Source: Pseudomonadales bacterium | GTDB lineage: Bacteria; Patescibacteriota; Microgenomatia; UBA1400; PJMF01 | Reading direction: 5' to 3' | NCBI GenBank assembly: GCA_020632265.1 | Contig: JACKFW010000001.1 | Location: 401,892 to 465,891, forward strand | Length of the DNA stretch: 64,000 bases | Shown here: positions 1 through 64,000 of the stretch, one piece after another | Layout: every line of letters starts with the position of its first letter | How positions within the stretch are numbered: the stretch's first letter is position 1 | Program-made: the position numbers and the translations under genes | The notes under the pieces: generated by a model | The model's database searches: none | The model's input: only the letters and a program-made list of their open reading frames with translations | Told to the model about the DNA's origin: nothing

Positions 1-75
1 CTTTTGAGAATGTTGGGGAAATGGAAGTGTTAAAGATTAGATGGGAGGAGATAAAGAAGTTGCATGCTCAACCTG

Positions 76-1458
76 CTACGATCTTACAACCGCAATAAGT
101 TTAACTTGAGCAAATTCCTTCATCCCGATTTCCCCATACTCTCTGCCCATACCACTCTTTTTATATCCCCCAAAAGGACACTCTGGCTTAAAGAAGTTAT
201 CTGTATTAATCGCAACAGTTCCAGCATGTATTTGCTTGGCAACTCTTTCTCCTTTTTCCAAATCTGTGGTGTAAATCTCTGCACTCAATCCGTATTCGGT
301 ATTATTTGCCAGCTCAATAACTTCTTTCTCCGATTTAAAAGGCACTATTGGCAATATTGGTCCAAAAACCTCTTGTGTTAGCACCTTCATATTGGGCTTT
401 AAGCCTGTTAATACTGTGGGTTCAAAATAATTTCCTTTTCTGAGTTCTTGATCGCTAGGCTGTTTGCCTCCAATTTCTACTTTTGCACCCTTAGTTACCG
501 CGTCTTTCATTTGAATTTTAAGTAGCTCTAGTTGTTTAGGTGAAACCAGCGGTCCTATATCATTTGACTTGTCCATTGGATTACCAACTTTGACAGAACT
601 TAACTTATCTACAAACAACTTAACCACCTTGTCATAAACTGGTTTTTCGACAAACAATCTCTTTATGGCAGTACAAACTTGTCCGCAATTTAGAAACCTA
701 GCCCAATATAAATTATCCATAGTTAAATCTAAATCAGCATCGGCAAATATTATTCCTGGACTACTTCCCCCCATTTCAAGGAGTGCTTTGATAAATTTTT
801 TGCCACACTTCTCATAGATTTCCTGACCAACTTTAGTACTGCCTGTAAACCATGCCAGATCAATGTCTTCATCGATTAACATGCTTCCAACATCACCCTT
901 GCCAATAAGCACATTTACAACTCCTTTAGGTATCCCTGTTTCATTTAGAAGATCAACTACCATTTTTTGGCTCAGGCTCGTATATTCTGAAGGTTTAAGA
1001 ATTACTGTGTTTCCAGCAATCAACGCTGGGGTTACACCTGAATTTGCCATTGATATAGGAAAATTCCAAGGAGCGATACAGGCACAAACACCATATGGCT
1101 CATGGGTTACCCTGAAGTGTTCCTTCCCCTTTTTAAGTACTGTTTCATCTGCGAAAAACTTCGGTCCGTTTTTAATGTAATAGTCAATAAACTCTATCTC
1201 CCAACTCACATCATCCAAAGACTGCTGTAATGGTTTGCCCATTTCAAGAGTGGTTAGCTTAGCAATTTTGTTCTTGTTTTTTAAAAGGAGTGTTCTGAAC
1301 TTTTTAATAAAACTGACTCTCTTTTCAACAGGTGTATTCTTCCAAGTTTCAAAGGCCTTCTTGGCATTCTTGACCGTGTTCTTAACATCTTTTTGTGTAG
1401 ATGTCTTTAATTCTCCGACTACTAATTGATCGTGGGGATTAATAATTTTCATCTTCAT
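76..1458 (-). CDS. NAD(P)-dependent aldehyde dehydrogenase family protein
   Basis: 460 aa with ALDH hallmarks: LEMGGSSP (ELGGKSP-like), catalytic Cys motif FLNCGQVCTA, FTGSTKVG. Confidence 0.85.
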   Translation of the reverse strand: MKMKIINPHDQLVVGELKTSTQKDVKNTVKNAKKAFETWKNTPVEKRVSFIKKFRTLLLKNKNKIAKLTTLEMGKPLQQSLDDVSWEIEFIDYYIKNGPKFFADETVLKKGKEHFRVTHEPYGVCACIAPWNFPISMANSGVTPALIAGNTVILKPSEYTSLSQKMVVDLLNETGIPKGVVNVLIGKGDVGSMLIDEDIDLAWFTGSTKVGQEIYEKCGKKFIKALLEMGGSSPGIIFADADLDLTMDNLYWARFLNCGQVCTAIKRLFVEKPVYDKVVKLFVDKLSSVKVGNPMDKSNDIGPLVSPKQLELLKIQMKDAVTKGAKVEIGGKQPSDQELRKGNYFEPTVLTGLKPNMKVLTQEVFGPILPIVPFKSEKEVIELANNTEYGLSAEIYTTDLEKGERVAKQIHAGTVAINTDNFFKPECPFGGYKKSGMGREYGEIGMKEFAQVKLIAVVRS

Positions 1459-1460
1459 AT

Positions 1461-1931
1461 CTATACTCCTCCTCTTTGGTCAACTAGACCTCCAAGATAA
1501 CTTGCTTTATATATCAATTTATCGCCTTTTACAATGGCTTCTTCTCCTGAGAACCTGTCAACTTCACCCTCCCATTTATTGGTATAGGTAAATTCGCCCT
1601 CCGTAAATTCTTCTGGTCCACGAAAAGGATAATCTTCCGGCATTTGTTTCAATGCTCCTCTCAGAACTGCATATACCGGATCAGTTTCTACACCTTCCTC
1701 AACCCAACCATAATAAACCATCATCCAATAAGGTTTATCTTCATGAAATACAACAGTTCTGCCTCCATAAGGCTCACCACCAAAAAAGTTATCGTGTGAT
1801 TTCCAAGAATCCTTCTCGAAAGGAATGGTAGTTGATCCGTCTGGTTCTTTTATCCACTTTTTTTCCTCACCACCAGCATAACCAGCTTTATTTGAATCAA
1901 CCAAAAATTGTCTTAATGCTTCTTTACTCAT
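1461..1931 (-). CDS. hypothetical protein
   Basis: 156-aa ORF tightly coupled to the neighbouring genes with no recognisable motif. Confidence 0.4.
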   Translation of the reverse strand: MSKEALRQFLVDSNKAGYAGGEEKKWIKEPDGSTTIPFEKDSWKSHDNFFGGEPYGGRTVVFHEDKPYWMMVYYGWVEEGVETDPVYAVLRGALKQMPEDYPFRGPEEFTEGEFTYTNKWEGEVDRFSGEEAIVKGDKLIYKASYLGGLVDQRGGV

Positions 1932-2563
1932 TTTAATTCTTTTAATAACTCATCAGATGTGATTGTTTTTCCATACATCTTAGGAAAAGTAAATTTAATT
2001 AATAACTTCTGGAGTTCTTGCCTAGTTTTATCATCCGTAGTTTCAATTAGGTCCTTAAGAATTACAAAGTTAAAACCTTTTGCAAAACCGCTTACAACCG
2101 AAGCTAAAACACAACCATCTGAAAAAATACCAGCAATCACAATATATCTAATGCCTTTTTCTTTTAGTTTTTTTAATAAATCTTCATTTGTGAAAGCATC
2201 ATAAGTATTTTTGGCAATAACAAAGTCGCTTTTTTCGGGTTTAACTGTATAGAATTCTTCATCAAAACCAGTTGCGTCTTCAGAGTAGTATTCTGCTTCT
2301 GGATCGGTGTAAAGCTCGTTTAAGTTGTCTGGCAAATGTTCTTTTGTCCAAGGCGTAATGGTGGTTAGCACAACAAGACCACCAACCTCTTTACGATATC
2401 TTTTTACAAACTCATCAAGCTTGGGAAGCATTTTTCTGATCTTAGAGAAGTAAATATTCCATTCTGGGGTTTCGCATTTCTCATGAGCACATGAATTAAC
2501 AGGATCAATGACTAACAATGCAGTATTAACTTTGTCCATGTCTTTATATATCTTCATATTCAT
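1928..2563 (-). CDS. isochorismatase-family cysteine hydrolase
   Basis: N-terminal ALLVIDPVNS and IVIAGIFSDGCVLASV, typical of isochorismatase/cysteine hydrolases. Confidence 0.7.
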   Translation of the reverse strand: MNMKIYKDMDKVNTALLVIDPVNSCAHEKCETPEWNIYFSKIRKMLPKLDEFVKRYRKEVGGLVVLTTITPWTKEHLPDNLNELYTDPEAEYYSEDATGFDEEFYTVKPEKSDFVIAKNTYDAFTNEDLLKKLKEKGIRYIVIAGIFSDGCVLASVVSGFAKGFNFVILKDLIETTDDKTRQELQKLLIKFTFPKMYGKTITSDELLKELK

Positions 2564-2825
2564 TTTTAAAAAAACTCATTTAATGACAAATTGCTGGGAA
2601 CGAAAAACATATTATACCAGAAAGCAACTGCCATATAATCCTTGCTCTTAGCTTTCTTTGCAAACTGCATAAATGTTGCTTTGGCTTTTTTCTTTTTCAT
2701 TCTTCTTTTTTAACACCCAATAGGTGCAGACCTGTATTAATGTGAATTGTCCTTGTATTTGCGCTTTTTGCAAGCGGTTTTTGAAAGCCTAAAGCCAGAG
2801 TAGATGTAGCAATGCTTTCGATAAA

Positions 2826-3083
2826 TCAACCTTCTTCACTAACCAGCATTTTGTCATCTATATCCATTCCCTGAGCTTTCAACCACTTCAAGCCTTTTAC
2901 CATCTGAAACCCTAGGGGCATAGTTAAATCATCAAGGTTCTCATTATCCCAAAGATCAGTCCTGTAAACCGCCATGATCTTAAATGGAGCTAATAATGTC
3001 CAAGCCCCAAAGTGTTTCAACTCCTTTTTCCTGTATAGCCTGTGAGAAACCCATGTCATGTAATTTCTTTGAAGATCAACCAA
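2826..3083 (-). pseudogene. short ORF / gene remnant abutting a partial repeat copy
   Basis: 85-aa ORF; upstream reading frame broken by a stop; ends at truncated repeat E1. Confidence 0.25.
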
Positions 3084-3152
3084 TCCTTCTGCGCTGGAAT
3101 CATCTTTAGGAAGTTTATCCTTGCCGATTGTTTCAATTACTGTTTTCCAGTT

Positions 3153-3207
3153 CCCTCAACAGGTTGTTACTCGAACTAGAAAGTGGGTTGAACACTATTT
3201 ATTTTTA
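3153..3207. repeat. repeat family copy E1 (partial R-arm plus extension a)
   Basis: CCCTCAACAGGTTGTTACTCGAACTAGAAAGTGGGTTGAAC, a degenerate match to the R-arm GCTCCCCCGACAGGTTGTTACTCGAACTAGGAGGTGGGTGGAAA. Confidence 0.6.
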
Positions 3208-3225
3208 GGTTAAGAAAAGATTCTT

Positions 3226-3738
3226 CTAATTTTTTTTATTAACAACTGGTTCATGTGAAAATGAAGCTTCTCTAATCGCAACTAAATCAGGTTCATCTTC
3301 AACCATTCTCATAATTGTATCTTGAAAAGCTCCAGCAGTAGCATGATATGCAAGCTTAATAAGTGCATCTTCTGTCAAGTTGGATACATCATCAAGAACC
3401 TGAAAAGCGTGATAAAACCACAACATCCAAAGTCTCTCAGAGTCATCTTCATAGTGAATTTCTGTATCATCAAAAATATCAATTCTATATTTCAAAACAC
3501 TATTTTGAGGATTTTGCATATAAGCTACATATGCAGCTTTTTCTGTTGGAGAATATGATTCCCACTTAATTGGCTTGCCAGTCATACCGTCATCAACTTC
3601 CATAAAATTGACTTTAGGAAATGCTTTTCTCCAAGCCTCTAAATCTGATAGCTCACCATGATTTTTAACTATATCAAAAATAATTTGTTTTTGTGTGTCA
3701 AAATCAACTCTTTTTTCTGCTCCACTCCATCTACCCAT
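3226..3738 (-). CDS. hypothetical protein
   Basis: 170-aa ORF flanked by repeat copies E1 and E2. Confidence 0.45.
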   Translation of the reverse strand: MGRWSGAEKRVDFDTQKQIIFDIVKNHGELSDLEAWRKAFPKVNFMEVDDGMTGKPIKWESYSPTEKAAYVAYMQNPQNSVLKYRIDIFDDTEIHYEDDSERLWMLWFYHAFQVLDDVSNLTEDALIKLAYHATAGAFQDTIMRMVEDEPDLVAIREASFSHEPVVNKKN

Positions 3739-3826
3739 AAATACCTTTCAATATTAATATTTAGTCAGTTAAGAATAATATATTTCCACACTGACTAAAT
3801 GTCAAATTATATTAAAATGTTTCAAC

Positions 3827-3993
3827 GGTTCGAGTCCCAGACCAACCTGTCCTATCGGGGGTATATTAGTGAAAAAGATTGGTATATAGTCATAATTAAA
3901 CCTATAATTGTAAAAGCTCCCCCGACAGGTCGTTACTCGAACCGATTTAGCCTGGAGAACAAATGTTGAAAAATATGTTATGGGATTTTTGTT
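3827..3993. repeat. repeat family copy E2 (L-arm, spacer, R-arm, extension b with mini-ORF)
   Basis: GGTTCGAGTCCCAGACCAACCTGTCCTATCGGGGG ... AAAAGCTCCCCCGACAGGTCGTTACTCGAAC ... CCTGGAGAACAAATGTTGAAAAATATGTTATGGGATTTTTGTTT. Confidence 0.8.
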
Positions 3994-4039
3994 TAATTAT
4001 TCTAAATCTAATTGATATATTAATATACAAACTTAGCTT

Positions 4040-4342
4040 TTAATTTTTATTCTTCATTCTTAAGTAATTTTTTCCATTTTTTGCATTAACAGTTTCCTCT
4101 ATTACAAAACCGTTTTGATTATATAAACTAACAGCAGCCTCATTAGTTTCATCAACTTCTAAAGAAATGGTACCAGTAATCATTTCTCGTATTTTTTTTA
4201 AAAGACGAGTAGCTATACCACGTCTTCTTTGATTTTCATCCACAGATAAATCTTGTATATAGAAACCTTCTTCTCTTCTATTTTTTCTAATTTTAGCGCT
4301 TCCTACGACTTTACCACCCTCTATTTCTTCTATATTTCGCAT
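4040..4342 (-). CDS. GNAT family N-acetyltransferase (small)
   Basis: GNAT motif A-like VDENQRRRGIATRLLKKI. Confidence 0.6.
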   Translation of the reverse strand: MRNIEEIEGGKVVGSAKIRKNRREEGFYIQDLSVDENQRRRGIATRLLKKIREMITGTISLEVDETNEAAVSLYNQNGFVIEETVNAKNGKNYLRMKNKN

Positions 4343-4522
4343 AATTACTCCCAGTATGTTTTATTTGCATTATTATAGCAAATTATTTTCATTTAATTAA
4401 CTTCACATACCAAAAGAGTTTTACTTAAAAAATATATTTATCCTCCTAAGCTGCCTCTTTCATAAAATTATATCTATACAACAATTAAAGACTCAGTGTG
4501 GAAATATCTCAATTAAAAAAAA

Positions 4523-4652
4523 TCCCAGGCTAACCTGTCCTATCGGGGGAATATTTGTGAAAAAGGATTGATATATGGATGTAATTAAACCTATAATTTA
4601 AAAGCTTTCCCTACTGGACTCATTACGGAACGGGTATGAGGAAGAATTGCTG
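4523..4652. repeat. repeat family copy E3 (truncated L-arm, spacer, R2-arm)
   Basis: TCCCAGGCTAACCTGTCCTATCGGGGG ... AAAAGCTTTCCCTACTGGACTCATTACGGAACGGGTATGAGGAAGAATTGCTGA. Confidence 0.75.
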
Positions 4653-4695
4653 ACTATTTCAAAAAGAGACATTAATGAATTTGAAGCATATTGTC

Positions 4696-5001
4696 CTAAA
4701 ATAGTCCAGAAAAGAGAAGAACTAAAACTCCAATAGTGATAACTGCAAAGATTGCTATTGTTTTAACAAATAAGTTTACAGCATCTTTTTGCTTTCCTTC
4801 AATAAAAAGCATAAGAGGTTGGTAAAAAAACAAGAACGCCATTACTGCAACAGAAAGGGTAAGTACAAATAAAACTGTGATTGGAGCAAAAAATGTGTCA
4901 GGCTTATCCCTTAACGGTTGAGTTACAAAGTTCATAATTGAAACAACAAGAAATATATATGCTGAAGCACTAAAAGCATTAACAACAGGATTTTTAGACA
5001 T
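4696..5001 (-). CDS. small integral membrane protein
   Basis: 101 aa with three predicted hydrophobic helices. Confidence 0.45.
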   Translation of the reverse strand: MSKNPVVNAFSASAYIFLVVSIMNFVTQPLRDKPDTFFAPITVLFVLTLSVAVMAFLFFYQPLMLFIEGKQKDAVNLFVKTIAIFAVITIGVLVLLFSGLF

Positions 5002-5092
5002 AATGAAATTATATACTAAAATTGCTCTTCATATTAGTCTATGTTTAAAAAATACTCAAGAAATAAATAACTATTGAACATACTGTGCTAAA

Positions 5093-5317
5093 ATGAGTAC
5101 TATGAAATTAACTAACGACAGTTATGTCATAACAATGGGAACAAAAAACTTTACTGAAAAATATTATCGTGATAAAGATGGATGGGTAAAGATATCTGCA
5201 AAAGGAAATATGTTTCGTATGACTGCAGAACAATTTCTTAATCATTTACTTCCTGCTATTGCAGAAGTTAAACCAAACCTGACTTGGAAAGTAAAATATA
5301 TTCCAAAAGAAGATTAG
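5093..5317 (+). CDS. hypothetical protein
   Basis: 74-aa plus-strand ORF inside the otherwise minus-strand array. Confidence 0.35.
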   Translation: MSTMKLTNDSYVITMGTKNFTEKYYRDKDGWVKISAKGNMFRMTAEQFLNHLLPAIAEVKPNLTWKVKYIPKED

Positions 5318-5345
5318 ATTGATTTAATGGTATAAATTAGACTTT

Positions 5346-5426
5346 GCTCCCCCGCCGGGTCGTTTCTCGAACTAATTTAGCCTGGAGAACAAATGTTGAG
5401 AGATTTGTTATGGGATTTTTGTTTGA
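5346..5426. repeat. repeat family copy E4 (R-arm plus extension b with mini-ORF)
   Basis: GCTCCCCCGCCGGGTCGTTTCTCGAACTAATTTAGCCTGGAGAACAAATGTTGAGAGATTTGTTATGGGATTTTTGTTTGA. Confidence 0.75.
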
Positions 5427-5441
5427 AAAAAATGAAGGTGC

Positions 5442-5828
5442 TTATATTATTTGATTAATAAGATCTAACATTTTCTCAGAAAAATCTTGAGGTCTTTGAG
5501 CTATATCGGTATCAGAATGATTTTTGAATCTAGGATCTTGAATTTGAATCATTAATGATTTTAGCCTGTTCAATTGTTCTAATGAACTTTTTCTTCCTTT
5601 AAGAACATAACCCCAAGGCACAGAAATTAAATACGCTTCCGTTTGCCAACCACTACTTTTTAACATCTCGTCTTTTAACAAAGCACGAAGATTCCTAGCA
5701 TCTTGAAGAATAGTAATTTCCTCTAACGAGAATGGAACATCAATCTTCACAGTTCTATCATGTTCTGGAAAATAAAATTCATAAAATGTGTTACCAACTA
5801 CAGGTTCATCATCTTTTCTTTTTATCAT
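5442..5828 (-). CDS. hypothetical protein
   Basis: 128-aa ORF between E4 and the next unit. Confidence 0.45.
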   Translation of the reverse strand: MIKRKDDEPVVGNTFYEFYFPEHDRTVKIDVPFSLEEITILQDARNLRALLKDEMLKSSGWQTEAYLISVPWGYVLKGRKSSLEQLNRLKSLMIQIQDPRFKNHSDTDIAQRPQDFSEKMLDLINQII

Positions 5829-5850
5829 TTTTAAATCCTTAATGTAATTG

Positions 5851-6135
5851 TTAATTACTATAACGAGCTCTTTGTCTCACTAAGTACTCCTTATTAGGAA
5901 ATTCTAAACTCTGATCTGTATACCATTTTTCTAATCTATCTAATAATTCTAAATTGTCCGCATCTGAAAAATCTGTTGACTCTTTTTCGATAATCATTTC
6001 TGTATTAATCATGCTCCTCACTAAGTCAGGAGGAACTTGGGTTGGGTCAACAAATGAATCCATTCTTTGTTTAATCAAACTCAGGTTATCACGATAATTT
6101 TCTATTATTGTTGGTTGTAACTTGTATTCCTTCAT
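5851..6135 (-). CDS. hypothetical protein (start trimmed to internal Met)
   Basis: Track ORF 5851..6186 reads into the E5 L-arm; MKEYKLQ start at 6135 is more plausible. Confidence 0.4.
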   Translation of the reverse strand: MKEYKLQPTIIENYRDNLSLIKQRMDSFVDPTQVPPDLVRSMINTEMIIEKESTDFSDADNLELLDRLEKWYTDQSLEFPNKEYLVRQRARYSN

Positions 6136-6167
6136 ACTAACGCATATTATAGCAAAAAAAATTGAAC

Positions 6168-6300
6168 GGTTCGAGCCCCAGGCCAACCTGTCCTATCGGG
6201 GTATATGTATTGAAAAAAGATTGGTATATAGGCATAAATAAGCCTATAATTTAAAAGCTCCCCCGACAGGTTGTTACTCGAACTAGGAGGTGGGTGGAAA
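6168..6300. repeat. repeat family copy E5 (complete: L-arm, spacer, R-arm, extension a)
   Basis: GGTTCGAGCCCCAGGCCAACCTGTCCTATCGGGG ... CCTATAATTTAAAAGCTCCCCCGACAGGTTGTTACTCGAACTAGGAGGTGGGTGGAAA. Confidence 0.85.
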
Positions 6301-6305
6301 ATTAT

Positions 6306-7475
6306 TTATTTATCACTAACAAACCATTTTCTTCTTGCAAAATATAATATACTTAAAATAATCAATAAAATAAATGAGTTAAACATTAGGGCTGAAGTTA
6401 ACCCATATCTATCTCCAACAAATCCAAGAACTGGACCAAAACCAGCATAGATAAATCTTCTAATTAAATTCATAAATGAAAGTACTGTAGCTGCACGATT
6501 AGTTGGAACAAGTGCTAATACCTTATGAGAAATTAGTGTTTGATTTATTACCATAAAAATACTAAAAAATGCCCACAACGGAATTACGTAAATCCCAGGA
6601 AAAGCTCCTAGTACAAATAAAGAAATAATTGTAACTAAACTCATAGTAATAAATGGTCTTTTTATCAGTTTCTCTAAATTATTTATTTGTGATGATGCAA
6701 GAGCTGCGAGAATGTTAAAACTTGCGAAAATTACACCAAAATAAACCACTGGTACATTTAACATTTGTAAATATGGTTGTGAAAACCAGTTTGTTGACCA
6801 AATTAGAGCATTAAACGAAGCAAAAAATAGAATAAACCATAATACTCTCTTTTCTTTAGTAACAATCTTCAAACTTTCTTTAATAATTTGAACATATTCG
6901 GTTCTTTCTTCCCTAGGAAGCTCTTCTGAAGTTTTGGCAAAAAATAAACTAGTAATAAACGCTAAAAACGTTGAAACTGCGGTCACTAATAAAGTTAAAC
7001 TCAATGAAATTGAACCCAATAAACCACCCAACACATTACTGGTAGCTCTGGACATACTGGAGAGACCACGGACTTTCCCCTCTACATTTTTATATTCAGA
7101 TTCTCTATTGTTTGACTTTAGTGATTCGTGTAAAAATGCACTATCAGCCCCAGAAATGAGGGCTGAACCAACACCAAGAATTAGTTCTCCAATTATAAAG
7201 TGCCAAAAAACGTTTCCCATTCCATAAATAAAAAATCCTAGTGAGAAAAAAAGTGCGCCAAAAACCAAGCTTATTCTTTTCCCAAAATAATCAGCTAATG
7301 CTCCAGTTGGTAGTTCCAGAAAAACTACACTCACTGCATAAATTGACTGCAATAACATTATTTGAGAAAAATTCAGTCCTTTTGATTGCCAAAACAAAAC
7401 AATAACTGGAGCAAAAAATCCTAAGTTATTAAAAAACTGAAAAGAATAGTATTTTTTTTCATTACTAAATGTCAT
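6306..7475 (-). CDS. MFS transporter
   Basis: 389 aa with ~11 TM helices and MFS motif A GALADYFGKRISL. Confidence 0.7.
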   Translation of the reverse strand: MTFSNEKKYYSFQFFNNLGFFAPVIVLFWQSKGLNFSQIMLLQSIYAVSVVFLELPTGALADYFGKRISLVFGALFFSLGFFIYGMGNVFWHFIIGELILGVGSALISGADSAFLHESLKSNNRESEYKNVEGKVRGLSSMSRATSNVLGGLLGSISLSLTLLVTAVSTFLAFITSLFFAKTSEELPREERTEYVQIIKESLKIVTKEKRVLWFILFFASFNALIWSTNWFSQPYLQMLNVPVVYFGVIFASFNILAALASSQINNLEKLIKRPFITMSLVTIISLFVLGAFPGIYVIPLWAFFSIFMVINQTLISHKVLALVPTNRAATVLSFMNLIRRFIYAGFGPVLGFVGDRYGLTSALMFNSFILLIILSILYFARRKWFVSDK

Positions 7476-7505
7476 TTAGTAATTATAGCAGGCAAATATA
7501 TCTCA

Positions 7506-7637
7506 GTTCGAGTCCCAGGCTAAGCTGTCCTATCGGGGTCATATTAGTGAAAAAAGGATTGATTTATAGGCATAAATAAGCCTATAATTTAAATGCTCCC
7601 CCGACAGGTTGTTACTCGAACTAGGAGGTGGGTGGAA
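7506..7637. repeat. repeat family copy E6 (complete, extension a)
   Basis: GTTCGAGTCCCAGGCTAAGCTGTCCTATCGGGG ... AAATGCTCCCCCGACAGGTTGTTACTCGAACTAGGAGGTGGGTGGAAA; 95% identical to E5. Confidence 0.85.
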
Positions 7638-7639
7638 AG

Positions 7640-8305
7640 TTATTTATTCAAAAACTTTTCAATTTCAGACATTACAATATCGCATTCATCCTGAGACAGT
7701 CTAAAATCATGTCCCATGTCTGGCTGACGAACAACGTGTGGGTTTTTTGCATTAGCCACTATTCTTTCTGTATCGGTGGGAGGAATGCTTTTATCATCTA
7801 AAGCAATAAATATCATAATTGGCTTATGAATATTTTTAACTTCATTAGCAGCTGAATATTGCATTCCGTCAGTAACAAAAGCATAAGGAATATCAAAAAA
7901 TCTAAACTTCTCTGAATTATTTGGAAGATCTCTTTTTGAATGTCTTGACTTATCTTTTTCCCAACGCAATGATGGACCAATTCTATCTGGAGGTGGACAA
8001 AGGGAAATAATTCTGGTAACTTCTGAAATTCTAGCTCCTGCAACAATAGCTGTAAAACCTCCTAAGCTATGACCTATTAAAATTATTTCTTCTAGATTTT
8101 GCTTACTGTAAAAATTAACTCTATCTTTCACTTGCTTAATATAATTGGTAATTAAATAGTTTTTTGTATCGCCAGTTTCCCATAAGTGACAGGGATCTAA
8201 TATTTCGACTGTATAACCAAGCTCCCTCAACCTTTTCTCAAAACTTATCATATGTAAATAATCAGGAGAATCTAGGTATCCTGGAAGTAATAATGCAACT
8301 TTCAT
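7640..8305 (-). CDS. alpha/beta-hydrolase fold serine hydrolase
   Basis: Nucleophile elbow ILIGHSLGGFTAIV (GxSxG) plus downstream D/H. Confidence 0.7.
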   Translation of the reverse strand: MKVALLLPGYLDSPDYLHMISFEKRLRELGYTVEILDPCHLWETGDTKNYLITNYIKQVKDRVNFYSKQNLEEIILIGHSLGGFTAIVAGARISEVTRIISLCPPPDRIGPSLRWEKDKSRHSKRDLPNNSEKFRFFDIPYAFVTDGMQYSAANEVKNIHKPIMIFIALDDKSIPPTDTERIVANAKNPHVVRQPDMGHDFRLSQDECDIVMSEIEKFLNK

Positions 8306-8307
8306 AT

Positions 8308-8928
8308 TTACTTTTCCCCCAATCCTATTCTTGTTTTACAAAGTTCTAAAACAAGCGGAAATTCAGTAAATACTCCTCCCATATGTCCTCCCCCTTTAAC
8401 AAAAATTTTACTGCTATTAATTTTGTTGGCAAAATCAATTGCAATTTCCTTAGTAACATATGGATCGTTTTCACTTATGAGAGAATAAGAAACAGGAATA
8501 ATTTTTTTTATATTATCAAAATTAAACTTTTCATTATAAAAATCGCTGTTAATTTGATCAAAAATTGGTACTCCAAGATTTTGAATAAATGGTGAGACAA
8601 AAATAGCTGAATCTAAGTTTACATCAAATTTTGAGACCATGTTTAATACAAATGCTGGAGATAGTGAATGACACACTACAATAAACTTCTCATTTTTAAC
8701 TTTATCCAACACATCACTTTCAAAATAGGTAAACCAATTCTTCAAAGTTTGGTTTTTGGGAATATAATCACCAGTTTGCTCTAATTCTTTTTCAGCAACT
8801 TCGTAATTGTCTACTGGCATTTGAGGTCTTATTACTTCTTGCTTTAATTTAACTAGCTCTTGATCTAACCAAGGGAACCAATTACCATCTCTAGAACCAA
8901 ATGTTCCATGAAGAATTAAGAATTTCAT
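8308..8928 (-). CDS. alpha/beta-hydrolase-like protein (YdeN/RBBP9-like?)
   Basis: 206 aa with VVCHSLSP elbow-like segment; translationally coupled to the upstream hydrolase. Confidence 0.45.
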   Translation of the reverse strand: MKFLILHGTFGSRDGNWFPWLDQELVKLKQEVIRPQMPVDNYEVAEKELEQTGDYIPKNQTLKNWFTYFESDVLDKVKNEKFIVVCHSLSPAFVLNMVSKFDVNLDSAIFVSPFIQNLGVPIFDQINSDFYNEKFNFDNIKKIIPVSYSLISENDPYVTKEIAIDFANKINSSKIFVKGGGHMGGVFTEFPLVLELCKTRIGLGEK

Positions 8929-8958
8929 ATGGAGGAATTATAGCAAAGTTATTTATTT

Positions 8959-9057
8959 GTTCGAGTCCTATCGGGATCTATTAAATCTACTTTAGGAAAA
9001 AAGTGGTGCTCCCCCTATTGGACTCGTTACGGAACGGATATGAAGAGGGGTTGTTGA
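8959..9057. repeat. repeat family copy E7 (short L-arm, alternate spacer, R2-arm)
   Basis: GTTCGAGTCCTATCGGG ... AAGTGGTGCTCCCCCTATTGGACTCGTTACGGAACGGATATGAAGAGGGGTTGTTGA. Confidence 0.75.
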
Positions 9058-9480
9058 GGATTTCTGCAAGTGAAACTAGTGTGATTTTTAAAGAATTTAG
9101 AAATACACTATTCGTTATTTCACAACCAATTTAATAAAAAACTTATTGTCGCAACTCTTTTACTCGAATATACAGGTATTTTAGCTAATGTGTGTTAACC
9201 TCTAGATTCTGAATTTGCACAGTGAATAGCACCAATTAAAACTTCTGACTTATTACCTTGCTTGTTTCATTTTGAAACAATTAACAGCAAATTTCTTGAG
9301 GATACAAAATAATACTTAAGCTGGTACAATTAGACAAGGCAAAATGTGTCATTGAATTATATGACCCCGTTGTAATTATTAAAGAATAATTTTCCAGAAT
9401 ATAAGAAACTTTAACAAAATTGGTCGTTTACTTATAATAAGATGATATAATAATATTGTAAATTATTATAAGGATTAATT

Positions 9481-10023
9481 ATGATTTCAAAAGAAGAAGA
9501 AGTGATACAAAAAACACTTATTACTCCATACAGAATAAATACACATATAGCCAATTATTGTGACCATGAATTATTTGAAAGTGAGATCCAAAAGACTCAG
9601 ACAGGTACTAAAGCAGAAGTACATATTACAAATGGTGAACCTCCATCTAGTGCAGATTATTGCGATGTAAATGCTACAGTGAGTAGGGGTTTTCAAAAAG
9701 AAATTGATGGAATTCATTATTCAGTTGATGAAATGCGTTTAACTCCAAATGGAAAAAACCAAGTATTAGTAATTGAAGTATTTAATCCAATAGGAGTTGT
9801 GCCAATTGAATTAGCTGTTTTAACACAGAGAAGAACAGTTGCCCGAACTGATAAGCCAGCAAAAATTGTGCTCAAAATTTATAGGTATGAAGGCAAAGAA
9901 GTTTCTGTTATTGATTATGTTTCCAATCGAGCTGAAATTCAAAACTCTCCATATAGTCCACCATCCTTTTTAGTCACTGATGAAGAAAAAAAACTTATGG
10001 AATTACTAGAAATGAAATCTTAA
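9481..10023 (+). CDS. hypothetical protein
   Basis: 180-aa plus-strand ORF after a 420-bp AT-rich region carrying several TATAAT-like boxes. Confidence 0.45.
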   Translation: MISKEEEVIQKTLITPYRINTHIANYCDHELFESEIQKTQTGTKAEVHITNGEPPSSADYCDVNATVSRGFQKEIDGIHYSVDEMRLTPNGKNQVLVIEVFNPIGVVPIELAVLTQRRTVARTDKPAKIVLKIYRYEGKEVSVIDYVSNRAEIQNSPYSPPSFLVTDEEKKLMELLEMKS

Positions 10024-10080
10024 AACTTCCTCCAACCCTCAAATCTTTCTCTAAAGTGACGTATGCGGAATATTAAAGTA

Positions 10081-10142
10081 ACTTGAGGAAAAGTGGTACT
10101 TCCCCCGACAGGTAGTTACTCGAATTAGGAGGTGGGTTGAGA
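10081..10142. repeat. repeat family copy E8 (R-arm variant plus extension a; no L-arm)
   Basis: ACTTGAGGAAAAGTGGTACTTCCCCCGACAGGTAGTTACTCGAATTAGGAGGTGGGTTGAG. Confidence 0.65.
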
Positions 10143-10152
10143 ATTATCTACA

Positions 10153-11085
10153 CTACAGTTCTGCGCTATAATCTGCAATAAATTGCGCAGTCTTCCAATC
10201 TTTTCTAAAAGCATTGTAAGCTATTGCGTCCGCTCCAATTCTCAATTGGTAACACAACAATCTTTGCTCTATATTTGCAGTATTGGAGTTAGGATCTGTC
10301 TTAAAGTCCTCGATTAGTCGCTGTACCAAATGTATATCTTTTGAAGCAGGAAACCATGGCTCACAAAACTTTATCCAAGCTATTTCATATAGAGGATCTC
10401 CAAAGAAAGCAGAGCCCCAGTCAAGAACTGCAGAAATTTTACCCTTATCTACTAAAACATTTCTATTAACAAAATCTGAGTGAACAACACCTCTTACCTC
10501 TGGGCAGTGATCTATTAGATTCTGAAATTTTCTCCAAAGCTCATTGTATGAATCCATTCCCATGTCTGAAGCCTCTAGGATTTCTCTCCACCCATGATTT
10601 AAGCTTCCCTCTGACTCATTTCTATCATCAAGTAAAAAAGCTTTCCAGCTATCATAAATTGCCTTGCCATCTTTATTCCAAAAACCAAAACCTGTGCTAG
10701 TAGACATATCTATTGCTCTTAAAGCACGAAAAATTTCAATTACAGATTGAGAAGCAATTTCTAGATCATTCGGAGAAAGGGATTCAAGAAAATTACCAAC
10801 AACAAATGGAGAAATTGCATAGTAGCGATTATTTTCTTGTCCTATATCTTTTATAGGCGGCACTGGCAGTAGATCGCTATTAAAAGTATGGGCAAATGCG
10901 TCCCTCTGAAAATTATCAGGAACATTTCCCCACCTAATTACATTTTTAACACCTTTTACAACAAAAGTGAATGCGTATGACCATGCTCCTTCACCAAGTG
11001 ATTGAACTGAAGAAACATTCTTACCAAATTTGGCTACTAAAAAAATTTCTGTTTCTTTTGCTGATACTCTTAGCTCTTCTGTCAT
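10153..11085 (-). CDS. aminoglycoside/antibiotic phosphotransferase (APH) family kinase
   Basis: Brenner motif VVHSDFVNRNVLVD and DWGSAFFGDPLYE; APH/ChoK fold. Confidence 0.7.
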   Translation of the reverse strand: MTEELRVSAKETEIFLVAKFGKNVSSVQSLGEGAWSYAFTFVVKGVKNVIRWGNVPDNFQRDAFAHTFNSDLLPVPPIKDIGQENNRYYAISPFVVGNFLESLSPNDLEIASQSVIEIFRALRAIDMSTSTGFGFWNKDGKAIYDSWKAFLLDDRNESEGSLNHGWREILEASDMGMDSYNELWRKFQNLIDHCPEVRGVVHSDFVNRNVLVDKGKISAVLDWGSAFFGDPLYEIAWIKFCEPWFPASKDIHLVQRLIEDFKTDPNSNTANIEQRLLCYQLRIGADAIAYNAFRKDWKTAQFIADYSAEL

Positions 11086-11186
11086 AAGTGAATTTTAAGT
11101 GTGCCTAAATCTGGAACTTCTTTCTACATTCTTCTTGAAATTTTCAAGAATTTCTATTATAAAAGGATAATTATACACGAATGAAA

Positions 11187-11324
11187 GTTCGAGTCCTACT
11201 GGGATCAAACAAAATTACTTGAGGAAAAAATAAAAGCTCCCCCGACAGGTTGTTACTCGAACCAATTTAGTGTGGAAGAAAAATGTTGAGAAATTTGTTA
11301 TGGGATTTTTGTTTGATAAAGTAA
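11187..11324. repeat. repeat family copy E9 (short L-arm, alternate spacer, R-arm, extension b with mini-ORF)
   Basis: GTTCGAGTCCTACTGGG ... AAAAGCTCCCCCGACAGGTTGTTACTCGAACCAATTTAGTGTGGAAGAAAAATGTTGAGAAATTTGTTATGGGATTTTTGTTTGA. Confidence 0.8.
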
Positions 11325-11344
11325 TTATTTAAGCTTAGTAGTAC

Positions 11345-11818
11345 TCAATCCAGCAATACTCTTTTGCTTATTTTATTATCTTCCGCGCCAGTTTCGTAAA
11401 ATTCAATTATAATATTTTTGTTTTCTTGAGTAATTCTCAAATTATATATTCCAGTTGCATGTGGCTGCAATCTAGATGTTTCAACATCTGTTATCTTAGC
11501 CTTTTTTTTGATGGCTTCAGTTAAGTAGTTAAGTCTGTCTTCATTACTACCTAATGCATATGCTCCATATATTTTTTCAACATCGTAAAGATCATTCCAT
11601 AAAGAAGCTGTATCTTTTACATGATCCATAAAAGGCAGGTGAGCGATCCACAAACCTTTGGAAGTAATAACAACTCCCGCAGGACAGTTAATAAATCCTT
11701 TTGCATCTATTACTTCCGATAAAGGCAGGGCAATCATGCCGTTATAGCCAGGTAACAACTCATTTTCAGGGATGTTTCCAGACAAGAATCTTTCAAATAA
11801 TGTATGTAGTTCATTCAT
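11345..11818 (-). CDS. hypothetical protein
   Basis: 157-aa ORF between E9 and E10. Confidence 0.45.
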   Translation of the reverse strand: MNELHTLFERFLSGNIPENELLPGYNGMIALPLSEVIDAKGFINCPAGVVITSKGLWIAHLPFMDHVKDTASLWNDLYDVEKIYGAYALGSNEDRLNYLTEAIKKKAKITDVETSRLQPHATGIYNLRITQENKNIIIEFYETGAEDNKISKRVLLD

Positions 11819-11864
11819 TAAGAATATTTTACCATGATAATAACCTTGCTAGAGTCATGAACTA

Positions 11865-11985
11865 AACTGTCCTATCGGGGGAATATTTGTGAAAAAGGAT
11901 TGATATATGGATGTAATTAAACCTATAATTTAAAAGCTTTCCCTACTGGACTCGTTACGGAACGGGTATGAACAAGAATTACTAA
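11865..11985. repeat. repeat family copy E10 (truncated L-arm, spacer, R2-arm)
   Basis: Near-identical to E3: ACTGTCCTATCGGGGGAATATTTGTGAAAAAGGATTGATATATGGATGTAATTAAACCTATAATTTAAAAGCTTTCCCTACTGGACTCGTTACGGAACGGGTATGAACAAGAATTACTAA. Confidence 0.8.
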
Positions 11986-12311
11986 ATATTAATTTTAGTG
12001 ATATCAAAAGTCCTATTAAAATCTTCGGTAACTTACAAAATTCAAGCATTTACTAAACTAGAAGATATCTTTAATTAATTTCCTACAAATAATAATGCAG
12101 GATAACGCTTCATTAATCTTTAGTGTAATCTGAGCTAAGAAATGATGAAATTAGCTGACATTCCCATAATCCAGAACTAGAATCACTCGCTAAAGACCTA
12201 GTAATTGCCATTATCAAAGTCCAAGAGTTAATCGAAAGTATTGGATGTAAATCATACCTAATAGGTTCAATTGGTGCTCATCTGGCAGGAGAAATTCCAA
12301 TTGAAACCTTA

Positions 12312-12767
12312 TTGCAAAATATAAATAATGGAACTTTCACAATTATATATAAGGATGTAGAAGCACACTTAGATCCTCTTGTCTTTACAGGTGTAAATAA
12401 AAAGTTTATGTATCCTTCTGCAAAAAGAGCAATAGCAACATTCGACCCAATGACTCTCTTTCAACTATACAGTATTTACGGACCTATAAGAAAAAAAGAC
12501 TTTCCCAAGTTAATGAAGCTGAGACGAGCCATCTACCAAAATAATTTTTCACACATCTCCAGAGAATACTTTATACCATTCTTCAATTTCAGAAAAAAAA
12601 TAAGAGAAAAATATCCTAATGATTTTCTCTTAGGAAAAATAAGATATGCTTATCATGATAAATTTTCTCAATCTACAAGAGAAAAAACACATCATATACT
12701 TAATATATTAAGAAAGATATTTACTGGAATACTTATTGATAAGCCTGAAAGTTTGAAAAAATACTAG
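12312..12767 (+). CDS. hypothetical protein (start uncertain)
   Basis: 151-aa ORF from a TTG; protein-like frame continues ~150 nt upstream with no start codon. Confidence 0.35.
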   Translation: MQNINNGTFTIIYKDVEAHLDPLVFTGVNKKFMYPSAKRAIATFDPMTLFQLYSIYGPIRKKDFPKLMKLRRAIYQNNFSHISREYFIPFFNFRKKIREKYPNDFLLGKIRYAYHDKFSQSTREKTHHILNILRKIFTGILIDKPESLKKY

Positions 12768-12856
12768 TTCCAGATTCTAAATACATATAACAAAATTATA
12801 TCAAAATGAATTTATGCAAACTTCTGGTTGTTCATTTCTATCAGGGTATATTAAAC

Positions 12857-13075
12857 TCAATCGTGCTCAATTGTGACTGCGATAACAATCCTTTGTCCAT
12901 CGCCATGATTTACAGATGTTGATTTTACAACTGGGTGTAAATCTTTCAAGCGTTCAAGCTCTTGATTTATAACTATAGTAGCGTCATCAGCGAAACCCTC
13001 AAAAACAAGTACTTCATTTTTACGAAACAATCTTTGTTCTACTGGAAGATATCCTGTTTCAACTCCATTGTTCAT
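12857..13075 (-). CDS. hypothetical small protein
   Basis: 72-aa ORF upstream of E11. Confidence 0.3.
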   Translation of the reverse strand: MNNGVETGYLPVEQRLFRKNEVLVFEGFADDATIVINQELERLKDLHPVVKSTSVNHGDGQRIVIAVTIEHD

Positions 13076-13130
13076 AATTCTCCTTTTCTTTATTATATTA
13101 CAAATTATTGTAACAGATATTTATTTTTTG

Positions 13131-13270
13131 GTTCAATTCGAGTCCCAGGCGAACTAGTCCTATTGGGGGTATATTAGTAAAAAAGGATTGATATATGGCT
13201 GTAATTAAACCTATAATTTTAATGCTCCCCCGACAGGTTATTGCTCGAACTAGGAGGTGGGTGAAAAATT
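13131..13270. repeat. repeat family copy E11 (complete, extension a)
   Basis: TTCGAGTCCCAGGCGAACTAGTCCTATTGGGGG ... AATGCTCCCCCGACAGGTTATTGCTCGAACTAGGAGGTGGGTGAAAA. Confidence 0.85.
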
Positions 13271-13283
13271 ATTCATCATTAAG

Positions 13284-14363
13284 CTATGAACAAAATACTG
13301 CTAGTGGACTATAGTGCGCACTTTCTGGGTGATCACCAATTGAATAATAGTGCTCACTATCTGACTCTGGTCGCATATATACTGGATTTCCGTTTCCAGC
13401 GTCCATTAATGCTAATTTATATGCCCCGTCTGATGATAGTTCCTTACAAATTTTAGCTAAGTGCCAAACGGCAAGTCTATCATTCCCACCATTCAAAACT
13501 AGTAAACCTTTTTCTTTGTGCCCCATACTATTTGTGTATTCAATATATGCAGACCATGTATAAACACTATTACCGATTTCCGATTCTACTCTCTGATGCG
13601 TCCATTTCTGAGATAGTACCTGACCTTCATTCTTCTCATCAATAGTAAACCAAGCTTGCATAAATGATTTGTTTTGACTTTGTGCTTCCTCTAATCCATC
13701 TTTGTCAACAATTTCAAAAATGTTGCTACTAAAAACTATACCTCCTGAAGCACTACTATTTACTTCTGGTGTTACATTAAATGGCAACCTATCAACAAGC
13801 TTTTCAGGACCATAGTATCTTCCATTCTCATCTCTAGCTGGCATTTGCATATCAACTTGTCTTTGTTCAACTCCATTATCTTCAGAATATTCATAATTTC
13901 CACTTACTAGACTAACGGGTCCTGAAACACCTGTTTGCTCTACTAATAAATAGTTTCTTCTTCCCGAAATAGTTGGTTTTAAACCTACAATAGCTTCTTG
14001 TTTGTATGCAACAAGAGTAACTTTTGCAGAGCTAGCACGTAAAGGAGTTTGTCCCATGTTGTTATTTATTCTCACTCTAACTTGCTCAGCTACATAACTT
14101 CTTTCATCTAAAAACCTTGTTCTAGATAGTTCTACTTGATCATCAACGTAGTCCATTGCTGACTCAACCCAAATTGGAACTTTTTCTTGAACAATTAGTG
14201 AAGGCAAACCTGTCTTCCATTCAATAAATGCTGTAGCAGATGCAACTGATCCAGTTAATGCTGTTACAATAGCACGTATTAAAAATTTTCTTCTTGAAAT
14301 TCCATGAATATTTTCTGGAGTGTAATTACTTTCATTTCTCACAGATACTATAATAGCAAACAA
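13284..14363 (-). CDS. secreted protein with Tat-like signal peptide
   Basis: N-terminus SRRKFLIRAIVTALTGSVASATA resembles a twin-arginine signal; no other domain recognised. Confidence 0.5.
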   Translation of the reverse strand: MFAIIVSVRNESNYTPENIHGISRRKFLIRAIVTALTGSVASATAFIEWKTGLPSLIVQEKVPIWVESAMDYVDDQVELSRTRFLDERSYVAEQVRVRINNNMGQTPLRASSAKVTLVAYKQEAIVGLKPTISGRRNYLLVEQTGVSGPVSLVSGNYEYSEDNGVEQRQVDMQMPARDENGRYYGPEKLVDRLPFNVTPEVNSSASGGIVFSSNIFEIVDKDGLEEAQSQNKSFMQAWFTIDEKNEGQVLSQKWTHQRVESEIGNSVYTWSAYIEYTNSMGHKEKGLLVLNGGNDRLAVWHLAKICKELSSDGAYKLALMDAGNGNPVYMRPESDSEHYYSIGDHPESAHYSPLAVFCS

Positions 14364-14373
14364 AACAATCCAG

Positions 14374-14470
14374 TTCGAGTCCTATCAGGCTCTATAAAAT
14401 TTACTTGAGGAAAAAATGAAAGCTCCCCCGACAGGTCGTTACTCGAACCAGGAGGTGGGTTGAAAATTAC
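14374..14470. repeat. repeat family copy E12 (short L-arm, alternate spacer, R-arm, extension a)
   Basis: GTTCGAGTCCTATCAGG ... AAAGCTCCCCCGACAGGTCGTTACTCGAACCAGGAGGTGGGTTGAAA. Confidence 0.8.
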
Positions 14471-14507
14471 CTATTTATTTAGGCGTTTAGTACAAATAAA
14501 ATACTTT

Positions 14508-14972
14508 CTACTTGGAAAGCCTTTGTTTAAGAGCCTGATCAATCAAAAATAATTGATTTTTCCGTAATAGTGGAAGATTTTCTAAGGAATAAAAACCATA
14601 TTCAACGACTTCATGAGTTGGCTTAAACTCACCACCGATAAATAAACCAATACAGCAAAAATCGATTCTAGCAGAGCTCCGATCAGTCCTGATTATTAAC
14701 AACTCATCGGCACTAACGATTAATCCAGATTCCTCAAGTATTTCACGCTCTACTCCTTCTAAAGGATGTTCACCAGATTTTATGTAACCTCCAGGCAAAC
14801 TCCAAGAATGAGCACGATAGACATGTTTAAAAACTAAAACCTCGTTCTTTTCATTGAAAATAATTCCCGTTACTCCGATAAGAAAAACATCTTGAAACCT
14901 TCTCATTATAAAAAGTTGTATATTTTTTGGAAAACGAAGAAACTTCCACAATTTTGCCAAAAGTAGTTTCAT
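14508..14972 (-). CDS. NUDIX hydrolase
   Basis: Nudix box GGYIKSGEHPLEGVEREILEESGL. Confidence 0.65.
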   Translation of the reverse strand: MKLLLAKLWKFLRFPKNIQLFIMRRFQDVFLIGVTGIIFNEKNEVLVFKHVYRAHSWSLPGGYIKSGEHPLEGVEREILEESGLIVSADELLIIRTDRSSARIDFCCIGLFIGGEFKPTHEVVEYGFYSLENLPLLRKNQLFLIDQALKQRLSK

Positions 14973-15340
14973 AATGAAAACTTATCAGTATCAATTTTTA
15001 GACCAACATTTTCCAATTCGAGTTGGTGAACCTTTTTAGTGAGTTCAGCTACAGATTTTTTTTCCTGCTTAAGCTGTTGGTGTTGCCCTCTGATTTTCAT
15101 AGCTGTAGAAATTGAATTTATAAAACTAATAAAAAAGGCTAGAATAACTCCAAGTAGTATTGAACCAATAATCACATAATTTATTGGTAAATTGGAAAAA
15201 GAGTAATTAAGAAAATTCAGAGATACAAGCTGTGTATTTTGCATCGACAAAAATGTAAAACCAGCACCAACCAGTATGAGAAAAATTAATATTAACATAA
15301 TTTGATCAAAATATTTATTATTTATGTAAAATTCTTCCAA
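14969..15340 (-). CDS. LapA/DUF1049-like membrane protein with C-terminal coiled coil
   Basis: Two N-terminal TM helices then charged helical tail. Confidence 0.4.
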   Translation of the reverse strand: MEEFYINNKYFDQIMLILIFLILVGAGFTFLSMQNTQLVSLNFLNYSFSNLPINYVIIGSILLGVILAFFISFINSISTAMKIRGQHQQLKQEKKSVAELTKKVHQLELENVGLKIDTDKFSL

Positions 15341-15560
15341 TATAAATGATTACTGCAGCACCTAGAGTAGCAACAATAATGCTGTATAGATTGAATCCAG
15401 TTACTCCAGGCTGACCAAAAAAGTTCATCACAAAACCACCTACAAACGCTCCAATAACTCCCAACACTATATCTACAATTGTACTGTTGTTACTTTTCAT
15501 GAAAATGCTGGCTAACCAACCAGATAATGCACCAAATAGTATCCATATTAATATGTTCAT
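15318..15560 (-). CDS. GlsB/YeaQ/YmgE-family transglycosylase-associated membrane protein
   Basis: 80-aa MNILIWILFGALSGWLASIFMK...GVIGAFVGGFVMNFFG, characteristic of this family. Confidence 0.65.
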   Translation of the reverse strand: MNILIWILFGALSGWLASIFMKSNNSTIVDIVLGVIGAFVGGFVMNFFGQPGVTGFNLYSIIVATLGAAVIIYIGRILHK

Positions 15561-15587
15561 ACTGCTCTCTCTTTTAACTTTTATATT

Positions 15588-15869
15588 TTATAAAACAATT
15601 TCTGTTGTGCTGAGTCGTTCTAGTTGATCTAATAACTCATCTTTTGAATATTCTGACGTTGATAGTTTTTTGTTTTCAAAAGTCCTGAGACCTTCGATAA
15701 TTCTTCTTGCGTAAACCGCTTCGCTTTGTCGCAAATTTCGAATCTTTATTTCATTTTCTTCAAAAGTTTTTGAAATTATCACCAGCTGTGAAAAAAATAT
15801 TGAAGTATTTATGAGAATATTTGATATATATCTAATATCTACACTATAAACCTGTGAGGTAAATAACAT
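15588..15869 (-). CDS. hypothetical protein
   Basis: 93-aa ORF in the same operon-like block. Confidence 0.3.
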   Translation of the reverse strand: MLFTSQVYSVDIRYISNILINTSIFFSQLVIISKTFEENEIKIRNLRQSEAVYARRIIEGLRTFENKKLSTSEYSKDELLDQLERLSTTEIVL

Positions 15870-16075
15870 TCTGGTGACTATATTGACTCTTCCTTCTTCA
15901 ATTACCAGAGTATCTGGAAAGAAATCAAATGGAAATGCATGCGAGGAAATACTTAGTAAAATTCGATTTGATTTTTTATTTAATCCATCAACAATAATCT
16001 TATCTGAAATTTCTTGTTGTGAGATTTGTTTTTGTTCTGATTTTATTTTTTTTGAAATATGGTCCTATTGCGTGA

Positions 16076-16462
16076 TTATTTCTCTACGTCTTTTGTAGAA
16101 ATTGGATATATGAGTTCGAAAAAATAAACAAGTCCCCAGGCTACACACAGATACACTATGCCAGCAATCACTGTCGACCAATCAAAAATTGAATTTCCAA
16201 ATGTATATACTCCTAAAATTCCAGTAAATGGCTGAGTGAGTGGGGTAGTAATACTATAAATAATATTAGTAAAACTAGATGATTGGCTTGCGCCTAGTAT
16301 CTTCATTACAAACCTAAATACAAGCAATACTTCGACTAGTCCTACAATATACCAAATAATTTGGTTAGCTCTAATAATTGTTTTCTTCTTTTCAAAAACT
16401 TTTTGTGGTTGTTCTTCTTGCGCCAGGGCTGGCGCTGTTTGTGGGGTATTAACATCATTCAT
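16076..16462 (-). CDS. YggT-family membrane protein
   Basis: IIWYIVGLVEVLLVFRFVMKILGA ... ITTPLTQPF, typical of YggT/Ycf19. Confidence 0.55.
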   Translation of the reverse strand: MNDVNTPQTAPALAQEEQPQKVFEKKKTIIRANQIIWYIVGLVEVLLVFRFVMKILGASQSSSFTNIIYSITTPLTQPFTGILGVYTFGNSIFDWSTVIAGIVYLCVAWGLVYFFELIYPISTKDVEK

Positions 16463-16667
16463 TTTTGATTTTAACTTTCTTGATTATTGTTTCTTGAGGC
16501 AAATATTGAATTAAGGCTTTTTCAACCAATAAAGTTAACGATGTTTCTTTAAGCACAGCTTCTGCTTTTGCTTGTTTTAAAATATGTTTATTTAAGAAAA
16601 GGGTTACTCTTTGAGTATCATTACTTGTCATAGTTGTAATACTACAAGTATTTGAAGTAGTTGTCAA
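16455..16667 (-). CDS. ribbon-helix-helix (CopG-like) DNA-binding protein
   Basis: RVTLFLNKHILKQAKAEAVLKETSLTLLVEKALIQYL fits the RHH beta-strand plus two helices; likely start at the internal Met. Confidence 0.5.
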   Translation of the reverse strand: MTTTSNTCSITTMTSNDTQRVTLFLNKHILKQAKAEAVLKETSLTLLVEKALIQYLPQETIIKKVKIKNE

Positions 16668-16726
16668 GGGTGAACATAATATATCCTACAAATAAATCTT
16701 TAAAAGATAAATTTTGACTTTATATT

Positions 16727-16826
16727 GTTCGAATCCTATCGGGCTCAATTAAATTTACTTGAGGAAATAAGTGGTGCTCCCCCTACTGGACTCGTTACGG
16801 AATGGGTATAAAGCAGGATTGCTAAG
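16727..16826. repeat. repeat family copy E13 (short L-arm, alternate spacer, R2-arm)
   Basis: GTTCGAATCCTATCGGG ... AAGTGGTGCTCCCCCTACTGGACTCGTTACGGAATGGGTATAAAGCAGGATTGCTAA. Confidence 0.75.
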
Positions 16827-16907
16827 AATAAATGAGCAAGATATTTTAAAATTTACAAAAAACAATACCATTTATAATAATTAAGTAATATACAATTATG
16901 CCTACAT

Positions 16908-17351
16908 ATGAATAATACGAAGGAAATATTTAATTCTCAAAAATTAAAGCAACTAAATTTACCAAATGCTGATAATGAATTGATCAGATTAAAGATAATT
17001 GAAATTCTAAAAAAAGAGATTTCCTTAGATATTAGTACGCTTAGGTTTAGACTTATCAATCCAATGCAAATTGAACAAACATTAATGACAGGTAGTGATA
17101 GATATAGAAACTCAGATTCTGTCACAGTTCCTGGGTATGAGGACCAACCAGAAATTGTTACCTGGACACATAGTAGTTATTCATTCCTAGCAAGAGATAG
17201 TGTTTTTTACCCAAACCTTGAAAATGAGAATACTGCAATTGTTGTGTATAAGCCAGATAATATAAAAGAACTTTACTCTGATGGAACATGTATATTTACA
17301 AAAAAACCAAGCGAAAAAGATGTGCTTCTAGTAATACATTTAAAAACATAG
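16908..17351 (+). CDS. hypothetical protein
   Basis: 147-aa plus-strand ORF. Confidence 0.4.
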   Translation: MNNTKEIFNSQKLKQLNLPNADNELIRLKIIEILKKEISLDISTLRFRLINPMQIEQTLMTGSDRYRNSDSVTVPGYEDQPEIVTWTHSSYSFLARDSVFYPNLENENTAIVVYKPDNIKELYSDGTCIFTKKPSEKDVLLVIHLKT

Positions 17352-17421
17352 CATTTTAAATACTTTATTTTATGGCAATAAATATAAAATTAATAACTTT
17401 ATATAGATCTATTTTATCGTT

Positions 17422-17448
17422 GCTCCCCCTGTGGAACTTTATCCGAAC
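17422..17448. repeat. minimal tRNA-3'-end-like motif copy E17
   Basis: GCTCCCCCTGTGGAACTTTATCCGAAC just downstream of the FHA gene; near-identical to E16. Confidence 0.6.
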
Positions 17449-17461
17449 AATTTGGTAACAC

Positions 17462-18727
17462 TTAATTTTTAACTGAATCAATAAATAATTTGACAAAAGC
17501 TTCTGGCTGTAATCTCTGTGCTGCCAGATCTAGGTTTCCGTGAGGTATTCCTCTATAACCAAGTAACTTGAGTTGTGCATTAGCCAAATTCATAAATAAT
17601 GAATTATTTATTTGATTAAATGGTCTAATAATTGCACCATATTGATACTGTTTACCAATTAACTCAGCTACTTGTTGTGTATCTCTGTTTTCACTATTGG
17701 TGAGCTTTGTAATTTCACTCCCTAAATTATTGATTTGCTTCATATAAGCTGGAATTGCTTCGCTTGATGGATAGAAAAACATATAACCCATATAATCATT
17801 ATTCTTATCCACTGGTAAAAACTCATCAGGTATACCTGCTAGTCTAACTTTCATGTCTCCTGAACTCTCAAATCGCCTAGAGTAAGGATCTCCATATTTA
17901 TTTGCAATAGATGCCACTTCTCTTGCTTGCCTTTCTCTTCTATTTCCTAACCCTCCATAATCAGAACGAAACTGATCATTTTCAACATTTAGAGAACCTG
18001 CTCCAACTCGACCATAAACATCATTCTTATTGGCTATGCCATGTGCTTCTTGAATTTTTAAGGAGAAATTTTCTCCACTTACATCGGAATAAAGTGATCC
18101 ATCTGAAATAGCATCAACAAAAAACTCTCTTACTCTAGTTTGGTTATTTATGTATTCTTGATCTAGTGGTCTACCATCATTATCAGGAGTTCTTGTAAGC
18201 TCATGATTCTCTACCTGTTTTGCAAAAACAGTATTGCCGGCAACCTCTCCTTGTCTGATACTAGAAATCTCATTATCTTTCTTAATTAATGAAGCAACCC
18301 TATTAAATACATCTTTTGTTCCATTTGTGCTTCCTAAGTCAATAACATTTACCCTTCCATCTTTCAAACTCACTTCTACATGCCTTCTAGATACAGTCTG
18401 GTCAAAGGCAAACCTTGATTGGTCAACTCGACCTAAAATAACTTTTTGACCTTCGCGAAGGCCTTTGTAGTTGTCTAAACTGACCCTCATATGCCTACCA
18501 AACTGCAAGATCAAATACGGAGTTGTTATTGAAACACTGGGCGAACTGGGAAAACAATTTGGTTTATCTATCTTGAAAACACCAAACACCTGCTCTCCTA
18601 TTTGAAATGCAGTACTTAGGCCTGCTTCAATTCCAAATGTTTTTTCACAATCCTGAGGACTTAATTCTTTATGGCTTAATACCACATTTTCTTTAGTCAC
18701 CATATCATAATCATTCATACTTACCAT
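17462..18727 (-). CDS. FHA domain-containing protein
   Basis: FHA core GRVDQSRFAFDQTVSRRHVEVSLKDGRVNVIDLGSTNGT. Confidence 0.65.
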   Translation of the reverse strand: MVSMNDYDMVTKENVVLSHKELSPQDCEKTFGIEAGLSTAFQIGEQVFGVFKIDKPNCFPSSPSVSITTPYLILQFGRHMRVSLDNYKGLREGQKVILGRVDQSRFAFDQTVSRRHVEVSLKDGRVNVIDLGSTNGTKDVFNRVASLIKKDNEISSIRQGEVAGNTVFAKQVENHELTRTPDNDGRPLDQEYINNQTRVREFFVDAISDGSLYSDVSGENFSLKIQEAHGIANKNDVYGRVGAGSLNVENDQFRSDYGGLGNRRERQAREVASIANKYGDPYSRRFESSGDMKVRLAGIPDEFLPVDKNNDYMGYMFFYPSSEAIPAYMKQINNLGSEITKLTNSENRDTQQVAELIGKQYQYGAIIRPFNQINNSLFMNLANAQLKLLGYRGIPHGNLDLAAQRLQPEAFVKLFIDSVKN

Positions 18728-18773
18728 AATAACAAATCTACATAGTGTTTAACAACATAATTTACTCATATAA

Positions 18774-19236
18774 CCTGCCTACAGTGCTACCAATGCTACC
18801 AGCACCAGATAACTCTCAACCCTTCTGGACCCTGCAAACATGGCAATACTGGTAACAAAAAGCCCCCATCCATAAGATGAGGCCTTCATTGGCGTTTTTA
18901 AGAAGAACTAACTATTACAGTCCCACACTGTCAGCACCGTAAGCAGCTTGATCAGTGGTGAAACCTTCAAATTCTAGTTGTTTTATAAGGCCATCTCTTG
19001 AGAAGCCTGACAAATCTTGATAGCTTTTAGCTTTTTTAGCTGCCTGCTCATCCCAATCTGGGCTAATTTTATCTACTGCATAGGTAGCATCTTCTGTTGA
19101 AAACTTTTCAAATTCAAGTTGCTTAATCAAACCACTTCTTGAAAAGCCTGTCATGCTGAGATAAGAATTTGCTTTTCTAACAGCATTCTTCTGTGCGGTA
19201 GTTTCGTTGGAAGCTTCTTCAACTTCAGCTCTGTAA
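18774..19236. repeat. segmental duplication copy 1 (3' part of Ltp gene plus 150 bp downstream)
   Basis: ~90% identical to 30490..30950 over ~460 bp. Confidence 0.85.
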
Positions 19237-19253
19237 CTTCCACTGTGCAGCAT
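18915..19253 (-). pseudogene. truncated Ltp-family lipoprotein copy (no signal peptide)
   Basis: 112 aa, near-identical to the C-terminal two repeats of 30633..31100; fused upstream to an unrelated stop-interrupted frame. Confidence 0.6.
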
Positions 19254-19485
19254 TGGACATAAATATCCAGTAATAATACCTACAATCTTTTCACCATCTG
19301 TGCAAACAAATATTCCATAGTCATCTCTATCTAAAAGCTCTGCATAAATATTTCCACCTTGTTTTATGGCTGAATCAGAATGACCTTCCTCACCTATTAT
19401 CTGAAAAATACAGTCTGCTCAAAACTCATCAAGAAGATTAAGGACAGCAACTTTATCTGATTCAATTACTTCTCTTATGTTTACT

Positions 19486-19737
19486 TTATCCATCTTTATA
19501 TATTCCTTGTATCCGTTTGTGATGTTTAATGTTCATTACAGCAACCCAAACAGAATAACTAATACCAAAAAGCCCACCACTAATTACTAAAAAATCTTGC
19601 AATCTTTGAGCGGTAACATACTTATTTACTAAATAAATACCAATAGCAATAGAAGAGTTAACCATTACAGCTTCAACTGCTAGTATTATCTTTCTTCTAT
19701 GTAAACTCTCAACTAAAAACTTCTGTTCTTCTTGCAT
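19486..19737 (-). CDS. small membrane protein
   Basis: 83 aa with two hydrophobic helices. Confidence 0.35.
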   Translation of the reverse strand: MQEEQKFLVESLHRRKIILAVEAVMVNSSIAIGIYLVNKYVTAQRLQDFLVISGGLFGISYSVWVAVMNIKHHKRIQGIYKDG

Positions 19738-19752
19738 TTTTTCCTTTGAATA

Positions 19753-20232
19753 CTAGCTGCTTTCTTTAATAACTTGTTCAACAATAGGTGGCAATCTATA
19801 TTTGCTTCCTACTTCATCAACTAAAACAAAGTCACGCCACTCGACATCACTTTCAGTTGGTTTTTGTAAATCCCCTACAAGTTCAGCGTCATAGAAAAGT
19901 TGCAAGGTTTGATAGTAGTTTCCATTTCTGTGATAAAACCAATCAACGTGAGCCTTCAACAAGTTCCCCATCTTGATCTCAGCGCCACCCTCTTCCATGC
20001 ACTCTCTTTCCAGAGCTTCGGCTATATCCTCACCAAACTCAATCCCGCCACCTACAACGTCATATAGTTTCTCAAGTTTATTTTTGATAATGAGGATTTT
20101 GCTATCTTTTTTTACCAAAGCATATGCAGAAACCCTCCAACTGAGTGGTGAACCATCGTATTCAACAGGTTCTTGATTTGCATCTGAAAATTGTTTATCT
20201 GAAATGTTACTCATGTTACTTTTGCTTCCCAT
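19753..20232 (-). CDS. NUDIX hydrolase
   Basis: Nudix box GGGIEFGEDIAEALERECMEEGGA. Confidence 0.65.
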   Translation of the reverse strand: MGSKSNMSNISDKQFSDANQEPVEYDGSPLSWRVSAYALVKKDSKILIIKNKLEKLYDVVGGGIEFGEDIAEALERECMEEGGAEIKMGNLLKAHVDWFYHRNGNYYQTLQLFYDAELVGDLQKPTESDVEWRDFVLVDEVGSKYRLPPIVEQVIKESS

Positions 20233-20259
20233 TAGATAAAATATTTTAGTTACTAATAC

Positions 20260-20757
20260 TTATATCTCACTTATTTTTAATTTACCAATTAAATCAAGAT
20301 ATACATTAAATGGCTGAGATATAACTTCTTCTGAATCTAAACCTAGTTCTGCTTCGACTTGTAATAAGTTATCACCTACATGACTCAGTATTATTGCATG
20401 TAACCAATCATCAATAAGATACAAGCGCACTAAGCCCTCACTATAATCGAATGTTTGGCTTTCCATTTTTACTTCACCAATTTCTTTAAAACCATGAGAT
20501 CTTAGCCAAGAAAAACCCTCTTTTTTTGTGCTAACTGGAATAATTTCTTTTAGAGAAAAAAGACCATCACTTTCTTCTAAAATATGTATTTCCTGCTTAT
20601 CAGCATATTGCACAAGTTTCGTAACATTATTAGTATCTTGTTGACCATAATAATGGTATGTAAGACTACTTCGTATTGGTAAAACGTTCTTTTGTGTTAA
20701 AAACTCTTTAATAGAATCAAACGACTTAATTCTATATTTCTTCTCTTGTTTACTCAT
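20260..20757 (-). CDS. hypothetical protein (possibly CYTH-like)
   Basis: 165 aa; N-terminal EKKYRIKSF weakly resembles the CYTH EIERKF start. Confidence 0.35.
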   Translation of the reverse strand: MSKQEKKYRIKSFDSIKEFLTQKNVLPIRSSLTYHYYGQQDTNNVTKLVQYADKQEIHILEESDGLFSLKEIIPVSTKKEGFSWLRSHGFKEIGEVKMESQTFDYSEGLVRLYLIDDWLHAIILSHVGDNLLQVEAELGLDSEEVISQPFNVYLDLIGKLKISEI

Positions 20758-20774
20758 AAGGTTATTGTAACAGA

Positions 20775-20900
20775 GGTTCGAAAGTCCCGTTCGGGTACAA
20801 AAAAACTCGAACCTATTTACTTGAGTAAAATCAGTTCGAGTCTACGCAGCTCCCCCTATTGGACTCGTTACGGAACGGGTATAAGGATAATTTGTTGGGA
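20775..20900. repeat. repeat family copy E14 (extra hairpin GGTTCGA...TCGAACC, alternate spacer, R2-arm)
   Basis: GGTTCGAAAGTCCCGTTCGGGTACAAAAAAACTCGAACC ... CAGTTCGAGTCTACGCAGCTCCCCCTATTGGACTCGTTACGGAACGGGTATAAGG. Confidence 0.75.
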
Positions 20901-21054
20901 ATTAGTGAGGAAGATGCTAATTGGTTTAGTGAAAAATTTGCTAGGTTGTTAATTAAAACTAATAACATTACATAGACGCAAAAAGACTCCCTTTGGTTTT
21001 AACCGCAAGGAGTCTTGATGCACATATTTACCAAAAACAATTTTTGAAACTGAT

Positions 21055-21489
21055 TTACCGTTCAATCCGCTCAATTTCTGTGACAATCCCACCACTGTGG
21101 GTGATTTGCCACATGGAATTGATGTTAAAAGTTTTAAGTTCATCCAATGAATTAGGGTGATATGTAAAATTACCATCACCATCTAATTCATCAAAATAAA
21201 CAGAAAAACTCATTTCACGACCGCTTTCACGATGCGTGTCATCAATGCGGTAATCTGTTGGCCAATAAGGGTCATAGTTAGAGCCTGTTGCAACTGCAGA
21301 GCGAATGAAAACCCATTCCCATTGCATATAGGTGTACCAAGTCTCATAGACTGGTTGGTCCACCATGTTTGGAACTTGTCGTGTACGTGGTTCATCCCAA
21401 CAGTCAGGTTTGTAATGATCAATAGTGTCGGTTGTGCCGTCATCATAGGTCACCACCTCTGTGTAGTCATAAACATCTGGACCACACAC
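21055..21489 (-). CDS. hypothetical protein (possible downstream fragment of a frameshifted gene)
   Basis: 144 aa, aromatic/Asp-rich; region is GC-richer than surroundings; separated from the upstream ORF by a frame change. Confidence 0.35.
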   Translation of the reverse strand: MCGPDVYDYTEVVTYDDGTTDTIDHYKPDCWDEPRTRQVPNMVDQPVYETWYTYMQWEWVFIRSAVATGSNYDPYWPTDYRIDDTHRESGREMSFSVYFDELDGDGNFTYHPNSLDELKTFNINSMWQITHSGGIVTEIERIER

Positions 21490-21528
21490 ATGCTCGGTAT
21501 AATTTTCAGTCTTTGTACCTTGCTGAAC

Positions 21529-22299
21529 CTAAATTGTGTGATGCTCTTTCTGTCTAGTCGAAACCAAATCTGCTCCAGCAGGAAGTGACCATCCTTCATG
21601 CTGATTATACTGGTATTCTTGTAAGAAAACCTCTGCTTTCCAACCAACGCTTTTCACCTGCACTTCTGCCTGACGTGGCCAGAAAATTAAAGCCATTAAA
21701 GCAATAAAAAGCAATCCCAAAGCAGGAACCCATACACGTGGGTCTGTAAGATCAAAACCTGTGCTGGTTTCTCTGCGATGAGTAGTCGGATACGAAGTTG
21801 TTGGCCGATATGCTTGAACAGTTTGCTGATGTAGTGGTTCACTCTTCAAGCGAGTTACCGCCCCACAATTAGGACAGGTTCCCTCACTCGTTTCACGACC
21901 ACAGTTGTCACAAATACGGTTAGTCCGAGCAACATCAGCTAACGATGCACCACATTGATTACAAGTTTGGGTTCCAGGTTTGTTTTTGGAACCACAAAAT
22001 GAACAGGTTTCATCGCTATGATGTTGAGCATCAACCCCCATTTTATCAAGCTCATGCTTTGTCAAAGCTGGAGCGTCAGAGCCAGGTTCGCGATATTGCT
22101 CACCTGCATCTTTTGTGTGGCCACAATTTGGACAAATTTTATTTCGTCCTTTAATTCCAGTTGTGCCGCAACTGGTACAGTCCCATAGGGATTCTTGTGT
22201 TTTTACAACAACACTTCGCGTAGAGCCACTTGGCTTGGTTTTACCAACCTTTTTTGGGTCTACAAATGTCCTTCTTGAAACAATTCTTTTCTTTGTCAT
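21529..22299 (-). CDS. zinc-ribbon membrane protein
   Basis: Three CxxC...CxxC ribbons (CTSCG..CPNCG, CSFCG..CNQCG, CDNCG..CPNCG) then TM helix LGLLFIALMALIFW. Confidence 0.5.
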   Translation of the reverse strand: MTKKRIVSRRTFVDPKKVGKTKPSGSTRSVVVKTQESLWDCTSCGTTGIKGRNKICPNCGHTKDAGEQYREPGSDAPALTKHELDKMGVDAQHHSDETCSFCGSKNKPGTQTCNQCGASLADVARTNRICDNCGRETSEGTCPNCGAVTRLKSEPLHQQTVQAYRPTTSYPTTHRRETSTGFDLTDPRVWVPALGLLFIALMALIFWPRQAEVQVKSVGWKAEVFLQEYQYNQHEGWSLPAGADLVSTRQKEHHTI

Positions 22300-22615
22300 T
22301 TTTGCACCTTTATACTTTTAAGGAAATATAAAACCAATAAAATTAGTGAAAACTTTTAAGAACAACACTCCAAATATAAAAAAGTTTTATATTCAAAATG
22401 TTGTTCTCAAAAAAAGATGAATTAAAAATGTAAGTCTTTTGTAAATTTATTAATGTGCAACAAAATATTTAAAGATAACGAAACAAACACCGCTTTGGTG
22501 TATCACATTATTCTTGATATTTTATAGAGTAATTATAGCCTATTTTAGGTAAAAAGTAAATATTATAGGATAGAAAACTCCCTGTCATCGACCAAGTTCG
22601 AATGGCATTTATGCA

Positions 22616-23251
22616 CTAAACTTTACCCTCAATAATGATGTCAAACGAATTTTTTGGCTGTATCTTATCAAAGTAGTAGTTCTCAGCTTCATCCCACTTT
22701 CGATGCCAATCTGTCATAAACACTTCACCTTCTCTTTTCAGCAAGCGTTTTCTTCGTGACTCGTCTGGAAACTGAACCAACACTGAAATATCTGCTAAAT
22801 GAGCTAACTTATCAGCAGAATAAACACCATCAACAACTACAACCCTTCTTGGGTTCAACTCAACCACCTTAGCAGACAAACCCTCCCCGTTTTCAAAATC
22901 AAAAGGATGGTACGTTGCTTGTAAATCAGATAGTAGCGGTATGAGTGCCTCTTCTTCCAATCTTTTGTAATCTAATACTGTATCAACTTTTTCTTTAGCT
23001 GTTTTATTATTCCAGTTAGCTTCTTTGCCCTCTGGTGGTCCTGTATAGAAGTCGTCAACCTTGATAATCACCGCATCTAATTCTGAAAATAATTTTTCTG
23101 CGATACTAGACTTGCCAACCCCACTTCTACCATCTAACACAACAACGACGTGTTCTTGTTGAGAAACAAGTTCTTCAATTTGATTGAGAAGTTCTTGGTA
23201 AGTATTTTCTTTAGACATGATGAAAGTATAACAAAAAGTTCGAGCGTCCAA
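22616..23251 (-). CDS. P-loop NTPase / small-molecule kinase-like
   Basis: Walker A VVVLDGRSGVGKSSIAEKL; probable start at MSKEN. Confidence 0.55.
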   Translation of the reverse strand: MDARTFCYTFIMSKENTYQELLNQIEELVSQQEHVVVVLDGRSGVGKSSIAEKLFSELDAVIIKVDDFYTGPPEGKEANWNNKTAKEKVDTVLDYKRLEEEALIPLLSDLQATYHPFDFENGEGLSAKVVELNPRRVVVVDGVYSADKLAHLADISVLVQFPDESRRKRLLKREGEVFMTDWHRKWDEAENYYFDKIQPKNSFDIIIEGKV

Positions 23252-23345
23252 GTTGGGGTACTAAAAACTCGAACCCGTTTACTTGAGTAAAATTAGTTCA
23301 AGTCTCATTTGCTCCCCCTATTGGACTCGTTACGGAACGTTAATC
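23238..23345. repeat. repeat family copy E15 (hairpin GTTCGAG...CTCGAAC, alternate spacer, R2-arm)
   Basis: GTTCGAGCGTCCAAGTTGGGGTACTAAAAACTCGAACC ... TTTGCTCCCCCTATTGGACTCGTTACGGAACG; parallel to E14. Confidence 0.75.
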
Positions 23346-23397
23346 AAAAAGGTATATTGACAATTATCTATGATGATACAAAAAAGTTTATCTGAAA

Positions 23398-23781
23398 TTA
23401 CTTAGAATCTTCGTTTCTGCCTTCAACATAAGCTGTTGTTTGTTCATTAGGAGTTGAATTGCTTCGTCTAGCTTCAAGAACAGCCCTAATCATATCAGTT
23501 TTTTGTGTATCACCGACATTTCTTTGTGCCTCAGCTAAAAGATCTTCATCGCTTAGGAATCTTATGTATTGCTCATATTGCTCTTGTGCATATTCTGGAT
23601 CACCCTTCGCATCTCGCTGAAGTCTGTGCAGTGCTTCACCATCTTTCACTTGAGTGTCTAGCTCTTTCAATTCTTTACTATCAGTATTTTCGGCCAGTTT
23701 TCTCACCTTTTCACGAAAAGCCGGGCTATGTTGTTCATGCATTTTTGACCACTTTCTTTTTTTTACTATATTGTTAAACAT
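23398..23781 (-). CDS. hypothetical protein
   Basis: 127 aa, charged/helical. Confidence 0.4.
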   Translation of the reverse strand: MFNNIVKKRKWSKMHEQHSPAFREKVRKLAENTDSKELKELDTQVKDGEALHRLQRDAKGDPEYAQEQYEQYIRFLSDEDLLAEAQRNVGDTQKTDMIRAVLEARRSNSTPNEQTTAYVEGRNEDSK

Positions 23782-23823
23782 ATCAGTTCAATTAAGAAAC
23801 TACAACAAATAATTCTACATATT

Positions 23824-23851
23824 ATAAAAAAAGACCTATGAATAGGTCTTT
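23824..23851 (-). terminator. rho-independent terminator of the 30408-to-23892 operon
   Basis: Minus strand: AAGACCTAT-TCA-TAGGTCTT hairpin followed by seven U. Confidence 0.7.
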
Positions 23852-23856
23852 AATTT

Positions 23857-23883
23857 GCTCCCCCTGTGGGGCTTTATCCGAAC
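23857..23883. repeat. minimal tRNA-3'-end-like motif copy E16
   Basis: GCTCCCCCTGTGGGGCTTTATCCGAAC between the APH-like gene stop and the terminator. Confidence 0.6.
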
Positions 23884-23891
23884 TATACCAA

Positions 23892-24830
23892 TTAAATAAA
23901 TTGCTTGATCAGCGGATATAACCATCCCTCATCTTCGAACAATTCTTTTTTCATTTGTTCAAAGTTGCTCTTTTTGTGACTTTCGCTAAACTCTCCAAAT
24001 ATTTCTGCCCAATATTCAATAAGGTCATTAAAATATCTACTAAATAAATAGTACTGTGCACTGAGCTCATTTACTTTGTAGTCTTTTCTGACAGATTGAT
24101 AACCTTGCATAAAATCTTTTTTATCCAGCAAGAACCATAAGTCACGTTCAGCTGGAGCAAATAATATATCGTCCCAATCGACAATATAAAAATCAGTAGG
24201 AGATTTAACCAAGATATTTCCTGGTGCATCTCCATGGGTGAGAAGCATTTGCCAATTTTTCTTTTGACATGTTGAAGAAAGATTTTGGAATATTTTATAA
24301 AACTGCAAAAGAGTATCTTGGCTTTTTCGCAACAAAGTTGAGGCTGCTTGTTCTGTTATATTGGGGCTTTCTAGTTCAACAAGATCAGACAGTCTGTTTT
24401 CAAAAATATCGGCATGCTTGAAATGGAATGTTTCTTTTGGTGTATCTAAATTCAGCTGTTCAGAAAGTAGGTGTATTTCCCCAAGTAATTTTCCAAATAA
24501 AAAGTTGTCATAGTCATAGCTTTGGGGAGCCTCTATGTAGTTAAAGAGAACTAACAATGATCCATTATCCATAACAAATAGATTATTATGTAGTGTTGTT
24601 AATGGATAATTTATCCTGTTTTGTCCAAGAGTATGCAACTTTTTTAATATCGGCAGGCTTCTAATAACACCAGGAATAAATAACTGCTTATCAATAACCT
24701 TACAAAAAAACTTTCCTCTATCAGTTTCAATAAAATATGTTTCAGCTACAAACTGACGTGGAGCATCAGTAATCGAACTAACTGAAAAGCCATAATTAAG
24801 CTTTATGAGTTGTTTTAGATTTTTTTGCAT
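23892..24830 (-). CDS. phosphotransferase (APH/choline-kinase family) protein
   Basis: LLTHGDAPGNILV (HGDxxxxN) and IVDWDDILFAPAERD. Confidence 0.6.
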   Translation of the reverse strand: MQKNLKQLIKLNYGFSVSSITDAPRQFVAETYFIETDRGKFFCKVIDKQLFIPGVIRSLPILKKLHTLGQNRINYPLTTLHNNLFVMDNGSLLVLFNYIEAPQSYDYDNFLFGKLLGEIHLLSEQLNLDTPKETFHFKHADIFENRLSDLVELESPNITEQAASTLLRKSQDTLLQFYKIFQNLSSTCQKKNWQMLLTHGDAPGNILVKSPTDFYIVDWDDILFAPAERDLWFLLDKKDFMQGYQSVRKDYKVNELSAQYYLFSRYFNDLIEYWAEIFGEFSESHKKSNFEQMKKELFEDEGWLYPLIKQFI

Positions 24831-27150
24831 TAGACACCTTATTCTTTTTCTTCGTCTTTCTAGCTATACTTGGCTTTGGCATTTTACTTGCTAACAAATC
24901 AAAATAAACATCAACGTATATCTTCATTCCAAAAACCTCGGTGAGCGTTACTGGCTTGGTGTCTTCACCCTTTTTTGCAGCCACTAATTCTTCACCCAAC
25001 GCAAGTAACTTCTCCATGTCTTGAAACTCACCAAACTGACTGAATACTTTTTTGACAGCTTCAATAAAATCTATAGTGCCATCCCAATCTCCGCTTATTT
25101 TCATTGCATCTTTGAGACTTAGGTAAAAAGCAATAAAAGCCTCTGCTTCTGTCCTTAAGTGAAAGTCATTTTTTGAAGTTAAAGCAAGTCCAAATGCATA
25201 TCTACCCAAGGCCTGCTCCATTGGTTTACCTTTGTTACTTGTCACAAATGCAAAAATTTGTGTTGTTTTCGCTAGATCTCTCTCTTTCAGCGTCCATCGG
25301 AGATCCTTCCAATTCACTGCTAGTCTTTTTTTTGGCCTAGCTTCAAGCCTCATTTTTTTCTCAACATCCCAAATTTCCTCATAGTACTTTTCAATATCTT
25401 TTTCCACATTCCACCAAATAAAACCTCTTGTAGCGATATTGAGGGCTACTGCAAAACTTCTGGCAATGCCCCAACCTTGAGGCCAAAGGCCATGTGGAGA
25501 AAAGATTTTAGTCAAGTTGAACGTACAGTAGAGCGTTCTTTTGTCATCAGTATCAAGCTGGATAAAATCCACTTTTTCATTCCACTCATTTAACACTTTT
25601 TTTCTAATTGAGTGAGAATCGCTATATAGCTTGATTTTAATCTTATATTTGGGCTCGTTGGCTTCTTTTCCTCGTGGCTTCTTCCTGCTTAATTCTTCTT
25701 CAACAATTTTTCTTATCTCATCGTTATTATCATCGACCTGCTTCTTCAACCACTTGACCCATTTTCGTGCATCACCTTGAAATTCAACTAGTTTTTTGTG
25801 CGATGCACCCCCAAATACTAGATCTCTTTTTTCTGGATCTTGTGTGGCATCCAAAAACCATTTTAGTTCTTCCTTATCAGGATCATCCTTATCAAATTCA
25901 AATTCTCTGTGTTGCTCCATACCAAGTCTTGCTTCTGCCAAGGAGAGGAGTTGATCAGCTTCATCTTGCGTCACATTTTCTTTTGCAGGTTTAACTGAGT
26001 AAGTATTGGTATAAAGTGAATTCAATCTTGTCCAATGTACTGTTTGGGCAAGCCCTTTATACGAATCAAGCTCCTGCTCTGTCATTAGATGTTTTCCAAA
26101 ATTAGGACCCCAAAATGCCCAAAAAAGCTTCCTTACATGATCATCCATCGAACTAGATTCAAAATTTGTAGCAGACTGGTCATCTACTACGTGTTGCATG
26201 ATGACGAGCTCTGCTTTGCCAATCTCTTCTAGTGCAAGAGCAGATAGGTGGTACTGAATATGAGGAAGATCACTTTTTTGGACTTTCTTGGCTGACTTAA
26301 TAAAATCATCTGCACTGGATATACAGTTGGCTCGAATGTTTTGAGTAAAAAAAGATTTTGATTTATCCTTGAAGAACCTGACTATATGATCGGTGACAGT
26401 TGTTTCGAACGGCTCATCATGAAAGCCATGCTCACTTTTCTCTATAGTTTCAAATGATTTATAAGCGTTTGTTAGCGTTTTATAGACATTCTTCGCATCT
26501 TGATAAGAAACTTTACTGTCTTTAGTACCATGAATAATTAACAAGGGATTGTGGTACTTTTCAAGATTTTTAAATGGAAAGAATTTCTTCATCTCCTCAA
26601 ATAACTGCCTTCTCACCTTAAACTGCCTACTCCCAATCTTTATATATCCGTTTTTTTTCAATCTCTCAAAGACATTTTCAAAATGCTTCTTAGCCCAGGA
26701 AGTAGAAGGTTTCAAAAATGCTTTCTCATAATCTAAAACAGGATTGGCTAGTAATAAGGCTTGAATTTTATCTTGATTTTTCCCTGCATATAATGCAGCG
26801 ATGCCTCCACCGAAACTTGCACCAGCTAAACCAATCCACTCATAACCTTCTTTTAACGCAAATTGAACTATAGATTCTAAATCTTGCAACTCACCAGATA
26901 TAGTAAAATCCTCTTCACTTTTTCCAGTGCTCTCTCCATGAGCTCTAAAATCAAAACGAATAGTTGAAACACCCAAATCATTAAGCTCACGCTCAGAACG
27001 AACAAAAATACCTTCATCATCTTTATTAACTGTCATCCCATGAGCCATTATCACTACTCTAGAAGAGTCTGGAAGATTCTTATAAATGACGGCTAGTTTG
27101 TGCCCGTCAGAAGTCTTAATTTGTATGTCACTTTTATCTTTATTTTTCAT
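24796..27150 (-). CDS. alpha/beta-hydrolase fused to a ~530-aa uncharacterised C-terminal domain
   Basis: N-terminal 250 aa with GxSxG elbow (GLAGASFGGGIAALYA); remainder unrecognised. Confidence 0.6.
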   Translation of the reverse strand: MKNKDKSDIQIKTSDGHKLAVIYKNLPDSSRVVIMAHGMTVNKDDEGIFVRSERELNDLGVSTIRFDFRAHGESTGKSEEDFTISGELQDLESIVQFALKEGYEWIGLAGASFGGGIAALYAGKNQDKIQALLLANPVLDYEKAFLKPSTSWAKKHFENVFERLKKNGYIKIGSRQFKVRRQLFEEMKKFFPFKNLEKYHNPLLIIHGTKDSKVSYQDAKNVYKTLTNAYKSFETIEKSEHGFHDEPFETTVTDHIVRFFKDKSKSFFTQNIRANCISSADDFIKSAKKVQKSDLPHIQYHLSALALEEIGKAELVIMQHVVDDQSATNFESSSMDDHVRKLFWAFWGPNFGKHLMTEQELDSYKGLAQTVHWTRLNSLYTNTYSVKPAKENVTQDEADQLLSLAEARLGMEQHREFEFDKDDPDKEELKWFLDATQDPEKRDLVFGGASHKKLVEFQGDARKWVKWLKKQVDDNNDEIRKIVEEELSRKKPRGKEANEPKYKIKIKLYSDSHSIRKKVLNEWNEKVDFIQLDTDDKRTLYCTFNLTKIFSPHGLWPQGWGIARSFAVALNIATRGFIWWNVEKDIEKYYEEIWDVEKKMRLEARPKKRLAVNWKDLRWTLKERDLAKTTQIFAFVTSNKGKPMEQALGRYAFGLALTSKNDFHLRTEAEAFIAFYLSLKDAMKISGDWDGTIDFIEAVKKVFSQFGEFQDMEKLLALGEELVAAKKGEDTKPVTLTEVFGMKIYVDVYFDLLASKMPKPSIARKTKKKNKVSNAKKSKTTHKA

Positions 27151-27715
27151 AGATTTCTACAAACTCTCCCTCATTGAGCACAATAATTGGCTTATCGCTA
27201 TCAAGAAGACTAAGTTTCATCTCTTTCTGTTCTTCAACATCCCAGTGGCACAGTGTCTGAATTGGCAGCAGTCCAACTCCTTGGTGCTTGGTGTCAGAAT
27301 CTTGACTGTCAAAAGACAGAACATAGCTTTCTGATGCTAAAAATGCACCCATGGAGCTCCCAGCATAGATTTTGCCATCAAGCTTCTTTTTTAGTTCACC
27401 GAGACTCTCATAATGTGGTTCAAGTAACTCAGCATCACCGCCAGCTACATACAGCACATCATACTTATCAATTTTAGAAAACAGATCTGACTCATCCTCA
27501 ACGACATGAAATGTTACCTGTTTTTCAGTATTCTTCTGGATTTTGGCAGAATCTCTCTCAATTAGTTTTTGCCACTCATCTCTATTTCTGGACCAATAAC
27601 ACAAGAGGGTTTTTACTTGATCTTTCTCAACTAAATCTGTGAACTTAGCAAAGAATCTATCGTTTTCTGGTAAATCTTTGGATGTTGCTCCACCGTGGAG
27701 TAAGAATGTTGTCAT
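27140..27715 (-). CDS. peptidase S51 / cyanophycinase-like (class I glutamine amidotransferase-like fold) protein
   Basis: 191 aa with LYVAGGDAELL and YAGSSMGA nucleophile-like segment. Confidence 0.45.
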   Translation of the reverse strand: MTTFLLHGGATSKDLPENDRFFAKFTDLVEKDQVKTLLCYWSRNRDEWQKLIERDSAKIQKNTEKQVTFHVVEDESDLFSKIDKYDVLYVAGGDAELLEPHYESLGELKKKLDGKIYAGSSMGAFLASESYVLSFDSQDSDTKHQGVGLLPIQTLCHWDVEEQKEMKLSLLDSDKPIIVLNEGEFVEIYEK

Positions 27716-27717
27716 AG

Positions 27718-28638
27718 TTATTTTTTTCGCAGCACATTCTGAGGTTTGCCTTCTATGAATGTCTCAATGTTTCTAATAGCAACTTCGGCCCCACCAGCAA
27801 TAGCTTGTTTAGTAGAAAAGGCAATATGAGGAGTCACTAGGATCTTTTCGTTGCTCATGCACTTTTGATAAAAATCATTAGTGGTATCGCCGAATTTTTC
27901 TGGATCACAATCAATCGCAGCACCAGCAACCACGCTCGATTCGATAGCCTTAATCAAACCATCAATGTCGTAAGTATATGGTCTAGCAAATGTTAAGTAA
28001 TAAGTGCCTTCACTCAAATTCATGAAGAAATCTTCATTCAACAGATTTTTACTAGAAGTATTGCAGTTTAGAGAATTAACAATCAAATCTCGGTCTTTTG
28101 ACTTCTCAGATAAGTCGTCTCCTCTGTCAAAGTATTCAACTTTCATCCCAAAGGCATTACACAAAACTCCAATCTGACTACCAATTGCTCCATGTCCTAC
28201 GATTAAAACTTTTTTACCTACTAGAGTCTCTTGCAACTCTACTGGAAAGTTCTCTTCAGCCCTAACCATCGGTCCAAAATTCCTAAAAAGTGATAGGACC
28301 ATGTACATCACCCACTCGACAATTGAATCACGGTTTCCACCCGAACCATTAGCTACTGTCACGCCATTTTGGGAGAGTTCTTCCGTATCGAAGGTGCCAA
28401 GCTCTACATATGGATAAGTAATAAACACATTTCTAAGTTTAACTAAGCTATCAAACAAAAAATCACCATTGCTGTAAATAATATCTGCACCATTAGTCTT
28501 ACTTATAAAATCATCAACTGAAATTGGTGAATCTTTAATTTCAAGTTCCCCTACATCTTGCAACCTTTTTTTGTGATCATCTGATAGGTTAACTCCTAAA
28601 GTTATAATTTTTTTCATAATATTATTCCTTTCTGTCAA
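27718..28638 (-). CDS. D-isomer-specific 2-hydroxyacid dehydrogenase family protein
   Basis: NAD-binding VLIVGHGAIGSQIG and catalytic-His region VTPHIAFST. Confidence 0.75.
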   Translation of the reverse strand: MTERNNIMKKIITLGVNLSDDHKKRLQDVGELEIKDSPISVDDFISKTNGADIIYSNGDFLFDSLVKLRNVFITYPYVELGTFDTEELSQNGVTVANGSGGNRDSIVEWVMYMVLSLFRNFGPMVRAEENFPVELQETLVGKKVLIVGHGAIGSQIGVLCNAFGMKVEYFDRGDDLSEKSKDRDLIVNSLNCNTSSKNLLNEDFFMNLSEGTYYLTFARPYTYDIDGLIKAIESSVVAGAAIDCDPEKFGDTTNDFYQKCMSNEKILVTPHIAFSTKQAIAGGAEVAIRNIETFIEGKPQNVLRKK

Positions 28639-29878
28639 AAGAGTAATCTGCTGTTTGGTACTTATTGATAAATGCAGTTACTTGATCTGCTAATTGCTCA
28701 CCTTTGAAGCTTTGATCAATAAATTCAGCAATTTGCTGCATCTCAGCTTTTTTCATGCCCCTGCGAGTTACTTCTTGGGTACCAAGGCGAATGAAAATAC
28801 CTTGATCGAACAAATTATCGAAATTTACGGCGACATTATTATCAAATAACTGGTCGTATAGTTTTTTGTAATCACCAACCTCGCTAGTCAATAAATGAAC
28901 CTGATGGTTTTCAGAGTATCTGCCTGTATTTGCTTTTCTTACTTTATAGCCCATACCTACGAGTGCCTCAGCCAGAGCATTGGAGTTAGCAATAATCTGC
29001 TTGGCATAGTCTTCACCAAACTCTTTCATCTCTAAAATTGTCGTGGCTAAAGCAATTAAATGATGTGTGTGAGGACTGGAAAATAAACAAGCGTTGATGA
29101 TTCCATTGGCTTTACTTCCTAACTCTTCGTCTCTAAACGCAATCATTCCTTTCTGTGGTCCAGGAAGTGTTTTATGTGTATTTGCACAAACAACATTTGC
29201 TCCTTCTCTGAGAGGGGCTTGAAACTCTTGGCCCATAATCAAGCCCATGGTATGGCTGGCATCATAAATAATGATTGCCTCTTCACCCAAAGCTTCTCTT
29301 ATTTCTTTCAAGTTGTGTGGATTCAAATAATAAGACACATCCATATAAAACGCTTTCGCACCAGATTCTTGATAGGTCTTCTTTATAGATTCAACGTCAA
29401 AAGACAGTGATTCAAAATCATAGGATGCAAAAACATGACTGCGTCCAACTCTTTCAATTATGCCTTTTGTAGCAAAATGACCGCCATGGTCATGGTGAAC
29501 CGTCATTACTACATCACCTGGTTTTGTAGTGGATAAAATGGCACACATCATTGCGTGAACACCAGACAAACAATTTAAGTTGACATATTTTGCACTCAAC
29601 ATTTGTTTAGCAGCTTCTTCGGCTGCTGTCACTAATTCTTCAATTCCTGGAAAACCGAGAGCAGTAAATGGTCCTAAATCAACTTTACTGTCTTCACCAC
29701 CACCCATGTAATACCGATCTGATAGTCGAGAGCTCATAAAAGCTCTTGCTGTATCCGACATCAGAGGTTCATTTGCGGTTAAGTGGAGAAATGCATCATT
29801 TCTCTTTTCTTCATCTTTAATTTTTGAATAATAGGTTTGAATATTCATAATTTTCCTTTTTATAATGCTTTTTTCCAA
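28622..29878 (-). CDS. serine hydroxymethyltransferase-like PLP-dependent enzyme
   Basis: PLP-Lys motif CANTHKTLPGPQKG (SHMT TTHKTLRGPRGG-like); fold-type I length. Confidence 0.7.
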   Translation of the reverse strand: MEKSIIKRKIMNIQTYYSKIKDEEKRNDAFLHLTANEPLMSDTARAFMSSRLSDRYYMGGGEDSKVDLGPFTALGFPGIEELVTAAEEAAKQMLSAKYVNLNCLSGVHAMMCAILSTTKPGDVVMTVHHDHGGHFATKGIIERVGRSHVFASYDFESLSFDVESIKKTYQESGAKAFYMDVSYYLNPHNLKEIREALGEEAIIIYDASHTMGLIMGQEFQAPLREGANVVCANTHKTLPGPQKGMIAFRDEELGSKANGIINACLFSSPHTHHLIALATTILEMKEFGEDYAKQIIANSNALAEALVGMGYKVRKANTGRYSENHQVHLLTSEVGDYKKLYDQLFDNNVAVNFDNLFDQGIFIRLGTQEVTRRGMKKAEMQQIAEFIDQSFKGEQLADQVTAFINKYQTADYSFDRKE

Positions 29879-30408
29879 GTTTTTGCATGTCTACCTGTTC
29901 CATATTTGTCTTCAATAAAACCAGTCTGCTCATCGGTCATTTTGTCATAAAAACCCCAACTATCCTGATATCTTGGACCACTGTGAATCAATAACTGCCT
30001 TTTAGCTTCTTGTCTGCCAGCGTCACATATCGCATCAAATAGTTTTCTTCCAACTCCACCACCACGAAATATTTCTGGTGAGACGAACGCATTAAGAAGC
30101 TCAATTGAGTCACTTGGGTCATCAAGCTGAAAGTGTTGAACCATATCAGGGTCTGGAACTGAATAGGCCATACAGCCAATAACTTTACCCGATTGATCAC
30201 GGGCAACTATGTAAGTACGAGTTCTACCATACTCATCTTGCTCACCTCTCATGTAGCCTTTAATCGCTTCAATTTCATCTGTAATAACTTGACTTGTGCT
30301 TCGATCCCAGACATGAGCTTCTAAAATTGGGTCAAATTGGTCAATATCAGCTTCAACAAGTGGGCTAACTTCTACTTGAATTGGAGAGGGCTTTTCTTTT
30401 TGAGTCAT
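29860..30408 (-). CDS. GNAT family N-acetyltransferase
   Basis: Motif A NAFVSPEIFRGGGVGRKLFDA. Confidence 0.6.
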   Translation of the reverse strand: MTQKEKPSPIQVEVSPLVEADIDQFDPILEAHVWDRSTSQVITDEIEAIKGYMRGEQDEYGRTRTYIVARDQSGKVIGCMAYSVPDPDMVQHFQLDDPSDSIELLNAFVSPEIFRGGGVGRKLFDAICDAGRQEAKRQLLIHSGPRYQDSWGFYDKMTDEQTGFIEDKYGTGRHAKTWKKAL

Positions 30409-30489
30409 AATTTACATCTTAATAGTATTAACTTTACTTATATGGCAATTTTACAATATAAAACTGGATATCCCAATTACAAAACATGC

Positions 30490-30950
30490 TCTGCCTACAG
30501 TGCTACCAATGCTACCAGCGCCAGATAACAATCAATCCTTCTGGACCCTGCAAACATGGTAAGACTGGCAACAAAAAAGCCCCATCCATAAGATGAGGCC
30601 TTCATTAGCGTTTTTATAAAAAGTACTTACTATTACAGTCCAACGCTGTCAGCACCGTAAGCAGCTTGTTCAGTTGTGAAGCCTTCAAACTCTAGTTGTT
30701 TTATAAGACCATCTCTTGAGAAACCTGACAAGTCTTGATAGCTCTTAGCCTTTTTGGCAGCCTGTTCATTCCAATCTGGACTAATTTTATCTACTGCATA
30801 GGTAGCATCTTCTGTTGAGAATTTTTCAAATTCGAGTTGCTTAATTAGGCCACTTCTTGAAAACCCTGTCATGCTAAGGTAAGAATTTGCTTTTCTAACA
30901 GCATTCTTCTGTGCTGTAGTTTCATTGGAAGTTTCCTCTACTTCGGCTGC
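30490..30950. repeat. segmental duplication copy 2 (3' part of Ltp gene plus 150 bp downstream)
   Basis: Partner of 18774..19236. Confidence 0.85.
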
Positions 30951-31100
30951 TTCCTTAGTGTCACCTTTTTCCATTACTTCTGCCGATGGAGCTGAAGTAT
31001 CAGATTTAGGAGTGTCATCACCTGAGCCTGCGATGGCACCAATAACAAAGAGTACTACTAAGGCAATAGCACCCCATTTAAGTAATTTTTTCATATTCAT
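30633..31100 (-). CDS. Ltp-family surface lipoprotein (phage superinfection-exclusion-like)
   Basis: Signal/anchor MNMKKLLKWGAIALVVLFVIGAIAG plus two Ltp repeats (SYLSMTGFSRSGLIKQLEFEKFSTEDATYAVD / SYQDLSGFSRDGLIKQLEFEGFTTEQAAYGAD). Confidence 0.65.
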   Translation of the reverse strand: MNMKKLLKWGAIALVVLFVIGAIAGSGDDTPKSDTSAPSAEVMEKGDTKEAAEVEETSNETTAQKNAVRKANSYLSMTGFSRSGLIKQLEFEKFSTEDATYAVDKISPDWNEQAAKKAKSYQDLSGFSRDGLIKQLEFEGFTTEQAAYGADSVGL

Positions 31101-31161
31101 CCTTTATTTGGTATTTCTATCTGGGTGGTTCCAATATTATCACAATCTTTCCATATATGGA

Positions 31162-31437
31162 ATGGCTAAATATGGAAAGCACAACCAAAATAAAGATGTG
31201 CCAATAAGTACCAAAAATGACCAGTACCTGCCATATCGTGAGAAGCTTGGTGAAAGAATCAAGGACCTCAGAAAGAAGCGTGGACACACTCAGGAAAGCT
31301 TTGCTCTTGATGTAGTTAAGATGAACGTGTCTTATCTGGCAAAAATTGAAAATGGTTACGTCAACACATCGGTAAACTACCTTATCCGCATCGCCAAGGG
31401 CCTGAATGTGAAGGTCCGTGACTTGGTTGAGTTCTAA
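31162..31437 (+). CDS. XRE-family HTH transcriptional regulator (cI-like)
   Basis: LGERIKDLRKKRGHTQESFA...ISYLAKIENGY...LIRIAKGLNVKVRDL; track ORF 30925 start runs antisense into ltp, so trimmed to MAKYG. Confidence 0.7.
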   Translation: MAKYGKHNQNKDVPISTKNDQYLPYREKLGERIKDLRKKRGHTQESFALDVVKMNVSYLAKIENGYVNTSVNYLIRIAKGLNVKVRDLVEF

Positions 31438-31511
31438 TTTCCCTAAAATTTCACGAAGAGATCTTTTATAATCAAGGTAGATTACCATTACTACCAAAGA
31501 TTGAAATTACT

Positions 31512-32687
31512 ATGCCAAAATTAGTGAAACTGCGTCAGATACGCAAAGTGGAAGAAGAAAAAATCCTTAAAGAGGATGGAAAAAAGAAAACTGATTTCAA
31601 GTCATACAAAGAATATCGTGATTACATTAAAAAAAGATTTAAAGAAAAAAACATAAGAATTGATGCCGAAGAAGTATTTACATCCTCAGAAATAAGTGAA
31701 TTTCTCGGAGTTGTTTCTTCGATACAAAACGTTATAAAAACCTTTCAACCCTACTTTGTAGGGCTACAAACATCGAATTTAATCATCAAGCACCCTTTCG
31801 CATCTCTCATTGAACCTGTTGAACAACTCCAAAAAAATCTTTTGATTTCAAAAGTTAAGATCACTGATTTTATGTCTACGATTCGAGTAGCTCATGAGGC
31901 ATTCTTAGATCTAGCTGCTAGATTTAGTGAAATTGCTGAAAGCTACAATCGTTCATTTCAAATGATTAGTGACGTGTTTACATTCAATGCAAATGCTATC
32001 AAAAGATTATTCGTATTTATGGAAGATCAATCGAGTAAAAGATGGAGTTTTGACTTTATTGTGCCTGTTATTCGTTTCCCTTTACTAGAGAGTAAAAATC
32101 TTGGATTACCCAGCCAAAAAACTGACGATCAACTTGAGGAATATCAACAAAGAGGAATTTTTGGGTTCTATCATCAGTCACTACATATAGATAAGCAAGA
32201 AGATGAGGCACTTGTTATCACTGAGAGGAACACTATTGATGATTCACACCTCATCGAAGAAGCGAGCCATGAGCCAGATATCATTGATGCCTCTATCATT
32301 CCTTATGCAGATAATGGTCCTCTGAATACAACTCTATCTGTAAAATCAGACGGAGAAAATCATTACATCTATGTTAGTGGCATTGGTCGATCAAAAACGA
32401 TAGAAGGTAACCCAACTTGGCTAAAAGTATTGATGGGTTACGAGAAAAACCTTGGCATAATGAGAAAAAAGGATATTGTAACTATATGGAATCAGGCTAA
32501 TAAAAACAGCTGGAAAAATACTCCCGACCCCAAAAAAGAAGACTATATTCCGACTATTCACAGGCTGGTTAGAGATAATGTAGCCAAATATTTTGGCCAA
32601 AACTATCGCTGCATCAATTTCAAGAGATCTAAAAGCCAAAACTTTCCAAATTCATATCAAATGGTAGTTCAGTTTAGGAAAAACTGA
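31512..32687 (+). CDS. hypothetical protein
   Basis: 391-aa ORF downstream of the XRE gene. Confidence 0.45.
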   Translation: MPKLVKLRQIRKVEEEKILKEDGKKKTDFKSYKEYRDYIKKRFKEKNIRIDAEEVFTSSEISEFLGVVSSIQNVIKTFQPYFVGLQTSNLIIKHPFASLIEPVEQLQKNLLISKVKITDFMSTIRVAHEAFLDLAARFSEIAESYNRSFQMISDVFTFNANAIKRLFVFMEDQSSKRWSFDFIVPVIRFPLLESKNLGLPSQKTDDQLEEYQQRGIFGFYHQSLHIDKQEDEALVITERNTIDDSHLIEEASHEPDIIDASIIPYADNGPLNTTLSVKSDGENHYIYVSGIGRSKTIEGNPTWLKVLMGYEKNLGIMRKKDIVTIWNQANKNSWKNTPDPKKEDYIPTIHRLVRDNVAKYFGQNYRCINFKRSKSQNFPNSYQMVVQFRKN

Positions 32688-32846
32688 ACTCCAATATCTT
32701 TCCTCTGAAAAGATACTGATTTCTTGATATTTTAAATACAAATCATTTTTTATTCCAGACGAGAAGTTCAGTTTTTTCAATGGAGTATTTATACGAAGTT
32801 CAGTGATTATTTGATTTCATAGTGTCTGTACCAAAAAAAGGACACT

Positions 32847-33098
32847 ATGGATAATTACAATTCAAATACACAACAATTTTCTTCTTACGACCTCGGCCTT
32901 GCCGCATCTTTAGTATGCAGCGGCTTTCCTGTCGATTTCTTAGATAAATCAAATCCTCGAAAAGTTGAGTTCTATTTTCAGCGAGCCGATGGCTTGGATC
33001 AAGCCATCCAAATGTATTGGGCTAATCAGTTGCAAGTTCCCGCTCTGTCCTACTTCAATGCCCTGAAAATGCTCAAAAACAGGATATATAGCGAGTAA
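32847..33098 (+). CDS. small conserved protein (paralog of 54918..55166)
   Basis: 83 aa; shares LALAA...GF...YF.ALK.LK.RIY with the equivalent gene upstream of the second primase. Confidence 0.5.
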   Translation: MDNYNSNTQQFSSYDLGLAASLVCSGFPVDFLDKSNPRKVEFYFQRADGLDQAIQMYWANQLQVPALSYFNALKMLKNRIYSE

Positions 33099-33116
33099 CC
33101 ATGCGGAGAAATAAAG

Positions 33117-33302
33117 ATGAATATTACAAAAGACAAGTCCCCATCTCTCCAAACTGAACCTATTGCAGGTAGCTTTTATTCTTTGGCCCAGCTCCTTCAA
33201 GGATTTGCTGAACGACACAACCTTGGTCAACTCTTGGATGAAATGTCACCTGATGAAGCTGTCGATCACGTTCTAAAAAAGAGAAAGGAGAAAAATATGT
33301 AA
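33117..33302 (+). CDS. hypothetical small protein
   Basis: 61-aa ORF. Confidence 0.3.
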   Translation: MNITKDKSPSLQTEPIAGSFYSLAQLLQGFAERHNLGQLLDEMSPDEAVDHVLKKRKEKNM

Positions 33303-33353
33303 GTCTCAACTGCATCAACCCAAACCCAATTACAAATTACACAAAGGAAAAAT

Positions 33354-33740
33354 ATGTCATCAAAAAACATGACGCTAACAGTAAAAACAACAAGTGCTCC
33401 TGAACCAATACCAACAGGCGTATATCAGGCAAAGCTATCAGATCTTGAAAAGAGTGAGGGTGATTTTGGTCCCTATCTTAAACTCACGTTTCTCATTACT
33501 GACGGTGAGCACAAGGATACCGAGAGGACCACCATCGCCAGTATGAAGCTGAGCACAGGTGCTAAAAATACCAAGCTCTACGACATTGTAGCCGCACTTA
33601 TGGGCAAGTCACCTGAAACAAGCACTGAGATTGACCTAGGTGCTTTGGTAGGTAAACCCTGCCAGATACTTGTAAAAGATAAGCCTGGTGATAAAGATGG
33701 CTGGCAAATTATTTCAGAAGTAATGCCAGCGAGTAAATAA
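33354..33740 (+). CDS. hypothetical protein
   Basis: 128-aa ORF with a good RBS just upstream of the primase. Confidence 0.45.
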   Translation: MSSKNMTLTVKTTSAPEPIPTGVYQAKLSDLEKSEGDFGPYLKLTFLITDGEHKDTERTTIASMKLSTGAKNTKLYDIVAALMGKSPETSTEIDLGALVGKPCQILVKDKPGDKDGWQIISEVMPASK

Positions 33741-33755
33741 AACGAAAGCAGGAGG

Positions 33756-36101
33756 GTGTGTCTATTAGGATGCACCCTCCCACAGATTGATATGCCTACT
33801 ATAACAAACCGCACACCAGCAAACAATCAAGAATGGGAAGAGCTTGGTGCATACTACTTGAGCCTTGGTTGGTCCATTATTCCTGTCACGAGAGATAAGA
33901 AACCGTTGGTTAAGTGGAAGAATTTTCAAACCCAAAAGCCAACTACAGAACAAGTTGGCGAATGGGCTTCCAACTCAAAGATAGCTGGTTATGCCCTTGT
34001 CACAGGTTCAATCTCTGGTGTCGTAGTCCTTGATCTTGATGAGGGTTCTGAGTTCGATACCTCTACTTTACCTGCTACACCTTTCTCCCAAACTGGCTCT
34101 GGTGGCCGACATTATTTTTTCAAGTCACCAGAAAAACCTATTAAAAATGCTGCTGGTTTTGTAAAAAATACTGACTTTAGAGGTGAGGGTGGTTACGCCA
34201 TTTTGCCACCCAGCAAACATCCTTCTGGAAATCAATACTTTTGGCTCAGCAGTCCAGAGGATACCAAGCTGGCTGAGATGCCTGGCAGTCTTATTGACTC
34301 AATCAATGGTAACCAACAGCTAATGCTCAGCGTAAAAAGCGATGAAAATGTCTTTGAAGGTGTAGAAAAGTCTACCCGTAATCACTCGGCTACTCAGGTG
34401 GCAGGATCACTTCTGAGTCGTTACCCAAAAGACGAATGGGGAGCAGTTGTTTGGCCTTTACTGCAAGGCTGGAACACACAAAACAAACCGCCTCTTTCAA
34501 CAACCGAGCTAAGAGCTGTATTTGACTCAATTGCTGAGCGTGAACAAGGACAGCCAGATCAAGATGACGGAGGCTCTAATCGACCTAGCCAAGCCAAACT
34601 ATTGGTTGAGATGGTTCTGAGCAGTAGTATCAAACTTTTTACTAATCAGTTCCACGAACCAGTCCTCACTTCCCCTGAAACTGGATTCTTAACCTTCAAG
34701 ATTAGTTCATCAGCTACAAAGCAACTTCTTTTCAAGATGTTCTGGGACAGTGAAGGCAAACCCCCTAGCTCCGAGGCAGTGAATAATGCTCTTACTACGT
34801 TGCAAGGGATTGCCACCTATGACCGAGATAAAATCACTGTTTTTAATCGAGTAGGTAGACATAAAAACACTATCTACTATGACATTGGAGATGGCACTCA
34901 TGTGGTAGTCATCGACAAGGATGGTTGGAGCATTGATAGCAGCTGCCCTGTCTACTTCAACCGTTTCTCACATCAAAAGCCACAAATATTGCCAAAGCGT
35001 GGTGGCAATTTGGAAGAGATCCTTGCTTTCATGAATGTTCAGGACCAACAGCAAAAGTTACTAATCCTAACCTTCTTAGTCGTTAGCTTAATTCCAGATA
35101 TTCCCCGAGCAATGTTAGTACTTCATGGTGATCAGGGTTCAGCAAAATCAAGTTTGCTCCGTATTCTTAGAGAAATGATTGATCCCAGCCAAGTGCCACT
35201 TCTTACTCCACCAGACTCTATACGTGAACTGGTCCAATTTGCCAGTCATCACTACGCTGTCTTTTTGGACAACCTTTCAACGCTTTCAGTGTCATTGTCT
35301 GATGCCCTTTGCCGCCTGATAACTGGTGATGGGTTTACTAAAAGACAACTATTTACTGATGATGAAGACGTACTCTATGCCTACAAGCGAGTAGCTGGCC
35401 TTTGCGGTATCAACCAAGTTGCAACAAAAGCCGATCTTCTTGACCGAAGTATCATCGTACCTTTGGAGCGAATACCTGATGGGGATAGACGTGAAGAGAA
35501 GAACCTGTGGCAACGTTTCAAAACAGACAAAGCTCTTATTCTTGGAGCCTTATTTGATGCCGTAGCTGCCACTCTCCGCACTGTCCATGACATTGAACTT
35601 ACTACCAAACCTCGTATGGCCGATTACTTCAAATACGCCACTGCTGCGGCAATACATCTGGGCTACACCGAACAGGATCTTTCCGATGCCTTTAATCAAA
35701 ACGTTAAGCAACAAAATGAAGAAGCCATAGACTCTTCGCCCGTTGCTCAAACAATTATGGAGTTCATGAGGAATAAATCAAACCAAGAACTACGCAGTTC
35801 AGATCTTTACAAAGAACTTTTTGAAATAGCTGAAAACCTCAAAATCAAACAAGGCTTTCCCAAATCACCTACGTGGCTGTGGCGAAAAATCAAAGATGTC
35901 CGTCCTAATTTGATGGCCTATGGCCTCAATGTCACCAAAGAAAAAATGGAGGATGGCACTTACATAAGAATCATAAAAACTGCCACCACTGCTTCCAGCA
36001 CATCAGCACCAGACAGCTCTGGGCCTGAAAGCACTGGTAACACTGACAACAAAACCGTAGAAAACATGACCGAGGAGGAGATCAAGGAGGCACTCTTCTA
36101 A
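33756..36101 (+). CDS. bifunctional Prim-Pol DNA primase/polymerase fused to D5/P4-type helicase-like NTPase
   Basis: Prim-Pol motifs GVVVLDLDEG (DxD), SQTGSGGRHYFF, GGYAILPPSKHPSGNQYFW; C-terminal Walker A VLHGDQGSAKSSLL; AGGAGG RBS before the GTG start. Confidence 0.8.
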   Translation: MCLLGCTLPQIDMPTITNRTPANNQEWEELGAYYLSLGWSIIPVTRDKKPLVKWKNFQTQKPTTEQVGEWASNSKIAGYALVTGSISGVVVLDLDEGSEFDTSTLPATPFSQTGSGGRHYFFKSPEKPIKNAAGFVKNTDFRGEGGYAILPPSKHPSGNQYFWLSSPEDTKLAEMPGSLIDSINGNQQLMLSVKSDENVFEGVEKSTRNHSATQVAGSLLSRYPKDEWGAVVWPLLQGWNTQNKPPLSTTELRAVFDSIAEREQGQPDQDDGGSNRPSQAKLLVEMVLSSSIKLFTNQFHEPVLTSPETGFLTFKISSSATKQLLFKMFWDSEGKPPSSEAVNNALTTLQGIATYDRDKITVFNRVGRHKNTIYYDIGDGTHVVVIDKDGWSIDSSCPVYFNRFSHQKPQILPKRGGNLEEILAFMNVQDQQQKLLILTFLVVSLIPDIPRAMLVLHGDQGSAKSSLLRILREMIDPSQVPLLTPPDSIRELVQFASHHYAVFLDNLSTLSVSLSDALCRLITGDGFTKRQLFTDDEDVLYAYKRVAGLCGINQVATKADLLDRSIIVPLERIPDGDRREEKNLWQRFKTDKALILGALFDAVAATLRTVHDIELTTKPRMADYFKYATAAAIHLGYTEQDLSDAFNQNVKQQNEEAIDSSPVAQTIMEFMRNKSNQELRSSDLYKELFEIAENLKIKQGFPKSPTWLWRKIKDVRPNLMAYGLNVTKEKMEDGTYIRIIKTATTASSTSAPDSSGPESTGNTDNKTVENMTEEEIKEALF

Positions 36102-36146
36102 TCTCCCCTCCACCCATAACTGTTACTAATAAACCAGGAGAAAACT

Positions 36147-36530
36147 ATGCAATGCACTTATATCAAAGCTAATAATCAATCTTGTAAGGCTCATGCCATG
36201 AAAGGAAGTGAGTTCTGCTTTACTCATAATCCCGAAACTCGTGATGAACACGCCCAAGCTGTAGTGCTTGGTGGACTCAACTCATCCAGAAAAGACAGCA
36301 TTGAGTTACCTGCAATTGATGTTCGCCAACCTGATGGTGTAGTCCAACTTCTGGAAGAAACAATCAACGGCGTTCGTGATGGCAGTATTCCACCTAAAGT
36401 AGCCAGCACTGTTGGTTACTTGGCTGGGCACTTACTCAAAGCCATTGAATCAGCAGACCTCGATAAACGATTAGAAGTGATTGAGCGAGTGATTTTGGAA
36501 CGTAAATCCATAATGAAAGGTTACAAATGA
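36147..36530 (+). CDS. hypothetical protein with Cys-rich N-terminus
   Basis: CTYIKANNQSCKAHAMKGSEFCFTH may be a zinc-binding segment. Confidence 0.45.
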   Translation: MQCTYIKANNQSCKAHAMKGSEFCFTHNPETRDEHAQAVVLGGLNSSRKDSIELPAIDVRQPDGVVQLLEETINGVRDGSIPPKVASTVGYLAGHLLKAIESADLDKRLEVIERVILERKSIMKGYK

Positions 36531-38035
36531 AAAACTTTTCTATCCAAGCACTAGCTGGTGTTTTAACTGCCAAAGAACGAGCCAAAATCATTGCGGAATA
36601 CATCGTTAAAGGTGATGAAACTGGCGAAGACTTAGGCCATGAAATCAACAAGATAAAAATGAACATGAGCAGCAATCAGATAACCGAATTCAACTTCTAC
36701 ATGGATATTATTCAAACCGTTCATGTCGTCATGGAGGCTGACTTTCAAACTATGTACTTGCGATTTTTTCTCTACTCTCAGCAACTCGAAAAAATATATC
36801 AACAATGGTCCATGAGTATTTACAGCCACTTCACTCACCGAGATCTGAACTGGTTACCTAAAATTGTGACTCAACAGGGTTATCAAGAATTGTACGAAGA
36901 ACAAAAAGCCCAAGAACTGTCAGCTGTTTTCTCTTTAGAAACTTTGGCTGAGCATGAGGCACTCGCCAAACTCCAATCAGAAGGTTGGTGGAAAGACACC
37001 GATCTATTTATGGTCCACAAACAGCTGGTAGCTGATGCCAATAAAACCGAGGACCAACTGATAGATGAATATCTTGACCACGTTGAAGAGCGAGTAGCTA
37101 CCTACCTCGAATATAAAGATAAGAAGAATGCTTTTCTACACCTTTATCAGGAATATGCCGAGTATGAAGGCAAGAGTCGTGACGAAATGAGAGAAATGGT
37201 GACAACTAAGTACGACTTTACTCCCACCGATCCAGCAGATACTCAAAAATGGCTTGGTGAGATTGAAAATCAAAAACAACGGCTCCAAAAACTGATTAAC
37301 GAAGGAGTGCTCGAAGCCGCTACAGTTGGCAGTGAGTTTGGTTTTTACGGGACCTCCGAAGATACAGGTAGGCCAGGAATCACGGCTGTTAGTTGGTATA
37401 ACTACTTAGAAAAATACGATACAGACTTCAACGATTTTATTGATGATGTTGATAACTTCATTTATTTTTGCCACAACGATGTAGCCATTATTCAAACCAA
37501 ACAAAGCCAGGAAAAGAAAACTGATGAGCTTACCGCTAATATCATCAAGAAACGATTGCTTGAACACTTAGATCACTTCAACGCCATTACTTACGAACCA
37601 ATAAGCGGTGATAAAAAACTACACCTAGAAGCCAAGACTTTAGAACGAATTAAAGAACTGCTTTTCTCTATATCAGTAATCAAATTAAGACTCCTTGCTT
37701 ATATCAAAGTGATTGAGGCAGTCGAGGACTTTTACTTTGATGGCACTCAGATTGTGTCTCGTAATACTTGGTATGCCAAAGCAGCTCAAGAACACTATGA
37801 TTTTATGCTCCAACAGCATCAACAGTATCTTGATTTTGTCTACAACTATTTTGGCAACTTTACTATTGGCTCAGTGAACCCTATTTTTGACTGCCACGAT
37901 GACCTTCAATTTATAGAACCAAACAAGGAAGAAATTCAAAGAGTTACTAAGGAGCAGATGAGCTTTATGCTGGAAAAAGCGGTAAAGGGCAGCCACTACC
38001 GTCCACCGCGAACTCCATTTGACGAAAGAGTATGA
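36527..38035 (+). CDS. hypothetical protein
   Basis: 502-aa ORF overlapping the upstream gene by 4 nt. Confidence 0.5.
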   Translation: MKNFSIQALAGVLTAKERAKIIAEYIVKGDETGEDLGHEINKIKMNMSSNQITEFNFYMDIIQTVHVVMEADFQTMYLRFFLYSQQLEKIYQQWSMSIYSHFTHRDLNWLPKIVTQQGYQELYEEQKAQELSAVFSLETLAEHEALAKLQSEGWWKDTDLFMVHKQLVADANKTEDQLIDEYLDHVEERVATYLEYKDKKNAFLHLYQEYAEYEGKSRDEMREMVTTKYDFTPTDPADTQKWLGEIENQKQRLQKLINEGVLEAATVGSEFGFYGTSEDTGRPGITAVSWYNYLEKYDTDFNDFIDDVDNFIYFCHNDVAIIQTKQSQEKKTDELTANIIKKRLLEHLDHFNAITYEPISGDKKLHLEAKTLERIKELLFSISVIKLRLLAYIKVIEAVEDFYFDGTQIVSRNTWYAKAAQEHYDFMLQQHQQYLDFVYNYFGNFTIGSVNPIFDCHDDLQFIEPNKEEIQRVTKEQMSFMLEKAVKGSHYRPPRTPFDERV

Positions 38036-38054
38036 AATCAGGGAAAATAGCTAT

Positions 38055-38141
38055 GCACTCAGCTTATAGAAATGGCTTTTTTTAATGGCCGTCTTGGACA
38101 ATTGGAAGTCATTTCTAGTTGAGTGCACCAGGGCGGCCATT
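38055..38141 (+). promoter_or_regulatory. conserved interleaved inverted-repeat element upstream of recombinase A (candidate att/res site or 5'-UTR structure)
   Basis: GCACTCAG(38055-62) / TGAGTGC(38120-26) interleaved with AATGGCCG(38084-91) / CGGCCATT(38134-41); homologous block upstream of recombinase B with compensatory changes. Confidence 0.55.
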
Positions 38142-38152
38142 TAAGTATAAGG

Positions 38153-39772
38153 ATGAATATGTATCAAAGCACAGACACCTCACAATTTGACCACGTTAAG
38201 AACTGTCTCATTTATGCTCGTGTTAGTACTAGCCGACAAGTTGAAGAAGGTCACTCACTCGAAGATCAAATTGAACGCCTAACAAAATTTGCTAAAGATC
38301 GCGAATGGCGAATTTTAGAAGCGTTCAAAGATGGCGGAAAAAGTGGTGGTTCAACATCTGGCCGAGCTGAGTTCAACCGTATGTTGGAACGCTGTGCTGA
38401 TGATCCTGATGTTCACGCAGTGTTACTAGAAGAAACTGATCGTTTTGCTCGTAATGCTCAGGACCACTTGGCCGTCAAATCATTTCTCAAAAAGCATAAT
38501 GTAGTCTTGATTGCTACTCAGCAACCTAATTTTGGTGATGACCCCGTTGGCAATTTTGTTGATCTCATTATGGCTGGTGCTAATCAGCTACAAAGAGAAA
38601 TAACTGGTGTTAAAACCAAGCGAACAATGGTTGGTCTGGCAGAGAAAGGACTACAACCTGGTGGAGCTGTGCTTGGATACCTAAACTCTTACGAAAAAGG
38701 TGTGCCCTGGAAAATTGATAAAGAGCGAGTGTACTATGTAAAAGAAGCCTTCAGCAGATACAACACAGGCAACTACTCCATCCATACCCTTGGTGATGAA
38801 CTATATGCAGAAGGCTTTCGTACTAGAAATGGCAAACGTGTTCATTCAAGTAACATTCAAAAAATCCTAACCGATGTTCGTTATCTTGGTTGGGTAAAGT
38901 ACGATGGCAGAATCTATAAAAATGGCCAACACCCTCAACTTATCAATATCACGGAATTTAAAAAAGCGGAGGCAATTATGAAAAAACATAACAAGGGAGC
39001 AAATAGGTCACGCAAACATAACTGGTTTCTGGCAGGATTAGTCTACTGCCAGCATTGTGGTTCATTGATGTCAGGTGAAAAACATGAGAAAAGTACTGGC
39101 AAAATCTACAAGTACTATCGCTGCATGGGACCTAAAAATCATGGTCATACTTGTAATGAACCATATGCCAATATAGAGAAGGTTCATGACCAACTGTACA
39201 AATGGATTACTGGTTTAGAGTTTACCGATACCTTTTTTGACGGCCTTCGCCAAGAATTGATGTCACTCATGGAAAATCAAGGTGATACTGTCAAAGACAG
39301 GCTGGACACACTCCAAAAACGTAAAGAATCAATAGAAAAGAAAATGGATAAGCTGGAAGATCAAATGCTTTCAGAGGTGATTCCACAGGATAGAATCGAG
39401 AAAAAGTACAAGCCATTGCGAGATGAGCTAACAGCCGTTGAAGCCAAAATCGAAAAGCTGAACAGACCCTCAAATAATATGGATGAAGAAAAGATCGAAA
39501 CGATCATCAAGTTCATGAAACGCTTGCCCGAACTTTATGATGCCTTCAACAAAAAAGAACGTAAACAATTTCTTAAGTGGTTCACCACAAAGATCATGAT
39601 AAAGGATAAGAAAATCGTTGATATTACCTATACACCAGGCTTTCAAGCCATGGTTGATAGAGACATCGTTCGGATAAGCGAAACGTGGCTCCGAGCAATA
39701 GACGCTATTCGAACCTGTGTTATGCAGGAAAATGTTAGATTTTATCGCTTATTAGATGCTCCATTGTCTTAA
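38153..39772 (+). CDS. large serine recombinase (integrase)
   Basis: Catalytic IYARVSTSRQ, DRFARN, recombinase domain, zinc ribbon CQHCGSLMSG...YYRCMGPKNHGHTC, coiled-coil tail. Confidence 0.85.
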   Translation: MNMYQSTDTSQFDHVKNCLIYARVSTSRQVEEGHSLEDQIERLTKFAKDREWRILEAFKDGGKSGGSTSGRAEFNRMLERCADDPDVHAVLLEETDRFARNAQDHLAVKSFLKKHNVVLIATQQPNFGDDPVGNFVDLIMAGANQLQREITGVKTKRTMVGLAEKGLQPGGAVLGYLNSYEKGVPWKIDKERVYYVKEAFSRYNTGNYSIHTLGDELYAEGFRTRNGKRVHSSNIQKILTDVRYLGWVKYDGRIYKNGQHPQLINITEFKKAEAIMKKHNKGANRSRKHNWFLAGLVYCQHCGSLMSGEKHEKSTGKIYKYYRCMGPKNHGHTCNEPYANIEKVHDQLYKWITGLEFTDTFFDGLRQELMSLMENQGDTVKDRLDTLQKRKESIEKKMDKLEDQMLSEVIPQDRIEKKYKPLRDELTAVEAKIEKLNRPSNNMDEEKIETIIKFMKRLPELYDAFNKKERKQFLKWFTTKIMIKDKKIVDITYTPGFQAMVDRDIVRISETWLRAIDAIRTCVMQENVRFYRLLDAPLS

Positions 39773-39780
39773 AATAGCCT

Positions 39781-39938
39781 CCATTACTTCCACTGCTTCC
39801 ATTTTTTGTGTAACGATTACACGCTTTGTTGTGGCACACCACCCCCACCCCACGGGAGGCTCAATAAAACCCTTCCAGGAGGTAGATGGAACTGCGGGCG
39901 AGTAAAGAGATAGTATGGTCTAGACAGAGCCACCAATT
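39781..39938. other. GC-rich noncoding block with hairpins (candidate element junction)
   Basis: ~50% GC versus ~33% background; GTGTAACGATTACAC hairpin; CCCCACGGGAGGCTC is an inverted near-match of GAGCCTCCCACGG at 53758. Confidence 0.3.
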
Positions 39939-41735
39939 TTACAAGCTTTGGTAGTATCTCTTAATTTTCTCAGCCATTAACTTTCTTCTTTCCGCTAAGA
40001 AAGTTTCATAATCCAACAAATCAGCTTCTAAAATCATTTCTGGAATACAGTTTTGTTGCAAATTGTTTAATAGCTCATCATGGTCAGTAATAGCACCATA
40101 TAACATGTCGCTATTTTGAATTTGCTCTACAATCATAGAAAAGTAGGCTTTTGGCTCCTTGTTGCCAATTTTGATATTAGTTTCTGATTGCATGTATACG
40201 TAATTGGCTATTTGGTTGTACTCACTTCGTTTCTTGCCATTCTTCTTTAGAAAATCTCTGGGAAACAAGTGATGAATATCGCCTCTGTGAGTAATCAAAT
40301 CTTGTACAGTAATTTCTCTAGATAAAAATCCTTTATCCTTATCTTTCACTTGTGCAGCCAAATACACATTAAAATAGGGACTGGTAGAAACAGAGGTATT
40401 TAAGCTCTGTACTAGACTGGCTGACCAAAAAGCTTCAGATAAATCGGCTGCTTCGACATCCTCCAGATACTTTTCAATAGATTCTTCAGAAATTTTCTTA
40501 ATATCAAAATCCATTTGGGATTCTGGAGAACCTGAGTATCTTCCCGTGAGTATTGAGAGCACAAACCAGCGTCTTACGAATCTTTCAATCTTCTCTGGTG
40601 GATAATTTAGCGATTTTAACTTGAGGTAAACAATGTAGGCAAAATTAAGAGCATTACCAGACCTGATCATTGATTTATCAATAAAACCAGTTGATTTGAT
40701 AATCATTAAAAATCTCTTAAAATTTGTTTCATTCACAAAGCTAGTTACTGAGCTCTTTAATCGTGCAAAAGTATCCTCAGCAATTTCTTCCTCGTAGGTA
40801 CGAGTTTCAAAATTTCTTCCAGAAAGTAAGCCGACCAAATCAGCTAGTTTTCCTCTGCCAAACTCACTCACAAAAGAAACTCTCAAAACATCTTTGTAAT
40901 CTGGATCATACAAATCATCATTTTCGTCTTTTAACCATCTTAAGTGTGAATAGTAGTCACCCTTAACAAAGGTTTCATCAACTTCACTCATGCGAGCGTA
41001 AAAATCAGGAGCAACTGCCAAATGACAGAAATAATCAATACATTTTCGTAGTTCTGGACCACCATATTGATCATTTGAGGCAATCTTACTCATCGCAAAG
41101 TCTGCCTGACTCAAAACTACTCCCTGGCTATTAATACGCACAAAAATTTCTGTGACAGTTTCAATATCAAGCTCCCCGCTTAATTCAATTAAACCAATTT
41201 GTTTTTTAACCATGCCCTGCAATCTCTGCAAAACTGCTTCAATGGTTTCTTCACTGGCTGAAGGGTTTTTCTCGCAATAATCTCTGATAAGTTTCAATAA
41301 ACTTATGTTTCCTTGAATAACTGCTGAAATATCAGGAATCCAAGACACATCCTTTTCAATAGCTGGGTTAAATACCTCAAACTTTTCTTTGAGTGGATGG
41401 AATGCGATTTGAATACGTTTTTTCCTGTATTCTTGATCGATAATTTGTTCACCAAGTATGGCTGCAGCCATAGCAGTTACACGCTGTTGTCCATCAATCA
41501 AAATTTTTTTACCTTCTGAAGAACTACCATCTTTTAGACGAATACTTGGATTTCTCCAAGAAATCAAATACCCAATCGGATAACCCTGATAAAGTGAGTC
41601 CATGAGGTTTCTAACTTTAGTTGCATCCCAGACAAAAGGTCTTTGTATTTCTGGAATAGCTATCTCTCCAGACTTGACCCATACTAATATGGTATCGATT
41701 AAATGTTGATTAACAGAGTATTTTTGTAGTTGCAT
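39939..41735 (-). CDS. GmrSD-family type IV restriction endonuclease (DUF262 plus DUF1524)
   Basis: N-terminal ParB-like IPEIQRPFVW and LIDGQQRVTA (DGQQR); C-terminal His-Me finger DIHHLFPRDFL. Confidence 0.75.
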   Translation of the reverse strand: MQLQKYSVNQHLIDTILVWVKSGEIAIPEIQRPFVWDATKVRNLMDSLYQGYPIGYLISWRNPSIRLKDGSSSEGKKILIDGQQRVTAMAAAILGEQIIDQEYRKKRIQIAFHPLKEKFEVFNPAIEKDVSWIPDISAVIQGNISLLKLIRDYCEKNPSASEETIEAVLQRLQGMVKKQIGLIELSGELDIETVTEIFVRINSQGVVLSQADFAMSKIASNDQYGGPELRKCIDYFCHLAVAPDFYARMSEVDETFVKGDYYSHLRWLKDENDDLYDPDYKDVLRVSFVSEFGRGKLADLVGLLSGRNFETRTYEEEIAEDTFARLKSSVTSFVNETNFKRFLMIIKSTGFIDKSMIRSGNALNFAYIVYLKLKSLNYPPEKIERFVRRWFVLSILTGRYSGSPESQMDFDIKKISEESIEKYLEDVEAADLSEAFWSASLVQSLNTSVSTSPYFNVYLAAQVKDKDKGFLSREITVQDLITHRGDIHHLFPRDFLKKNGKKRSEYNQIANYVYMQSETNIKIGNKEPKAYFSMIVEQIQNSDMLYGAITDHDELLNNLQQNCIPEMILEADLLDYETFLAERRKLMAEKIKRYYQSL

Positions 41736-41744
41736 TGTGACTTC

Positions 41745-43250
41745 CTATTTTACTAACTTTTGTAATTCTTCATAAATTCTGACCATGGCGTAGGTATCCA
41801 AAGTACAGTATTTGCTGAGATTTTCCATAATCTCGGCTCTTCTGTCCTGGTGCTTGTCCTCTAAAACAGTTTGTGTCCACATTCTTCTGGCTAGTAAACC
41901 ATTGTTTACATCCAATTCTTTATAACTAAGCTCAGGTGCCATTACTGGCAACACTTTTTTAACTGAGGCACTACCGAAAAAATCTTTGTGGAAATACCAC
42001 ATTTCAGAAAATGGGATCATGAGGTCGTTAATTCGCTCGTTAAGCTCCATTAAAAACTCAGAATATTCTGGATAAAGAGCTGCCATCCGATCGTTGCATC
42101 CCTTTTCATAACTCATATTCCAAGCCAAAACTGTTCCTTCATCCCCAATATCCTGTTTAAGCTGACTTAATAAGCCTGGCATGGGATTGGAATTGTCAGC
42201 ATGCAAATATTCATAATGTTCAACTTCGCTTGTCGGTGATCTAAGTATATGAAGTGAATATTGAAATGGGTAATCTTTATATGGACTCATCCCATCAAAA
42301 GTTGGAATGATAGAAGACATAGTTTCGTAGTCAAAAAAATAGAGTGGATATTGAAATGTATCTAAAAATTCCTTGATCTTCTCTTTATCAACCAGCGGCT
42401 TGTCTTCTCTAGTGGTTTTGATTTGAGCAAACTGCTTGGGTCGTAAAACCAACTCATCAGGCACATCAGCAATCCTTGTTATACCAGTATCTTCTAGCTT
42501 GCCAATTTGTTCACTGCTGGGATAACTTAATTCGTACACATTGTAAGGGTCAGTATTTGGCTTTAGCAATTTAAAAATGCCCATCCATTCTTGAAACCAT
42601 TGAGAAACACCAGGAATTCCGACTTTGTTTACATACCTTGGTGAAATATCTGGCATTGTTGAACTATTCAACACAGCTTGAGCAGCTAAAATTTGCTGCT
42701 CTGTAACATCTGAAAGAGATCGAACTTTATCAGTGATATCAGTTTGGGTACAAAATTGTTGTACATCAATAGCTCCATCTCTCACATAATCTTTGTTTGC
42801 ATGGATGACGACAATATTTCTTACCTTATAATCAGATTTTTCTAATACTAATAATTGAAAAGCCAAGTCATATTCATGTTCAGGCTTGGCTTTAGTAGTT
42901 GATTTAATTTCAATCAAATCAAATTCTTTTTCACCTACTTTTTGCAATACGTCAAAAATACAAGTTAAGCCACTTGCTTCTAATCTTCCTTGCAAAATAA
43001 CTTGAGTGCCATTGTTAATTTCATTAAGTGTTTTGTCTGCCAACGCCAAATAGCTGTCGTAATTACTAAACCCAAGTCTCACTGCTCCAGGAAATAACTG
43101 TTCAGCATAGCTCTCAAACTCGTGTCCCACATCAAACATGGCTTGTGTGTCTTCATCAATCGGTGGCAGCTTAGACTTGTCATACTTTTTCAACCAGAGC
43201 CACGCTGGATGACGGAGAAAAAGCATGTAGTCGGATTTGGAAAGTGTCAT
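41745..43250 (-). CDS. PD-(D/E)XK nuclease-like protein (DUF2779-like)
   Basis: FDVLQKVGEKEFDLIEIKSTTK gives D...EIK core; co-operonic with hsdR. Confidence 0.5.
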   Translation of the reverse strand: MTLSKSDYMLFLRHPAWLWLKKYDKSKLPPIDEDTQAMFDVGHEFESYAEQLFPGAVRLGFSNYDSYLALADKTLNEINNGTQVILQGRLEASGLTCIFDVLQKVGEKEFDLIEIKSTTKAKPEHEYDLAFQLLVLEKSDYKVRNIVVIHANKDYVRDGAIDVQQFCTQTDITDKVRSLSDVTEQQILAAQAVLNSSTMPDISPRYVNKVGIPGVSQWFQEWMGIFKLLKPNTDPYNVYELSYPSSEQIGKLEDTGITRIADVPDELVLRPKQFAQIKTTREDKPLVDKEKIKEFLDTFQYPLYFFDYETMSSIIPTFDGMSPYKDYPFQYSLHILRSPTSEVEHYEYLHADNSNPMPGLLSQLKQDIGDEGTVLAWNMSYEKGCNDRMAALYPEYSEFLMELNERINDLMIPFSEMWYFHKDFFGSASVKKVLPVMAPELSYKELDVNNGLLARRMWTQTVLEDKHQDRRAEIMENLSKYCTLDTYAMVRIYEELQKLVK

Positions 43251-43267
43251 ATTTTTGTTTACAATTT

Positions 43268-46200
43268 TTAACTATTTACATGCTTCTTAAAATTTTCAGC
43301 TTGCTCAAAAATATCTTTATATGCTTCATCATGGGCAATTGGTGGATAATCATTCTCTGATAACAACACTACTAGATCAGCACGAAGCTCAGCTTTGATA
43401 TCTGCCCTTTCATCCCAAGCTGGATAACGAGTTTTATCATCGACAACTTCTTTTACTTTCTTAGATAATTCAAGCAAGCGATCCTCAGGATATTCAAAAT
43501 CATATTTAATAGTCAAAGCTTTTAAGATGTCATAAAATGATTTTTCTTCAATATCAATTCCAAGTTGTTTAAATGATTCTTTCTCATCTCCCAATTCATT
43601 AACTAAGTTAATAATTTCTTCCGTGAATTCTTCTAAAACTTTACTAATTAATACGTCTTGTTCCTTTCGGTTATTGTATTTATCAACAAGTTTTTTAAAT
43701 CGATCTGCAAATTCTATGCCCTTAACTTTATTTATCTTCTTAAGTGCATTTATCTCCTTTTCTAACAACATCTCCAACAAGCGTATTTTCGCATTTGGCA
43801 TTTTAATCTTACGGATTTTCTCAAGGAAATCAGGGTCAAATAAATTTATTTCTTTGGAAGATTTATCTCCTAGTTTGAAAATTTCTTCAACCCCTTCACT
43901 TTGCAATGCTTCATGCACCATCTCAGTTACCACTTTATTCATCTGAGCTGTGTCAGGTGCATTGCCACGCGTTAATTTAAAAACAATTGTCCGTACAGCA
44001 AGATAAAAGTGAATTCGATCACGCTCGCTATTATCAAAAGCCTCTAGATTGCCAGCACAAATATCATATGCTGCTTTTAGTCTACGACAGAATTCTATAA
44101 AGCGTTTTTCTTGTTCATCACTGCGCATAACAAATTCTGCACTAAGATTTAGAGCCATTAAACGCTCAACAGCGCTCCCATCAAAATAGACATCTTTTTG
44201 AGTAAATCCATGAAAATACTTATCAAGTAAGTCTAGGTAATCTTTAGTGTTTTTTATTGCTTTTTCAATATCTTCAATCGTAGTACCTGCGCCACCACCA
44301 CTACCATATTGACCGAGTGCCTTGTTCATTTCTCGTTTAAAGCCAAAGTAATCAACAACTAAGCCTCGATCTTTAGTTTTGTATTTGCGATTTACTCGTG
44401 AGATGGTTTGTATAAGTGTGTGCTTGCTGAGTGGTTTATAGATATACATGGTATCTAGGGATGGCACATCAAAACCAGTCAGCCACATGTCAACATTAAT
44501 AATGACTTTTAGATTAGATTTGTCACTTTTGAATTGCTTGGCAAGTTTATCGTGATAGGCTTTATCTCCAGCTATGTCCCACATATCTTGACTGTCGTTG
44601 TTGCCACGATTCATAACTAATTTAATTCGTTCAATTGGGTACAGTTCCTGTCTTTGTGTTTCATTTAAACCTTCCAAGTCTACAGCCTCCCGAACCTCAG
44701 CCCATGCTGGTCTAAGATTTAGTATTTCTGTATACAGACTGAATGCAATGGGGCGTGATGGACAAACCAACATAGCCTTTTCTGCAATGGTTGCTCCTTC
44801 ATTTATTCGCCCTTCGTAGTGGTTGACAAAATCTATTGCAATTGCACGTATTACATCTGGATCACTAAGCAGCACGGTCATTCTAGACATCTGCTTTTTA
44901 CTTTCTTCTACCTGATATTCACTTGCACCAACTTCAATAGACTCTTGATAATAATCTTCAATTTCTTTGAGAGATTCTTCATTTAATCGAACCCTTGCAG
45001 CGCGTCCTTCATAAACAATTGGGACAGTAATCTCATCAAAAACCGATTCTGTCATTGTGTATTGGTCAACTACTTCTCCAAAAACATCAAATGTTGCATC
45101 TATTGGTGTTCCAGTAAAGCCAACATAAGTTGCATTTGGCAGAGAATCGTGAAGATACTTGGCAAAACCATATGTAACTTCAGTACCATCTTCGGTGATC
45201 TTTACTTTTTGATCAAGGTTAGTTTGTGAACGATGCGCCTCGTCAGAAATACAAATAATATTTGAGCGATCACTTAATAAACCAGCTGATTCAGTAAATT
45301 TGTGTATTGTTGTCAAAAATACGCCACCACTCTCGCGACCACCTAAAAAATTGCCAAGCTCACTTCGACTCTCTACATTGGTTATGTTTTCTTCACCAAA
45401 GAATTTTTTTGCTTCTACAAATTGCCCCGTTAGTTGGTCATCAAGATCAACACGATCGGTAATGAGCACTATTGTTGGGTTTTCAAATTCAGGACTACGC
45501 ATTAAGAGACGTGTGAGATACAGCATTGCATAACTTTTTCCAGAGCCAGTTGCCCCAAAATATGTTCCACCTTTTCCATCACCTTCTGGTCTCATCGCCT
45601 TATAAATACTTTTATAAAGTTTAGTTGCAGCAAAATATTGAGGATAACGACAAACAATTTTTTCTTCTTTTTTACTACTATCAGGGAAGAAAATAAAATC
45701 TTTAGTTACTTCCAATAATCTTTCCTTGGTAAATAATCCATCTATCATTGTTACAAGTGAGTCAATGCCCTCGCTTTCAACCACTTCATCACCAGTCACT
45801 TTACGCCAAGCATAATAATACTCATAAGCAGCAAAAAATGAACCCATCTTGCTGTTTACACCATCACTAATCACACATAACGCGTTGTACAAAAATAATG
45901 AAGGGATATCACGCTTATATCTTTTGGTAATCTGCTCAAAAGCGTCGAAAATAGTTGCTTCTTCACGAGTGGTTGATTTGAATTCAAATACGACTAAAGG
46001 CAGACCATTGATATAAATTAGAGCATCTGGTATTCGATAAGGCGTGTAGTTTTCTAAAATTTGCAACTGATTAACCACTTTATAGGTATTGTTATTAGTA
46101 CTTTCAAAGTCTATAAACCGAATCAAAATGTCTTTTTGAGATCTGTCAAAGCGAGTCAATTTATATCCATCCTGCAACCAGCGAATAAATTTTCTATTAC

Positions 46201-46438
46201 TGTCATAGAGTAAGGCACTGTCAAGCGATTCTAGTTCCCTGATTAAAAAATCTATCTCTTCTGAAGTTATACCCTCTTTTTCATACTGTTTCCTGAGATA
46301 GTTTCGAATATCATCTTTGATGAGCACATCGGTTATTTCTCGATTGAGGATATTTTCACCTAACAAATGTTCATAACCCTTATCAGTTAGCATTTCTACT
46401 ATTGCTTCTTCTAGTTGTTGCTCTGTAAATATACTCAT
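43268..46438 (-). CDS. hsdR: type I restriction enzyme R subunit
   Basis: 1056 aa; Walker A GATGSGKSYAMLYL, DEAH box ISDEAHRSQ, helicase motifs. Confidence 0.9.
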   Translation of the reverse strand: MSIFTEQQLEEAIVEMLTDKGYEHLLGENILNREITDVLIKDDIRNYLRKQYEKEGITSEEIDFLIRELESLDSALLYDSNRKFIRWLQDGYKLTRFDRSQKDILIRFIDFESTNNNTYKVVNQLQILENYTPYRIPDALIYINGLPLVVFEFKSTTREEATIFDAFEQITKRYKRDIPSLFLYNALCVISDGVNSKMGSFFAAYEYYYAWRKVTGDEVVESEGIDSLVTMIDGLFTKERLLEVTKDFIFFPDSSKKEEKIVCRYPQYFAATKLYKSIYKAMRPEGDGKGGTYFGATGSGKSYAMLYLTRLLMRSPEFENPTIVLITDRVDLDDQLTGQFVEAKKFFGEENITNVESRSELGNFLGGRESGGVFLTTIHKFTESAGLLSDRSNIICISDEAHRSQTNLDQKVKITEDGTEVTYGFAKYLHDSLPNATYVGFTGTPIDATFDVFGEVVDQYTMTESVFDEITVPIVYEGRAARVRLNEESLKEIEDYYQESIEVGASEYQVEESKKQMSRMTVLLSDPDVIRAIAIDFVNHYEGRINEGATIAEKAMLVCPSRPIAFSLYTEILNLRPAWAEVREAVDLEGLNETQRQELYPIERIKLVMNRGNNDSQDMWDIAGDKAYHDKLAKQFKSDKSNLKVIINVDMWLTGFDVPSLDTMYIYKPLSKHTLIQTISRVNRKYKTKDRGLVVDYFGFKREMNKALGQYGSGGGAGTTIEDIEKAIKNTKDYLDLLDKYFHGFTQKDVYFDGSAVERLMALNLSAEFVMRSDEQEKRFIEFCRRLKAAYDICAGNLEAFDNSERDRIHFYLAVRTIVFKLTRGNAPDTAQMNKVVTEMVHEALQSEGVEEIFKLGDKSSKEINLFDPDFLEKIRKIKMPNAKIRLLEMLLEKEINALKKINKVKGIEFADRFKKLVDKYNNRKEQDVLISKVLEEFTEEIINLVNELGDEKESFKQLGIDIEEKSFYDILKALTIKYDFEYPEDRLLELSKKVKEVVDDKTRYPAWDERADIKAELRADLVVLLSENDYPPIAHDEAYKDIFEQAENFKKHVNS

Positions 46439-47556
46439 ATTACTGTCTCCATACAGATATCTTTTGCATTCTTTATGAGAACTGGACTTATTTCTTTAGT
46501 AATTTTTTTAAGTTTTTGAGTAAGTTTTTTGCGACTTTGCAATGCACGATGTATTTCCACGATTGATTTTTGTACTTCTATAGGTGGTACTGGCAAACGA
46601 ACTCTTTGCATTTCAGACCAATCAAAAGTCTCTCGAGCGCTACCCCATGAATTGTATCGAGCATAGCGATCAAACTCTGGTCTTTTAAACCATAGTAATA
46701 AGAACTCAGGAAGTAACTTTGATTTATCAGTTAGTTTGAATGTTTGATAAGTGCTTGATATAACACATGGTTTCCAATCGTCATTAAGAGCAATTGATAA
46801 CTTCTCACCATTTCTAGAAGTAACAGTCACATAAGCAAACTGTTCTGGTTGTACAACTTTATAGTTATCTAAACTGACGCCATTCATATTAGCTTTAGAT
46901 TCTATGAACTTCTTCTTAATCGAAATTCCTTTTAGATCACTACTACCAAGTTCATGATTGCGCTCATCAGTAGCTTGAATGTATTCTCCAAGCTCTTTCA
47001 TTCCGTATTGTTTAACTAAGTTTTCAGTAAAAGTATTGGAAATAAGTTGTAAATCAGAAAAGCTATTTTCGTGATTATCGATAAGTTTTAGTAAATTACC
47101 ATAAATCTTTACATATTCTCTTTGTTTTTCAATGGGTGGTAGTGGTATTTCAATATTTTGCATATTGATCCAATCAAAAGTGTCTCTGGTGCTACTCCAC
47201 GCATTGAATGCCGCATATCTGTCAAATTCTTCTCTACTGAGATATATCAATAAATATTGGGGATGCAATATGTTGGTATTTATCACTTTAAATGCCACAT
47301 AAGATGGAGATACAAGTATGGGATGCTCATATGAAGACAAGGCCAAAGCTAAAGGCTTAAATGGATTCATTCTTGGAATATAAGCAAACTCATTTTTATG
47401 TACGATAAAATGATTAGATAAATTCTCTCTATTAACCTTCCCTGCAGGTTCACGAAAAACCTTTTTTTCACTAATTCCAACCAAATAATCTAATGAATCA
47501 TCGTTATTTTTGTCTGTTATTCGTTGAATGAAATCACCAAGTTTTTTATATTTCAT
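46435..47556 (-). CDS. hsdS: type I R-M specificity subunit
   Basis: Two TRDs each followed by the conserved repeat FDRYA.FN.W.S.R.TFDW..MQ...P.PPIE.Q. Confidence 0.85.
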   Translation of the reverse strand: MKYKKLGDFIQRITDKNNDDSLDYLVGISEKKVFREPAGKVNRENLSNHFIVHKNEFAYIPRMNPFKPLALALSSYEHPILVSPSYVAFKVINTNILHPQYLLIYLSREEFDRYAAFNAWSSTRDTFDWINMQNIEIPLPPIEKQREYVKIYGNLLKLIDNHENSFSDLQLISNTFTENLVKQYGMKELGEYIQATDERNHELGSSDLKGISIKKKFIESKANMNGVSLDNYKVVQPEQFAYVTVTSRNGEKLSIALNDDWKPCVISSTYQTFKLTDKSKLLPEFLLLWFKRPEFDRYARYNSWGSARETFDWSEMQRVRLPVPPIEVQKSIVEIHRALQSRKKLTQKLKKITKEISPVLIKNAKDICMETVI

Positions 47557-49102
47557 ATCCTAAGCCTTTAAATGCCTCCCTCAGTTCCTTTTCTGCGGTT
47601 GTTTCTTCACTCAATATCTTGCTCATATCTTTTTGGATTCGTTTCATTTCTTTGTCAAAGTCTATTGTGTTATCTCGATCAACAAACTCAATGTACTTAC
47701 TTGGAACAAGACTGAAATCATTATTTTTGATTTCATCAAAACTCACACCTCGACATGTTTCTGGAATATCTTGGTAATCTCCATCAACTTCTTGCCATGA
47801 GTGAAGGATGTTACTCGCTTTGGAAATATCTTCGGGTGTCAGTTCTATGTATTTTTTCTCAAATTCACTACCCCAAGTGCGTAAATCCATAAACAAAATT
47901 TCTCTTTCTCGGTCTCGCAATTTCCTATTGTCATCTCCAACTTGAACATCTCGTGCTTTTTTATTTTTACTTAAAATCCAAAGAGTAACTGAGATATCAG
48001 TACTGTAAAAAGTATTTCGTGGCAAAACAATGATTGCTTCTACAAGATTATTCTCAATGAGGCGACGACGAATGTTTCTGGTATCACTATCGCTTAACGC
48101 GCCATTAGCTAGCAAAAATCCTGCAGTTCCATTAACACTCAATTTACTCACAATATTAAGAATCCAGGCGTAGTTAGCATTACTAACTGGAGGAACATCA
48201 TAGCCTGCCCAACGGGGGTCATCTTTCAATTCACTCTCAGCACGCCAATCCTTTTGGTTGAATGGTGGATTAGCCATAACATAATCCGCCTTAAGGTCCT
48301 TATGTTGATCGTTTGCAAATGTATCGGCATTTGTTTTGCCCAGATTTCCCGAAATGCCTCTTAGTGCCAAGTTCATTTTGGCAAGACGATAGGTTGTATC
48401 AATAGATTCCTGTCCAAAGACGGCAACTTTCTTAGTATCACCTTTGTGAGCTTCAATAAATTTGAGGGACTGCACAAACATGCCACCTGAACCACAACAA
48501 GGGTCATAAATCTTTCCACTATATGGCTCGATCATCTCGGCGATAAGATTAACTGTGCTTTTTGGAGTATAAAATTCTCCCTTACCCTTTCCCTCTAGTA
48601 CTGCAAATTTTTGCAAGAAGTATTCATAAATTCGTCCCATCAAATCAAATGATTCATCCCCAATATGAATATTATTGTTAATGTGATCAATAAGAGCGGC
48701 GATTTTTGAGCTGGATAGGTTCAATCGTGAATAGTAGTTATCAGGTAATGCGCCTTTTAAACTAGGATTATTTTTTTCAATATTGTTTAGAGCTGTATCA
48801 AGTTTAATTGAGATATCGCTCGACTTAGCGTTTTTAACAATATAGCTCCAACGAGACTCTTCAATTAGGTAAAAGACGTTATCTTTTTGATAAAACTCCT
48901 TCATCTCAATAAACTTAGTCTTACCCTCATTTGTAAGTTTCTCTCGTTGCAGTTCAAATTTATCACTGACAAACTTCAAAAATAATAAAGGCAAGGTTAC
49001 ATGTTTATATTCTGCAGCTTCAACAACACCTCTTAAGGTTTTTGCGATATCGTTATAGAGAATTTCCTCTAATGCTTTCGTTTTATTTTTAGATTTAGCC
49101 AT
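47546..49102 (-). CDS. hsdM: type I R-M N6-adenine DNA methyltransferase subunit
   Basis: NPPF motif VMANPPFNQKDW and AdoMet motif I DPCCGSGGMFV; start trimmed to MAKSK (49102). Confidence 0.9.
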   Translation of the reverse strand: MAKSKNKTKALEEILYNDIAKTLRGVVEAAEYKHVTLPLLFLKFVSDKFELQREKLTNEGKTKFIEMKEFYQKDNVFYLIEESRWSYIVKNAKSSDISIKLDTALNNIEKNNPSLKGALPDNYYSRLNLSSSKIAALIDHINNNIHIGDESFDLMGRIYEYFLQKFAVLEGKGKGEFYTPKSTVNLIAEMIEPYSGKIYDPCCGSGGMFVQSLKFIEAHKGDTKKVAVFGQESIDTTYRLAKMNLALRGISGNLGKTNADTFANDQHKDLKADYVMANPPFNQKDWRAESELKDDPRWAGYDVPPVSNANYAWILNIVSKLSVNGTAGFLLANGALSDSDTRNIRRRLIENNLVEAIIVLPRNTFYSTDISVTLWILSKNKKARDVQVGDDNRKLRDREREILFMDLRTWGSEFEKKYIELTPEDISKASNILHSWQEVDGDYQDIPETCRGVSFDEIKNNDFSLVPSKYIEFVDRDNTIDFDKEMKRIQKDMSKILSEETTAEKELREAFKGLGYEI

Positions 49103-49103
49103 A

Positions 49104-49283
49104 CTATTCTTTCTGATTGATAAACTTATTAATCTCACTTAATTTAAATCTTCTATCGCCTCGCTCATTAATAACCACAGCCTTTAGCTTTCCTTCGTTG
49201 TCCCATTTGCGAAGAGTCGCGGGGCTGACGCCTAACAATTTCGCCGCTTCTTTAATTCTTAATAATCTTGCAGATTTATCCAT
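49104..49283 (-). CDS. small HTH DNA-binding protein (MerR/AlpA-Xis-like), not in ORF track
   Basis: 59 aa MDKSARLLRIKEAAKLLGVSPATLRKWDNEGKLKAVVINERGDRRFKLSEINKFINQKE; stop 1 nt from hsdM start. Confidence 0.55.
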   Translation of the reverse strand: MDKSARLLRIKEAAKLLGVSPATLRKWDNEGKLKAVVINERGDRRFKLSEINKFINQKE

Positions 49284-49433
49284 AACTTACATTTACTTGT
49301 AATTAATTGCACATATATTTTAGCTCTTTAACATGCGGCTTGTCACAGGCAAAACTTAGAATATTTGACTTGTGTAGTGATTACACGCACACACTTTCAA
49401 GAAAATATTATTTTTTTATTTATTTCACTAAGA

Positions 49434-50333
49434 CTAACCCAACTCAATTTTAAAATTACAATTGTTGCATTTATAAATTTTTTTAGGTTGATGAAACCCA
49501 AAATCACCGCATTTTGGACAGGTGTTTTTTAAGAAGTAATCTTTATGATCTGTGAAATAAGGTACCAACTGAATTTTAAGTTTTTTATATATTTTAGTTA
49601 GATTATGAAGACTAGTTAATTTTGAATAATTTGAGTAATAGTGAGAAAGAAGATGGGATAGTCTATTAATATAGGAACCATCTAATTTGAAAGAAAAGCG
49701 AGAGGGGACATAAGAATTAGGTAAAATCCGATCACTTATTCCAATAAATGAATCAAAAATAACTAATACCGTAAACAAATCTTCAAAGCCAATTTTAGCT
49801 GGCTGGACATTTAGTTTTAGATTTCTAGTTTTCCTTGTTCTCTCTGAGACTAAACCGCTATTTAATCTTTTGGAGTCACCATAACTTTCTAATAGTCTTT
49901 GCCTATGACCAATCATCTCCCAATTTTCATCATTGATTATTTCAACCTCATATAAATGATTGTGAACAATAACATCTCTGACAATCACCAGCTCAGTTAA
50001 AATTTCTTCAAAAAAATCATTCGGGAATGAATGCTCTTTTAATTTGAAAACTTGACTTAAACTTTTTACTAGCCCCATCTTATTTAAGGGCTTATTAAGC
50101 ATGTAATAGATCCTGTTCCTATATGCTTCCAATGCAAGTATTGTTAATACTATTCCAGCGGTTGCATAGGTGTTTTCAATAACACTAACTTGAAAATGTT
50201 TCTTTATGAAATCCCTTTTTTTATAAGCCTCAAAACTTTTTTCTAATAATTCAGGTATTAATATATCAACATAATTTGCAGCAACTACAGTAACTATTTT
50301 TTGCTTATTAATTTCTTTTGTAGTCTTCCGCAT
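49434..50333 (-). CDS. uncharacterised protein Z with C-terminal zinc ribbon
   Basis: 299 aa; CPKCGDFGF...CNNCNF ribbon; internal ELVIVRDVIVHNH is an Rx4H (HEPN-like) candidate. Confidence 0.45.
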   Translation of the reverse strand: MRKTTKEINKQKIVTVVAANYVDILIPELLEKSFEAYKKRDFIKKHFQVSVIENTYATAGIVLTILALEAYRNRIYYMLNKPLNKMGLVKSLSQVFKLKEHSFPNDFFEEILTELVIVRDVIVHNHLYEVEIINDENWEMIGHRQRLLESYGDSKRLNSGLVSERTRKTRNLKLNVQPAKIGFEDLFTVLVIFDSFIGISDRILPNSYVPSRFSFKLDGSYINRLSHLLSHYYSNYSKLTSLHNLTKIYKKLKIQLVPYFTDHKDYFLKNTCPKCGDFGFHQPKKIYKCNNCNFKIELG

Positions 50334-50344
50334 ATACCAATTTT

Positions 50345-51031
50345 TTATTTTTCTAATACCTTGAAATTCTTTAAACTTTTTGACGGATTTGATAATAGAA
50401 ATTCTTTCGTGTATTCGTGACCATCAGCCAATAAACGAATTTTTAACCAATACTTATTATCCTTTAATTCGAAGTCTGGATTTTTCCAATTGTGTAAATA
50501 ACTCTCATTATTGAATAGAAAAAAAGAATCATCACCATTTTCCTTTATGGCAATAGAAATATTAGCTTCTTCTCCTTGAGGAATAGTTTCTCTAGACGGA
50601 ATAAGAATTTCAGGTATAAGAGGTTGACCAGAACTATAATCAATTGGTTCCCTAGTCGAAGCCCATCTCCCGTTAGCTTTTAGTATTTCTTTCCTTGAAT
50701 TGTAATCTTTAAAAGTTAGCCAAACTCTAGAGTTATTAAGATTTTGATTGCCAAAGAAAAATTTACTAAGAAAATTTTGTTTACTGTTCCTAATTGTTAA
50801 ATTTATAAATTTAAACTTTCTACTATTCCTAGTAAATTCGTGGTCTTTAATTATTACAAATTCTATCTTTGGTTTTTGCAACATCTCCATCATTCTTGAA
50901 ATAATCCAACCAAGAATTGCACCAATCCACAATTGATTAGAATTTATGAAATTTTTTATGTAGTCAAACATGCTATTGTCCTTTTTTAATCCAAGGAATA
51001 GTAAACATATTTTGCCAATCTGTTTGATCAA
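50345..51031 (-). CDS. uncharacterised membrane-anchored protein Y
   Basis: Single N-terminal TM helix LWIGAILGWIISRMM then soluble domain; likely start MFDYIKNF. Confidence 0.45.
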   Translation of the reverse strand: MIKQIGKICLLFLGLKKDNSMFDYIKNFINSNQLWIGAILGWIISRMMEMLQKPKIEFVIIKDHEFTRNSRKFKFINLTIRNSKQNFLSKFFFGNQNLNNSRVWLTFKDYNSRKEILKANGRWASTREPIDYSSGQPLIPEILIPSRETIPQGEEANISIAIKENGDDSFFLFNNESYLHNWKNPDFELKDNKYWLKIRLLADGHEYTKEFLLSNPSKSLKNFKVLEK

Positions 51032-51671
51032 TTGGTATGAGATCGTTTCCTCCTTGTTTAAGTAGTAAATAATACTTACTAGTAATGGCTCTTACTGTTT
51101 CTATTGCTTTGTCCAAATCATTAAAATTTACATCAAAAACCAAATTATCATTCGAATCACGATGGGCAATTCTCTTATTTCTATATTTCTTAATTTCCTT
51201 CGTATTTCTTATCAACTTTGTAATGTCTTTTCTAATAACGTCTGGATCAACAAATTCTTTTGATCCAAAGTTGTTTTCAAAATCATCCTCTCCAATTCCT
51301 TCCATAAAACCAGGCATTATGTCGTTATCTCTATGATATCTGCTCGAATACCATTTTTTTGTTAAAAGCATCGTCACATCTGCTTGAATCAATTTATTTA
51401 GTAAGTTAATTAAACTGGAAGATCGTGTGTCCGAGTCAATCTGTCTACAAACGGCTGAAACCATCAAAGAAACATAACTCTCTTTAAAAAAATCCCAAAA
51501 TGAATTCCCTCTACTGGTTTTTGGATTTTTTTGTGAAATAGTTATTATTTCCTTAAAGATTGATTGATTTCCCATCATTCTAATTACTTCAGATTCGATT
51601 GGATCAAACATCTTAATTAAATCATCAATGGTTTTTTGTTGTTTACTCTTCGTCATACAAAAAAAGCCCAA
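50973..51671 (-). CDS. uncharacterised protein X (possible HEPN/Abi-like)
   Basis: 232 aa; YRNKRIAHRD Rx5H motif in a helical region; likely start MTKSK; first gene of a three-gene overlapping operon. Confidence 0.45.
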   Translation of the reverse strand: MGFFCMTKSKQQKTIDDLIKMFDPIESEVIRMMGNQSIFKEIITISQKNPKTSRGNSFWDFFKESYVSLMVSAVCRQIDSDTRSSSLINLLNKLIQADVTMLLTKKWYSSRYHRDNDIMPGFMEGIGEDDFENNFGSKEFVDPDVIRKDITKLIRNTKEIKKYRNKRIAHRDSNDNLVFDVNFNDLDKAIETVRAITSKYYLLLKQGGNDLIPIDQTDWQNMFTIPWIKKGQ

Positions 51672-52027
51672 TTAAGGGCAGGCAACGAGGCGTATTCTGT
51701 TTCCAACCTCTACTGTATTTTACATTCTTTACCTAAAAAGTTATAAACCAATTTACTACCTCGAGTGGCTCTTGTTTAATAAAATCAATAAACAAGTCAT
51801 TTGATCAACACTTTTTCCAATAGAATTTGCTGTTAATTTTCCTCTAGAAATTGATTTTGTGGTAATTGCAACTCGAGTTAATTGGCAGTTATTTACTTAC
51901 AGTCACTAAAATAGTTGTTTTTAATATTTTTATCTCAAGTACAGCTGAAGTATCGGACAGTAAGCCAGAGGTTAACTACACGATGAGCTACTATTATGAG
52001 CCGACAGACAAAAACAAAAAAGGCGCT

Positions 52028-52666
52028 TTATTTCACTAAACCAGAGTAAACATTTTCAGTACATAGCTTGCGTAGCAACGGCATCGTGTCATCAGTACTT
52101 TCTACTAGGTCATAGTAAATACGTCCATAACCAGCCGAATAATCCTCTTCTACAATTTCCGCAACAGTTCTCTCCTCTTTATATCCATTTGATTGATAAC
52201 CGTTTTCGTCAGTGGGGATTTTAGGGTTAAATACTAAAATATTTTTATCTATAGAAAAACCAAAACCAGTGATTGTTTGAGAAGGATAATATGGAACATA
52301 ATCAATAATGTCTCCCGTCAAAACATCTACAATTGCGTATCCTATACAATTTGTGCCACAACCCCAAGTTGCCATAGTGTAGTGCCCAGCAAAGTTAGCA
52401 CCTTCTGCAACTTGATTAGTGATGGTCGTGCGAAATAATTTTGCATCAGGATTGGACTCAAAATTAACTAGCTTTGGTTCACCTTCAAAAATTTCAATAT
52501 TAGTTTTCTCGTTTTGCTCTACTGCCACATCACAAACTGTTTTTGAATATCGATTTAATTCATGGCTTTCTTGCTGGCTATTTTTAAAAAGGAATATCCC
52601 TGAAAACACCAAGATTATCAGTAAAATTACGTTGATTGCCAAGAACAATTTGTTTAATTTATTCAT
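52028..52666 (-). CDS. secreted/membrane-anchored hypothetical protein
   Basis: N-terminal hydrophobic anchor LFLAINVILLIILVFSGIFLF. Confidence 0.45.
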   Translation of the reverse strand: MNKLNKLFLAINVILLIILVFSGIFLFKNSQQESHELNRYSKTVCDVAVEQNEKTNIEIFEGEPKLVNFESNPDAKLFRTTITNQVAEGANFAGHYTMATWGCGTNCIGYAIVDVLTGDIIDYVPYYPSQTITGFGFSIDKNILVFNPKIPTDENGYQSNGYKEERTVAEIVEEDYSAGYGRIYYDLVESTDDTMPLLRKLCTENVYSGLVK

Positions 52667-52673
52667 ACTTGAT

Positions 52674-53117
52674 TTAGTTTCCAGCAGCTAGAGCAAGAGA
52701 AAATACTAACATTAATAAACCAAAAATTATCCAGGAAATCAAATTTCGTTTTTTACCTTTTTCGTCAATTTTTACATTATCCCCAACTTGCTTCCAACCT
52801 TTACTAAGAAGGCTGTTGTAATTATCTTTATTGATTGTAAATGCAGAATAAATCATGACTAAATTACCAATTATAGATTGGTTAATTTCCAGTCCAGCCA
52901 TCGCAAACAAAATATCTTGAATGATGAACAAAAAAAACATGATGACAAATAACATCGAGCCTTTCTTCCACATCCCCCATCCAATATAAAGTAGCGGACC
53001 CAAGATCAATCCACCCAAACTAAATCCACTAGTACGGACTTCTTTAGTTTTATTTTTATCATCTGGATGTTGAAGTTTTACATATTTTTTCATATTTTCC
53101 TTTCCTAGTATTGGCAA
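52674..53117 (-). CDS. membrane protein
   Basis: Four hydrophobic segments. Confidence 0.45.
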   Translation of the reverse strand: MPILGKENMKKYVKLQHPDDKNKTKEVRTSGFSLGGLILGPLLYIGWGMWKKGSMLFVIMFFLFIIQDILFAMAGLEINQSIIGNLVMIYSAFTINKDNYNSLLSKGWKQVGDNVKIDEKGKKRNLISWIIFGLLMLVFSLALAAGN

Positions 53118-53374
53118 AATGTTTCAATACCATCCAAGTCATAGTAAGCATCTTGATAATAACCACTCTCTAAATTTGACTTAGCAGAATCAATAGCATA
53201 TTGAAATTCCTTTTTGCATCTCTCTAAGTCTGATATTTCGTACTCCAAATCTGAAACTTGTCTTTTCAAACTAGAGACTTCACTTTTATAAGAATTGTTT
53301 CTAGAGCCACTCCCTAAATTTATTAATATAAAAATGAAGATGATAGCCCCACCAATGATTAGAGAATTTTTCAT
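53105..53374 (-). CDS. small secreted coiled-coil protein
   Basis: Signal-like IIGGAIIFIFILINLGSGS then helical charged region. Confidence 0.4.
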   Translation of the reverse strand: MKNSLIIGGAIIFIFILINLGSGSRNNSYKSEVSSLKRQVSDLEYEISDLERCKKEFQYAIDSAKSNLESGYYQDAYYDLDGIETFCQY

Positions 53375-53682
53375 GATTTCTTCCCTGGTATTTGATTAGC
53401 TGAATAGAAATATAAAAATGAAGTGATCAAATCAATACCAATCCAAGTACTTTTGTCCAAATAAACAGGAAATATAGGATTGAAAAGCAATGCAGCAATA
53501 CCAAGCAAAGAAGCTAAGATACTTTTCTCAACTTCGTAAAAGCGATAGGCTGCATATAAGCCACTTACAAAAATTACTAATCGAAGAAATTGATAGTAAC
53601 CATATGGTAAATTGCTAATAGCAAGAACTAGCATTAAACCAGAGACAATTAAAATTGTTTTCAAGATTTGGTTATTTTTCAT
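53371..53682 (-). CDS. small membrane protein
   Basis: 103 aa with three TM helices; overlaps the previous gene by 4 nt. Confidence 0.4.
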   Translation of the reverse strand: MKNNQILKTILIVSGLMLVLAISNLPYGYYQFLRLVIFVSGLYAAYRFYEVEKSILASLLGIAALLFNPIFPVYLDKSTWIGIDLITSFLYFYSANQIPGKKS

Positions 53683-53749
53683 AAACTGGTTTTTAACCTA
53701 CTAACTATTTTTAGTCAAAATCATTCACATCTGTTTGAGGAAAGCTTTT

Positions 53750-53870
53750 AGACGCAAAAAGCCTCCCACGGTCGGTGACTTTCGTCACCCGCATCTCTTT
53801 CGAGATACGACGGTTCAACGTAACCCCATGAGAGGCTTGCTACCGTTGAACCGATTTTTCACCATGCCCA
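53750..53870. other. GC-rich structured noncoding segment (candidate ncRNA or recombination site)
   Basis: Hairpins GGTGAC-TTTC-GTCACC and ATCTC-TTTC-GAGAT; 10-bp stem CGGTTCAACG/CGTTGAACCG interleaved with AAGCCTC/GAGGCTT; ~50% GC. Confidence 0.4.
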
Positions 53871-53963
53871 TTAAGACTAATGAGTTTAGGCGATTTGTAG
53901 TGCCATTATTATATCAAAGTAATTTACTTTCCCATAGAAGCTCGGGGTATAATTAGCACTAAC

Positions 53964-54821
53964 ATGAATATCAATATAAATAGTAATGGCTATCTGGAAG
54001 AGTCAAATCACGAGTTGTCTTTATTAAAGCAGGTTTTACTGAAACAACCTCTCGTTCTTGAGGATATTGAAAATATAAAACAGGGTTACCAACTTTTAGC
54101 CAAAGTAGTCGCCATTTCTAAAAGAAATGTCCTTGATGTTATTGATCCTAAACTTAACAATTGCTATCAAGAATTGGTAAAAATTGTTAAATCTTCTTAC
54201 GAAAACTTCGAACAAATTATCAATGAAAGATATAACACCGATTCTGCCAAAAGTTTACCTGATTTTTACAGCAATCCGCACATTTTCGGCGATTATCCAT
54301 ACTTCCCATTTACTAGTATTTTCGAAAAACCGCTTGATAGTTGGGATGAAGTCGAAAATAAGCTCAATGAGTCTTTGAACAGAATAACTCAAGCCTACAC
54401 TCTACTTGATATTAAAAACAACAAGACAAACCATGCTAGCTTCTTTAATGAGGTTGAAAAATATTTAGCCAATTTCTTTAAATTTACTTGCGGGGATTTA
54501 GTTTTAGATTTAGAAATACCAGCTCTAATTTACAAAAATGGCACACCACTGCCAATTCAATTAAAGAGAAAAGAAATTCAATTTTTAATCCTTCTGCTAA
54601 GAAACAAAGGTAATTTAGTGAGCTACAAAACGGTGGCTGAGACTCTAGATACAAACTACTATCATCCTGGCTTAGACAATTTAGCTACTGGAGAGAAGCT
54701 GAGACTGTTGAAGAACGATTTGGGGAAAATGCTGCTGCAGGCTGGCATGAGCAGAGATACTTTCAAACAAATGATTACCACCCACGCTACTAAAGGCTAT
54801 GTGCTGAACTGCACAACCTAA
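53964..54821 (+). CDS. OmpR/CadC-type winged-helix DNA-binding protein without receiver domain
   Basis: C-terminus LPIQLKRKEIQFLILLLRNKGNLVSYKTVAETL...KLRLLKNDLGKML...THATKGYVLNC fits the trans_reg_C pattern. Confidence 0.45.
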   Translation: MNININSNGYLEESNHELSLLKQVLLKQPLVLEDIENIKQGYQLLAKVVAISKRNVLDVIDPKLNNCYQELVKIVKSSYENFEQIINERYNTDSAKSLPDFYSNPHIFGDYPYFPFTSIFEKPLDSWDEVENKLNESLNRITQAYTLLDIKNNKTNHASFFNEVEKYLANFFKFTCGDLVLDLEIPALIYKNGTPLPIQLKRKEIQFLILLLRNKGNLVSYKTVAETLDTNYYHPGLDNLATGEKLRLLKNDLGKMLLQAGMSRDTFKQMITTHATKGYVLNCTT

Positions 54822-54917
54822 TTTTTTCCTTTTTTCCTACATTTTTCCTACATTGCGGTTAATGTTGGTTTTTGGTCATAAGACGTATCCTTCAATTATT
54901 GAGGATAAAAAAATCTT

Positions 54918-55166
54918 ATGGATCAAAATACGCAGACAACTACTTCACTAGCACTTGCGGCTTATTTAGCAACATTGGGCTTTCTTTGTGCAAGCGTTAC
55001 ACCGACTGAAGTTAATAACCAACTAGCTTTTCATTTTGATATTTCCGAGGAGGACTTCATGTCTCACTCGGATATTTTTTGGTCAAGAAAAACGAAAATT
55101 GATGGGCTCACTTATTTTGAAGCATTAAAAGTATTAAAAAGTAGGATTTATCAATACAAAAATTAA
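54918..55166 (+). CDS. small conserved protein (paralog of 32847..33098)
   Basis: 82 aa in the same position and with the same motifs as the element A gene. Confidence 0.5.
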   Translation: MDQNTQTTTSLALAAYLATLGFLCASVTPTEVNNQLAFHFDISEEDFMSHSDIFWSRKTKIDGLTYFEALKVLKSRIYQYKN

Positions 55167-55176
55167 GAAAGGATTT

Positions 55177-57432
55177 ATGAAAAAACAACTACTTTCCACA
55201 GGGAGACAGTACATTAGTAAAGGTTTCCCAATTTTCCCAGTCAATTTATGGTGGGATCAAGAAAAACAAAAATGGATGAAGCAACCACTTATTAAAAAGT
55301 GGGAACAACAATCAGTTCCAACTGAAGAAGACTTACGGAAGTGGAGTAACATTTCGAAATTTAATGCTTGGGGTTTAGTTACTGGCAAAAAATCTGGTGT
55401 TGTTGTTTTGGACATTGATAATCCTGATTTAATAAAAGAATTTAATCTCCCCCACACACCCAGGGTTCGTTCAATCTCTGGAGGTTATCATTATTACTTA
55501 GAATATCCCAAAGATGCTGAGGTTAAAAGCCATAAAGGTATCTTGCCTAAAGTCGACATTCGTGCTGATAAAGGGTTCATTGTCATTCCGCCATCAGCAG
55601 CTGACCAAGAACATGCATACACTTGGGAAGTGTCACTTGATGCAGCAGTGCTTGCAAGTATTCCAACTTGGTTAATGGATTTGTTGGAAGTTACTCAATC
55701 ACCAGAATATATCCAAAATAATTTTGACTCTGATAAACCTATAGAGCCAGGAGAACGGCATAAAACTGCTTTACAGGCAATCGGATACTTTTCCCTGAAA
55801 TATAGAGATGAAGACCTGGAAAAAATTTGGCAACGCCTTAATGACTGGATGAAAAGTAAATTCACTATCCAATTTGGACAAGAAGAAATGACTTGGCTAA
55901 AAAAGTCTTTTGACCAATACGCTCCAAGAAATATTACTAACACTAGTGGTAGTAGCTCATCAGAAACAGTTTCAAGTCGAGTAATCAAGCTCATTATTGA
56001 CGACAAGTTTGATCTTTTTAAAACTGAAGATAAAACCACATACATTGGTCTCCCAGATAAACCTCTTACTGTTCTTCCAACTGATAGTGAAGAATTTTTC
56101 GAAGTCGTTTCTCTAAGTTACTACAACGAATTTGGAATACCGCTCATGAAAGATGCTTTAAAGAGGGTTATGCCAACTATACGAGCTTTAATCAACAAAC
56201 AAGGAGAGAAAATAGAGTTGTTCAACCGTGTGGCAGCAAGGGGCGGAATTTTCTTTGATCTGTTTGAAGATGATGTGTTTGTACGTGTTGATATAGAAGG
56301 CGTTAGTTTAGTTGGCGCCAACGTCATTAAGGAAGCGGGACTGCGGTTTGTTCGCTACCCTCATCAAAGAAAACAAGTTAAACCAGACCTAAGTGCATCA
56401 ATTCAAGATGCCTATCGCCTGTTTGATTTCCTAGCAATTAAAGATGAGGAGCAACAAAAATTGTTGTTATGTCACCTAGCAGCTTGTCTTGTTCCCAACA
56501 TTGCTCGGTGCATGCTGGTGCTGCATGGGTCAAGAGGTTCTGCAAAATCAACAACACTAAAATTTGTTCGGTCACTCATTGATCCTGCAAAACCCATGTT
56601 GGTTCGCATACCAGAAAAAGACAATGATCTTCAAATATTTCTAGAAAAAAGTTATTTTTGTTGCTTTGACAATGTTTCAGGCATTTCAAAGCAAGTATCT
56701 GACTCACTGGCAATGATGATCACTGGCGGTGGAACTATCAGTCGCAAACTTTATTCTGATAAAGAAATTGTTACCACTGACCTAAAAAGTTGTTTAGCGC
56801 TGAATGGTATCAATCTAGCCATCCGTGAAGCAGACCTACTAGAAAGATCATTAATTATCGAAACTAAAAGACTAACTGAAGTTAAGTCAGAAGAAGAAAT
56901 TACCAACGAATTTGAAGAGGCTAAACCGATTATTTTTGGTGGCTTGTTAGCTCTTCTCTCCGCATCAATAAAAAGTGTTATTTCTGGGGAAGCAGCTGGC
57001 TACATACCGACTTCCTTCAGAATGGCTGATTATTACCGTTTTGCCTCAGGCGCAGCATGGGGACTGGGAATATCAGATCATGAATTTGATGCGATGTTTC
57101 AAAGAAATGTTAATAGGCAGAATGAAGCCGCAATTGAAAGCTCACCACTTGCTCAAGTTGTAGTCGATTATATGGCTGATAAAGCAGTCCCTGTAGAAAT
57201 GCGCTCCTCAGAACTTTATACATCATTGACTGAAAGAGCTAAGGAAATGGGCGTCGACAAGGGTATGCCCAGAGGCGCTCACATGCTTTGGAAACGACTC
57301 AATCCTCTTCGCATTGATTTGGAAGCAGTAGGTATTGTTGTAGAGCGTGTTGACCGAAATGATGCCTCATACATTCGTGTAGAAAACAAAAAGGTAGCTG
57401 TGGCAGCTGAGGAAGCTGCAAATAACTTCTAA
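55177..57432 (+). CDS. bifunctional Prim-Pol DNA primase/polymerase fused to helicase-like NTPase
   Basis: GVVVLDIDNPD, SISGGYHYYLEYP, GFIVIPPSAADQEHAYTW; Walker A VLHGSRGSAKSTTL; paralog of 33756..36101. Confidence 0.8.
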   Translation: MKKQLLSTGRQYISKGFPIFPVNLWWDQEKQKWMKQPLIKKWEQQSVPTEEDLRKWSNISKFNAWGLVTGKKSGVVVLDIDNPDLIKEFNLPHTPRVRSISGGYHYYLEYPKDAEVKSHKGILPKVDIRADKGFIVIPPSAADQEHAYTWEVSLDAAVLASIPTWLMDLLEVTQSPEYIQNNFDSDKPIEPGERHKTALQAIGYFSLKYRDEDLEKIWQRLNDWMKSKFTIQFGQEEMTWLKKSFDQYAPRNITNTSGSSSSETVSSRVIKLIIDDKFDLFKTEDKTTYIGLPDKPLTVLPTDSEEFFEVVSLSYYNEFGIPLMKDALKRVMPTIRALINKQGEKIELFNRVAARGGIFFDLFEDDVFVRVDIEGVSLVGANVIKEAGLRFVRYPHQRKQVKPDLSASIQDAYRLFDFLAIKDEEQQKLLLCHLAACLVPNIARCMLVLHGSRGSAKSTTLKFVRSLIDPAKPMLVRIPEKDNDLQIFLEKSYFCCFDNVSGISKQVSDSLAMMITGGGTISRKLYSDKEIVTTDLKSCLALNGINLAIREADLLERSLIIETKRLTEVKSEEEITNEFEEAKPIIFGGLLALLSASIKSVISGEAAGYIPTSFRMADYYRFASGAAWGLGISDHEFDAMFQRNVNRQNEAAIESSPLAQVVVDYMADKAVPVEMRSSELYTSLTERAKEMGVDKGMPRGAHMLWKRLNPLRIDLEAVGIVVERVDRNDASYIRVENKKVAVAAEEAANNF

Positions 57433-57441
57433 ACAACCACT

Positions 57442-57612
57442 ATGCTCTCTCAGAAAGCAATCATCGAGTTTCAAAAAATCTACCAAGAAGAACTTGGCAC
57501 TGAAATCTCTATTGAAGAAGCGTCTGAGAGAGCTGAAAAATTTCTTCGCTTATTCAAAATGATTTACCAACCAATCCCAGATAAATGGTTGGAGGAAAAG
57601 ACCGATAAATAG
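57442..57612 (+). CDS. possible small ORF (56 aa), not in ORF track
   Basis: MLSQKAIIEFQKIYQEELGTEISIEEASERAEKFLRLFKMIYQPIPDKWLEEKTDK starts 10 nt after the primase stop; weak RBS. Confidence 0.3.
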   Translation: MLSQKAIIEFQKIYQEELGTEISIEEASERAEKFLRLFKMIYQPIPDKWLEEKTDK

Positions 57613-57670
57613 ACATAAATACATTAAATAAAAGTTTGTGATTTTGGAGGAAAAATAGTATAATAACAGT

Positions 57671-57750
57671 GCACTCAGATACCCTATCGGGCTTTTTAAT
57701 GCCCTCATTGGACAGATCCTGATAGGTCTGAGTGCACCAGTGGGGGCATT
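57671..57750 (+). promoter_or_regulatory. conserved interleaved inverted-repeat element upstream of recombinase B
   Basis: GCACTCAG(57671-78) / CTGAGTGCACCA(57728-39) interleaved with AATGCCC(57698-704) / GGGCATT(57744-50); CCTATC/GATAGG pair; homologous to 38055..38141. Confidence 0.55.
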
Positions 57751-57754
57751 AATT

Positions 57755-59455
57755 ATGCAAATGAAATACTTTATCTACTGCCGAAAAAGCTCTGAGCAAG
57801 AGGATAGGCAAATTCTTTCTTTACCTGCACAGGCTGCCGAATTACAAAACTTAGCTGAAAAAAACAACCTTACTGTTGTTGATATTTTCCAAGAATCTAA
57901 AAGTGCTCACACTGCAGGAAGATCAAAGTTTGATGTAATGATTAAACGTTTTGAGGCAGGTGAAGCCAATGGCATTATTGTTTGGGACGAGTCACGAATT
58001 GCCAGAAACTCACTTGATGGTGGTAAGGTTATCTACATGATGGATTTAGGGCAAATTGTCGAAATTCGAAAGCCTGGAAAAACATATAGAAATACCCCTG
58101 ATGACAAGAGTTGGTTACAAATGTGTTTCATGATGAGTAAAAAAGAGTCTGATGATAAAGGTGTAAACGTTAGGCGTGGTTTACGTACCAAAGCTGAAAA
58201 AGGATGGTATCCATCCTCTTGGACTAAGCCTGGTTATATGTGGGACAACGCTGAACGTGGCAATAAATCATTGCTGATTGATCCAATTAGGTTTCGACTC
58301 ATAAAACAATGTTGGGAGTTAATGCTAACTGGTGCTTACACCACTCCACAAATACTACAAAAATTAAATGATGAATGGGGCTATCGTAGTCCTATTCGCA
58401 AATCCCTTGGTGGCAAACCTATGCATCGAAGCCAGCTTTATAACGTATTTAGTGACCCCTTTTATTATGGTTGGTATGAGTATAAAAACTCAAGCGGTGA
58501 GACTGTCTGGAAAAATGGCAATCACAAACCAATGATAACTGAAGAAGAGTTTAACCGAGTGCAAATGCTTTTAGGAAGAGGTAGTAAGAAGCGAATGAGG
58601 AAGCAAAACTTTCCACTTACTGGGATTATCCGCTGTGGGGAATGTAACGCCATGGTAACTGCAGAAGAAAAATGGCAAACAATTTGTACTAATTGCAAAC
58701 ATAAGTTCTCTTCTCTCAATAAGGATGAGTGCCCTAAATGTCACTTAAAAATTGAGGAAATGGTTAATCCCACTGTACTTCACTACATCTACTATCACTG
58801 TACCAAACGTAAAAACGCAAACTGCACTCAAAAAAGCATATTGGCTGATGATTTGATCAAACAAGTTGATAAAAAGCTTAAGAAGGTAAAGGTGTCTCCA
58901 CGCTTTGTTAAATGGGCTCTCAAGTATCTGGGATCATTGCATGATGAAGAGTCAATTGCTCATACCGCAACAATCACTCAACTACAAAATAGCTATAACG
59001 ACTGTGTGAAACGAATGGATAATTTAGTCAAGTTAAAGATTTCGCCTGCTAACTCTGATGGTTCCCTTCTATCTGATGATGAGTTTTTAGCTCAAAAAAC
59101 AGTTCTTGTTTCAGAAAAAACCAAGCTTGAGGAGAGCTTGAATAACCAAGGGCAACGGGTTAACAACTGGCTTGAAACAGTTGAAGAGCACTTTAACTTT
59201 GCCCTACACGCACGCCACCGCTTTGAGGTGGGCAGTCCCGATGAGAAAAGGGAGATTTTAGTCACAATTGGTTCGAACCTAACACTTCTTGATAAGGTTC
59301 TCGGTCTAGACTTAGAAAATGAGTATGCTTTTCTAGAATATGTGAAGGAAATTGAACCGTCTGTTTCAGAAGAGTTCGAACATGAAAAAAGCGTTGATAT
59401 ATCGATGGATTTAGAGTCGCTATGGGCTCAAAATCGGTTGGTGCTCCCCCGGTAG
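57755..59455 (+). CDS. large serine recombinase (integrase)
   Basis: IYCRKSSEQ catalytic Ser region, DESRIARN, zinc ribbons CGECNAM...CTNCKH / CPKCH...YYHCTKRKNANC; stop TAG at 59453-55 inside tRNA-Asn. Confidence 0.85.
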   Translation: MQMKYFIYCRKSSEQEDRQILSLPAQAAELQNLAEKNNLTVVDIFQESKSAHTAGRSKFDVMIKRFEAGEANGIIVWDESRIARNSLDGGKVIYMMDLGQIVEIRKPGKTYRNTPDDKSWLQMCFMMSKKESDDKGVNVRRGLRTKAEKGWYPSSWTKPGYMWDNAERGNKSLLIDPIRFRLIKQCWELMLTGAYTTPQILQKLNDEWGYRSPIRKSLGGKPMHRSQLYNVFSDPFYYGWYEYKNSSGETVWKNGNHKPMITEEEFNRVQMLLGRGSKKRMRKQNFPLTGIIRCGECNAMVTAEEKWQTICTNCKHKFSSLNKDECPKCHLKIEEMVNPTVLHYIYYHCTKRKNANCTQKSILADDLIKQVDKKLKKVKVSPRFVKWALKYLGSLHDEESIAHTATITQLQNSYNDCVKRMDNLVKLKISPANSDGSLLSDDEFLAQKTVLVSEKTKLEESLNNQGQRVNNWLETVEEHFNFALHARHRFEVGSPDEKREILVTIGSNLTLLDKVLGLDLENEYAFLEYVKEIEPSVSEEFEHEKSVDISMDLESLWAQNRLVLPR

Positions 59456-59515
59456 GATTCGAACCTACAACCTTGAAGTTAACAGCTTCCTGCTCTGCCA
59501 TTGAGCTACAGGGGA
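59444..59515 (-). tRNA. tRNA-Asn (anticodon GTT)
   Basis: Hand-folded cloverleaf: acceptor TCCCCTG/CGGGGGA, D-arm GCTC-AATGGCA-GAGC, anticodon loop CTGTTAA, T-arm GTAGG-TTCGAAT-CCTAC; CCA not encoded. Confidence 0.8.
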
Positions 59516-59726
59516 TAATTAGTTTTCTTGCAATATAATTAAAAATATTAATATTCAAAAAACCAGATTTTAAAAGCGCAGTCATTAAAAAGATATTTTA
59601 CAGATAATTTTAAAATAAACCAATCAAACGACAAGAAGTATTATACCTCAACTTTTTGCTTTTTTTAACTCGTTTCTTCTCAAGATTTATAAACTAAAAT
59701 TATATTTTGAATGATACAATGGCAAC

Positions 59727-60500
59727 ATGGCTTCAAAATTTGCTCCAATATCTGTGGTAATTCCTGGATTAAATGAGGACAAAAACATAATAAACTGCCT
59801 TGATTCGCTACTCAATCAAAATGTTAAACCTAAACAAATAATTTTCGTCAATAATAATTCAATCGACGACACACTCAAAATCGCCAATTCATATAAGACT
59901 AAATTTAAAGAAAGAAATATTAACTATGTTGTGGTCACTGAAATAAAAAGAGGAGTTGCGAATGCGCGTAATGCTGGTTGGAGTATCGCTACTCAACCAA
60001 TTATTGCGTCAACTGATAGTGATTGCAGACCTGCAAAAAATTGGATTGATAGCATTGATAAATTTTTTAATAGCAATGATGTCATTGCATGTGCAGGAAA
60101 AATTGTTCATTATGATAGCCCAAAATTTTTAAAATCGGTAACTAAAAATGGTTATTACAAAATATTTTATCAATTAATGAACTTTGTAAACAATTTTTAT
60201 CCACTTTCAACTGCAAACTGCGCAGTAAAAAAATCTGCCTATATTGAAGTCGGTGGTTTTGATTCAAACATTATCTCAACTAATGGTCTAGATGATATTG
60301 ATATTGCAAGTAAATTAACATTTATAGGCAAAATAAAATACAACAACGAAATGATAGTTCATAGTTCATTTAGAAGATTTAATAGTATCAATAAATTAAC
60401 AATTTCACTTATAAAAAGATCTTTATCTCTATTAAAAATTAAAAACAATTTTCAAAAGAAAAAATTCAAACTATTATTATCCAAAGTTTTCAAACAATAA
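59727..60500 (+). CDS. family 2 glycosyltransferase
   Basis: N-terminal ISVVIPGLNEDKNIINCLDSLLNQ and STDSDC (DxD-like). Confidence 0.7.
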   Translation: MASKFAPISVVIPGLNEDKNIINCLDSLLNQNVKPKQIIFVNNNSIDDTLKIANSYKTKFKERNINYVVVTEIKRGVANARNAGWSIATQPIIASTDSDCRPAKNWIDSIDKFFNSNDVIACAGKIVHYDSPKFLKSVTKNGYYKIFYQLMNFVNNFYPLSTANCAVKKSAYIEVGGFDSNIISTNGLDDIDIASKLTFIGKIKYNNEMIVHSSFRRFNSINKLTISLIKRSLSLLKIKNNFQKKKFKLLLSKVFKQ

Positions 60501-60553
60501 TTGCTTAAATCGATCATTAAAAAAAATCATGCTTAATTTATTAGATTAAATAT

Positions 60554-62062
60554 TTATTCCAAAAAATCTTGAAGTTTTTTTCTTCGACTTGGATGTTTAA
60601 GTTTTCTTAAGGCTTTTGCTTCAATCTGACGAATTCTTTCTCTTGTTACACCAAATTTCTTACCCACCTCTTCTAAAGTCATCATTTTATTATCGTTAAG
60701 ACCAAACCTCATTTTCAAAACTTTTGCTTCCCTATCTGACAAAGCACTTAAAACTTCTTCAACATTTTCTCGAAGCATTTGTTGGCTGGTTGCCTCATAT
60801 GGAGAAAGTTGTCTATCGTCAGAAATAAAATCTCCTAAAACACTATCATCATCTCCATCTCCAACAGGAGACTCTAGCGAAGTAGTATTTTGGGCAATTT
60901 TAAGAATCTCACGAACCTTTTCAGGGTCCATATCTTCCATTTCTTTACCAATTTCTTCTGGCGTTGGCTCACGTCCAAGATCTTGCATCAATCTTCGAGA
61001 AGTTCTCATTAGTTTATTGATGGTTTCTACCATGTGAACAGGAATACGAATAGTTCTAGCTTGATCAGCGATTGAACGAGTAATAGCCTGTCTGATCCAC
61101 CAAGTGGCATAAGTAGAAAATTTAAATCCTTTAGTCCAATCAAATTTTTCGACTGCGCGAATCAAACCCTTGTTGCCTTCTTGTATCAAATCCAAAAAAG
61201 TCATACCACGACCAATGTATTTTTTAGCAATTGAAACAACCAATCTTAAATTTGCATCGGTCAAATGCTTTTTTGCCATCAAATCACCTGCTTCAACCTT
61301 TTGAGCCAATCTAATTTCATCTTCACGATTTAGAAGAGGAATTCTACCAATTTCCTTAAGATACATCCTGACAGGGTCAGCAATAGTCTTAGCAGTTAAG
61401 GTAGTTAGAGAATCGAGTTCTTGTTTTAAAGAATTATCTTGCTCTTTTTTATCTTTATCTTCGGAAACTGATTCAAATACGTCTATGTTATTTCTTACAA
61501 TTTTATCGTATAAATCATCCAATTCCTCAACAAAGTTTTCCGGCTCAATAAAGGTGTCAAGAATATCATCTTGAGTAACGTATCCTTGTTGCATGGCTTT
61601 AGACAACAATCTCTCAATATCACGAATTAATGCTTTTGAAGCTTTCTTAGATTTCATTGGTAATTCAAGTGAATCTGTTATTTCAGAATCATCAAAATTT
61701 TCTTCCTCAATTTCTGCCTCAATTTCTGCCTCAATTTCTGCCTCGAATCCTTCGGCATCAACTGGTTCTTCAAATTCATCCCCAACTGTTTCAACTTCTT
61801 TATTAAGTTCCAACTTTTTATTATTTTTTGCTATTGTTTTTTTTGACTTCGAGATAACTTTATCGACTTTAAATTTTTTCTCAATTTTTGCATTTTTTGC
61901 TATTTTGACTTTTTTATCAACTTTGACTTTTTTATCATCCGCAATTTTTTTATCAACCCTAGCTTTTTTATTGGTTTTTTGGGTTATACTCTTTTTGCCG
62001 TTTTTATTAGCCTTTTTAATTTTTTTAGTATCATCAACCTCTTTTACTGAAGATTTTGCCAT
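60554..62062 (-). CDS. rpoD: primary RNA polymerase sigma-70 factor
   Basis: Region 2 [29 protein letters not shown], region 4 [28 protein letters not shown]; Lys-rich N-terminus with acidic EAEI x3 repeat. Confidence 0.9.
61706..61741. repeat. 12-bp tandem repeat x3 inside rpoD (encodes [12 protein letters not shown])
   Basis: CTCAATTTCTGC x3 on the plus strand. Confidence 0.8.
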
Positions 62063-62154
62063 ATGAGCCTTAAACTATAATTTTGAAAAAATATAATGTG
62101 TCAAGTAGTTTTATATCTGGACAGGTATATAATTATACACGTAAATGAAAATAA

Positions 62155-62208
62155 AAACATGGGCAATATGTTGTTAGTAATGTTAAACATGGGTAATATG
62201 TTGTTAGT
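62155..62208 (-). promoter_or_regulatory. duplicated dyad-symmetric 24-bp motif upstream of rpoD (candidate operator/promoter element)
   Basis: AAACATGGGCAATATGTTGTTAGT at 62155 and AAACATGGGTAATATGTTGTTAGT at 62185 (30-bp period), each containing AACAT-N7-ATGTT. Confidence 0.45.
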
Positions 62209-62225
62209 TTTATCAACAAAAATTT

Positions 62226-63530
62226 CTAGATTGAACCTCTTAGAATCATGATATCAACGACTTTTTTGACTGCACTCATATATGTCGCAATTCTAGCAGA
62301 TACCTTATGCTGAGTCTTCAACTGCCACATTCTAAAAAAAGCATCATCCATTAATCCTTTCAATCTACTTAAAACCAAATCTTTTTCCCAATAATAGCCC
62401 TGCAAGTTTTGAGCCCATTCAAAATATGAAACTGTCACACCACCAGAATTTGCCAAAATATCAGGAATTACAATTACCTTATTTTTGAACAAAATTTCGT
62501 CTGCCTCTGGGGTAGTAGGTCCATTTGCAAGTTCTAGTACAACTTTTGCCTTAATACTTTTGGCATTTTGAGCATTAATAACATTTTCCAAAGCTGCTGG
62601 AGCTAAAATATCAACCTTTAGTTCCAATAACTGAGAATTGGTAATTTTTGTTCCCTTATTTGAGCAACCTTTAACACCGCAACTGCAATTTCCAATAGTA
62701 CTTCCTGCTTGTTTACATGCTAAAACTTTTTGAGGATCTAAACCTTTTAAATTATAGATTGCACCTTTTGAATCAGATAAACCAACAATTTTATATCCTG
62801 CTTTATAAACATAATATGCAAACCAATATCCAACATTTCCAAATCCTTGAATAGCAACGGTGGTATTTTTTGGAGTCATTTTTAATTTTTTAGCCAACTG
62901 TTCCAGAATATGAAAACCCCCAAGCCCCGTTGCTTCCATTCTTCCCTTCGAGCCACCCAACAAAAGTGGCTTGCCCGTAAAAGTTGCAATAGGATTCTCT
63001 ATGTATGTCTTGTATCTTTTTAAAGCTGTCTTTTCATACTCGTCTACCATCCATGCCATAATCTGACCAGTTGTATTAACATCTGGAGCAGGAACATCCA
63101 TCCATGGACCAATATATGGAGCAATCATTTTAGCGTAAGCACGACTAAGTTTTTCAAGTTCAGACATACTTAATTTTTTGGGATCGACAATTACTCCACC
63201 TTTAGCACCCCCATACGGAATTCCAGTCACACTACATTTCCAAGTCATCCAGGTGGATAGAGCCATTACTTCCTCTTTTGTAACATCTTGATGAAATCGA
63301 ATTCCACCCTTATACGGACCAGCCGCATTATTATGTTGTGATCTAAAAGCCTTAAAGGCCACGGTTTTTCCACTATCCATTTTAACTCTAATTGTTCCTT
63401 CAATAATTCGATCGGGTGATTTGAGTTTTTCCACCGCTTTATCAAAAAGCTGCTTATCATCATATTGTTCTCTTAAAATTTCAGCTACTTTTTCAAGTTG
63501 TTTAATCGAATTCTTGTGTGGATTATTCAT
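62226..63530 (-). CDS. gdhA: NAD(P)-dependent glutamate dehydrogenase
   Basis: Catalytic GIPYGGAKGGV, NAD-binding GFGNVG, full-length 434 aa. Confidence 0.9.
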   Translation of the reverse strand: MNNPHKNSIKQLEKVAEILREQYDDKQLFDKAVEKLKSPDRIIEGTIRVKMDSGKTVAFKAFRSQHNNAAGPYKGGIRFHQDVTKEEVMALSTWMTWKCSVTGIPYGGAKGGVIVDPKKLSMSELEKLSRAYAKMIAPYIGPWMDVPAPDVNTTGQIMAWMVDEYEKTALKRYKTYIENPIATFTGKPLLLGGSKGRMEATGLGGFHILEQLAKKLKMTPKNTTVAIQGFGNVGYWFAYYVYKAGYKIVGLSDSKGAIYNLKGLDPQKVLACKQAGSTIGNCSCGVKGCSNKGTKITNSQLLELKVDILAPAALENVINAQNAKSIKAKVVLELANGPTTPEADEILFKNKVIVIPDILANSGGVTVSYFEWAQNLQGYYWEKDLVLSRLKGLMDDAFFRMWQLKTQHKVSARIATYMSAVKKVVDIMILRGSI

Positions 63531-63614
63531 ATGGCTCCATTTATAAATACGCCTACCATGTTAAATTATCATACATTTTCATACTTTTACAAATACAATA
63601 AAAAGTTTATGTAT

Positions 63615-64000
63615 TTATGATTGTTGCTCCAACCATCTTTCAGCATCCAATGATGCCATACAACCTTGACCAGCAGCAGATATTGCTTGCTTATATCTTA
63701 CATCTACTCCATCTCCCGCGGCGAATACCCCTTCCACAGACGTCATTGTTGGAAATTGAACCAAACCTTCAGGACTTAATGCAGATTGTGCCATTTCTAC
63801 GCCCTGCTTAGTTGCACTTTGCCTAGTTATGACATAACCATGATTATCAATTAAGATTTGATTTTTAAAAATATCGTTCATAGGCTTATGTCCAATAGCC
63901 AAGAAAACTCCTTGCGCAGGATATTCAACTTCATTACCATTCTCATTTATCTTGACTTTTTCAACCACTTTATTACCTAAAATTTCCTTTAAAGTAGAAT
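63615..64000 (-). CDS. trxB: thioredoxin-disulfide reductase, C-terminal part (runs off the window)
   Basis: C-terminal GVFAAGDGVDVRYKQAISAAGQGCMASLDAERWL is the conserved TrxB tail. Confidence 0.8.
   Translation of the reverse strand, partial: STLKEILGNKVVEKVKINENGNEVEYPAQGVFLAIGHKPMNDIFKNQILIDNHGYVITRQSATKQGVEMAQSALSPEGLVQFPTMTSVEGVFAAGDGVDVRYKQAISAAGQGCMASLDAERWLEQQS

Follow-up and report, generated by a model that had tools for sequence, protein, structure and literature searches.

The repeat array studied here, from a candidate-phylum (Patescibacteria) bacterium, is probably an accretion island on the 3′ end of a tRNA-Asn gene, built by site-specific recombination of the large serine recombinase (LSR) type. 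In the best reading, serial insertion at this tRNA gene involved both LSR elements and recombinase-less mini-cassettes with their own promoters, and the island with its about 16 stacked small units resembles an integron in its working, with a different enzyme. An initial annotation of the window (the whole 64-kb stretch of DNA analysed) had described a modular palindromic repeat and suggested cassette capture by some recombinase other than IntI or RAYT. This idea can now be tied to an LSR, and a pair of arms forming an LSR attP-type site is a better reading of the 'palindrome': one arm mimics the tRNA 3′ end, and the other is left over from the 3′ end of the recombinase gene itself.

Organization of the repeat array

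A member of the repeat family was found at all 17 positions proposed in the initial annotation, and the modules are shuffled as described there: arms of three types (R, R2 and a third), spacers of two or three types, and the extensions a and b occur in varied combinations. The composite form of L-arm, spacer and R-arm (about 130 bp) is real, but in five of the 17 copies (3153, 5346, 10081, 17422 and 23857) the L-arm is missing and the R-side arm stands alone. The 17 junctions bound 16 units instead of about 25; nine of these are single-gene units as had been claimed for most, while the others hold two to six genes. The units, located between the junctions from 3195 to 23856 (minus strand) and characterized by ORFs, Pfam domains and promoter spacing, are mini-cassettes of 0.6–3.4 kb without a recombinase gene, and their genes lie mostly on the minus strand, which is the orientation of the tRNA-Asn. 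Pfam agrees with the accessory cargo reported earlier (GNAT, MFS, alpha/beta hydrolases, APH twice and NUDIX twice). In most units starting with an L/Q arm, an extended −10 promoter (TGnTAnnAT) is located 16–19 nt past the arm; the mini-cassettes have a promoter of their own at a fixed distance to the Q arm, and their start codon is often leaderless.

The 8-mer GCTCCCCC occurs 14 times on the plus strand of the 64-kb window, compared to 0.36 copies expected from shuffles. Thirteen copies belong to the array; the remaining one is found at 59443, where it forms the tRNA-Asn 3′ end. The L-arm 26-mer has three matches in the window (0 expected) and the motif GTTCGARTCC ten (3.3 expected); outside the array, the other 40 kb of the window are free of repeat copies apart from the tRNA-Asn itself.

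For naming, the tRNA orientation (minus strand of the window) was used, with P for the R-side arm and Q for the L-side arm; a junction then consists of P arm, core GGGGGAGC, spacer and Q arm. Junction coordinates refer to the plus strand. J1 (23857–23883), the first arm after the tRNA, is an R3/P3 arm only (GCTCCCCCTGTGGGGCTTTATCCGAAC), as is J4 (17422–17448). J2 (23238–23338; arm 23311–23338) and J3 (20775–20876; arm 20849–20876) combine a type-3 spacer with an R2/P2 arm, and in J3 an extension-c relic of tail coding runs on to about 20975. A short L arm and the alternative spacer are joined to an R2/P2 arm in J5 (16727–16803) and J11 (8959–9035), to an R/P1 arm and extension a in J6 (14373–14466), and to an R/P1 arm and extension b in J9 (11187–11317). 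A long L arm and the long spacer precede an R/P1 arm with extension a in J7 (13131–13268), J12 (7505–7639) and J13 (6168–6301), the last being 90% identical to a junction of another species (L005), and an R/P1 arm with extension b in J16 (3827–3997). The long L arm is degenerate in J8 (11865–11963) and truncated in J15 (4523–4631); in both, the long spacer follows and then an R2/P2 arm whose core is decayed (GCTTTCCC in J8), and the two form a duplicate pair with 95% identity. The L arm is missing in J10 (10071–10144), which has the alternative spacer, an R/P1 arm with decayed core (ACTTCCCCC) and extension a, and in J14 (5346–5427), which has an R/P1 arm and extension b. The array ends with J17 (3150–3194); of the R/P1 arms, this one (GTTCCCTCAACAGG...) lies farthest out and has decayed most, and its core is mutated as well.

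Identity of the arms

The tRNA-Asn(GTT) gene was detected by ARAGORN at 59443–59515 on the minus strand (Rfam tRNA, 66 bits), and its 3′ end GTTCGAATCCTACCGGGGGAGC (59443–59464) has the appearance of an attB-type half-site and anchor of the island. Reverse-complemented, the R-arm (GCTCCCCC...CTCGAAC) reads as a mimic of this 3′ end, and the L-arm is the same mimic in inverted orientation. The distance between GTTC and the core end, 22 nt in the tRNA, increases to 27 nt in P1 and P3 and to 28 nt in P2. This offset of +5/+6 in the P arms matches the shift between attP and attB known for the motif of the LSR zinc-ribbon domain, the outer DNA-binding domain (PMC3783163). The P arm is best taken as the outer attP arm of an LSR, with relics of the coding sequence for the recombinase C-terminal tail, and spacer plus Q arm as the inner attP arm, homologous to the last 60–70 nt of an LSR gene.

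The long spacer is colinear with the 3′ coding end of the gene for LSR-B, the LSR adjoining the tRNA, with 23 of 28 positions identical; for two junctions, none of 2000 shuffles reached the score. The long spacer is what decay has left of the 3′ coding end of an LSR gene. An alignment of LPLLDSLRNGY..., encoded by the P2 extension, with native tails (LPLVDAFCNRKIEF...) is possible at three invariant columns only and 19–23% identity. P3 encodes LPLW(G/N)FIRTI, a tail like that of LSR homologue P0117, whose native tail is resembled by LPLWGFIRTI encoded in J1. Whereas P types and spacer/Q types are freely combined, the spacer type is bound to the Q type, as predicted by a break at the core. Two features count against the LSR reading: the Q arm is positioned 32–65 nt from the core, beyond the canonical 25-bp LSR half-site, a Q-like motif in LSR-B's own site being at 16 nt, and the dyad symmetry between left and right arm of the LSR-B site is weak.

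LSR elements and their homologues

As stated in the initial annotation, neither IntI nor RAYT is encoded in the window; the two LSR genes present (38123–39772 and 57740–59455) had not been linked to the array. LSR-B (57740–59455, plus strand; Pfam Resolvase, Recombinase and Zn_ribbon_recom) likely starts with the ATG at 57755. Its gene enters the tRNA at GCTCCCCC, and its last codons (...NRLV LPR*) lie within the tRNA-Asn 3′ end, read on the opposite strand. The conserved backbone of the integrative element B (53933–59450, plus strand) comprises genes for a 285-aa protein, a PrimPol (55177–57432; Pfam Prim-Pol), a small ORF and LSR-B, and shares 80–86% nucleotide identity with the corresponding region of L019, compared to 74% for the host rpoD. 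A second, nested PrimPol and LSR element was identified by Pfam at 33756–39772 on the plus strand (PrimPol-A 33756–36101, LSR-A 38123–39772). LSR-A has only 24% identity to LSR-B in BLASTP, and its tail ...LRAIDAIRTC..., which it has in common with P0004, reads across the motif ATTCGAACC. Between the two elements, the minus strand (39939–53700) carries cargo assigned by Pfam to GmrSD, DUF2779, type I R-M (hsdR/S/M), AbiU2 HEPN and DUF6804, functions of defence type and others. Together with this cargo and the nested element, element B at the tRNA spans 35.5 kb and reaches as far as the first P arm (23.86 kb), and J1 is the probable distal end of this unit.

Linkage of LSR genes to the core was observed in several genomes. 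Two LSR-B homologues (93% and 88% identity; L019 and L020) in other Patescibacteria hosts also end inside a tRNA-Asn gene beside rpoD, and the T-arms differ among these hosts. A further homologue (L021) is uninserted; there, the gene crosses the same core into GTTGCAGAACAAGTCTTTTAGGGGGAGC, which equals P2 (R2-type arm) in length and pattern, and the similarity to the window ends exactly at the core end (59450). Tail classes were assigned by script for the 120 closest LSR homologues: 49 tails are translated from a T-loop (...LLPRVDSNHEP), 38 stop within three codons and 26 are long, with about 17 of these 26 being real native tails.

Conserved flank and variable cargo in relatives

The flank of GDH, rpoD and tRNA-Asn is kept in relatives whose RpoD shows 63–96% amino-acid identity. 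Beyond the tRNA-Asn, genes are wholly different between species, and this turnover with unrelated cargo agrees with an island that is hypervariable between related genomes, a unidirectional array with recombination-site-like repeats beside a fixed insertion point. In L005, L006, L009 and L014, the tRNA-Asn core is followed by spacer or spacer and Q arm and then by cassettes ending in P arms; since the tRNA core stands directly before the spacer, the tRNA fills the position of the P arm. Spacer types found behind the tRNA in one genome stand behind a P arm in another. In the L005/L016 array, a truncated LSR gene adjoins the last P arm in the same frame, which fits later insertion of cassettes between LSR and tRNA. 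Between species, the identity of junction modules reaches 90%, compared to 72–87% among the copies in the window and 80% nucleotide identity for rpoD. The P1 pattern matched only 4 contigs among 185,579 species genomes and 12 metagenome stretches, and every match with enough flank is located at a tRNA-Asn array.

The comparison of relatives suggested earlier gave unrelated cargo between species and an identical unit order in contigs of one population. Excised circles, empty sites and units gained or lost at strain level were not seen. Mobility of the mini-cassettes is therefore a property that we infer.

Proposed mechanism and alternative explanations

In the proposed mechanism, a circular element with P arm, core and spacer/Q would recombine at GGGGGAGC of the tRNA, which would retain its own T-arm and gain the spacer/Q of the newcomer, while the P arm of the newcomer would become joined to the former downstream DNA. 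Repeated insertion would displace older units from the tRNA and create hybrid junctions with re-assorted arm types. The crossover dinucleotide presumably lies within AG/GC of the core, and the mini-cassettes would have been moved, now or formerly, in trans by LSRs such as LSR-B, with insertion into an attL-like site beside the tRNA. This last step speaks against the mechanism, because serial insertion requires attP × attL-like recombination, and canonical LSRs recombine only attP with attB (PMC3783163).

It is also conceivable, though unlikely, that the small units are immobile wrecks, left in situ by serially inserted full-size LSR elements after deletion of recombinase and replication genes, with arms shuffled by homologous recombination among the 130-bp repeats and junctions persisting as promoters. 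Decayed LSR 3′ ends in the spacers, decayed tail coding in the P2 extensions, the mutated cores of J8, J10, J15 and J17, the J8/J15 duplication, the lack of polymorphism seen at strain level and the fixed spacing that ties the Q arm to the cassette promoter would all fit such a history. However, the architecture of ext-a/P1, long spacer, long Q and TGnTATAAT recurs 6–10 times here with unrelated cargo and is also found in at least 4 other species, and identical boundaries again and again are not expected from independent deletions. Moreover, module subtypes are 85–90% identical across species with completely different cargo.

A strict integron-like system, with attC-type bulged ssDNA hairpins and a tyrosine recombinase whose gene lies in another part of the genome, is very improbable despite the single orientation, the short units and the imperfect inverted repeats of about 130 bp. 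When 10 junctions were folded as ssDNA, only the three with P1 arm and intact long Q were better than shuffles (z −2.1, −3.7 and −3.95, the last for J12), while seven were not (z −1.6 to +0.66). With this result and the frequent, free combination of non-matching arm types, the attC analogy of the initial annotation had to be abandoned. The 64 kb contain no tyrosine recombinase gene, the cassettes have their own promoters, homology to the ends of LSR genes is seen in the spacer and in each of the two arms, and several genomes have an LSR gene immediately next to the core. Least probable of all are generic REP/BIME-type palindromes or transcription terminators without a role in mobility, which would be palindromic, intergenic and downstream of genes like the repeats: copies in the window are restricted to the array and the tRNA, those of every relative found lie at the tRNA-Asn locus, well-flanked matches of the rare P1 pattern are all at tRNA-Asn arrays, the window has no RAYT gene, no T-run follows the hairpin, and terminator-like sites are no commoner than expected (6 versus 6.3).

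Relation to known systems

The closest known systems to an LSR-built island are the Dehalococcoides ssrA islands, SCC and tycheposons. In ssrA-GIs, a CcrB-like LSR gene likewise adjoins attL at the 3′ end of a gene for a small structured RNA, multiple tandem islands each end in a direct repeat of the target 3′ end with a conserved motif beside it, Dehalococcoides strains are hypervariable in this region, and some islands without integration module were proposed to be cis-mobilizable (McMurdie et al. 2011, PMC3146451). In contrast, the target here is tRNA-Asn instead of tmRNA and the host belongs to Patescibacteria; units are far smaller (0.6–3.4 kb, nine with a single gene), their boundary is a standard module of about 130 bp keeping both attP arms and a promoter, and a second small serine recombinase (DsiA/CcrA type) was not seen. 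The target of SCC is a protein gene, and its units comprise tens of kb. SCC of staphylococci (SCCmec, ccr-less pseudo-SCC; rlmH) has in common with the island that LSR insertion targets a conserved gene at its 3′ end and that tandem composites include recombinase-less units between repeated integration-site sequences (PMC3146451); the tRNA mimicry and the standard promoter module are absent from SCC.

Tycheposons of Prochlorococcus also unite an integrase and cargo with a primase/replication module, and they use tRNA genes as insertion sites, where newcomers displace older elements inward and leave partial tRNAs and integrase fragments scattered; 910 of 937 carry tyrosine recombinases and a minority an LSR (Hackl et al., bioRxiv 10.1101/2020.12.28.424599). 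Their repeats are plain partial tRNAs and not two-armed attP modules, and arrays of standard single-gene mini-cassettes were not described for them. With integrons (IntI, attI, attC), the island shares a fixed insertion point at one end, one-directional short cassettes of accessory genes, imperfect inverted repeats at the boundaries and re-assortment of arms at a defined crossover. It differs in the indicated serine instead of tyrosine chemistry, the absence of a conserved folded hairpin, promoters on the cassettes instead of Pc, and a tRNA gene as anchor instead of attI beside intI. In streptococci, recombinase-less derivatives with att sites, the CIMEs, build up by accretion-mobilization at a single site, in tandem with autonomous elements. 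Such stacking of att-retaining derivatives with autonomous elements is found here as well, whereas CIMEs derive from ICEs with tyrosine integrases, form few units and have no miniaturised standard cassette.

Repeat arms as mimics of a tRNA-Asn end

A repeat search of 2.5-25 kb recovered the L-arm, spacers, R-arm, R2-arm and extensions of the initial annotation, and all 17 copy positions listed there carry a member of the family. Its count of about 25 units was too high: the junctions delimit 16 units, nine with a single gene and the others with two to six genes. The majority of the genes are co-oriented with the tRNA, which agrees with the one-directional array proposed, and the accessory character of the cargo was confirmed by Pfam (GNAT, MFS, hydrolases, two APH, two NUDIX, FHA).

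The 8-mer GCTCCCCC occurs 14 times on the plus strand of the window compared to 0.36 expected occurrences. Thirteen of these are located in the array, while the 14th is the 3′ end of tRNA-Asn(GTT) (59515..59443, minus strand), the only tRNA gene of the window according to ARAGORN and Rfam, whose sequence ends with ...GTAGGTTCGAATCCTACCGGGGGAGC. Read on the minus strand, the R-arm (P1; GTTCGAGTAACAACCTGTCGGGGGAGC), the R2-arm (P2; GTTCCGTAACGAGTCCARTAGGGGGAGC) and a third arm type (P3; GTTCGGATAAAGYYCCACAGGGGGAGC) share the terminal core GGGGGAGC and, judged from their sequence, are mimics of the T-loop and acceptor 3′ end of the tRNA. The core is intact at 13 junctions and present as a decayed variant at the four others. 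The L-arm, read on the minus strand and here termed Q, is an inverted tRNA-end mimic of the same kind. The short form of Q, GTTCGAGTCCTATCGGG, almost matches the tRNA sequence, while 15 additional bases are present in the long form. Since both arms mimic the tRNA end in opposite orientations, the "palindrome" corresponds to two inverted tRNA-Asn-end mimics. A permuted or split tRNA was also considered, since the L-arm resembles the 3′ half of a tRNA with an acceptor-like 5′ end behind it. This reading was rejected, as D-arm and anticodon arm are missing, ARAGORN and Rfam detect one tRNA only, and attachment sites of large serine recombinases (LSRs) account for the arms.

Ten junctions with both arms were folded as single-stranded DNA and compared with shuffled controls, because an attC-like bulged hairpin had been proposed. 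Only three of them folded better than the shuffles, namely those in which P1 stands together with an intact long Q (z = -2.1, -3.7 and -3.95); the other seven gave z scores from -1.6 to +0.66. A conserved attC-like hairpin is therefore not a general property of the family, and non-complementary arm combinations are common among the junctions. Two junctions, J15 (4530-4658) and J8 (11862-11990), are 95% identical over 129 nt and have the decayed core GGGAAAGC in common, an indication that part of the array was recently duplicated internally or underwent gene conversion.

Large serine recombinases and their elements

The window contains two pairs of a PrimPol and an LSR gene, PrimPol-A (33756-36101) with LSR-A (38123-39772) and PrimPol-B (55177-57432) with LSR-B (57740-59455), the latter with Resolvase, Recombinase and Zn ribbon domains. 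No further recombinase or transposase domains were found by Pfam among the scanned ORFs of the window. The reported lack of an IntI-type recombinase and of a RAYT transposase was likewise reproduced, as Pfam analysis of all sizeable ORFs in the 64 kb gave neither a Phage_integrase domain nor an IS200/IS605-like RAYT transposase. The two LSR elements of the window have no similarity on the DNA level. An exact-protein look-up of LSR-B, taken from its GTG start, gave no record.

The tRNA-Asn gene has rpoD on one side and LSR-B on the other. It is adjoined by element B with a 285-aa protein, PrimPol-B and LSR-B, followed by defence cargo. The LSR-B gene ends inside the tRNA gene, as do its homologues in the related stretches L019 and L020, and its terminal codons (...NRLV-LPR-stop) are the reverse complement of the tRNA 3′ end. 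Between the two LSR elements, a defence cluster at 39939-53117 comprises GmrSD, a DUF2779 protein, a type I restriction-modification system (hsdR, hsdS, hsdM) and an AbiU2-type HEPN protein; the homologous element of L019 carries an OLD-family nuclease in its place. A LOOT RNA motif (RF03000) was found at 53774-53892 on the minus strand as a full-length match with 96 bits (gathering score 46.4). It is located just outside the conserved backbone of element B (left edge 53933) and was rejected as part of the LSR element, being absent from the homologous elements L019-L021.

The tail of LSR-A, LRAIDAIRTCVMQENVRFYRLLDAPLS (39690-39772, plus strand), reads through ATTCGAACC and matches the tail of P0004, a protein of the LSR-B family. 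Thus, there may be attachment sites of a second type, characterised by another core (…CACGGAGC-like). The LSR-A gene is followed by the GC-rich stretch CCACCCCCACCCCACGGGAGGC (39773-39900).

The attachment site within the LSR gene

Homologues of LSR-B numbered 1914 at E < 1e-20, the named ones being from Patescibacteria. Those of L019 (93% identity) and L020 (88%) are located at tRNA-Asn beside rpoD in other hosts, and their genes pass through ...GGTTGGT-GCTCCCCC into host-specific T-arms. The homologue of L021 (87%) lies away from any tRNA; here the same GCTCCCCC leads on to the reverse complement of GTTGCAGAACAAGTCTTTTAGGGGGAGC, an arm of 28 nt with the P2 pattern, and this in turn to about 30 more codons of tail. 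Nucleotide similarity between the window and L021 ends exactly at the end of the core (59450). These findings identify P2 as the outer attP arm of this LSR lineage.

The 120 closest homologues (P0001-P0120) were sorted by a script according to their C-terminal tails. It assigned 49 to ends translated from a T-loop (e.g. ...LLPRVDSNHEP), 38 to stops at most three codons past the core, and 26 to long tails, about 17 of which are genuine native tails. In LSR-B (59380-59455) and these homologues the recombinase gene extends across the site at which it is attached, so that integration would exchange the encoded C-terminus: uninserted copies have native tails of 12-50 aa, while inserted ones have the tRNA-encoded ends LPR-stop, LLPG-stop or LLPRVDSNHEP. 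The swap might have an effect on activity or directionality. The family is widespread in Patescibacteria and targets tRNA 3′ ends. Because the gene runs through its own site, many natural attP/attB pairs can be read from the sequence, and these could be of use in recombinase engineering.

Remains of such LSR genes are also recognizable in the array. The plus strand beyond each R2 arm still encodes LPLLDSLRNGY(E/K)xxLLxI..., which aligns weakly with the native tails LPLVDAFCNRKIEF... (three invariant columns, 19-23% identity to the first tail), and P3 encodes LPLW(G/N)FIRTI, close to the tail LPVVDYIRTSV of the homologue P0117. Across the junction, the long spacer aligns colinearly with the coding end of LSR-B (AAAAAGCGTTGATATATCGATGGATTTA vs AAAAAGGATTGATATATGGATGTAATTA, 23 of 28 identical); for J8 and J15, none of 2000 shuffles scored as high. 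The short L-arm aligns with TTAGAGTCGCTATGGGCTCAA, which encodes the conserved motif LESLWAQ. By these alignments, the spacer/Q side of the junction is LSR-derived, too. The last P1 arm of the L005/L016 array, at its far end, is joined in frame to a truncated LSR of distant relationship, as expected if that element inserted first and the cassettes came later between LSR and tRNA.

Half-site geometry

In the tRNAs, the G of GTTC and the end of the core are 22 nt apart. This distance increases to 27 nt in P1 and P3 and to 28 nt in P2 and in the arm of L021. The motif contacted by the LSR zinc-ribbon domain is located 5 bp nearer to the crossover in attB (positions 11-19) than in attP (positions 16-24) (PMC3783163). 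The GTTC spacing displays this offset for the predicted contacts, by which the tRNA would be an attB-type and the P arms attP-type half-sites, with the central dinucleotide probably within AG/GC of the core. Strict dyad symmetry was rejected for the reconstructed attP of LSR-B as the similarity between its arms is weak, and hence the crossover dinucleotide could be located only to about 5 nt, with the AG/GC of the core as the closest assignment. Between Q arm and core, the cassettes have 32-65 nt compared to 16 nt in the site of LSR-B itself; the cassette distance exceeds a canonical LSR half-site.

The tRNA-Asn hotspot in related genomes

Scanning one genome per species with the P1 pattern gave four contigs, all from Patescibacteria / Paceibacteria MAGs, and a metagenome scan gave twelve further stretches. 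Neither the P1 nor the P2 arm pattern had a match in IMG/VR, and a viral origin was rejected. Relatives with enough flanking sequence show glutamate dehydrogenase, rpoD, tRNA-Asn and then the array, as in the window. In these, rpoD has 67-80% nucleotide identity and RpoD 63-96% protein identity, and the gene content downstream of the tRNA is wholly different in each species group, with only distant paralogues and one S51 peptidase in common. The locus therefore represents a conserved hotspot with complete turnover of its cargo. A Peptidase S51 cassette in two contexts was excluded, since the second "core" in L009 (9626) is located within the gene itself and matches by chance. The array-anchoring tRNA-Asn(GTT) of two species groups contains a group I intron (Rfam, 107-114 bits; L005 1236-1475, L006 2409-2641, L012 2269-2508, L017 3282-3514), due to which the tRNA is missed by ARAGORN; the tRNA-Asn of the window is intronless.

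In the relatives, the array begins directly at the 3′ end of tRNA-Asn. In L005, the core GGGGGAGC of the tRNA is immediately followed by a long spacer and a long Q arm, then by a predicted promoter, two genes, extension a with P1, long spacer and Q, two further genes, and extension b with P1. Thus, the tRNA is exactly in the place of the P arm of an internal junction. Past the tRNA core, each species group has a sequence of its own; the spacer type following the tRNA in L006 sits after a P1 arm in L009, and vice versa. Also in the window the arms are freely paired (P1/long Q, P1/short Q, P2/long Q, P2/short Q, P2/type 3), with the spacer type staying coupled to the Q type. Such re-assortment is the pattern predicted for a crossover at, or a few bases from, GGGGGAGC. 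At least five species have the standard boundary module, combined each time with unrelated cargo, and module subtypes are shared between species. J13 is 90% identical to the L005 copy L005_2620, which exceeds both its identity to the other copies of the window (80-87%) and the nucleotide identity of rpoD (80%).

Proposed cassette system and comparison with known islands

Candidate-phyla-radiation bacteria have tiny genomes, and their gain and swap of accessory genes is little understood. We read the feature as an island of Patescibacteria anchored at tRNA-Asn, composed of LSR elements and of miniaturised, recombinase-less cassettes with predicted promoters. It would offer a defined route for accessory genes via arrays of miniaturised single-gene units. 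Each unit would consist of spacer, Q, promoter, gene(s), extension and P. The earlier suggestion of cassette capture by a different recombinase gained from the linkage of LSRs to the attachment site; as neither a circle, an empty site nor strain-level gain or loss was seen, and contigs of one population had the same order, we infer the mobility of the mini-cassettes from their anatomy. Look-ups of cassette proteins in Logan gave only short contigs, which break in the repeats and so carry no neighbour information. Serial insertion beside the tRNA would need recombination of attP with an attL-like site, a reaction that model LSRs do not carry out (PMC3783163).

The closest known system are the ssrA islands of Dehalococcoides, where a CcrB-like LSR lies beside attL at the tmRNA gene and the islands stand in tandem, bounded by repeats of the target 3′ end; for fifteen of them, which lack an integration module, mobilization in cis was proposed (PMC3146451). 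The arrays of SCC at rlmH are organised on the same principle. As in both, an LSR gene (LSR-B) borders the attachment site where a conserved gene has its 3′ end, and every unit has a distal repeat of the target core; in L016, a P arm is bordered by an LSR remnant. Tycheposons, a family of Prochlorococcus, have the tRNA target, the primase module and push-along island growth in common with the locus but use mostly tyrosine recombinases. Element B shows their combination of tRNA target, integrase, primase/replication genes and cargo; its host is from Patescibacteria and its recombinase an LSR. As a general principle, the stacking of LSR elements, together with derivatives that lack a recombinase, at the end of a small RNA gene has precedents in Dehalococcoides, SCC and tycheposons. 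In the literature, we found no paper tying Patescibacteria, LSRs and tRNA targets together.

Integrons are alike in working, and a one-directional array of short cassettes beside a fixed insertion site is shared with them, yet the array differs in three of four defining traits: no IntI-type tyrosine recombinase lies beside the insertion site, conserved folded attC hairpins are missing, and the cassettes are not mostly promoterless units behind a common promoter, their Q arms being followed by predicted -10 boxes of their own. We consider it possible, though on balance rather unlikely, that this lineage has a serine-recombinase counterpart of the integron, in which standard, promoter-bearing and recombinase-less mini-cassettes with a complete attP would be captured and released in trans by resident LSRs at the 3′ end of tRNA-Asn. 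If so, very small genomes would have a dedicated, exchangeable rack for accessory genes, and mobilization in trans would make it an integron-like platform on serine recombinase chemistry. The likeness to REP/BIME elements, which have hundreds of dispersed copies genome-wide, was discarded because the remaining 40 kb of the window have no copies besides the tRNA and the collection scans led to tRNA-Asn-linked arrays only.

Predicted promoters and small transcripts

Ten of 13 distinct Q-arm ends are followed by a TGnTAnnAT extended -10 box, the distance being 23 nt for one box and 16-19 nt for the other nine, so that the cassettes seem to bring their own predicted promoter. In seven cases the first ATG lies 0-14 nt past the box, a spacing that suggests leaderless or near-leaderless mRNAs. 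Many cassette genes start within this distance without a Shine-Dalgarno sequence; candidate leaderless starts were found in the window at 6169->6130, 7506->7470 and 8959->8925 (minus strand), in L005 at 1610-1645 and in L009 at 9041-9080. Such starts imply putative leaderless mRNAs in this lineage of Patescibacteria.

The opposite strand of each of the six long spacers has TTGATA/TTGGTA-18-TATAAT, a near-consensus sigma-70 promoter predicted from the sequence (3879-3908, 4568-4597, 6221-6250, 7559-7588, 11900-11929 and 13188-13217, plus strand). These boxes rank among the best sigma-70-type matches of the region; they are antisense to the cassette gene upstream and directed towards core and P arm. 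The predicted spacer promoter of L005 would fire into tRNA-Asn in antisense direction. Extension b (3943-3997, 5373-5427 and 11263-11317, plus strand; L005 ~3650-3720) has a Shine-Dalgarno-like GGAG-N5-ATG and a conserved 11-codon start (MLxxLLWDFCL) of an ORF of 13-38 aa. The segment overlaps a hairpin (AACAAAT-N8-ATTTGTT) followed by the U-run GGGATTTTTGTTT, and extension b might either encode a small peptide or terminate an RNA of ~80 nt begun at the spacer promoter.

Follow-up and report, generated by a model that had tools for sequence, protein, structure and literature searches.

Organization of the locus

The 64,000-nt stretch of contig JACKFW010000001.1 that was analysed (hereafter, the window) contains an array of small gene cassettes, separated by a 35.6-kb insertion from a tRNA-Asn(GTT) gene (Table 1). 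A cassette is composed of a 5' module, 1–4 genes and an R arm, many of the 5' modules include a promoter-like site, and the core-to-core spacing ranges from 546 to 3427 bp, with a median of about 1.1 kb. The array genes, most of which share the minus-strand orientation of the tRNA, include those for GNAT, MFS, APH and NUDIX proteins and alpha/beta hydrolases, among others; the 3.4-kb cassette closed at 17422 contains genes for FHA, Ltp and NUDIX proteins plus an unassigned gene. No recombinase was found in the 21-kb array, and likewise no integrase or PrimPol fragment. The array looks like a stack of small recombinase-less gene cassettes, i.e. an integron-like gene-collecting site without the integron integrase. 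An open frame on the minus strand (2826–3149) abuts the distal R arm at 3150.

The insertion comprises a six-gene operon, Element A, a defence island and Element B, whose left boundary may be at 51.9 kb or farther left. The proposal of the first-pass annotation that later insertions had displaced the array outward from the tRNA agrees with this arrangement. Its claim that Element B uses the tRNA-Asn terminus was also borne out for the recombinase family of this element: homologues with 93%, 88% and 80% identity abut tRNA-Asn in L028, L029 and L030 with an identical junction (...GGGCTCAAAATCGGTTGGT followed by GCTCCC...), while the T stems of the tRNAs differ. No R arms were found at these three loci, and the comparison of the loop sides with the P arm of recombinase B revealed no significant in-register similarity (best 10/22).

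Table 1. Features of the cassette array and of the adjacent insertion (positions in the window)
Feature	Position	Strand	Remarks
Whole cassette array	3150..23892	minus	17 R arms bounding 16 cassettes
R arm, type A	3150..3187	minus	degenerate core GTTCCCTC; distal array end
R arm, type A1	3916..3950	minus	core + GACAGGTCGTTACTCGAAC + CGATTTAGCCTGGAG tail
R arm, type B	4604..4640	minus	degenerate core GCTTTCCC
R arm, type A1	5346..5380	minus	no adjoining L arm
R arm, type A2	6257..6293	minus	tail AGGAGGTGGGTGG
R arm, type A2	7595..7631	minus
R arm, type B	9008..9045	minus	core + TATTGGACTCGTTACGGAAC; GGTG before core
R arm, type A2	10099..10136	minus	degenerate core CTTCCCCC
R arm, type A1	11236..11272	minus	joined to type II loop (non-cognate chimera)
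R arm, type B	11936..11972	minus	degenerate core GCTTTCCC
R arm, type A2	13224..13260	minus
R arm, type A2	14422..14458	minus	joined to type II loop (chimera)
R arm, type B	16776..16813	minus	GGTG before core
R arm, type C	17422..17458	minus	core + TGTGGAACTTTATCCGAAC; no L arm; closes 3.4-kb cassette
R arm, type B	20849..20885	minus	inverted arm GTTCGAGTCTACGCA directly across core
R arm, type B	23311..23347	minus	adjacent inverted arm GTTCAAGTCTCATTT
R arm, type C	23857..23892	minus	proximal array end; left boundary of 35.6-kb later insertion
5' module, type I	3823..3913		L arm GGTTCGAGTCCCAGACCAACCTGTCCTATCGGGGG + 55-nt loop
Further 5' modules, type I	4520–4602, 6164–6255, 7501–7593, 11844–11934, 13132–13222
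5' module, type II	8958..9006		L arm GTTCGAGTCCTATCGGGATC + 30-nt loop
Further 5' modules, type II	11186–11232, 14371–14419, 16725–16774
5' module, complex	20776..20848		39-bp palindrome (GGTTCGAAAGTCCC..CTCGAACC) + spacer + inverted arm beside core
5' module, complex	23238–23310		72% identical to 20776..20848 copy
Insertion between array and tRNA	23893..59442		35.6 kb
Six-gene operon	23892–30408
Element A			Ltp, PrimPol, serine recombinase (38123–39772)
Defence island			GmrSD, DUF2779, type I R-M, AbiU2
Element B backbone	53774..59455	plus	LOOT RNA, 285-aa gene, PrimPol, large serine recombinase
LOOT RNA of Element B	53774–53892	minus
PrimPol of Element B	55177–57432
Large serine recombinase of Element B	57740–59455		last 13 nt overlap tRNA end
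tRNA-Asn(GTT)	59443–59515	minus	last 7 nt + one trailer base = 8-bp core common to all R arms

The core and the R arms

The 8-mer GCTCCCCC, which reads GGGGGAGC in the tRNA sense, is the complement of the acceptor 3' strand GGGGGA of tRNA-Asn with the discriminator G, as recognized in the first-pass annotation, and of one trailer base. The copy number, coordinates and orientation given there hold (14 exact matches in the window including the tRNA, all on the plus strand), while the chance expectation of fewer than 0.1 copies was a little too low: shuffled sequences yield 0.36 ± 0.59 (maximum 3), which leaves the excess beyond doubt. Profile searches identified four further copies with degenerate cores, at 3150 (GTTCCCTC), 4604 and 11936 (both GCTTTCCC) and 10099 (CTTCCCCC), all restricted to the distal half of the array. 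All 17 R arms are co-oriented with the tRNA and lie within 3150–23892; in the 24–64 kb part of the window the same searches found none except the tRNA itself.

The T-loop-like motif, previously noted after most copies of the 8-mer, follows every one of them, with the sequence CTCGAAC in A arms, ACGGAAC in B arms and TCCGAAC in C arms. The copies at 9008 and 16776 have GGTG before the core, matching the recombinase B/tRNA junction, as had been claimed. The identity of the R arms to the tRNA is limited to 8–9 bp, the remainder falling into the repeat families A, B and C, and the GTTCG T-loop-like motif lies 5 bp (A and C) or 6 bp (B) farther from the core than in the tRNA. The unit of the R arm at 11936 is 95% identical to the unit at 4530–4658, and at 20849 the R arm and the adjacent inverted arm together form a 37-bp palindrome-like site.

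The 5' modules

Inverted L arms (GTTCGAGTCC...CGGGG), another feature reported earlier, were confirmed at 10 units, with a complex variant at two more. Pairing of the L/R inverted repeat is register-specific: 93.5% of the cells pair, versus at most 52% when the arms are slid. Type I/A units are predicted to form long imperfect bulged hairpins (about -17 to -20 kcal/mol, z from -2.5 to -3.6), while the folding of type II units is no better than that of shuffled sequences, and no compensatory changes or covariation were found between the L and R arms. A promoter-like CTCGAAC-N16-18-TATAAT follows several of the L arms. Loops III, IV and V lack the L arm altogether, though they adjoin the tRNA. 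Inside the array, the units at 5346 and 17422 consist of an R arm only.

Related genomes and the breakpoint at the core

Families A and B are also present in other Paceibacterota genomes, and in four other populations (L022/L011/L012, L008, L004/L006/L017 and L027) the same families form an array that begins directly at the syntenic tRNA-Asn beside rpoD (rpoD/gdh), with the tRNA body standing in for an R arm in the first unit. This supports the proposed tie between the attachment-site copies and the tRNA-Asn 3' end. The empty site that the first-pass annotation suggested looking for exists in L021, L023 and L024, which carry tRNA-Asn without units. Types A and B are shared with genomes whose RpoD is 75–90% identical to that of the window, while the genes between the arms differ, which indicates content turnover around conserved sites. 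In all of the sequences examined, the R arms found were confined to arrays, and no recombinase is linked to the arrays of L004, L008, L022 and L027 within the DNA examined. Related samples of the L022 population agree among themselves, as do those of the L004 population; contigs of the window's population all show the same order, and neither excised circles nor empty/occupied polymorphism nor moved cassettes were detected.

The fixed break in similarity that would mark a crossover position was found, and it coincides with the 8-bp core. R bodies and loops of different classes occur in free combination, with the change of class falling exactly at the core, the flanking sequences differing completely from the edges of the invariant 8-mer outward. 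Thus, loop I is joined to A, B and the tRNA body, and loop II to A and B. Loop IV adjoins the tRNA in L004 and type A in L008, the partner of loop III is the tRNA in L008 and type B in L004, and the loop of L027 occurs with both the tRNA and B. Such free assortment with an exact switch is the signature of site-specific recombination with the crossover within the core.

Alternative explanations

One of the two readings offered in the first-pass annotation regards the arms as attachment-site scars left by elements stripped to their cargo. The arms would then be displaced tRNA fragments or scars of full-size integrative elements with integrases of their own, which deletions later reduced to a few cargo genes. 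Tandem arrays at tRNA islands, with older elements outward and degenerate remnants, have indeed been described (bioRxiv 10.1101/2020.12.28.424599). Both type C arms close element-flavoured gene sets: the cassette closed at 17422 has an Ltp lipoprotein like that of Element A, and the arm at 23857 closes a composite ending in recombinase B; the restriction of degenerate cores to the distal half of the array is also in line with this reading. However, the arms represent conserved element-borne families and not tRNA copies, with 8–9 identical bp, the shifted T-loop-like motif and types A and B maintained across genomes, and independent decay would not converge on shared sequences with the same 5–6 bp insertion. 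Integrase and PrimPol fragments are absent from 21 kb, and with the median spacing of ~1.1 kb and a promoter-like site in many units, 16 near-perfect strippings would be needed; the units resemble integrase-less cassettes rather than stripped cargo. We therefore regard this origin as improbable. The other origin considered earlier was a tRNA-derived MITE. A dispersed repeat of this or of the REP/BIME-like palindrome kind, spreading through intergenic regions and linked to tRNA-Asn by accident, accords with the size (about 80–130 bp), palindromic character and intergenic position of the units, which recall REPINs and MITEs, but it is extremely unlikely and was rejected. The 17 copies form one block in one orientation, the arrays are tied to tRNA-Asn in five populations, and three species-representative genomes matching the type A pattern have one such contig each. 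Moreover, the tRNA body replaces one arm at the first unit, unit halves come from different neighbours, and the two arms of a unit assort independently, as they could not if the unit moved as a whole; in the sequences read, no unit was seen to be flanked by terminal repeats with target-site duplications, nor were R arms seen outside arrays.

In an integron-like single-strand mechanism, the L arm, loop and R arm would constitute an attC-type hairpin and the tRNA end attI, acted upon by an integron-type tyrosine recombinase. The bulged hairpins of type I/A units, the register-specific pairing, and the cassette sizes, gene content and co-orientation all recall integrons. Nevertheless, neither the window nor any related locus contains a tyrosine recombinase, and the GTT/AAC polarity is reversed relative to R''-RYYYAAC...GTTRRRY-R'. 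The breakpoint lies next to the loop, at the hairpin top and not at the base, which makes the hairpins of the array chimeras of two cassettes; the unremarkable folding of type II units and the lack of compensatory changes do not fit either. Moreover, loops III, IV and V occur at the tRNA without any L arm. This reading is very unlikely and was rejected. Or perhaps the unit acts at the RNA level, as a tRNA-end mimic with a hairpin that serves as a terminator, stabilizer or processing signal behind each gene and owes its spread to duplication, not to site-specific recombination? R arms directly follow the stop codons of minus-strand genes, T runs come after some of the hairpins (6150–6160, 4510–4520), and L arms overlap the promoter-like -35 position, so that the unit separates transcription units. 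Yet this leaves the sharp 8-bp switch between unrelated flanks and the use of the tRNA gene as half of the first unit unexplained, no Rfam family matches the units, a terminator scan does not single them out, and covariation is missing; as the sole explanation it appears a rather distant prospect, though an RNA-level role could be compatible with one at the DNA level.

Proposed mechanism

The tRNA-Asn 3' end beside rpoD is probably a hot spot of site-specific integration in this Paceibacterota (Patescibacteria) clade, with the array a stack of serially inserted recombinase-less cassettes. We infer that a free cassette would be a circle with a single attachment site, in which an R body mimicking the tRNA T-loop and acceptor is followed by the core and the 5' module (a loop plus, in many cases, an inverted L arm and, also in many cases, a promoter-like site). 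The circle and the tRNA end would recombine inside the core, leaving the tRNA intact, the 5' module of the cassette adjoining it and the R body with a fresh copy of the core at the far side, and repeated rounds would build up a one-orientation stack with the newest cassette closest to the tRNA. The composite of large-serine-recombinase/PrimPol elements and defence genes would have used this core for a later entry, thereby displacing the array. The recombinase of the cassettes would work in trans; a large serine recombinase of the Element B kind is our leading, if tentative, guess, and an unlinked tyrosine recombinase a doubtful second choice. Canonical serine integrases recombine attP only with attB, so repeated insertion at a single site would need relaxed pairing, as in Ccr enzymes. 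A strict model of insertion only at the tRNA does not predict the R-arm-only units.

Comparison with known systems

Serial integration at a single chromosomal site by elements that carry no recombinase is found among Xer-exploiting elements (IMEX, e.g. the CTX phage) and pdif modules; the CTX phage has two inverted copies of its site about 90 nt apart, which fold into a hairpin. The target described here, unlike theirs, is a tRNA end that does not resemble dif, and no GC-skew switch marks the locus. Integrons and integrase-less attC clusters (CALINs) share with the array a single insertion point, small co-oriented and mostly single-gene cassettes, each ending in a palindromic recombination site of 60–130 bp, and a content of acetyltransferases, phosphotransferases, hydrolases and transporters. 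The array differs from them in the absence of IntI, in the sequence and polarity of the site (versus attC), in the crossover beside the loop instead of at the hairpin base, in the promoter-like sites of many cassettes and in the use of a tRNA end as the target.

Ccr enzymes are large serine recombinases, and a minority of tycheposons also use an enzyme of this type. In SCC composite islands, recombinase-less modules (e.g. ACME) lie between direct repeats and are moved in trans by ccrAB (PMC7029739). SCC and the array share the insertion into a single conserved gene, at its 3' end, and the short direct repeats between modules; however, the SCC target is rlmH/orfX and not a tRNA, the modules are 10–60 kb long and lack the T-loop-like arm and the inverted L arm, and the link between our cassettes and a serine recombinase is a presumed one. 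Integration at a tRNA restores the crossover core at both ends, and its repetition leads to tandem arrays (PMC7192596), though arrays of three or more were encountered just 4 times in 2168 genomes (PMC4383910). In such arrays and in the tycheposon islands of Prochlorococcus, as at our locus, the core is restored, older elements are pushed outward and att-like repeats are scattered by the tRNA (PMC7192596; bioRxiv 10.1101/2020.12.28.424599), and Elements A and B (recombinase, PrimPol and cargo) resemble cargo-carrying or satellite-like tycheposons. However, elements of the known tRNA arrays each possess an integrase and a true tRNA fragment, whereas here we find 16 recombinase-less ~1-kb units, whose repeats are a conserved family of mimics.

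The sites of serine integrases differ from ours in that no matching second half-site lies beside the core in type I–V loops, and the hybrid sites presented by an array are not substrates of the canonical enzymes. On the other hand, the ZD motif, which is recognized on both partner sites, lies 5 bp farther out in attP than in attB (PMC3783163), and the GTTCG motif of the R arms shows a comparable shift of +5/+6 bp versus the tRNA, while the tRNA-like arm at 20849 with its inverted arm would span ~37 bp, i.e. the size of an attB.

Repeat arms resembling the tRNA-Asn end

A search of the window revealed 14 exact copies of the octamer GCTCCCCC, all on the plus strand, against an expectation of 0.36 and a maximum of 3 in dinucleotide-preserving shuffles; the count, orientation and positions agree with the first-pass annotation. 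The octamer, hereafter the core (GGGGGAGC in the sense of the tRNA), is complementary to the acceptor 3' strand, discriminator and one trailer base of the sole tRNA gene in the window, tRNA-Asn(GTT), whose sequence ends in ...GGTTCGAATCCTACCGGGGGAG, followed by CACCA. Mismatch and profile searches added four degenerate copies of the core and found no further R arms (mimics of the tRNA-Asn end at the 3' ends of cassettes) in the other 40–43 kb of the window. This makes 17 R arms altogether, spaced by 546–3427 bp and oriented like tRNA-Asn throughout. The degenerate cores are confined to the distal half of the array, consistent with a greater age of the cassettes further from the tRNA. The accompanying features described before were recovered as well: a T-loop-like CTCGAAC, ACGGAAC or TCCGAAC, earlier ascribed to most copies, follows the core in all of them; GGTG precedes the core at 9008 and 16776, matching the junction of recombinase B (the large serine recombinase of Element B, one of two serine-recombinase and PrimPol elements between the array and tRNA-Asn); and L arms, i.e. 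inverted partial copies, lie 30–55 nt left of the core at ten units.

Read in the sense of the tRNA (the minus strand of the window), a unit consists of an R body, the core, a loop and often an L arm. The R bodies fall into type A (GTTCGAGTAACRACCTGTC, nine copies, with upstream tails ...CCAGGCTAAAT in A1 and ...CCACCCACCTCCTA in A2), type B (GTTCCGTAACGAGTCCARTA, six copies) and type C (GTTCGGATAAAGYYCCACA, two copies). With the core as anchor, their GTTCG motif is displaced outward relative to the GTTCG in the T-loop of the tRNA, by 5 bp in types A and C and by 6 bp in type B. Type I loops are 55 nt long, and the L arm that goes with them contains a 15-nt insertion. Type II loops are 30 nt long, with an L arm, GTTCGAGTCCTATCGGG, that nearly copies the tRNA end in inverted orientation. 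The units at 20849 and 23311 have a complex type, and several loop classes have no L arm.

The array comprises 16 small co-oriented cassettes of 0.55–3.4 kb (with a grain of ~1 kb), each ending in a putative recombination site, as in integron and CALIN arrays; the genes are mostly on the minus strand, with the R arms at their 3' ends. Their products include GNAT, MFS, two alpha/beta hydrolases, APH, NUDIX (twice), LapA-domain, YGGT, FHA, Ltp, zinc-ribbon and AAA proteins, while several genes have no Pfam match, and Pfam scans detected no recombinase in any of the 16 cassettes. Reading of the sequence revealed TATAAT 16–18 nt beyond the outer CTCGAAC of the L arm, in the sense direction, in several to most units. 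This spacing places the T-loop-like hexamer at the -35 position for the downstream cassette gene and suggests that many cassettes bring their own promoter. Every type I loop also holds a promoter-like TTGAYA/TTGGTA-18-TATAAT, among the best of the region, which is directed into the R arm and thus runs antisense to the cassette genes, with the predicted start approximately at the core; at the junction of the related locus L022 it would point into the tRNA.

Two units (4530–4658 and 11862–11990), which consist of a partial type I L arm, a loop and a type B arm and have the degenerate core GCTTTCCC in common, are 95% identical over 129 nt while the neighboring cassettes differ, which points to a duplicated or converted junction. 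At the distal end, an open frame of ~108 codons without a start codon and without a Pfam match abuts the degenerate core at 3150, suggesting that this oldest junction cut into a gene.

Coordinates of the array, its flanking elements and their counterparts in related loci (window coordinates unless a locus is named)
Feature	Position	Strand
Open frame at the distal end	2826–3149	minus
R arms, span	3150–23892	
Exact core copies in R arms	3916, 5346, 6257, 7595, 9008, 11236, 13224, 14422, 16776, 17422, 20849, 23311, 23857	plus
Exact core copy in tRNA-Asn	59443	plus
Degenerate core copies	3150, 4604, 10099, 11936	
Sense promoter-like sites (also in L022, L008, L027, L003)	about 3780–3830, 6120–6175, 7470–7510, 8925–8965	
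Antisense promoter-like sites in type I loops	3879–3908, 4568–4597, 6221–6250, 7559–7588, 11900–11929, 13188–13217	plus
Segment between the type C arm and the tRNA core	23893–59442	
Defence content	24796–27150 and 39939–53117	
S51-peptidase gene of the six-gene block	27140–27715	
S51-peptidase homolog	L008 9075–9653	
Element A	30633–39772	
Genes with homologs beside the L029 element	52028–53117	
LOOT RNA	53774–53892	minus
Recombinase B	57740–59455	
tRNA-Asn(GTT)	59443–59515	minus
Intron-split tRNA-Asn	L004 2385–2689	
Intron-split tRNA-Asn	L022 about 11340–11661	
tRNA-Asn end with inverted arm	L024 10013–10070	

Arrays at tRNA-Asn in related genomes

When one genome per species was searched with the type A pattern, only three Patescibacteria/Paceibacterota MAGs gave matches, in one contig each, and a metagenome scan yielded 16 loci; the genome and metagenome scans employed type A/B patterns only and would miss other arm families. 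Protein comparison showed that rpoD and gdh from the right flank of the window are conserved beside the related loci, and further anchored loci were obtained through relatives of RpoD. In four independent populations, represented by L004, L008, L022 and L027, the array begins immediately at the 3' terminus of the syntenic tRNA-Asn. The identity of RpoD to that of the window is 90% in L022, L011, L012, L015 and L009, 84% in L027, 83% in L008 and 75% in L004, L006 and L017. The R arms are co-oriented with the tRNA in every locus, while the genes between them are almost wholly different between populations; three loci (L021, L023 and L024) have a tRNA-Asn without any unit. In the relatives the array was found neither elsewhere nor in both orientations, the two observations that the first-pass annotation had named as weakening the link with tRNA-Asn, and the genome-wide confinement to this gene is based on the three draft MAGs and the related loci examined. 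The pattern agrees with that of tDNA islands, in which integration at a tRNA regenerates the target and leaves a co-oriented repeat of the crossover segment at the far end: the core is repeated 17 times in the orientation of the tRNA, and the tRNA-Asn that the arrays of the four other populations adjoin is intact. Contigs of the window population from other samples (L001, L031–L033) are 100% identical and break at the repeats, with no excision product or cassette polymorphism seen among them.

In L004 and L022 the tRNA-Asn is split in the anticodon loop by a group I intron of ~230 nt (Rfam Intron_gpI, 107–114 bits), owing to which ARAGORN misses both genes; intron-split tRNAs are a known feature of Patescibacteria (PMC13011429). 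A candidate displaced tRNA fragment in L004 is actually the 3' exon of this intron-containing gene.

A fixed breakpoint at the core

Among 35 tabulated sites, of which 29 are R-arm units and six are tRNA-Asn ends, the classes of R body and loop assort freely. The type I loop follows type A bodies four times, type B bodies twice and the tRNA body in L022, and the type II loop follows type A three times and type B twice; one loop class occurs after the tRNA in L004 and after type A in L008, another after the tRNA in L008 and after type B in L004, and the loop of L027 after its tRNA and after a type B body. There are 215 pairs of sites with a common R class but different loop classes, as against 14 with both in common. 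A fixed point at which similarity ends, proposed in the first-pass annotation as the mark of a crossover, does exist: the switch always falls at the edges of the invariant core, and the sequences just beyond these edges are unrelated. The first position of the core differs in L027, being C in the tRNA and G in type B, and it stays with the left flank. Judged from the sequence comparison, free assortment with the switch at the core is the predicted product of site-specific recombination, with the putative strand exchange inside the 8-bp core; homologous exchange or decay would not yield a change of class at the core edges. It follows from this breakpoint that a cassette is composed of a loop (with or without an L arm), a promoter, genes and an R body, and that the unit of L arm, loop and R arm seen in the array is a chimera of two adjacent cassettes. 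By our own tally, 6 of 10 array units have matching L and R types, as do 5 of 10 cassette-own pairs; both rates are near the random expectation (~0.5), so the tally of cognate pairing does not discriminate.

On the other side of the core, an inverted arm follows directly in three cases, namely at 20849 (TGCGTAGACTCGAAC), at 23311 (AAATGAGACTTGAAC, both in the tRNA sense) and in L024, which has no cassettes and in which the tRNA-Asn end is followed by the inverted T-loop-like arm ATCGTAGTTCTTACTCGAAC and then by a terminator hairpin; most loop sides have no second half-site. Together with the core and the T-loop side of the tRNA, the inverted arm would form a palindrome-like site of ~14-8-15 bp (~14-8-20 bp in L024), a length typical of simple recombinase targets, and the roughly 42-bp site of L024 may be the native attachment site. 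The L arms of types I and II (CGATAGGAC..CTCGAAC) look like the same inverted arm moved 34–72 nt away.

Relationship to other repeat families

The first-pass annotation had regarded the repeats as scars, each a tRNA fragment left by a full-size integrative element that was later stripped to its cargo. This probably holds for type C and fails for types A and B: only the 8–9 bp core is identical to the tRNA, the remainder forms families A, B and C with the T-loop-like motif shifted by 5–6 bp, and types A and B keep their non-tRNA sequence across genomes that have no cassette genes in common. As the searches found no second partial copy of the tRNA-Asn 3' half in the window, and the A and B sequences are conserved, the arms are not decaying fragments. 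Nor are the units MITEs, which have terminal inverted repeats and target-site duplications and move as a whole to many loci; here the two halves of the unit assort independently and the copies lie in one block, with one contig per matched genome among the three species representatives. REP/BIME elements (REPINs) are short intergenic palindromes, present in hundreds of copies throughout a genome, usually with a RAYT transposase. Against such an origin, the halves of the unit move independently, and a search of the remaining 43 kb of the window and of ~150 kb of array-free sequence from relatives yielded no R arm; nor was a Y1 transposase domain encountered.

The attC site of integrons has the structure R''(RYYYAAC)-L''...L'-R'(GTTRRRY) with crossover in R' at the hairpin base, and IntI is optional in CALIN elements. 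No Phage_integrase domain was detected with Pfam in essentially all window ORFs of at least 90 aa and the array ORFs of related loci. Identity with attC is contradicted by the units themselves, which read GTTCGAG...CTCGAAC on either strand, i.e. with the GTT/AAC polarity reversed, have their breakpoint at the apical core beside the loop rather than at the hairpin base, and in some tRNA-adjacent cassettes are devoid of any L arm. The L/R inverted repeat of type I/A units is register-specific (z about -3, 93.5% of cells paired), while type II units are no more stably folded than shuffled sequences. No compensatory changes were found in the L/R pairing, and shuffled controls equal the observed values, so that the pairing offers no evidence of selection on the hairpin. 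The array units have no match in Rfam even at a relaxed threshold.

A probable 35.6-kb insertion

The 35.6-kb segment that separates the array from the tRNA has as its borders the core of the type C arm at 23857 and the tRNA's own core, and contains a tightly packed, co-oriented, operon-like block of six genes, Element A, a defence island and Element B. Element A encodes an Ltp lipoprotein, PrimPol and a large serine recombinase in a layout like that of Element B. The recombinases of the two elements are only 21% identical and no tRNA-like sequence is found right of Element A (39773 onward), which indicates that Element A used a different site inside the island. Most likely, the array was already in place when the whole segment entered at the tRNA core, and Element A was nested in it later; such late entry would place the array 35.6 kb from the tRNA here, while it is adjacent in the relatives.

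The defence content comprises an alpha/beta-hydrolase-HEPN(AbiV) fusion, GmrSD, DUF2779, a type I R-M system with complete HsdR/S/M, and AbiU2. Homologs of its rightmost genes lie beside the recombinase B element of L029, and part of the defence content may be cargo of Element B. A LOOT RNA (Rfam RF03000, 96 bits) is located at the left of the Element B backbone, where the elements of L028, L029 and L030 have an HTH (cI-like) gene, for which the RNA may stand in. The S51-peptidase of the six-gene block is 64% identical to one encoded between two R arms in L008, and the block itself may be of cassette origin. The type C arm at 17422 closes a cassette with an Ltp gene like that of Element A, and this cassette may be a genuine stripped remnant of an Element A-like element.

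Candidate recombinase

Both elements encode recombinases with the Resolvase, Recombinase and Zn_ribbon_recom domains, accompanied by PrimPol, and the last codons of recombinase B overlap the tRNA-Asn end. Homologs of recombinase B were found beside rpoD in L028, L029 and L030 (93%, 88% and 80% identical), where they abut tRNA-Asn with the same junction, ...GGGCTCAAAATCGGTTGGT followed directly by GCTCCC.... As the T stems of the tRNAs differ among these loci, and in L030 the acceptor end too, the constant junction indicates that the recombinase B family integrates exactly at the tRNA-Asn terminus. According to an older survey, no serine integrase was known to use a tRNA gene as its target (PMC4383910).

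Whether the cassettes are handled by an enzyme of this kind has to be weighed against other possibilities. Large serine recombinases act on an attB of ~40 bp and an attP of ~50 bp, imperfect palindromes around a central dinucleotide. In serine integrases the outer motif lies 5 bp further out in attP than in attB (PMC3783163), and the +5/+6 bp shift of the T-loop-like motif in the R arms relative to the tRNA matches this published rule. The loop sides, compared with the P arm of recombinase B, agree in 10 of 22 positions at best, which is not significant; no inverted copy of this P arm exists in the window or in L028–L030, the loci of the B type have no R arms, and in four of the five arrays no recombinase lies within the locus DNA examined. 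Canonical serine integrases do not recombine hybrid sites. Some serine-type systems, i.e. the SCC islands, do stack recombinase-less modules (PMC7029739). On this evidence from sequence, a serine recombinase is a plausible, if tentative, candidate for the cassette enzyme. A tyrosine recombinase encoded elsewhere, to which a strictly conserved asymmetric 8-bp core with inverted arms would be equally well suited, appears less likely, and other options account for the remainder.

Known systems and possible significance

The elements of tDNA islands and tycheposons each carry their own integrase, tyrosine or large serine, and usually a replication module; Elements A and B agree with this in having their own integrase, whereas the 16 cassettes do not. 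Integration regenerates the core at both ends, and its repetition leads to tandem tRNA arrays (PMC7192596), the same tandem-array principle being found in tycheposon islands (bioRxiv 10.1101/2020.12.28.424599). In tDNA arrays the repeat is a true tRNA fragment, whereas the arms described here are conserved mimics of a tRNA end. Arrays of three or more elements were encountered 4 times in 2168 genomes (PMC4383910); the present one differs in scale and grain, with 16 units of about 1 kb, all without a recombinase. It resembles integrons and SCC composite islands in function, but lacks the defining features of both. Literature searches for a description of such arrays in Patescibacteria returned nothing relevant. 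Thus, the general principle is known, and what is unusual is the 16 small units, their lack of a recombinase, and the conserved mimics in place of tRNA fragments.

A gene-capture platform is conceivable, albeit unlikely, in which the tRNA-Asn 3' end would play the role of attI, the cassettes would bring promoters and tRNA-end mimics without an integrase, and the serine recombinase of a PrimPol element would insert and remove them in trans according to the attP/attB spacing rule. Such a platform would be a previously undescribed functional 'integron' that relies on another recombinase family and has a tRNA as its target, i.e. a second, independent invention of the idea of one insertion point for many recombinase-less cassettes, and it would extend the rule of tRNA ends as attachment sites to mere mimics of tRNAs. 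Patescibacteria have tiny genomes and, to our knowledge, few recognized routes of gene exchange; a dedicated stockpile of ~1-kb cassettes, which here code for acetyl- and phosphotransferases, hydrolases, NUDIX enzymes and transporters, would be a main source of their flexible gene content. If a serine recombinase is responsible, this would be a natural case of serial cassette stacking at one site, of interest for genome engineering.

The conserved R-arm families provide a simple sequence handle for the discovery of arrays in metagenomes. Viral contigs, scanned for types A/B, type C and the L arm, yielded no matches. Single type-A-like arms (GTTCGAGTAACGTCCWGTM GGGGGAGC) were found in three metagenome contigs of 40–50% GC (L005, L010 and L018), a markedly different and higher base composition, and GC-rich matches in L014 and L019; no tRNA gene was detected in the five contigs scanned for it (L005, L010, L014, L016 and L018, a set that excludes L019). 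The arm in L010 can pair with an upstream GGCTCCC, and the arm family may extend to other lineages.

Follow-up and report, generated by a model that had tools for sequence, protein, structure and literature searches.

Background

The SCC and SCCmec elements of staphylococci integrate where a conserved gene ends, at its extreme 3' terminus, bring cargo with them and form tandem composites. The two elements described here, A and B, are of the same type: driven by a large serine recombinase (LSR) and equipped with their own helicase/primase-type replication module, for whose helicase the SCCmec protein Cch (5dgk) is a top structural match. They are not SCC, however. Their target is tRNA-Asn instead of the protein gene rlmH, their Prim-Pol is fused to the helicase as it is not in SCC, their host is a candidate-phyla bacterium, and the NCBIfam models for CcrA, CcrB and CcrC give only 64-93 bits against cut-offs of 700-900. 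Another likeness is with SSV-type integrases and the immunity system of cluster G mycobacteriophages, where attP lies inside a gene and integration changes its product. Those systems use tyrosine recombinases; in the present elements the enzyme is a serine integrase and the change is limited to its last 2-30 residues, with no functional effect shown.

The LSRs of phages A118/LI, Bxb1 and phiC31 have the same domain set as those reported here and short att sites without long repeats, in which the outer (zinc-ribbon) motif stands 5 bp farther from the crossover in attP-type than in attB-type half-sites (PMC3783163). Their known targets are protein genes or intergenic sites, in contrast to the T-arm/acceptor end of a tRNA gene, and their integrase ORFs do not cross the crossover point as these do. 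The tycheposons of Prochlorococcus are tRNA-anchored, carry cargo together with primase/helicase genes, and form islands into which later integrations push older elements, leaving degenerate remnants behind; 910 of 937 use tyrosine recombinases, with attachment sites of ~40 nt and partial tRNA copies (bioRxiv 10.1101/2020.12.28.424599). A and B, with an LSR, only 5 shared nucleotides and no tRNA fragment, resemble tycheposons in operation without being members.

Targeting of tRNA genes has been ascribed to tyrosine integrases alone; according to the Islander paper, serine-family integrases are not known to specify such genes. The original prediction took it as established that elements with Prim-Pol and a serine integrase typically sit at tRNA genes, which is inaccurate for serine integrases; LSRs that target tRNA genes are new, a class not previously reported there. 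Its main interpretation holds, and its element boundaries also need correction.

Two related elements in tandem

In the window (the whole stretch of DNA analysed, 64,000 nucleotides), at least two replicative, cargo-carrying LSR elements very probably integrated one after the other at the 3' end of tRNA-Asn, forming an accretion island (Table 1). The host is an uncultured member of the Patescibacteria (Pacebacteria/Woesebacteria-like). The order rpoD, then the same tRNA-Asn downstream, recurs in about 22 relatives.

Table 1. Features of the island, in window coordinates
Feature	Position	Strand	Evidence or remark
Second copy of the Ltp-end module of A	18775..19230	+	90% identical; self-blast, Pfam, L087
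Ltp gene in second copy, 112 aa	18915-19253	-	Pfam
Element A, minimum extent	30491..39692	+	right end certain, left end uncertain
Ltp	30633-31100	-	E 1.5e-33
XRE HTH_3, divergent	31162-31437		E 2.7e-12
387/391-aa protein	31512-32687		
DUF5659 of A	32847-33098		E 2.6e-9
123/128-aa protein	33354-33740		
Prim-Pol + PriCT_1 + helicase of A	33756-36101		E 2.2e-28
127-aa protein	36147-36530		
502-aa protein	36527-38035		
LSR-A	38159..39772 (alternative start 38123)	+	Resolvase, Recombinase, Zn_ribbon_recom
Left core GCTCC, attL of B	39688..39692	+	inside LSR-A frame
Element B, 19,755 bp	39693..59447	+	P' arm, minus-strand cargo, plus-strand core module ending in LSR-B
P' arm of B, GAGCAATAGACGCTATTCGAACCTGTG	39693..39720	+	T-loop motif TCGAAC 16 nt from core
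B cargo block	39939..53682	-	Pfam
GmrSD	39939-41735	-	Pfam
DUF2779	41745-43250	-	Pfam
Type I R-M hsdR/S/M	43268-49138	-	Pfam
HTH_17	49104-49283	-	Pfam
Two unknown proteins		-	listed between HTH_17 and AbiU2
AbiU2	50973-51671	-	Pfam
Small membrane proteins		-	listed between AbiU2 and DUF6804
DUF6804	53371-53682	-	Pfam
LOOT RNA (RF03000)	53774..53892	-	Rfam 96 bits, gathering score 46.4; between cargo and core module
Replication/regulation core of B	53964..57612	+	Pfam, PHROGs, AlphaFold + Foldseek
285-aa protein	53964-54821	+	Trans_reg_C E 0.0087, sub-threshold
DUF5659 of B	54918-55166	+	E 2.9e-4, 21.1 bits, just under 23.6 cut-off
Prim-Pol + SF3 helicase of B	55177-57432	+	E 3.2e-26
Conserved 56-aa ORF	57442-57612	+	candidate directionality factor only, no functional data
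LSR-B, 564 aa from ATG	57761..59455 (alternative start 57740)	+	Resolvase, Recombinase, Zn ribbon
Right core GCTCC, attR of B	59443..59447	+	last 5 tRNA nt, ..GGAGC on other strand
tRNA-Asn (GTT), intact	59443..59515	-	ARAGORN; Rfam RF00005, 66 bits

Common to both blocks are a DUF5659 protein, an LSR, and a protein in which Prim-Pol and an SF3 (D5-like) helicase are fused. Pfam finds the genes of both blocks where they had been placed, and profile searches confirm Prim-Pol and LSR domains in each. The PF09250 matches (2.2e-28 in A, 3.2e-26 in B) include the Prim-Pol motifs DxD and sGGxH, present as VVVLDLDE/VVVLDIDN and GGRHYF/GGYHYY. Pairwise alignments bear out the view that these are related but old-diverged integrative elements in tandem: the Prim-Pol-helicases share 30% identity over 741 columns (E 2e-101), the LSRs 24% (E 1e-21), and the DUF5659 proteins align only over their C-terminal 26 residues (46%).

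The fused helicase has no match to any sequence family in Pfam, NCBIfam or PDB. Its AlphaFold model (pLDDT 84, pTM 0.80) does match the fold of SF3 primase-helicases in Foldseek (SaPI5 primase-helicase, ASFV PrimPol, SCCmec Cch, NrS-1 and poxvirus D5/E5; probability 1.00, E down to 6e-8, TM about 0.5), and this predicted structure supports reading the C-terminal P-loop domain as an SF3 (D5-like) helicase. Judged by profile matches, both recombinases carry the LSR domain set: PF00239 resolvase (7e-26 in LSR-A, 7e-18 in LSR-B; YARVSTSRQ and YCRKSSEQ, with the serine nucleophile motif), PF07508 Recombinase (8e-11 and 2e-7) and PF13408 Zn_ribbon_recom (1e-10 and 1e-6). LSR-A has coiled-coil-type matches at residues 358-474. 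The OmpR-type label given to the 285-aa protein of B rests on the sub-threshold Trans_reg_C match alone.

Boundaries of element B and its attachment site

Element B does adjoin tRNA-Asn, with the LSR-B stop codon (TAG, 59453-59455) inside the 3' strand of the T-stem. The overlap of 13 nt is real, the last LSR-B codons, CTC CCC CGG TAG, being tRNA sequence; the tRNA encodes only ..(V)LPR*, however, and not the ..NRLVLPR originally read there. Confining B to 54918-59455 was wrong, as the element measures 19.8 kb and includes a defence island (GmrSD, DUF2779, type I R-M, AbiU2, LOOT RNA). The LOOT RNA was considered as a conserved part of such elements and rejected, being absent from 8 neighbouring loci and 3 B-like elements.

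The ends of B are fixed by a B-empty site. Logan contig SRR28385526_59355 (L092) is 100% identical to window positions 34950-39692 and then 59443-59509, joining 39692 directly to 59443 through a 5-nt overlap, the shared GCTCC; 39693-59447 is precisely absent. Logan unitig SRR12358676_45929 spans exactly 39663-59472, that is, B plus k-1 on each side, with unitig ends falling at 59443 and 59472. A synthetic attP (59300-59442 + 39688-39850) aligns without gaps over 290 nt to a contig of a relative (L093), and a contig from a second sample (L094), which has the same LSR and the same P'-type tail, breaks off 24 nt after the stop. In these two contigs a B relative has its ends joined, as in an attP or a tandem junction. 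Together, the empty allele and this junction bear out the mobility predicted for B. The joined ends belong to an 83%-identical relative and may represent tandem copies, and a circle excised from this very B did not turn up.

GCTCC-N-TTCGAAC is matched at just two positions of the window, 39688 and 59443 (0.03 expected), and attL and attR of B have only the 5 nt GCTCC in common. In the tRNA arm the core and TCGAAC are 11 nt apart, in the P' arm 16 nt, a layout that L093 retains. These are short att sites with a 5-bp shift of the outer motif, as the LSR rule predicts. We infer that TTCGAAC is, by analogy, the motif of the zinc-ribbon domain, and that crossover takes place within the last five nucleotides of tRNA-Asn; the exact dinucleotide inside GCTCC cannot be fixed. 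The P arm of B holds no clear mirror of TTCGAAC. A tRNA fragment displaced to the far end of an element was not found in the window within 3 mismatches, nor do long direct repeats flank A or B.

Element A

The own residues of LSR-A end at ..ISETWL, and its last 26 codons (39693-39772, RAIDAIRTCVMQENVRFYRLLDAPLS*) come from the left end of B. In the B-empty contig, the same gene has 513 aa and ends ETWLPR*; its homologues end TWLP[RDG]. The C-terminus of LSR-A was changed because B inserted between A and the tRNA. A was there first, integrated likewise at tRNA-Asn and at the identical 5-nt core.

The left end of A, originally placed at 30490, is not secure. It may lie at 30491, at 30426, to which homology with A-like elements extends, or as far left as 18775. 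The copy at 18775..19230 may be a relic or the left end of a further element. A contig (L087) taken as proof of the left end was downgraded, because a 29-mer at the end of the repeat is identical in both Ltp copies, which makes a low-k assembly chimera possible. A supposed relic LSR 3' end on the left flank (30409-30492) was discarded because its alignment was no better than shuffles. No LSR-A homologue has a tail translated from 30491 onward (CLQCYQ), the sign of an A attP junction, and P'(A) has no TTCGAAC mimic. No A-empty allele was found.

Proposed mechanism and alternatives

We propose that A (Ltp, XRE, DUF5659, Prim-Pol-SF3 helicase, LSR-A) inserted first at tRNA-Asn, and B (defence cargo, LOOT RNA, core, LSR-B) next, between A and the tRNA, with the hybrid site left by A serving as its attB. 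The chromosomal half-site (B') for both would be the tRNA acceptor/T-arm. The tRNA would stay intact, with no fragment duplicated, because crossover lies within GCTCC. The T-loop motif in the P' arm, 5 bp further out, would provide the spacing that lets the zinc-ribbon domains of an LSR distinguish attP from attB. The LSR gene occupies the terminus of the element and continues through the crossover, so that its C-terminus would switch with state: the tRNA provides tail and stop in the integrated form, and the other end of the element provides them after excision or when another element lies behind. Replication of the excised circle by the Prim-Pol/SF3 helicase, like movement between cells, is inferred, and so is catalysis by the LSRs, since only occupied, empty and ends-joined products are seen. 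No directionality factor, transfer gene or packaging gene was identified in the elements.

Rather than integrative plasmids, the elements could be phage satellites (PICI- or tycheposon-like) that integrate in the same way but depend on helper phages for transfer; SaPI5 primase-helicase is the best structural match of the helicase, the divergent XRE repressor and Ltp of A are both typical of temperate phages, and a size of 9-20 kb fits. We nonetheless think this unlikely, though by no means dismissed, given that Pfam, PHROGs and NCBIfam detect no terS, capsid (or capsid-size redirection), portal or packaging-interference gene, an absence not proven while several ORFs remain unknown, and that neither elements nor junctions match the IMG/VR viral collection. 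It is much less credible that the elements are immobile remnants with domesticated LSRs, their presence and absence reflecting deletion at the GCTCC microhomology. The foreign tail of LSR-A and its destroyed attR do suggest that A may be trapped, but at the B-empty join LSR-A regains the family-typical ETWLPR* end and the tRNA is intact, a relative has the reciprocal ends-joined junction at the same nucleotide, and hundreds of intact homologues lie at tRNA ends.

Could B be only the 4.5-kb module at 54918-59455, and the defence island host DNA or independent? In favour, every cargo gene is oriented opposite to the core module, and the G+C of the cargo is lower than that of the module. Against this very improbable reading, the B-empty contig lacks the whole of 39693-59447 in an otherwise identical background, the Logan unitig equals the interval, B-like relatives all have variable minus-strand cargo at the same position, and L093 retains the left end (39688-39837), where it is linked to the LSR end. 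Crossover in the anticodon loop, with the element restoring the 3' half of the tRNA as in tyrosine-integrase islands, can practically be ruled out: it was suggested by one locus (L015) with seemingly only the 3' half of a tRNA beside its LSR, but a group I intron splits that tRNA (Rfam 94.8 bits), the window holds no displaced tRNA fragment, and attL and attR share only 5 nt.

The wider LSR family

Both LSR genes run through the crossover and stop in the antisense tRNA, as do most of about 150 homologues. LSR-B has 2404 homologues with E<=1e-30, the named members of this large family being Patescibacteria. Among the best 120, 84 were automatically classed as stopping in or reading through a tRNA in antisense, and ~10 have P'-type tails; LSR-A homologues have tRNA-antisense ends as well. 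In seven relatives, a long ORF runs towards tRNA-Asn from the opposite direction and has its stop codon within the tRNA, with C-termini WLPR*, WLPD*, MLPR*, MLPD*, RLPE* and read-through forms such as WLPRVDSNRQPCR*, and L085 has the same arrangement at tRNA-His. At least 14 homologue tails show the attP-type TCGAAC register.

The family uses a route different from that of tyrosine integrases, with a last-nucleotide crossover, no need for gene restoration and a tRNA-mimicking attP arm. It offers a natural illustration, in many sequence-diverse examples, of the 5-bp attP/attB shift underlying serine-integrase directionality. It is also a possible tool: serine integrases are valued in genome engineering, and enzymes that have a conserved tRNA end as their main recognition arm and apparently accept varied outer arms might provide native landing sites in many organisms, a property as yet untested. 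More tentatively, and with more doubt than confidence, this may be a large serine-integrase clade, apparently confined to Patescibacteria, that has the tRNA 3' end as attB, the near-universal T-loop as zinc-ribbon-domain motif, copied 5 bp further out in attP, and a gene spanning attP. It would tolerate almost any outer arm, so that every integration would leave a new usable site, giving an integron-like capture array driven by serine recombinases; ~3.1-59.4 kb of the window would then be one array, including a dozen or so short cassettes at 3.1-17 kb bounded by ~100-nt GCTCC-N16-TCGAAC units. As structured RNA, the 27-mer/100-nt repeats gave no significant folding z-scores, and they are absent from the loci of 83 relatives.

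Mobile elements of candidate phyla are barely described; the ones found here transport cargo that includes defence systems and metal resistance, and they accumulate at a single site. B-like elements have the core module in common, with the same gene order in L084-L086, differ in minus-strand cargo and also occur in tandem. An A-like element in another genome occupies the same rpoD-tRNA-Asn site.

Two replication modules and the extent of element B

The original prediction placed two paralogous elements in tandem at 30490-59455, each with a Prim-Pol and a serine recombinase, and ORF listing together with profile searches of the window supports both modules. In element A, the profile searches identified a minus-strand Ltp lipoprotein gene and a divergent XRE regulator (both as predicted), a DUF5659 protein, a 781-aa Prim-Pol/PriCT_1 protein, and the large serine recombinase LSR-A with its resolvase, recombinase, and zinc-ribbon domains; the ORF listing adds two function-unknown proteins of 127 and 502 aa. 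Similarly, element B has a 751-aa Prim-Pol protein, a second large serine recombinase (LSR-B), and a slightly sub-threshold DUF5659 match, alongside a 285-aa protein and a 56-aa ORF from the listing. Similarity between the modules was expected to be clear but low, and pairwise comparison agrees: 30% identity for the Prim-Pol proteins (E 2e-101) and 24% for the recombinases (E 1e-21), with the small DUF5659 proteins aligning only over their last 26 residues. Judged from sequence, these protein pairs are homologous yet distant.

The C-terminal half of the Prim-Pol proteins matched no family in sequence-family searches. The predicted fused helicase domain nevertheless stands, on fold alone, because the AlphaFold model (pLDDT 84, pTM 0.80) resembles SF3 helicases: the SaPI5 primase-helicase, ASFV PrimPol, SCCmec Cch, NrS-1, and poxvirus D5/E5.

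A Logan unitig from SRR12358676 corresponds exactly to 39663-59472 and its neighbour starts at 59443; with k = 31, these ends imply graph branch points at 39692/39693 and 59442/59443. Joining the flanks through the common GCTCC predicts gaa acg tgg ctc ccc cgg tag, and hence an LSR-A ending in ETWLPR-stop, typical of the family. Contig L092 (Logan SRR28385526_59355) matches 34950-39692 at 100% identity and then, via a 5-nt overlap, 59443-59509, again at 100%; its LSR-A has 513 aa and the C-terminus ETWLPR-stop. Because unitig ends and this join agree, we delimit B as an element of 19,755 bp. Comparison with DNA lacking one element, as suggested for relatives with the original prediction, defines the B-empty site and the att boundaries. 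The reading of B as mobile is upheld by this empty site; its predicted extent, 54918-59455, is too short, as B includes, between the two modules, a minus-strand block encoding GmrSD, DUF2779, a type I restriction-modification system, an HTH_17 protein, AbiU2, and small membrane proteins. The LOOT RNA of B was not found in three other B-like elements or eight neighbouring loci.

In the public contig L093, an LSR with 83% identity to LSR-B leads at its 3' end directly into sequence ~93% identical to B's left end, and a synthetic attP made from the window's two B ends aligns to it gap-free over 290 nt. On this sequence evidence, the junction is compatible with either a circle or a tandem copy. 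The same LSR and tail occur in L094, a contig of a second sample that stops 24 nt beyond the stop codon. Beyond the P'-encoded tail, B and the L093 relative share a non-coding stretch (TAAAATAGCCTCCATTACTTCCACTGCTTCCATTTTTTGTGTAACGATT..) with ~97% conservation, higher than in the neighbouring coding DNA; this stretch may serve as a regulatory or origin element.

Coordinates of features in the window and in public contigs
Feature	Sequence	Positions	Strand	Remark
~100-nt units, at least 12 copies	window	3149-16842		one orientation throughout
~100-nt units, weaker copies	window	near 20776-20915 and 23238-23339		
458-nt direct repeat, second copy	window	18775-19230		
Second Ltp gene	window	18915-19253		112 aa
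GNAT to NUDIX genes	window	19.7-30.4 kb	minus	
SHMT-like gene	window	28.6-29.9 kb	minus	
65-nt AT-rich piece	window	30426-30490		
65-nt AT-rich piece	L095	2481-2545		
458-nt direct repeat	window	30491-30948		
Motif pair of B-empty allele	window	39668-39714		
Element B	window	39693-59447		
Conserved non-coding stretch	window	39773-39837		
Conserved non-coding stretch	L093	2650-2711		
LOOT RNA (RF03000)	window	53774-53892	minus	96 bits; between B's cargo and replication module
tRNA-Asn	window	59443-59515	minus	
LSR-B stop codon	window	59453-59455		in T-stem of tRNA-Asn, within the predicted T-arm
Group I intron	L015 (CAZESB010000016.1)	12641-12912		~270 nt; Rfam 94.8 bits
LSR-A-type relic	L083 (Ga0163150_10001498)	545-646		33 codons

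The left end of element A

The right end of element A is exact, whereas its left end is not. The predicted start, 30490, matches the beginning of a 458-nt module whose second copy is 90% identical, as well as a junction seen in contig L087. Against it, L087 could be an assembly chimera via a shared 29-mer, and homology to the A-like element of L095 extends 65 nt more, to 30426, stopping exactly at the start of differing cargo genes (GNAT in the window, SMODS in L095). Since the homology stops where the cargo differs, the minus-strand genes from GNAT to NUDIX, an AbiV-fused hydrolase among them, may be cargo of A or represent a third element, now degraded. Of the genes at 1-27 kb, only the S51 peptidase was found near rpoD in relatives; the SHMT-like gene also lies near rpoD there.

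The 458-nt direct repeat contains the second Ltp gene and lies on both sides of 11.3 kb of accessory genes on the minus strand (NUDIX, zinc-ribbon, AAA, APH, hydrolase-AbiV fusion, S51 peptidase, 2-hydroxyacid dehydrogenase, SHMT-like, and GNAT). To the left of A's Ltp module, two genomes have the conserved 65-nt AT-rich piece, which resembles an outward promoter or cargo slot common to both.

The recombination site

The junctions of B read GTTCGGATAAGCGAAACGTGGCTCCGAGCAATAGACGC (attL), ..AATCGGTTGGTGCTCCCCCGGTAGG (attR), ..GAAACGTGGCTCCCCCGGTAGG (attB), and, as predicted from its two ends, ..AATCGGTTGGTGCTCCGAGCAATAGACGC (attP). GCTCC is the sole sequence common to attL and attR and forms the last five nucleotides on the tRNA strand; no duplicated tRNA fragment was found in the window. 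A 5-nt shared core without tRNA duplication fits serine-recombinase chemistry, unlike tyrosine-integrase islands. We infer that crossover occurs somewhere in GCTCC, the dinucleotide not being resolved within the core.

The pattern GCTCC-N-TTCGAAC occurs twice in 64 kb versus 0.03 expected. The distance from core to TCGAAC is 11 nt in the tRNA arm and 16 nt in B's left arm, and Rutherford et al. found the zinc-ribbon-domain motif 5 bp nearer the centre in attB than in attP (PMC3783163). Because the two spacings match this shift, the tRNA T-loop is, by analogy, a good candidate for the zinc-ribbon-domain motif, and B's P' arm would be its mimic in attP register. The 16-nt-type register is seen again where the ORF enters a neighbouring element instead of a tRNA (at least 14 homologues), with tails of the form x-x-x-(D/N/E)-x-(I/V/F/Y)-R-T (GAY NNN NTT CGA ACC); tRNA-encoded tails read P-R-x-D-S-N (GAY TCG AAC). 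Inspection revealed no convincing mirror motif in B's P arm, and no T-loop mimic of B's P' type in the candidate left arm of A.

The B-empty allele reads GTTCGG-N14-GC-N14-TCGAAC, with the tRNA T-loop motif mirrored, at a spacing of attB type, by the conserved ..VRI.. codons of LSR-A. A site already occupied by A may be particularly favourable for B, or the mirror motif may be coincidental.

An integrase gene across the crossover

The LSR ORF runs over the crossover point, so its C-terminus depends on context. LSR-B ends in ..LVLPR-stop at the tRNA and in ..LVL-RAIDAIRTCIMQEDVRFYRLLEAPQS-stop in the attP-type form (protein P0154), and the LSR-A of the window has taken over the equivalent tail from B. 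Since the tails differ in length and sequence outside the DNA motif, there is no evidence of selection on them as protein; a regulatory role for the switch is speculation.

The tRNA-Asn target and the wider family

The RpoD beside the tRNA is 76-88% identical to that of Pacebacteria/Woesebacteria-type Patescibacteria MAGs, and about 22 of these genomes have tRNA-Asn immediately downstream of rpoD. Seven of them have a long ORF (481-551 codons; interrupted by the contig end in L006) convergent with tRNA-Asn and stopping inside it, five of which match LSR-A or LSR-B at 21-31% identity. Their C-termini include WLPR, WLPD, MLPR, MLPD, and RLPE, each followed by the stop, as well as read-through forms such as WLPRVDSNRQPCR-stop; LP(R/D/G) is the acceptor stem, and xDSNxxP the T-arm, translated antisense. 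Several MAG contigs break off at tRNA-Asn, as expected of a variable site. In L015, a group I intron splits tRNA-Asn in the anticodon loop, and ARAGORN miscalls this gene as a 94-nt tRNA-His.

Among the candidates scored, 2404 were LSR-B homologues at E ≤ 1e-30, and their source-given names are nearly all Patescibacteria lineages. By automatic classification, 84 of the best 120 of these stop in or read through a tRNA antisense, as do several unclassified ones; about 10 of the 120 have P'-type tails. B-like elements from other samples keep the module (regulator, ~280-aa protein, DUF5659, Prim-Pol-helicase, 55-57-aa ORF, and LSR) and vary in minus-strand cargo: a giant helicase with DUF2130, copper resistance genes, or an Hsp70/AAA set. 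One terminates in tRNA-His, and two have further elements in tandem behind. The L084 stack continues, behind its B-like element, with a second Prim-Pol element. In L086, the B-like element precedes a small element (HTH_17, RrnaAD-type methyltransferase, and 495-aa LSR) that has GCTCCCCGGGTAGGATTCGAAC as its end sequence where the contig stops.

In another Woesebacteria genome, the same rpoD-tRNA-Asn site is occupied by an A-like element with 91-93% DNA identity and leftward SMODS cargo. In addition, a single metagenome scan using a degenerate pattern for the four junctions turned up L083, an unrelated genome in which a relic (..DLVRISETWLPR-stop) adjoins tRNA-Asn. It is an LSR-A-type gene end without the remainder of the element, and its differences from LSR-A are synonymous.

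Comparison with known elements

Like the window elements, tycheposons are tRNA-anchored, replicative, cargo-carrying, and stacked in tandem (bioRxiv 10.1101/2020.12.28.424599), but nearly all of them rely on tyrosine recombinases and ~40-nt attachment sites, whereas ours use LSRs and a 5-nt core. SCC elements similarly pair a replicative helicase with an LSR, and the 3' end of a conserved gene is their target, yet Ccr models score far below cut-offs on the window LSRs. The window elements belong to neither group. We found no account of serine recombinases at tRNA genes in the literature searched, where they appear alongside these bacteria only in an unrelated inovirus study; coverage was incomplete and prior description is not excluded. 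The finding is of clear interest for mobile-element and serine-integrase research.

The ~100-nt units

The ~100-nt units consist of a hairpin (TATAGGCATAAATAAGCCTATA), AATTTAAAA, GCTCC, CCCGACAGGTTGTTAC, TCGAAC, and TAGGAGGTGGG, and their GCTCC-N16-TCGAAC spacing equals that of B's P' arm. In the cases checked (MFS transporter, hydrolases, and APH-type kinase), the unit adjoins the stop codon of an accessory gene on the minus strand. One possibility is that these units mark junctions, relic or still active, between cassettes without an LSR in an array resembling an integron. The copies at 3149 and 10101 consist of the right half only, and the variants at 8950, 11180, and 16720 carry an extra inverted tRNA-end-like arm.
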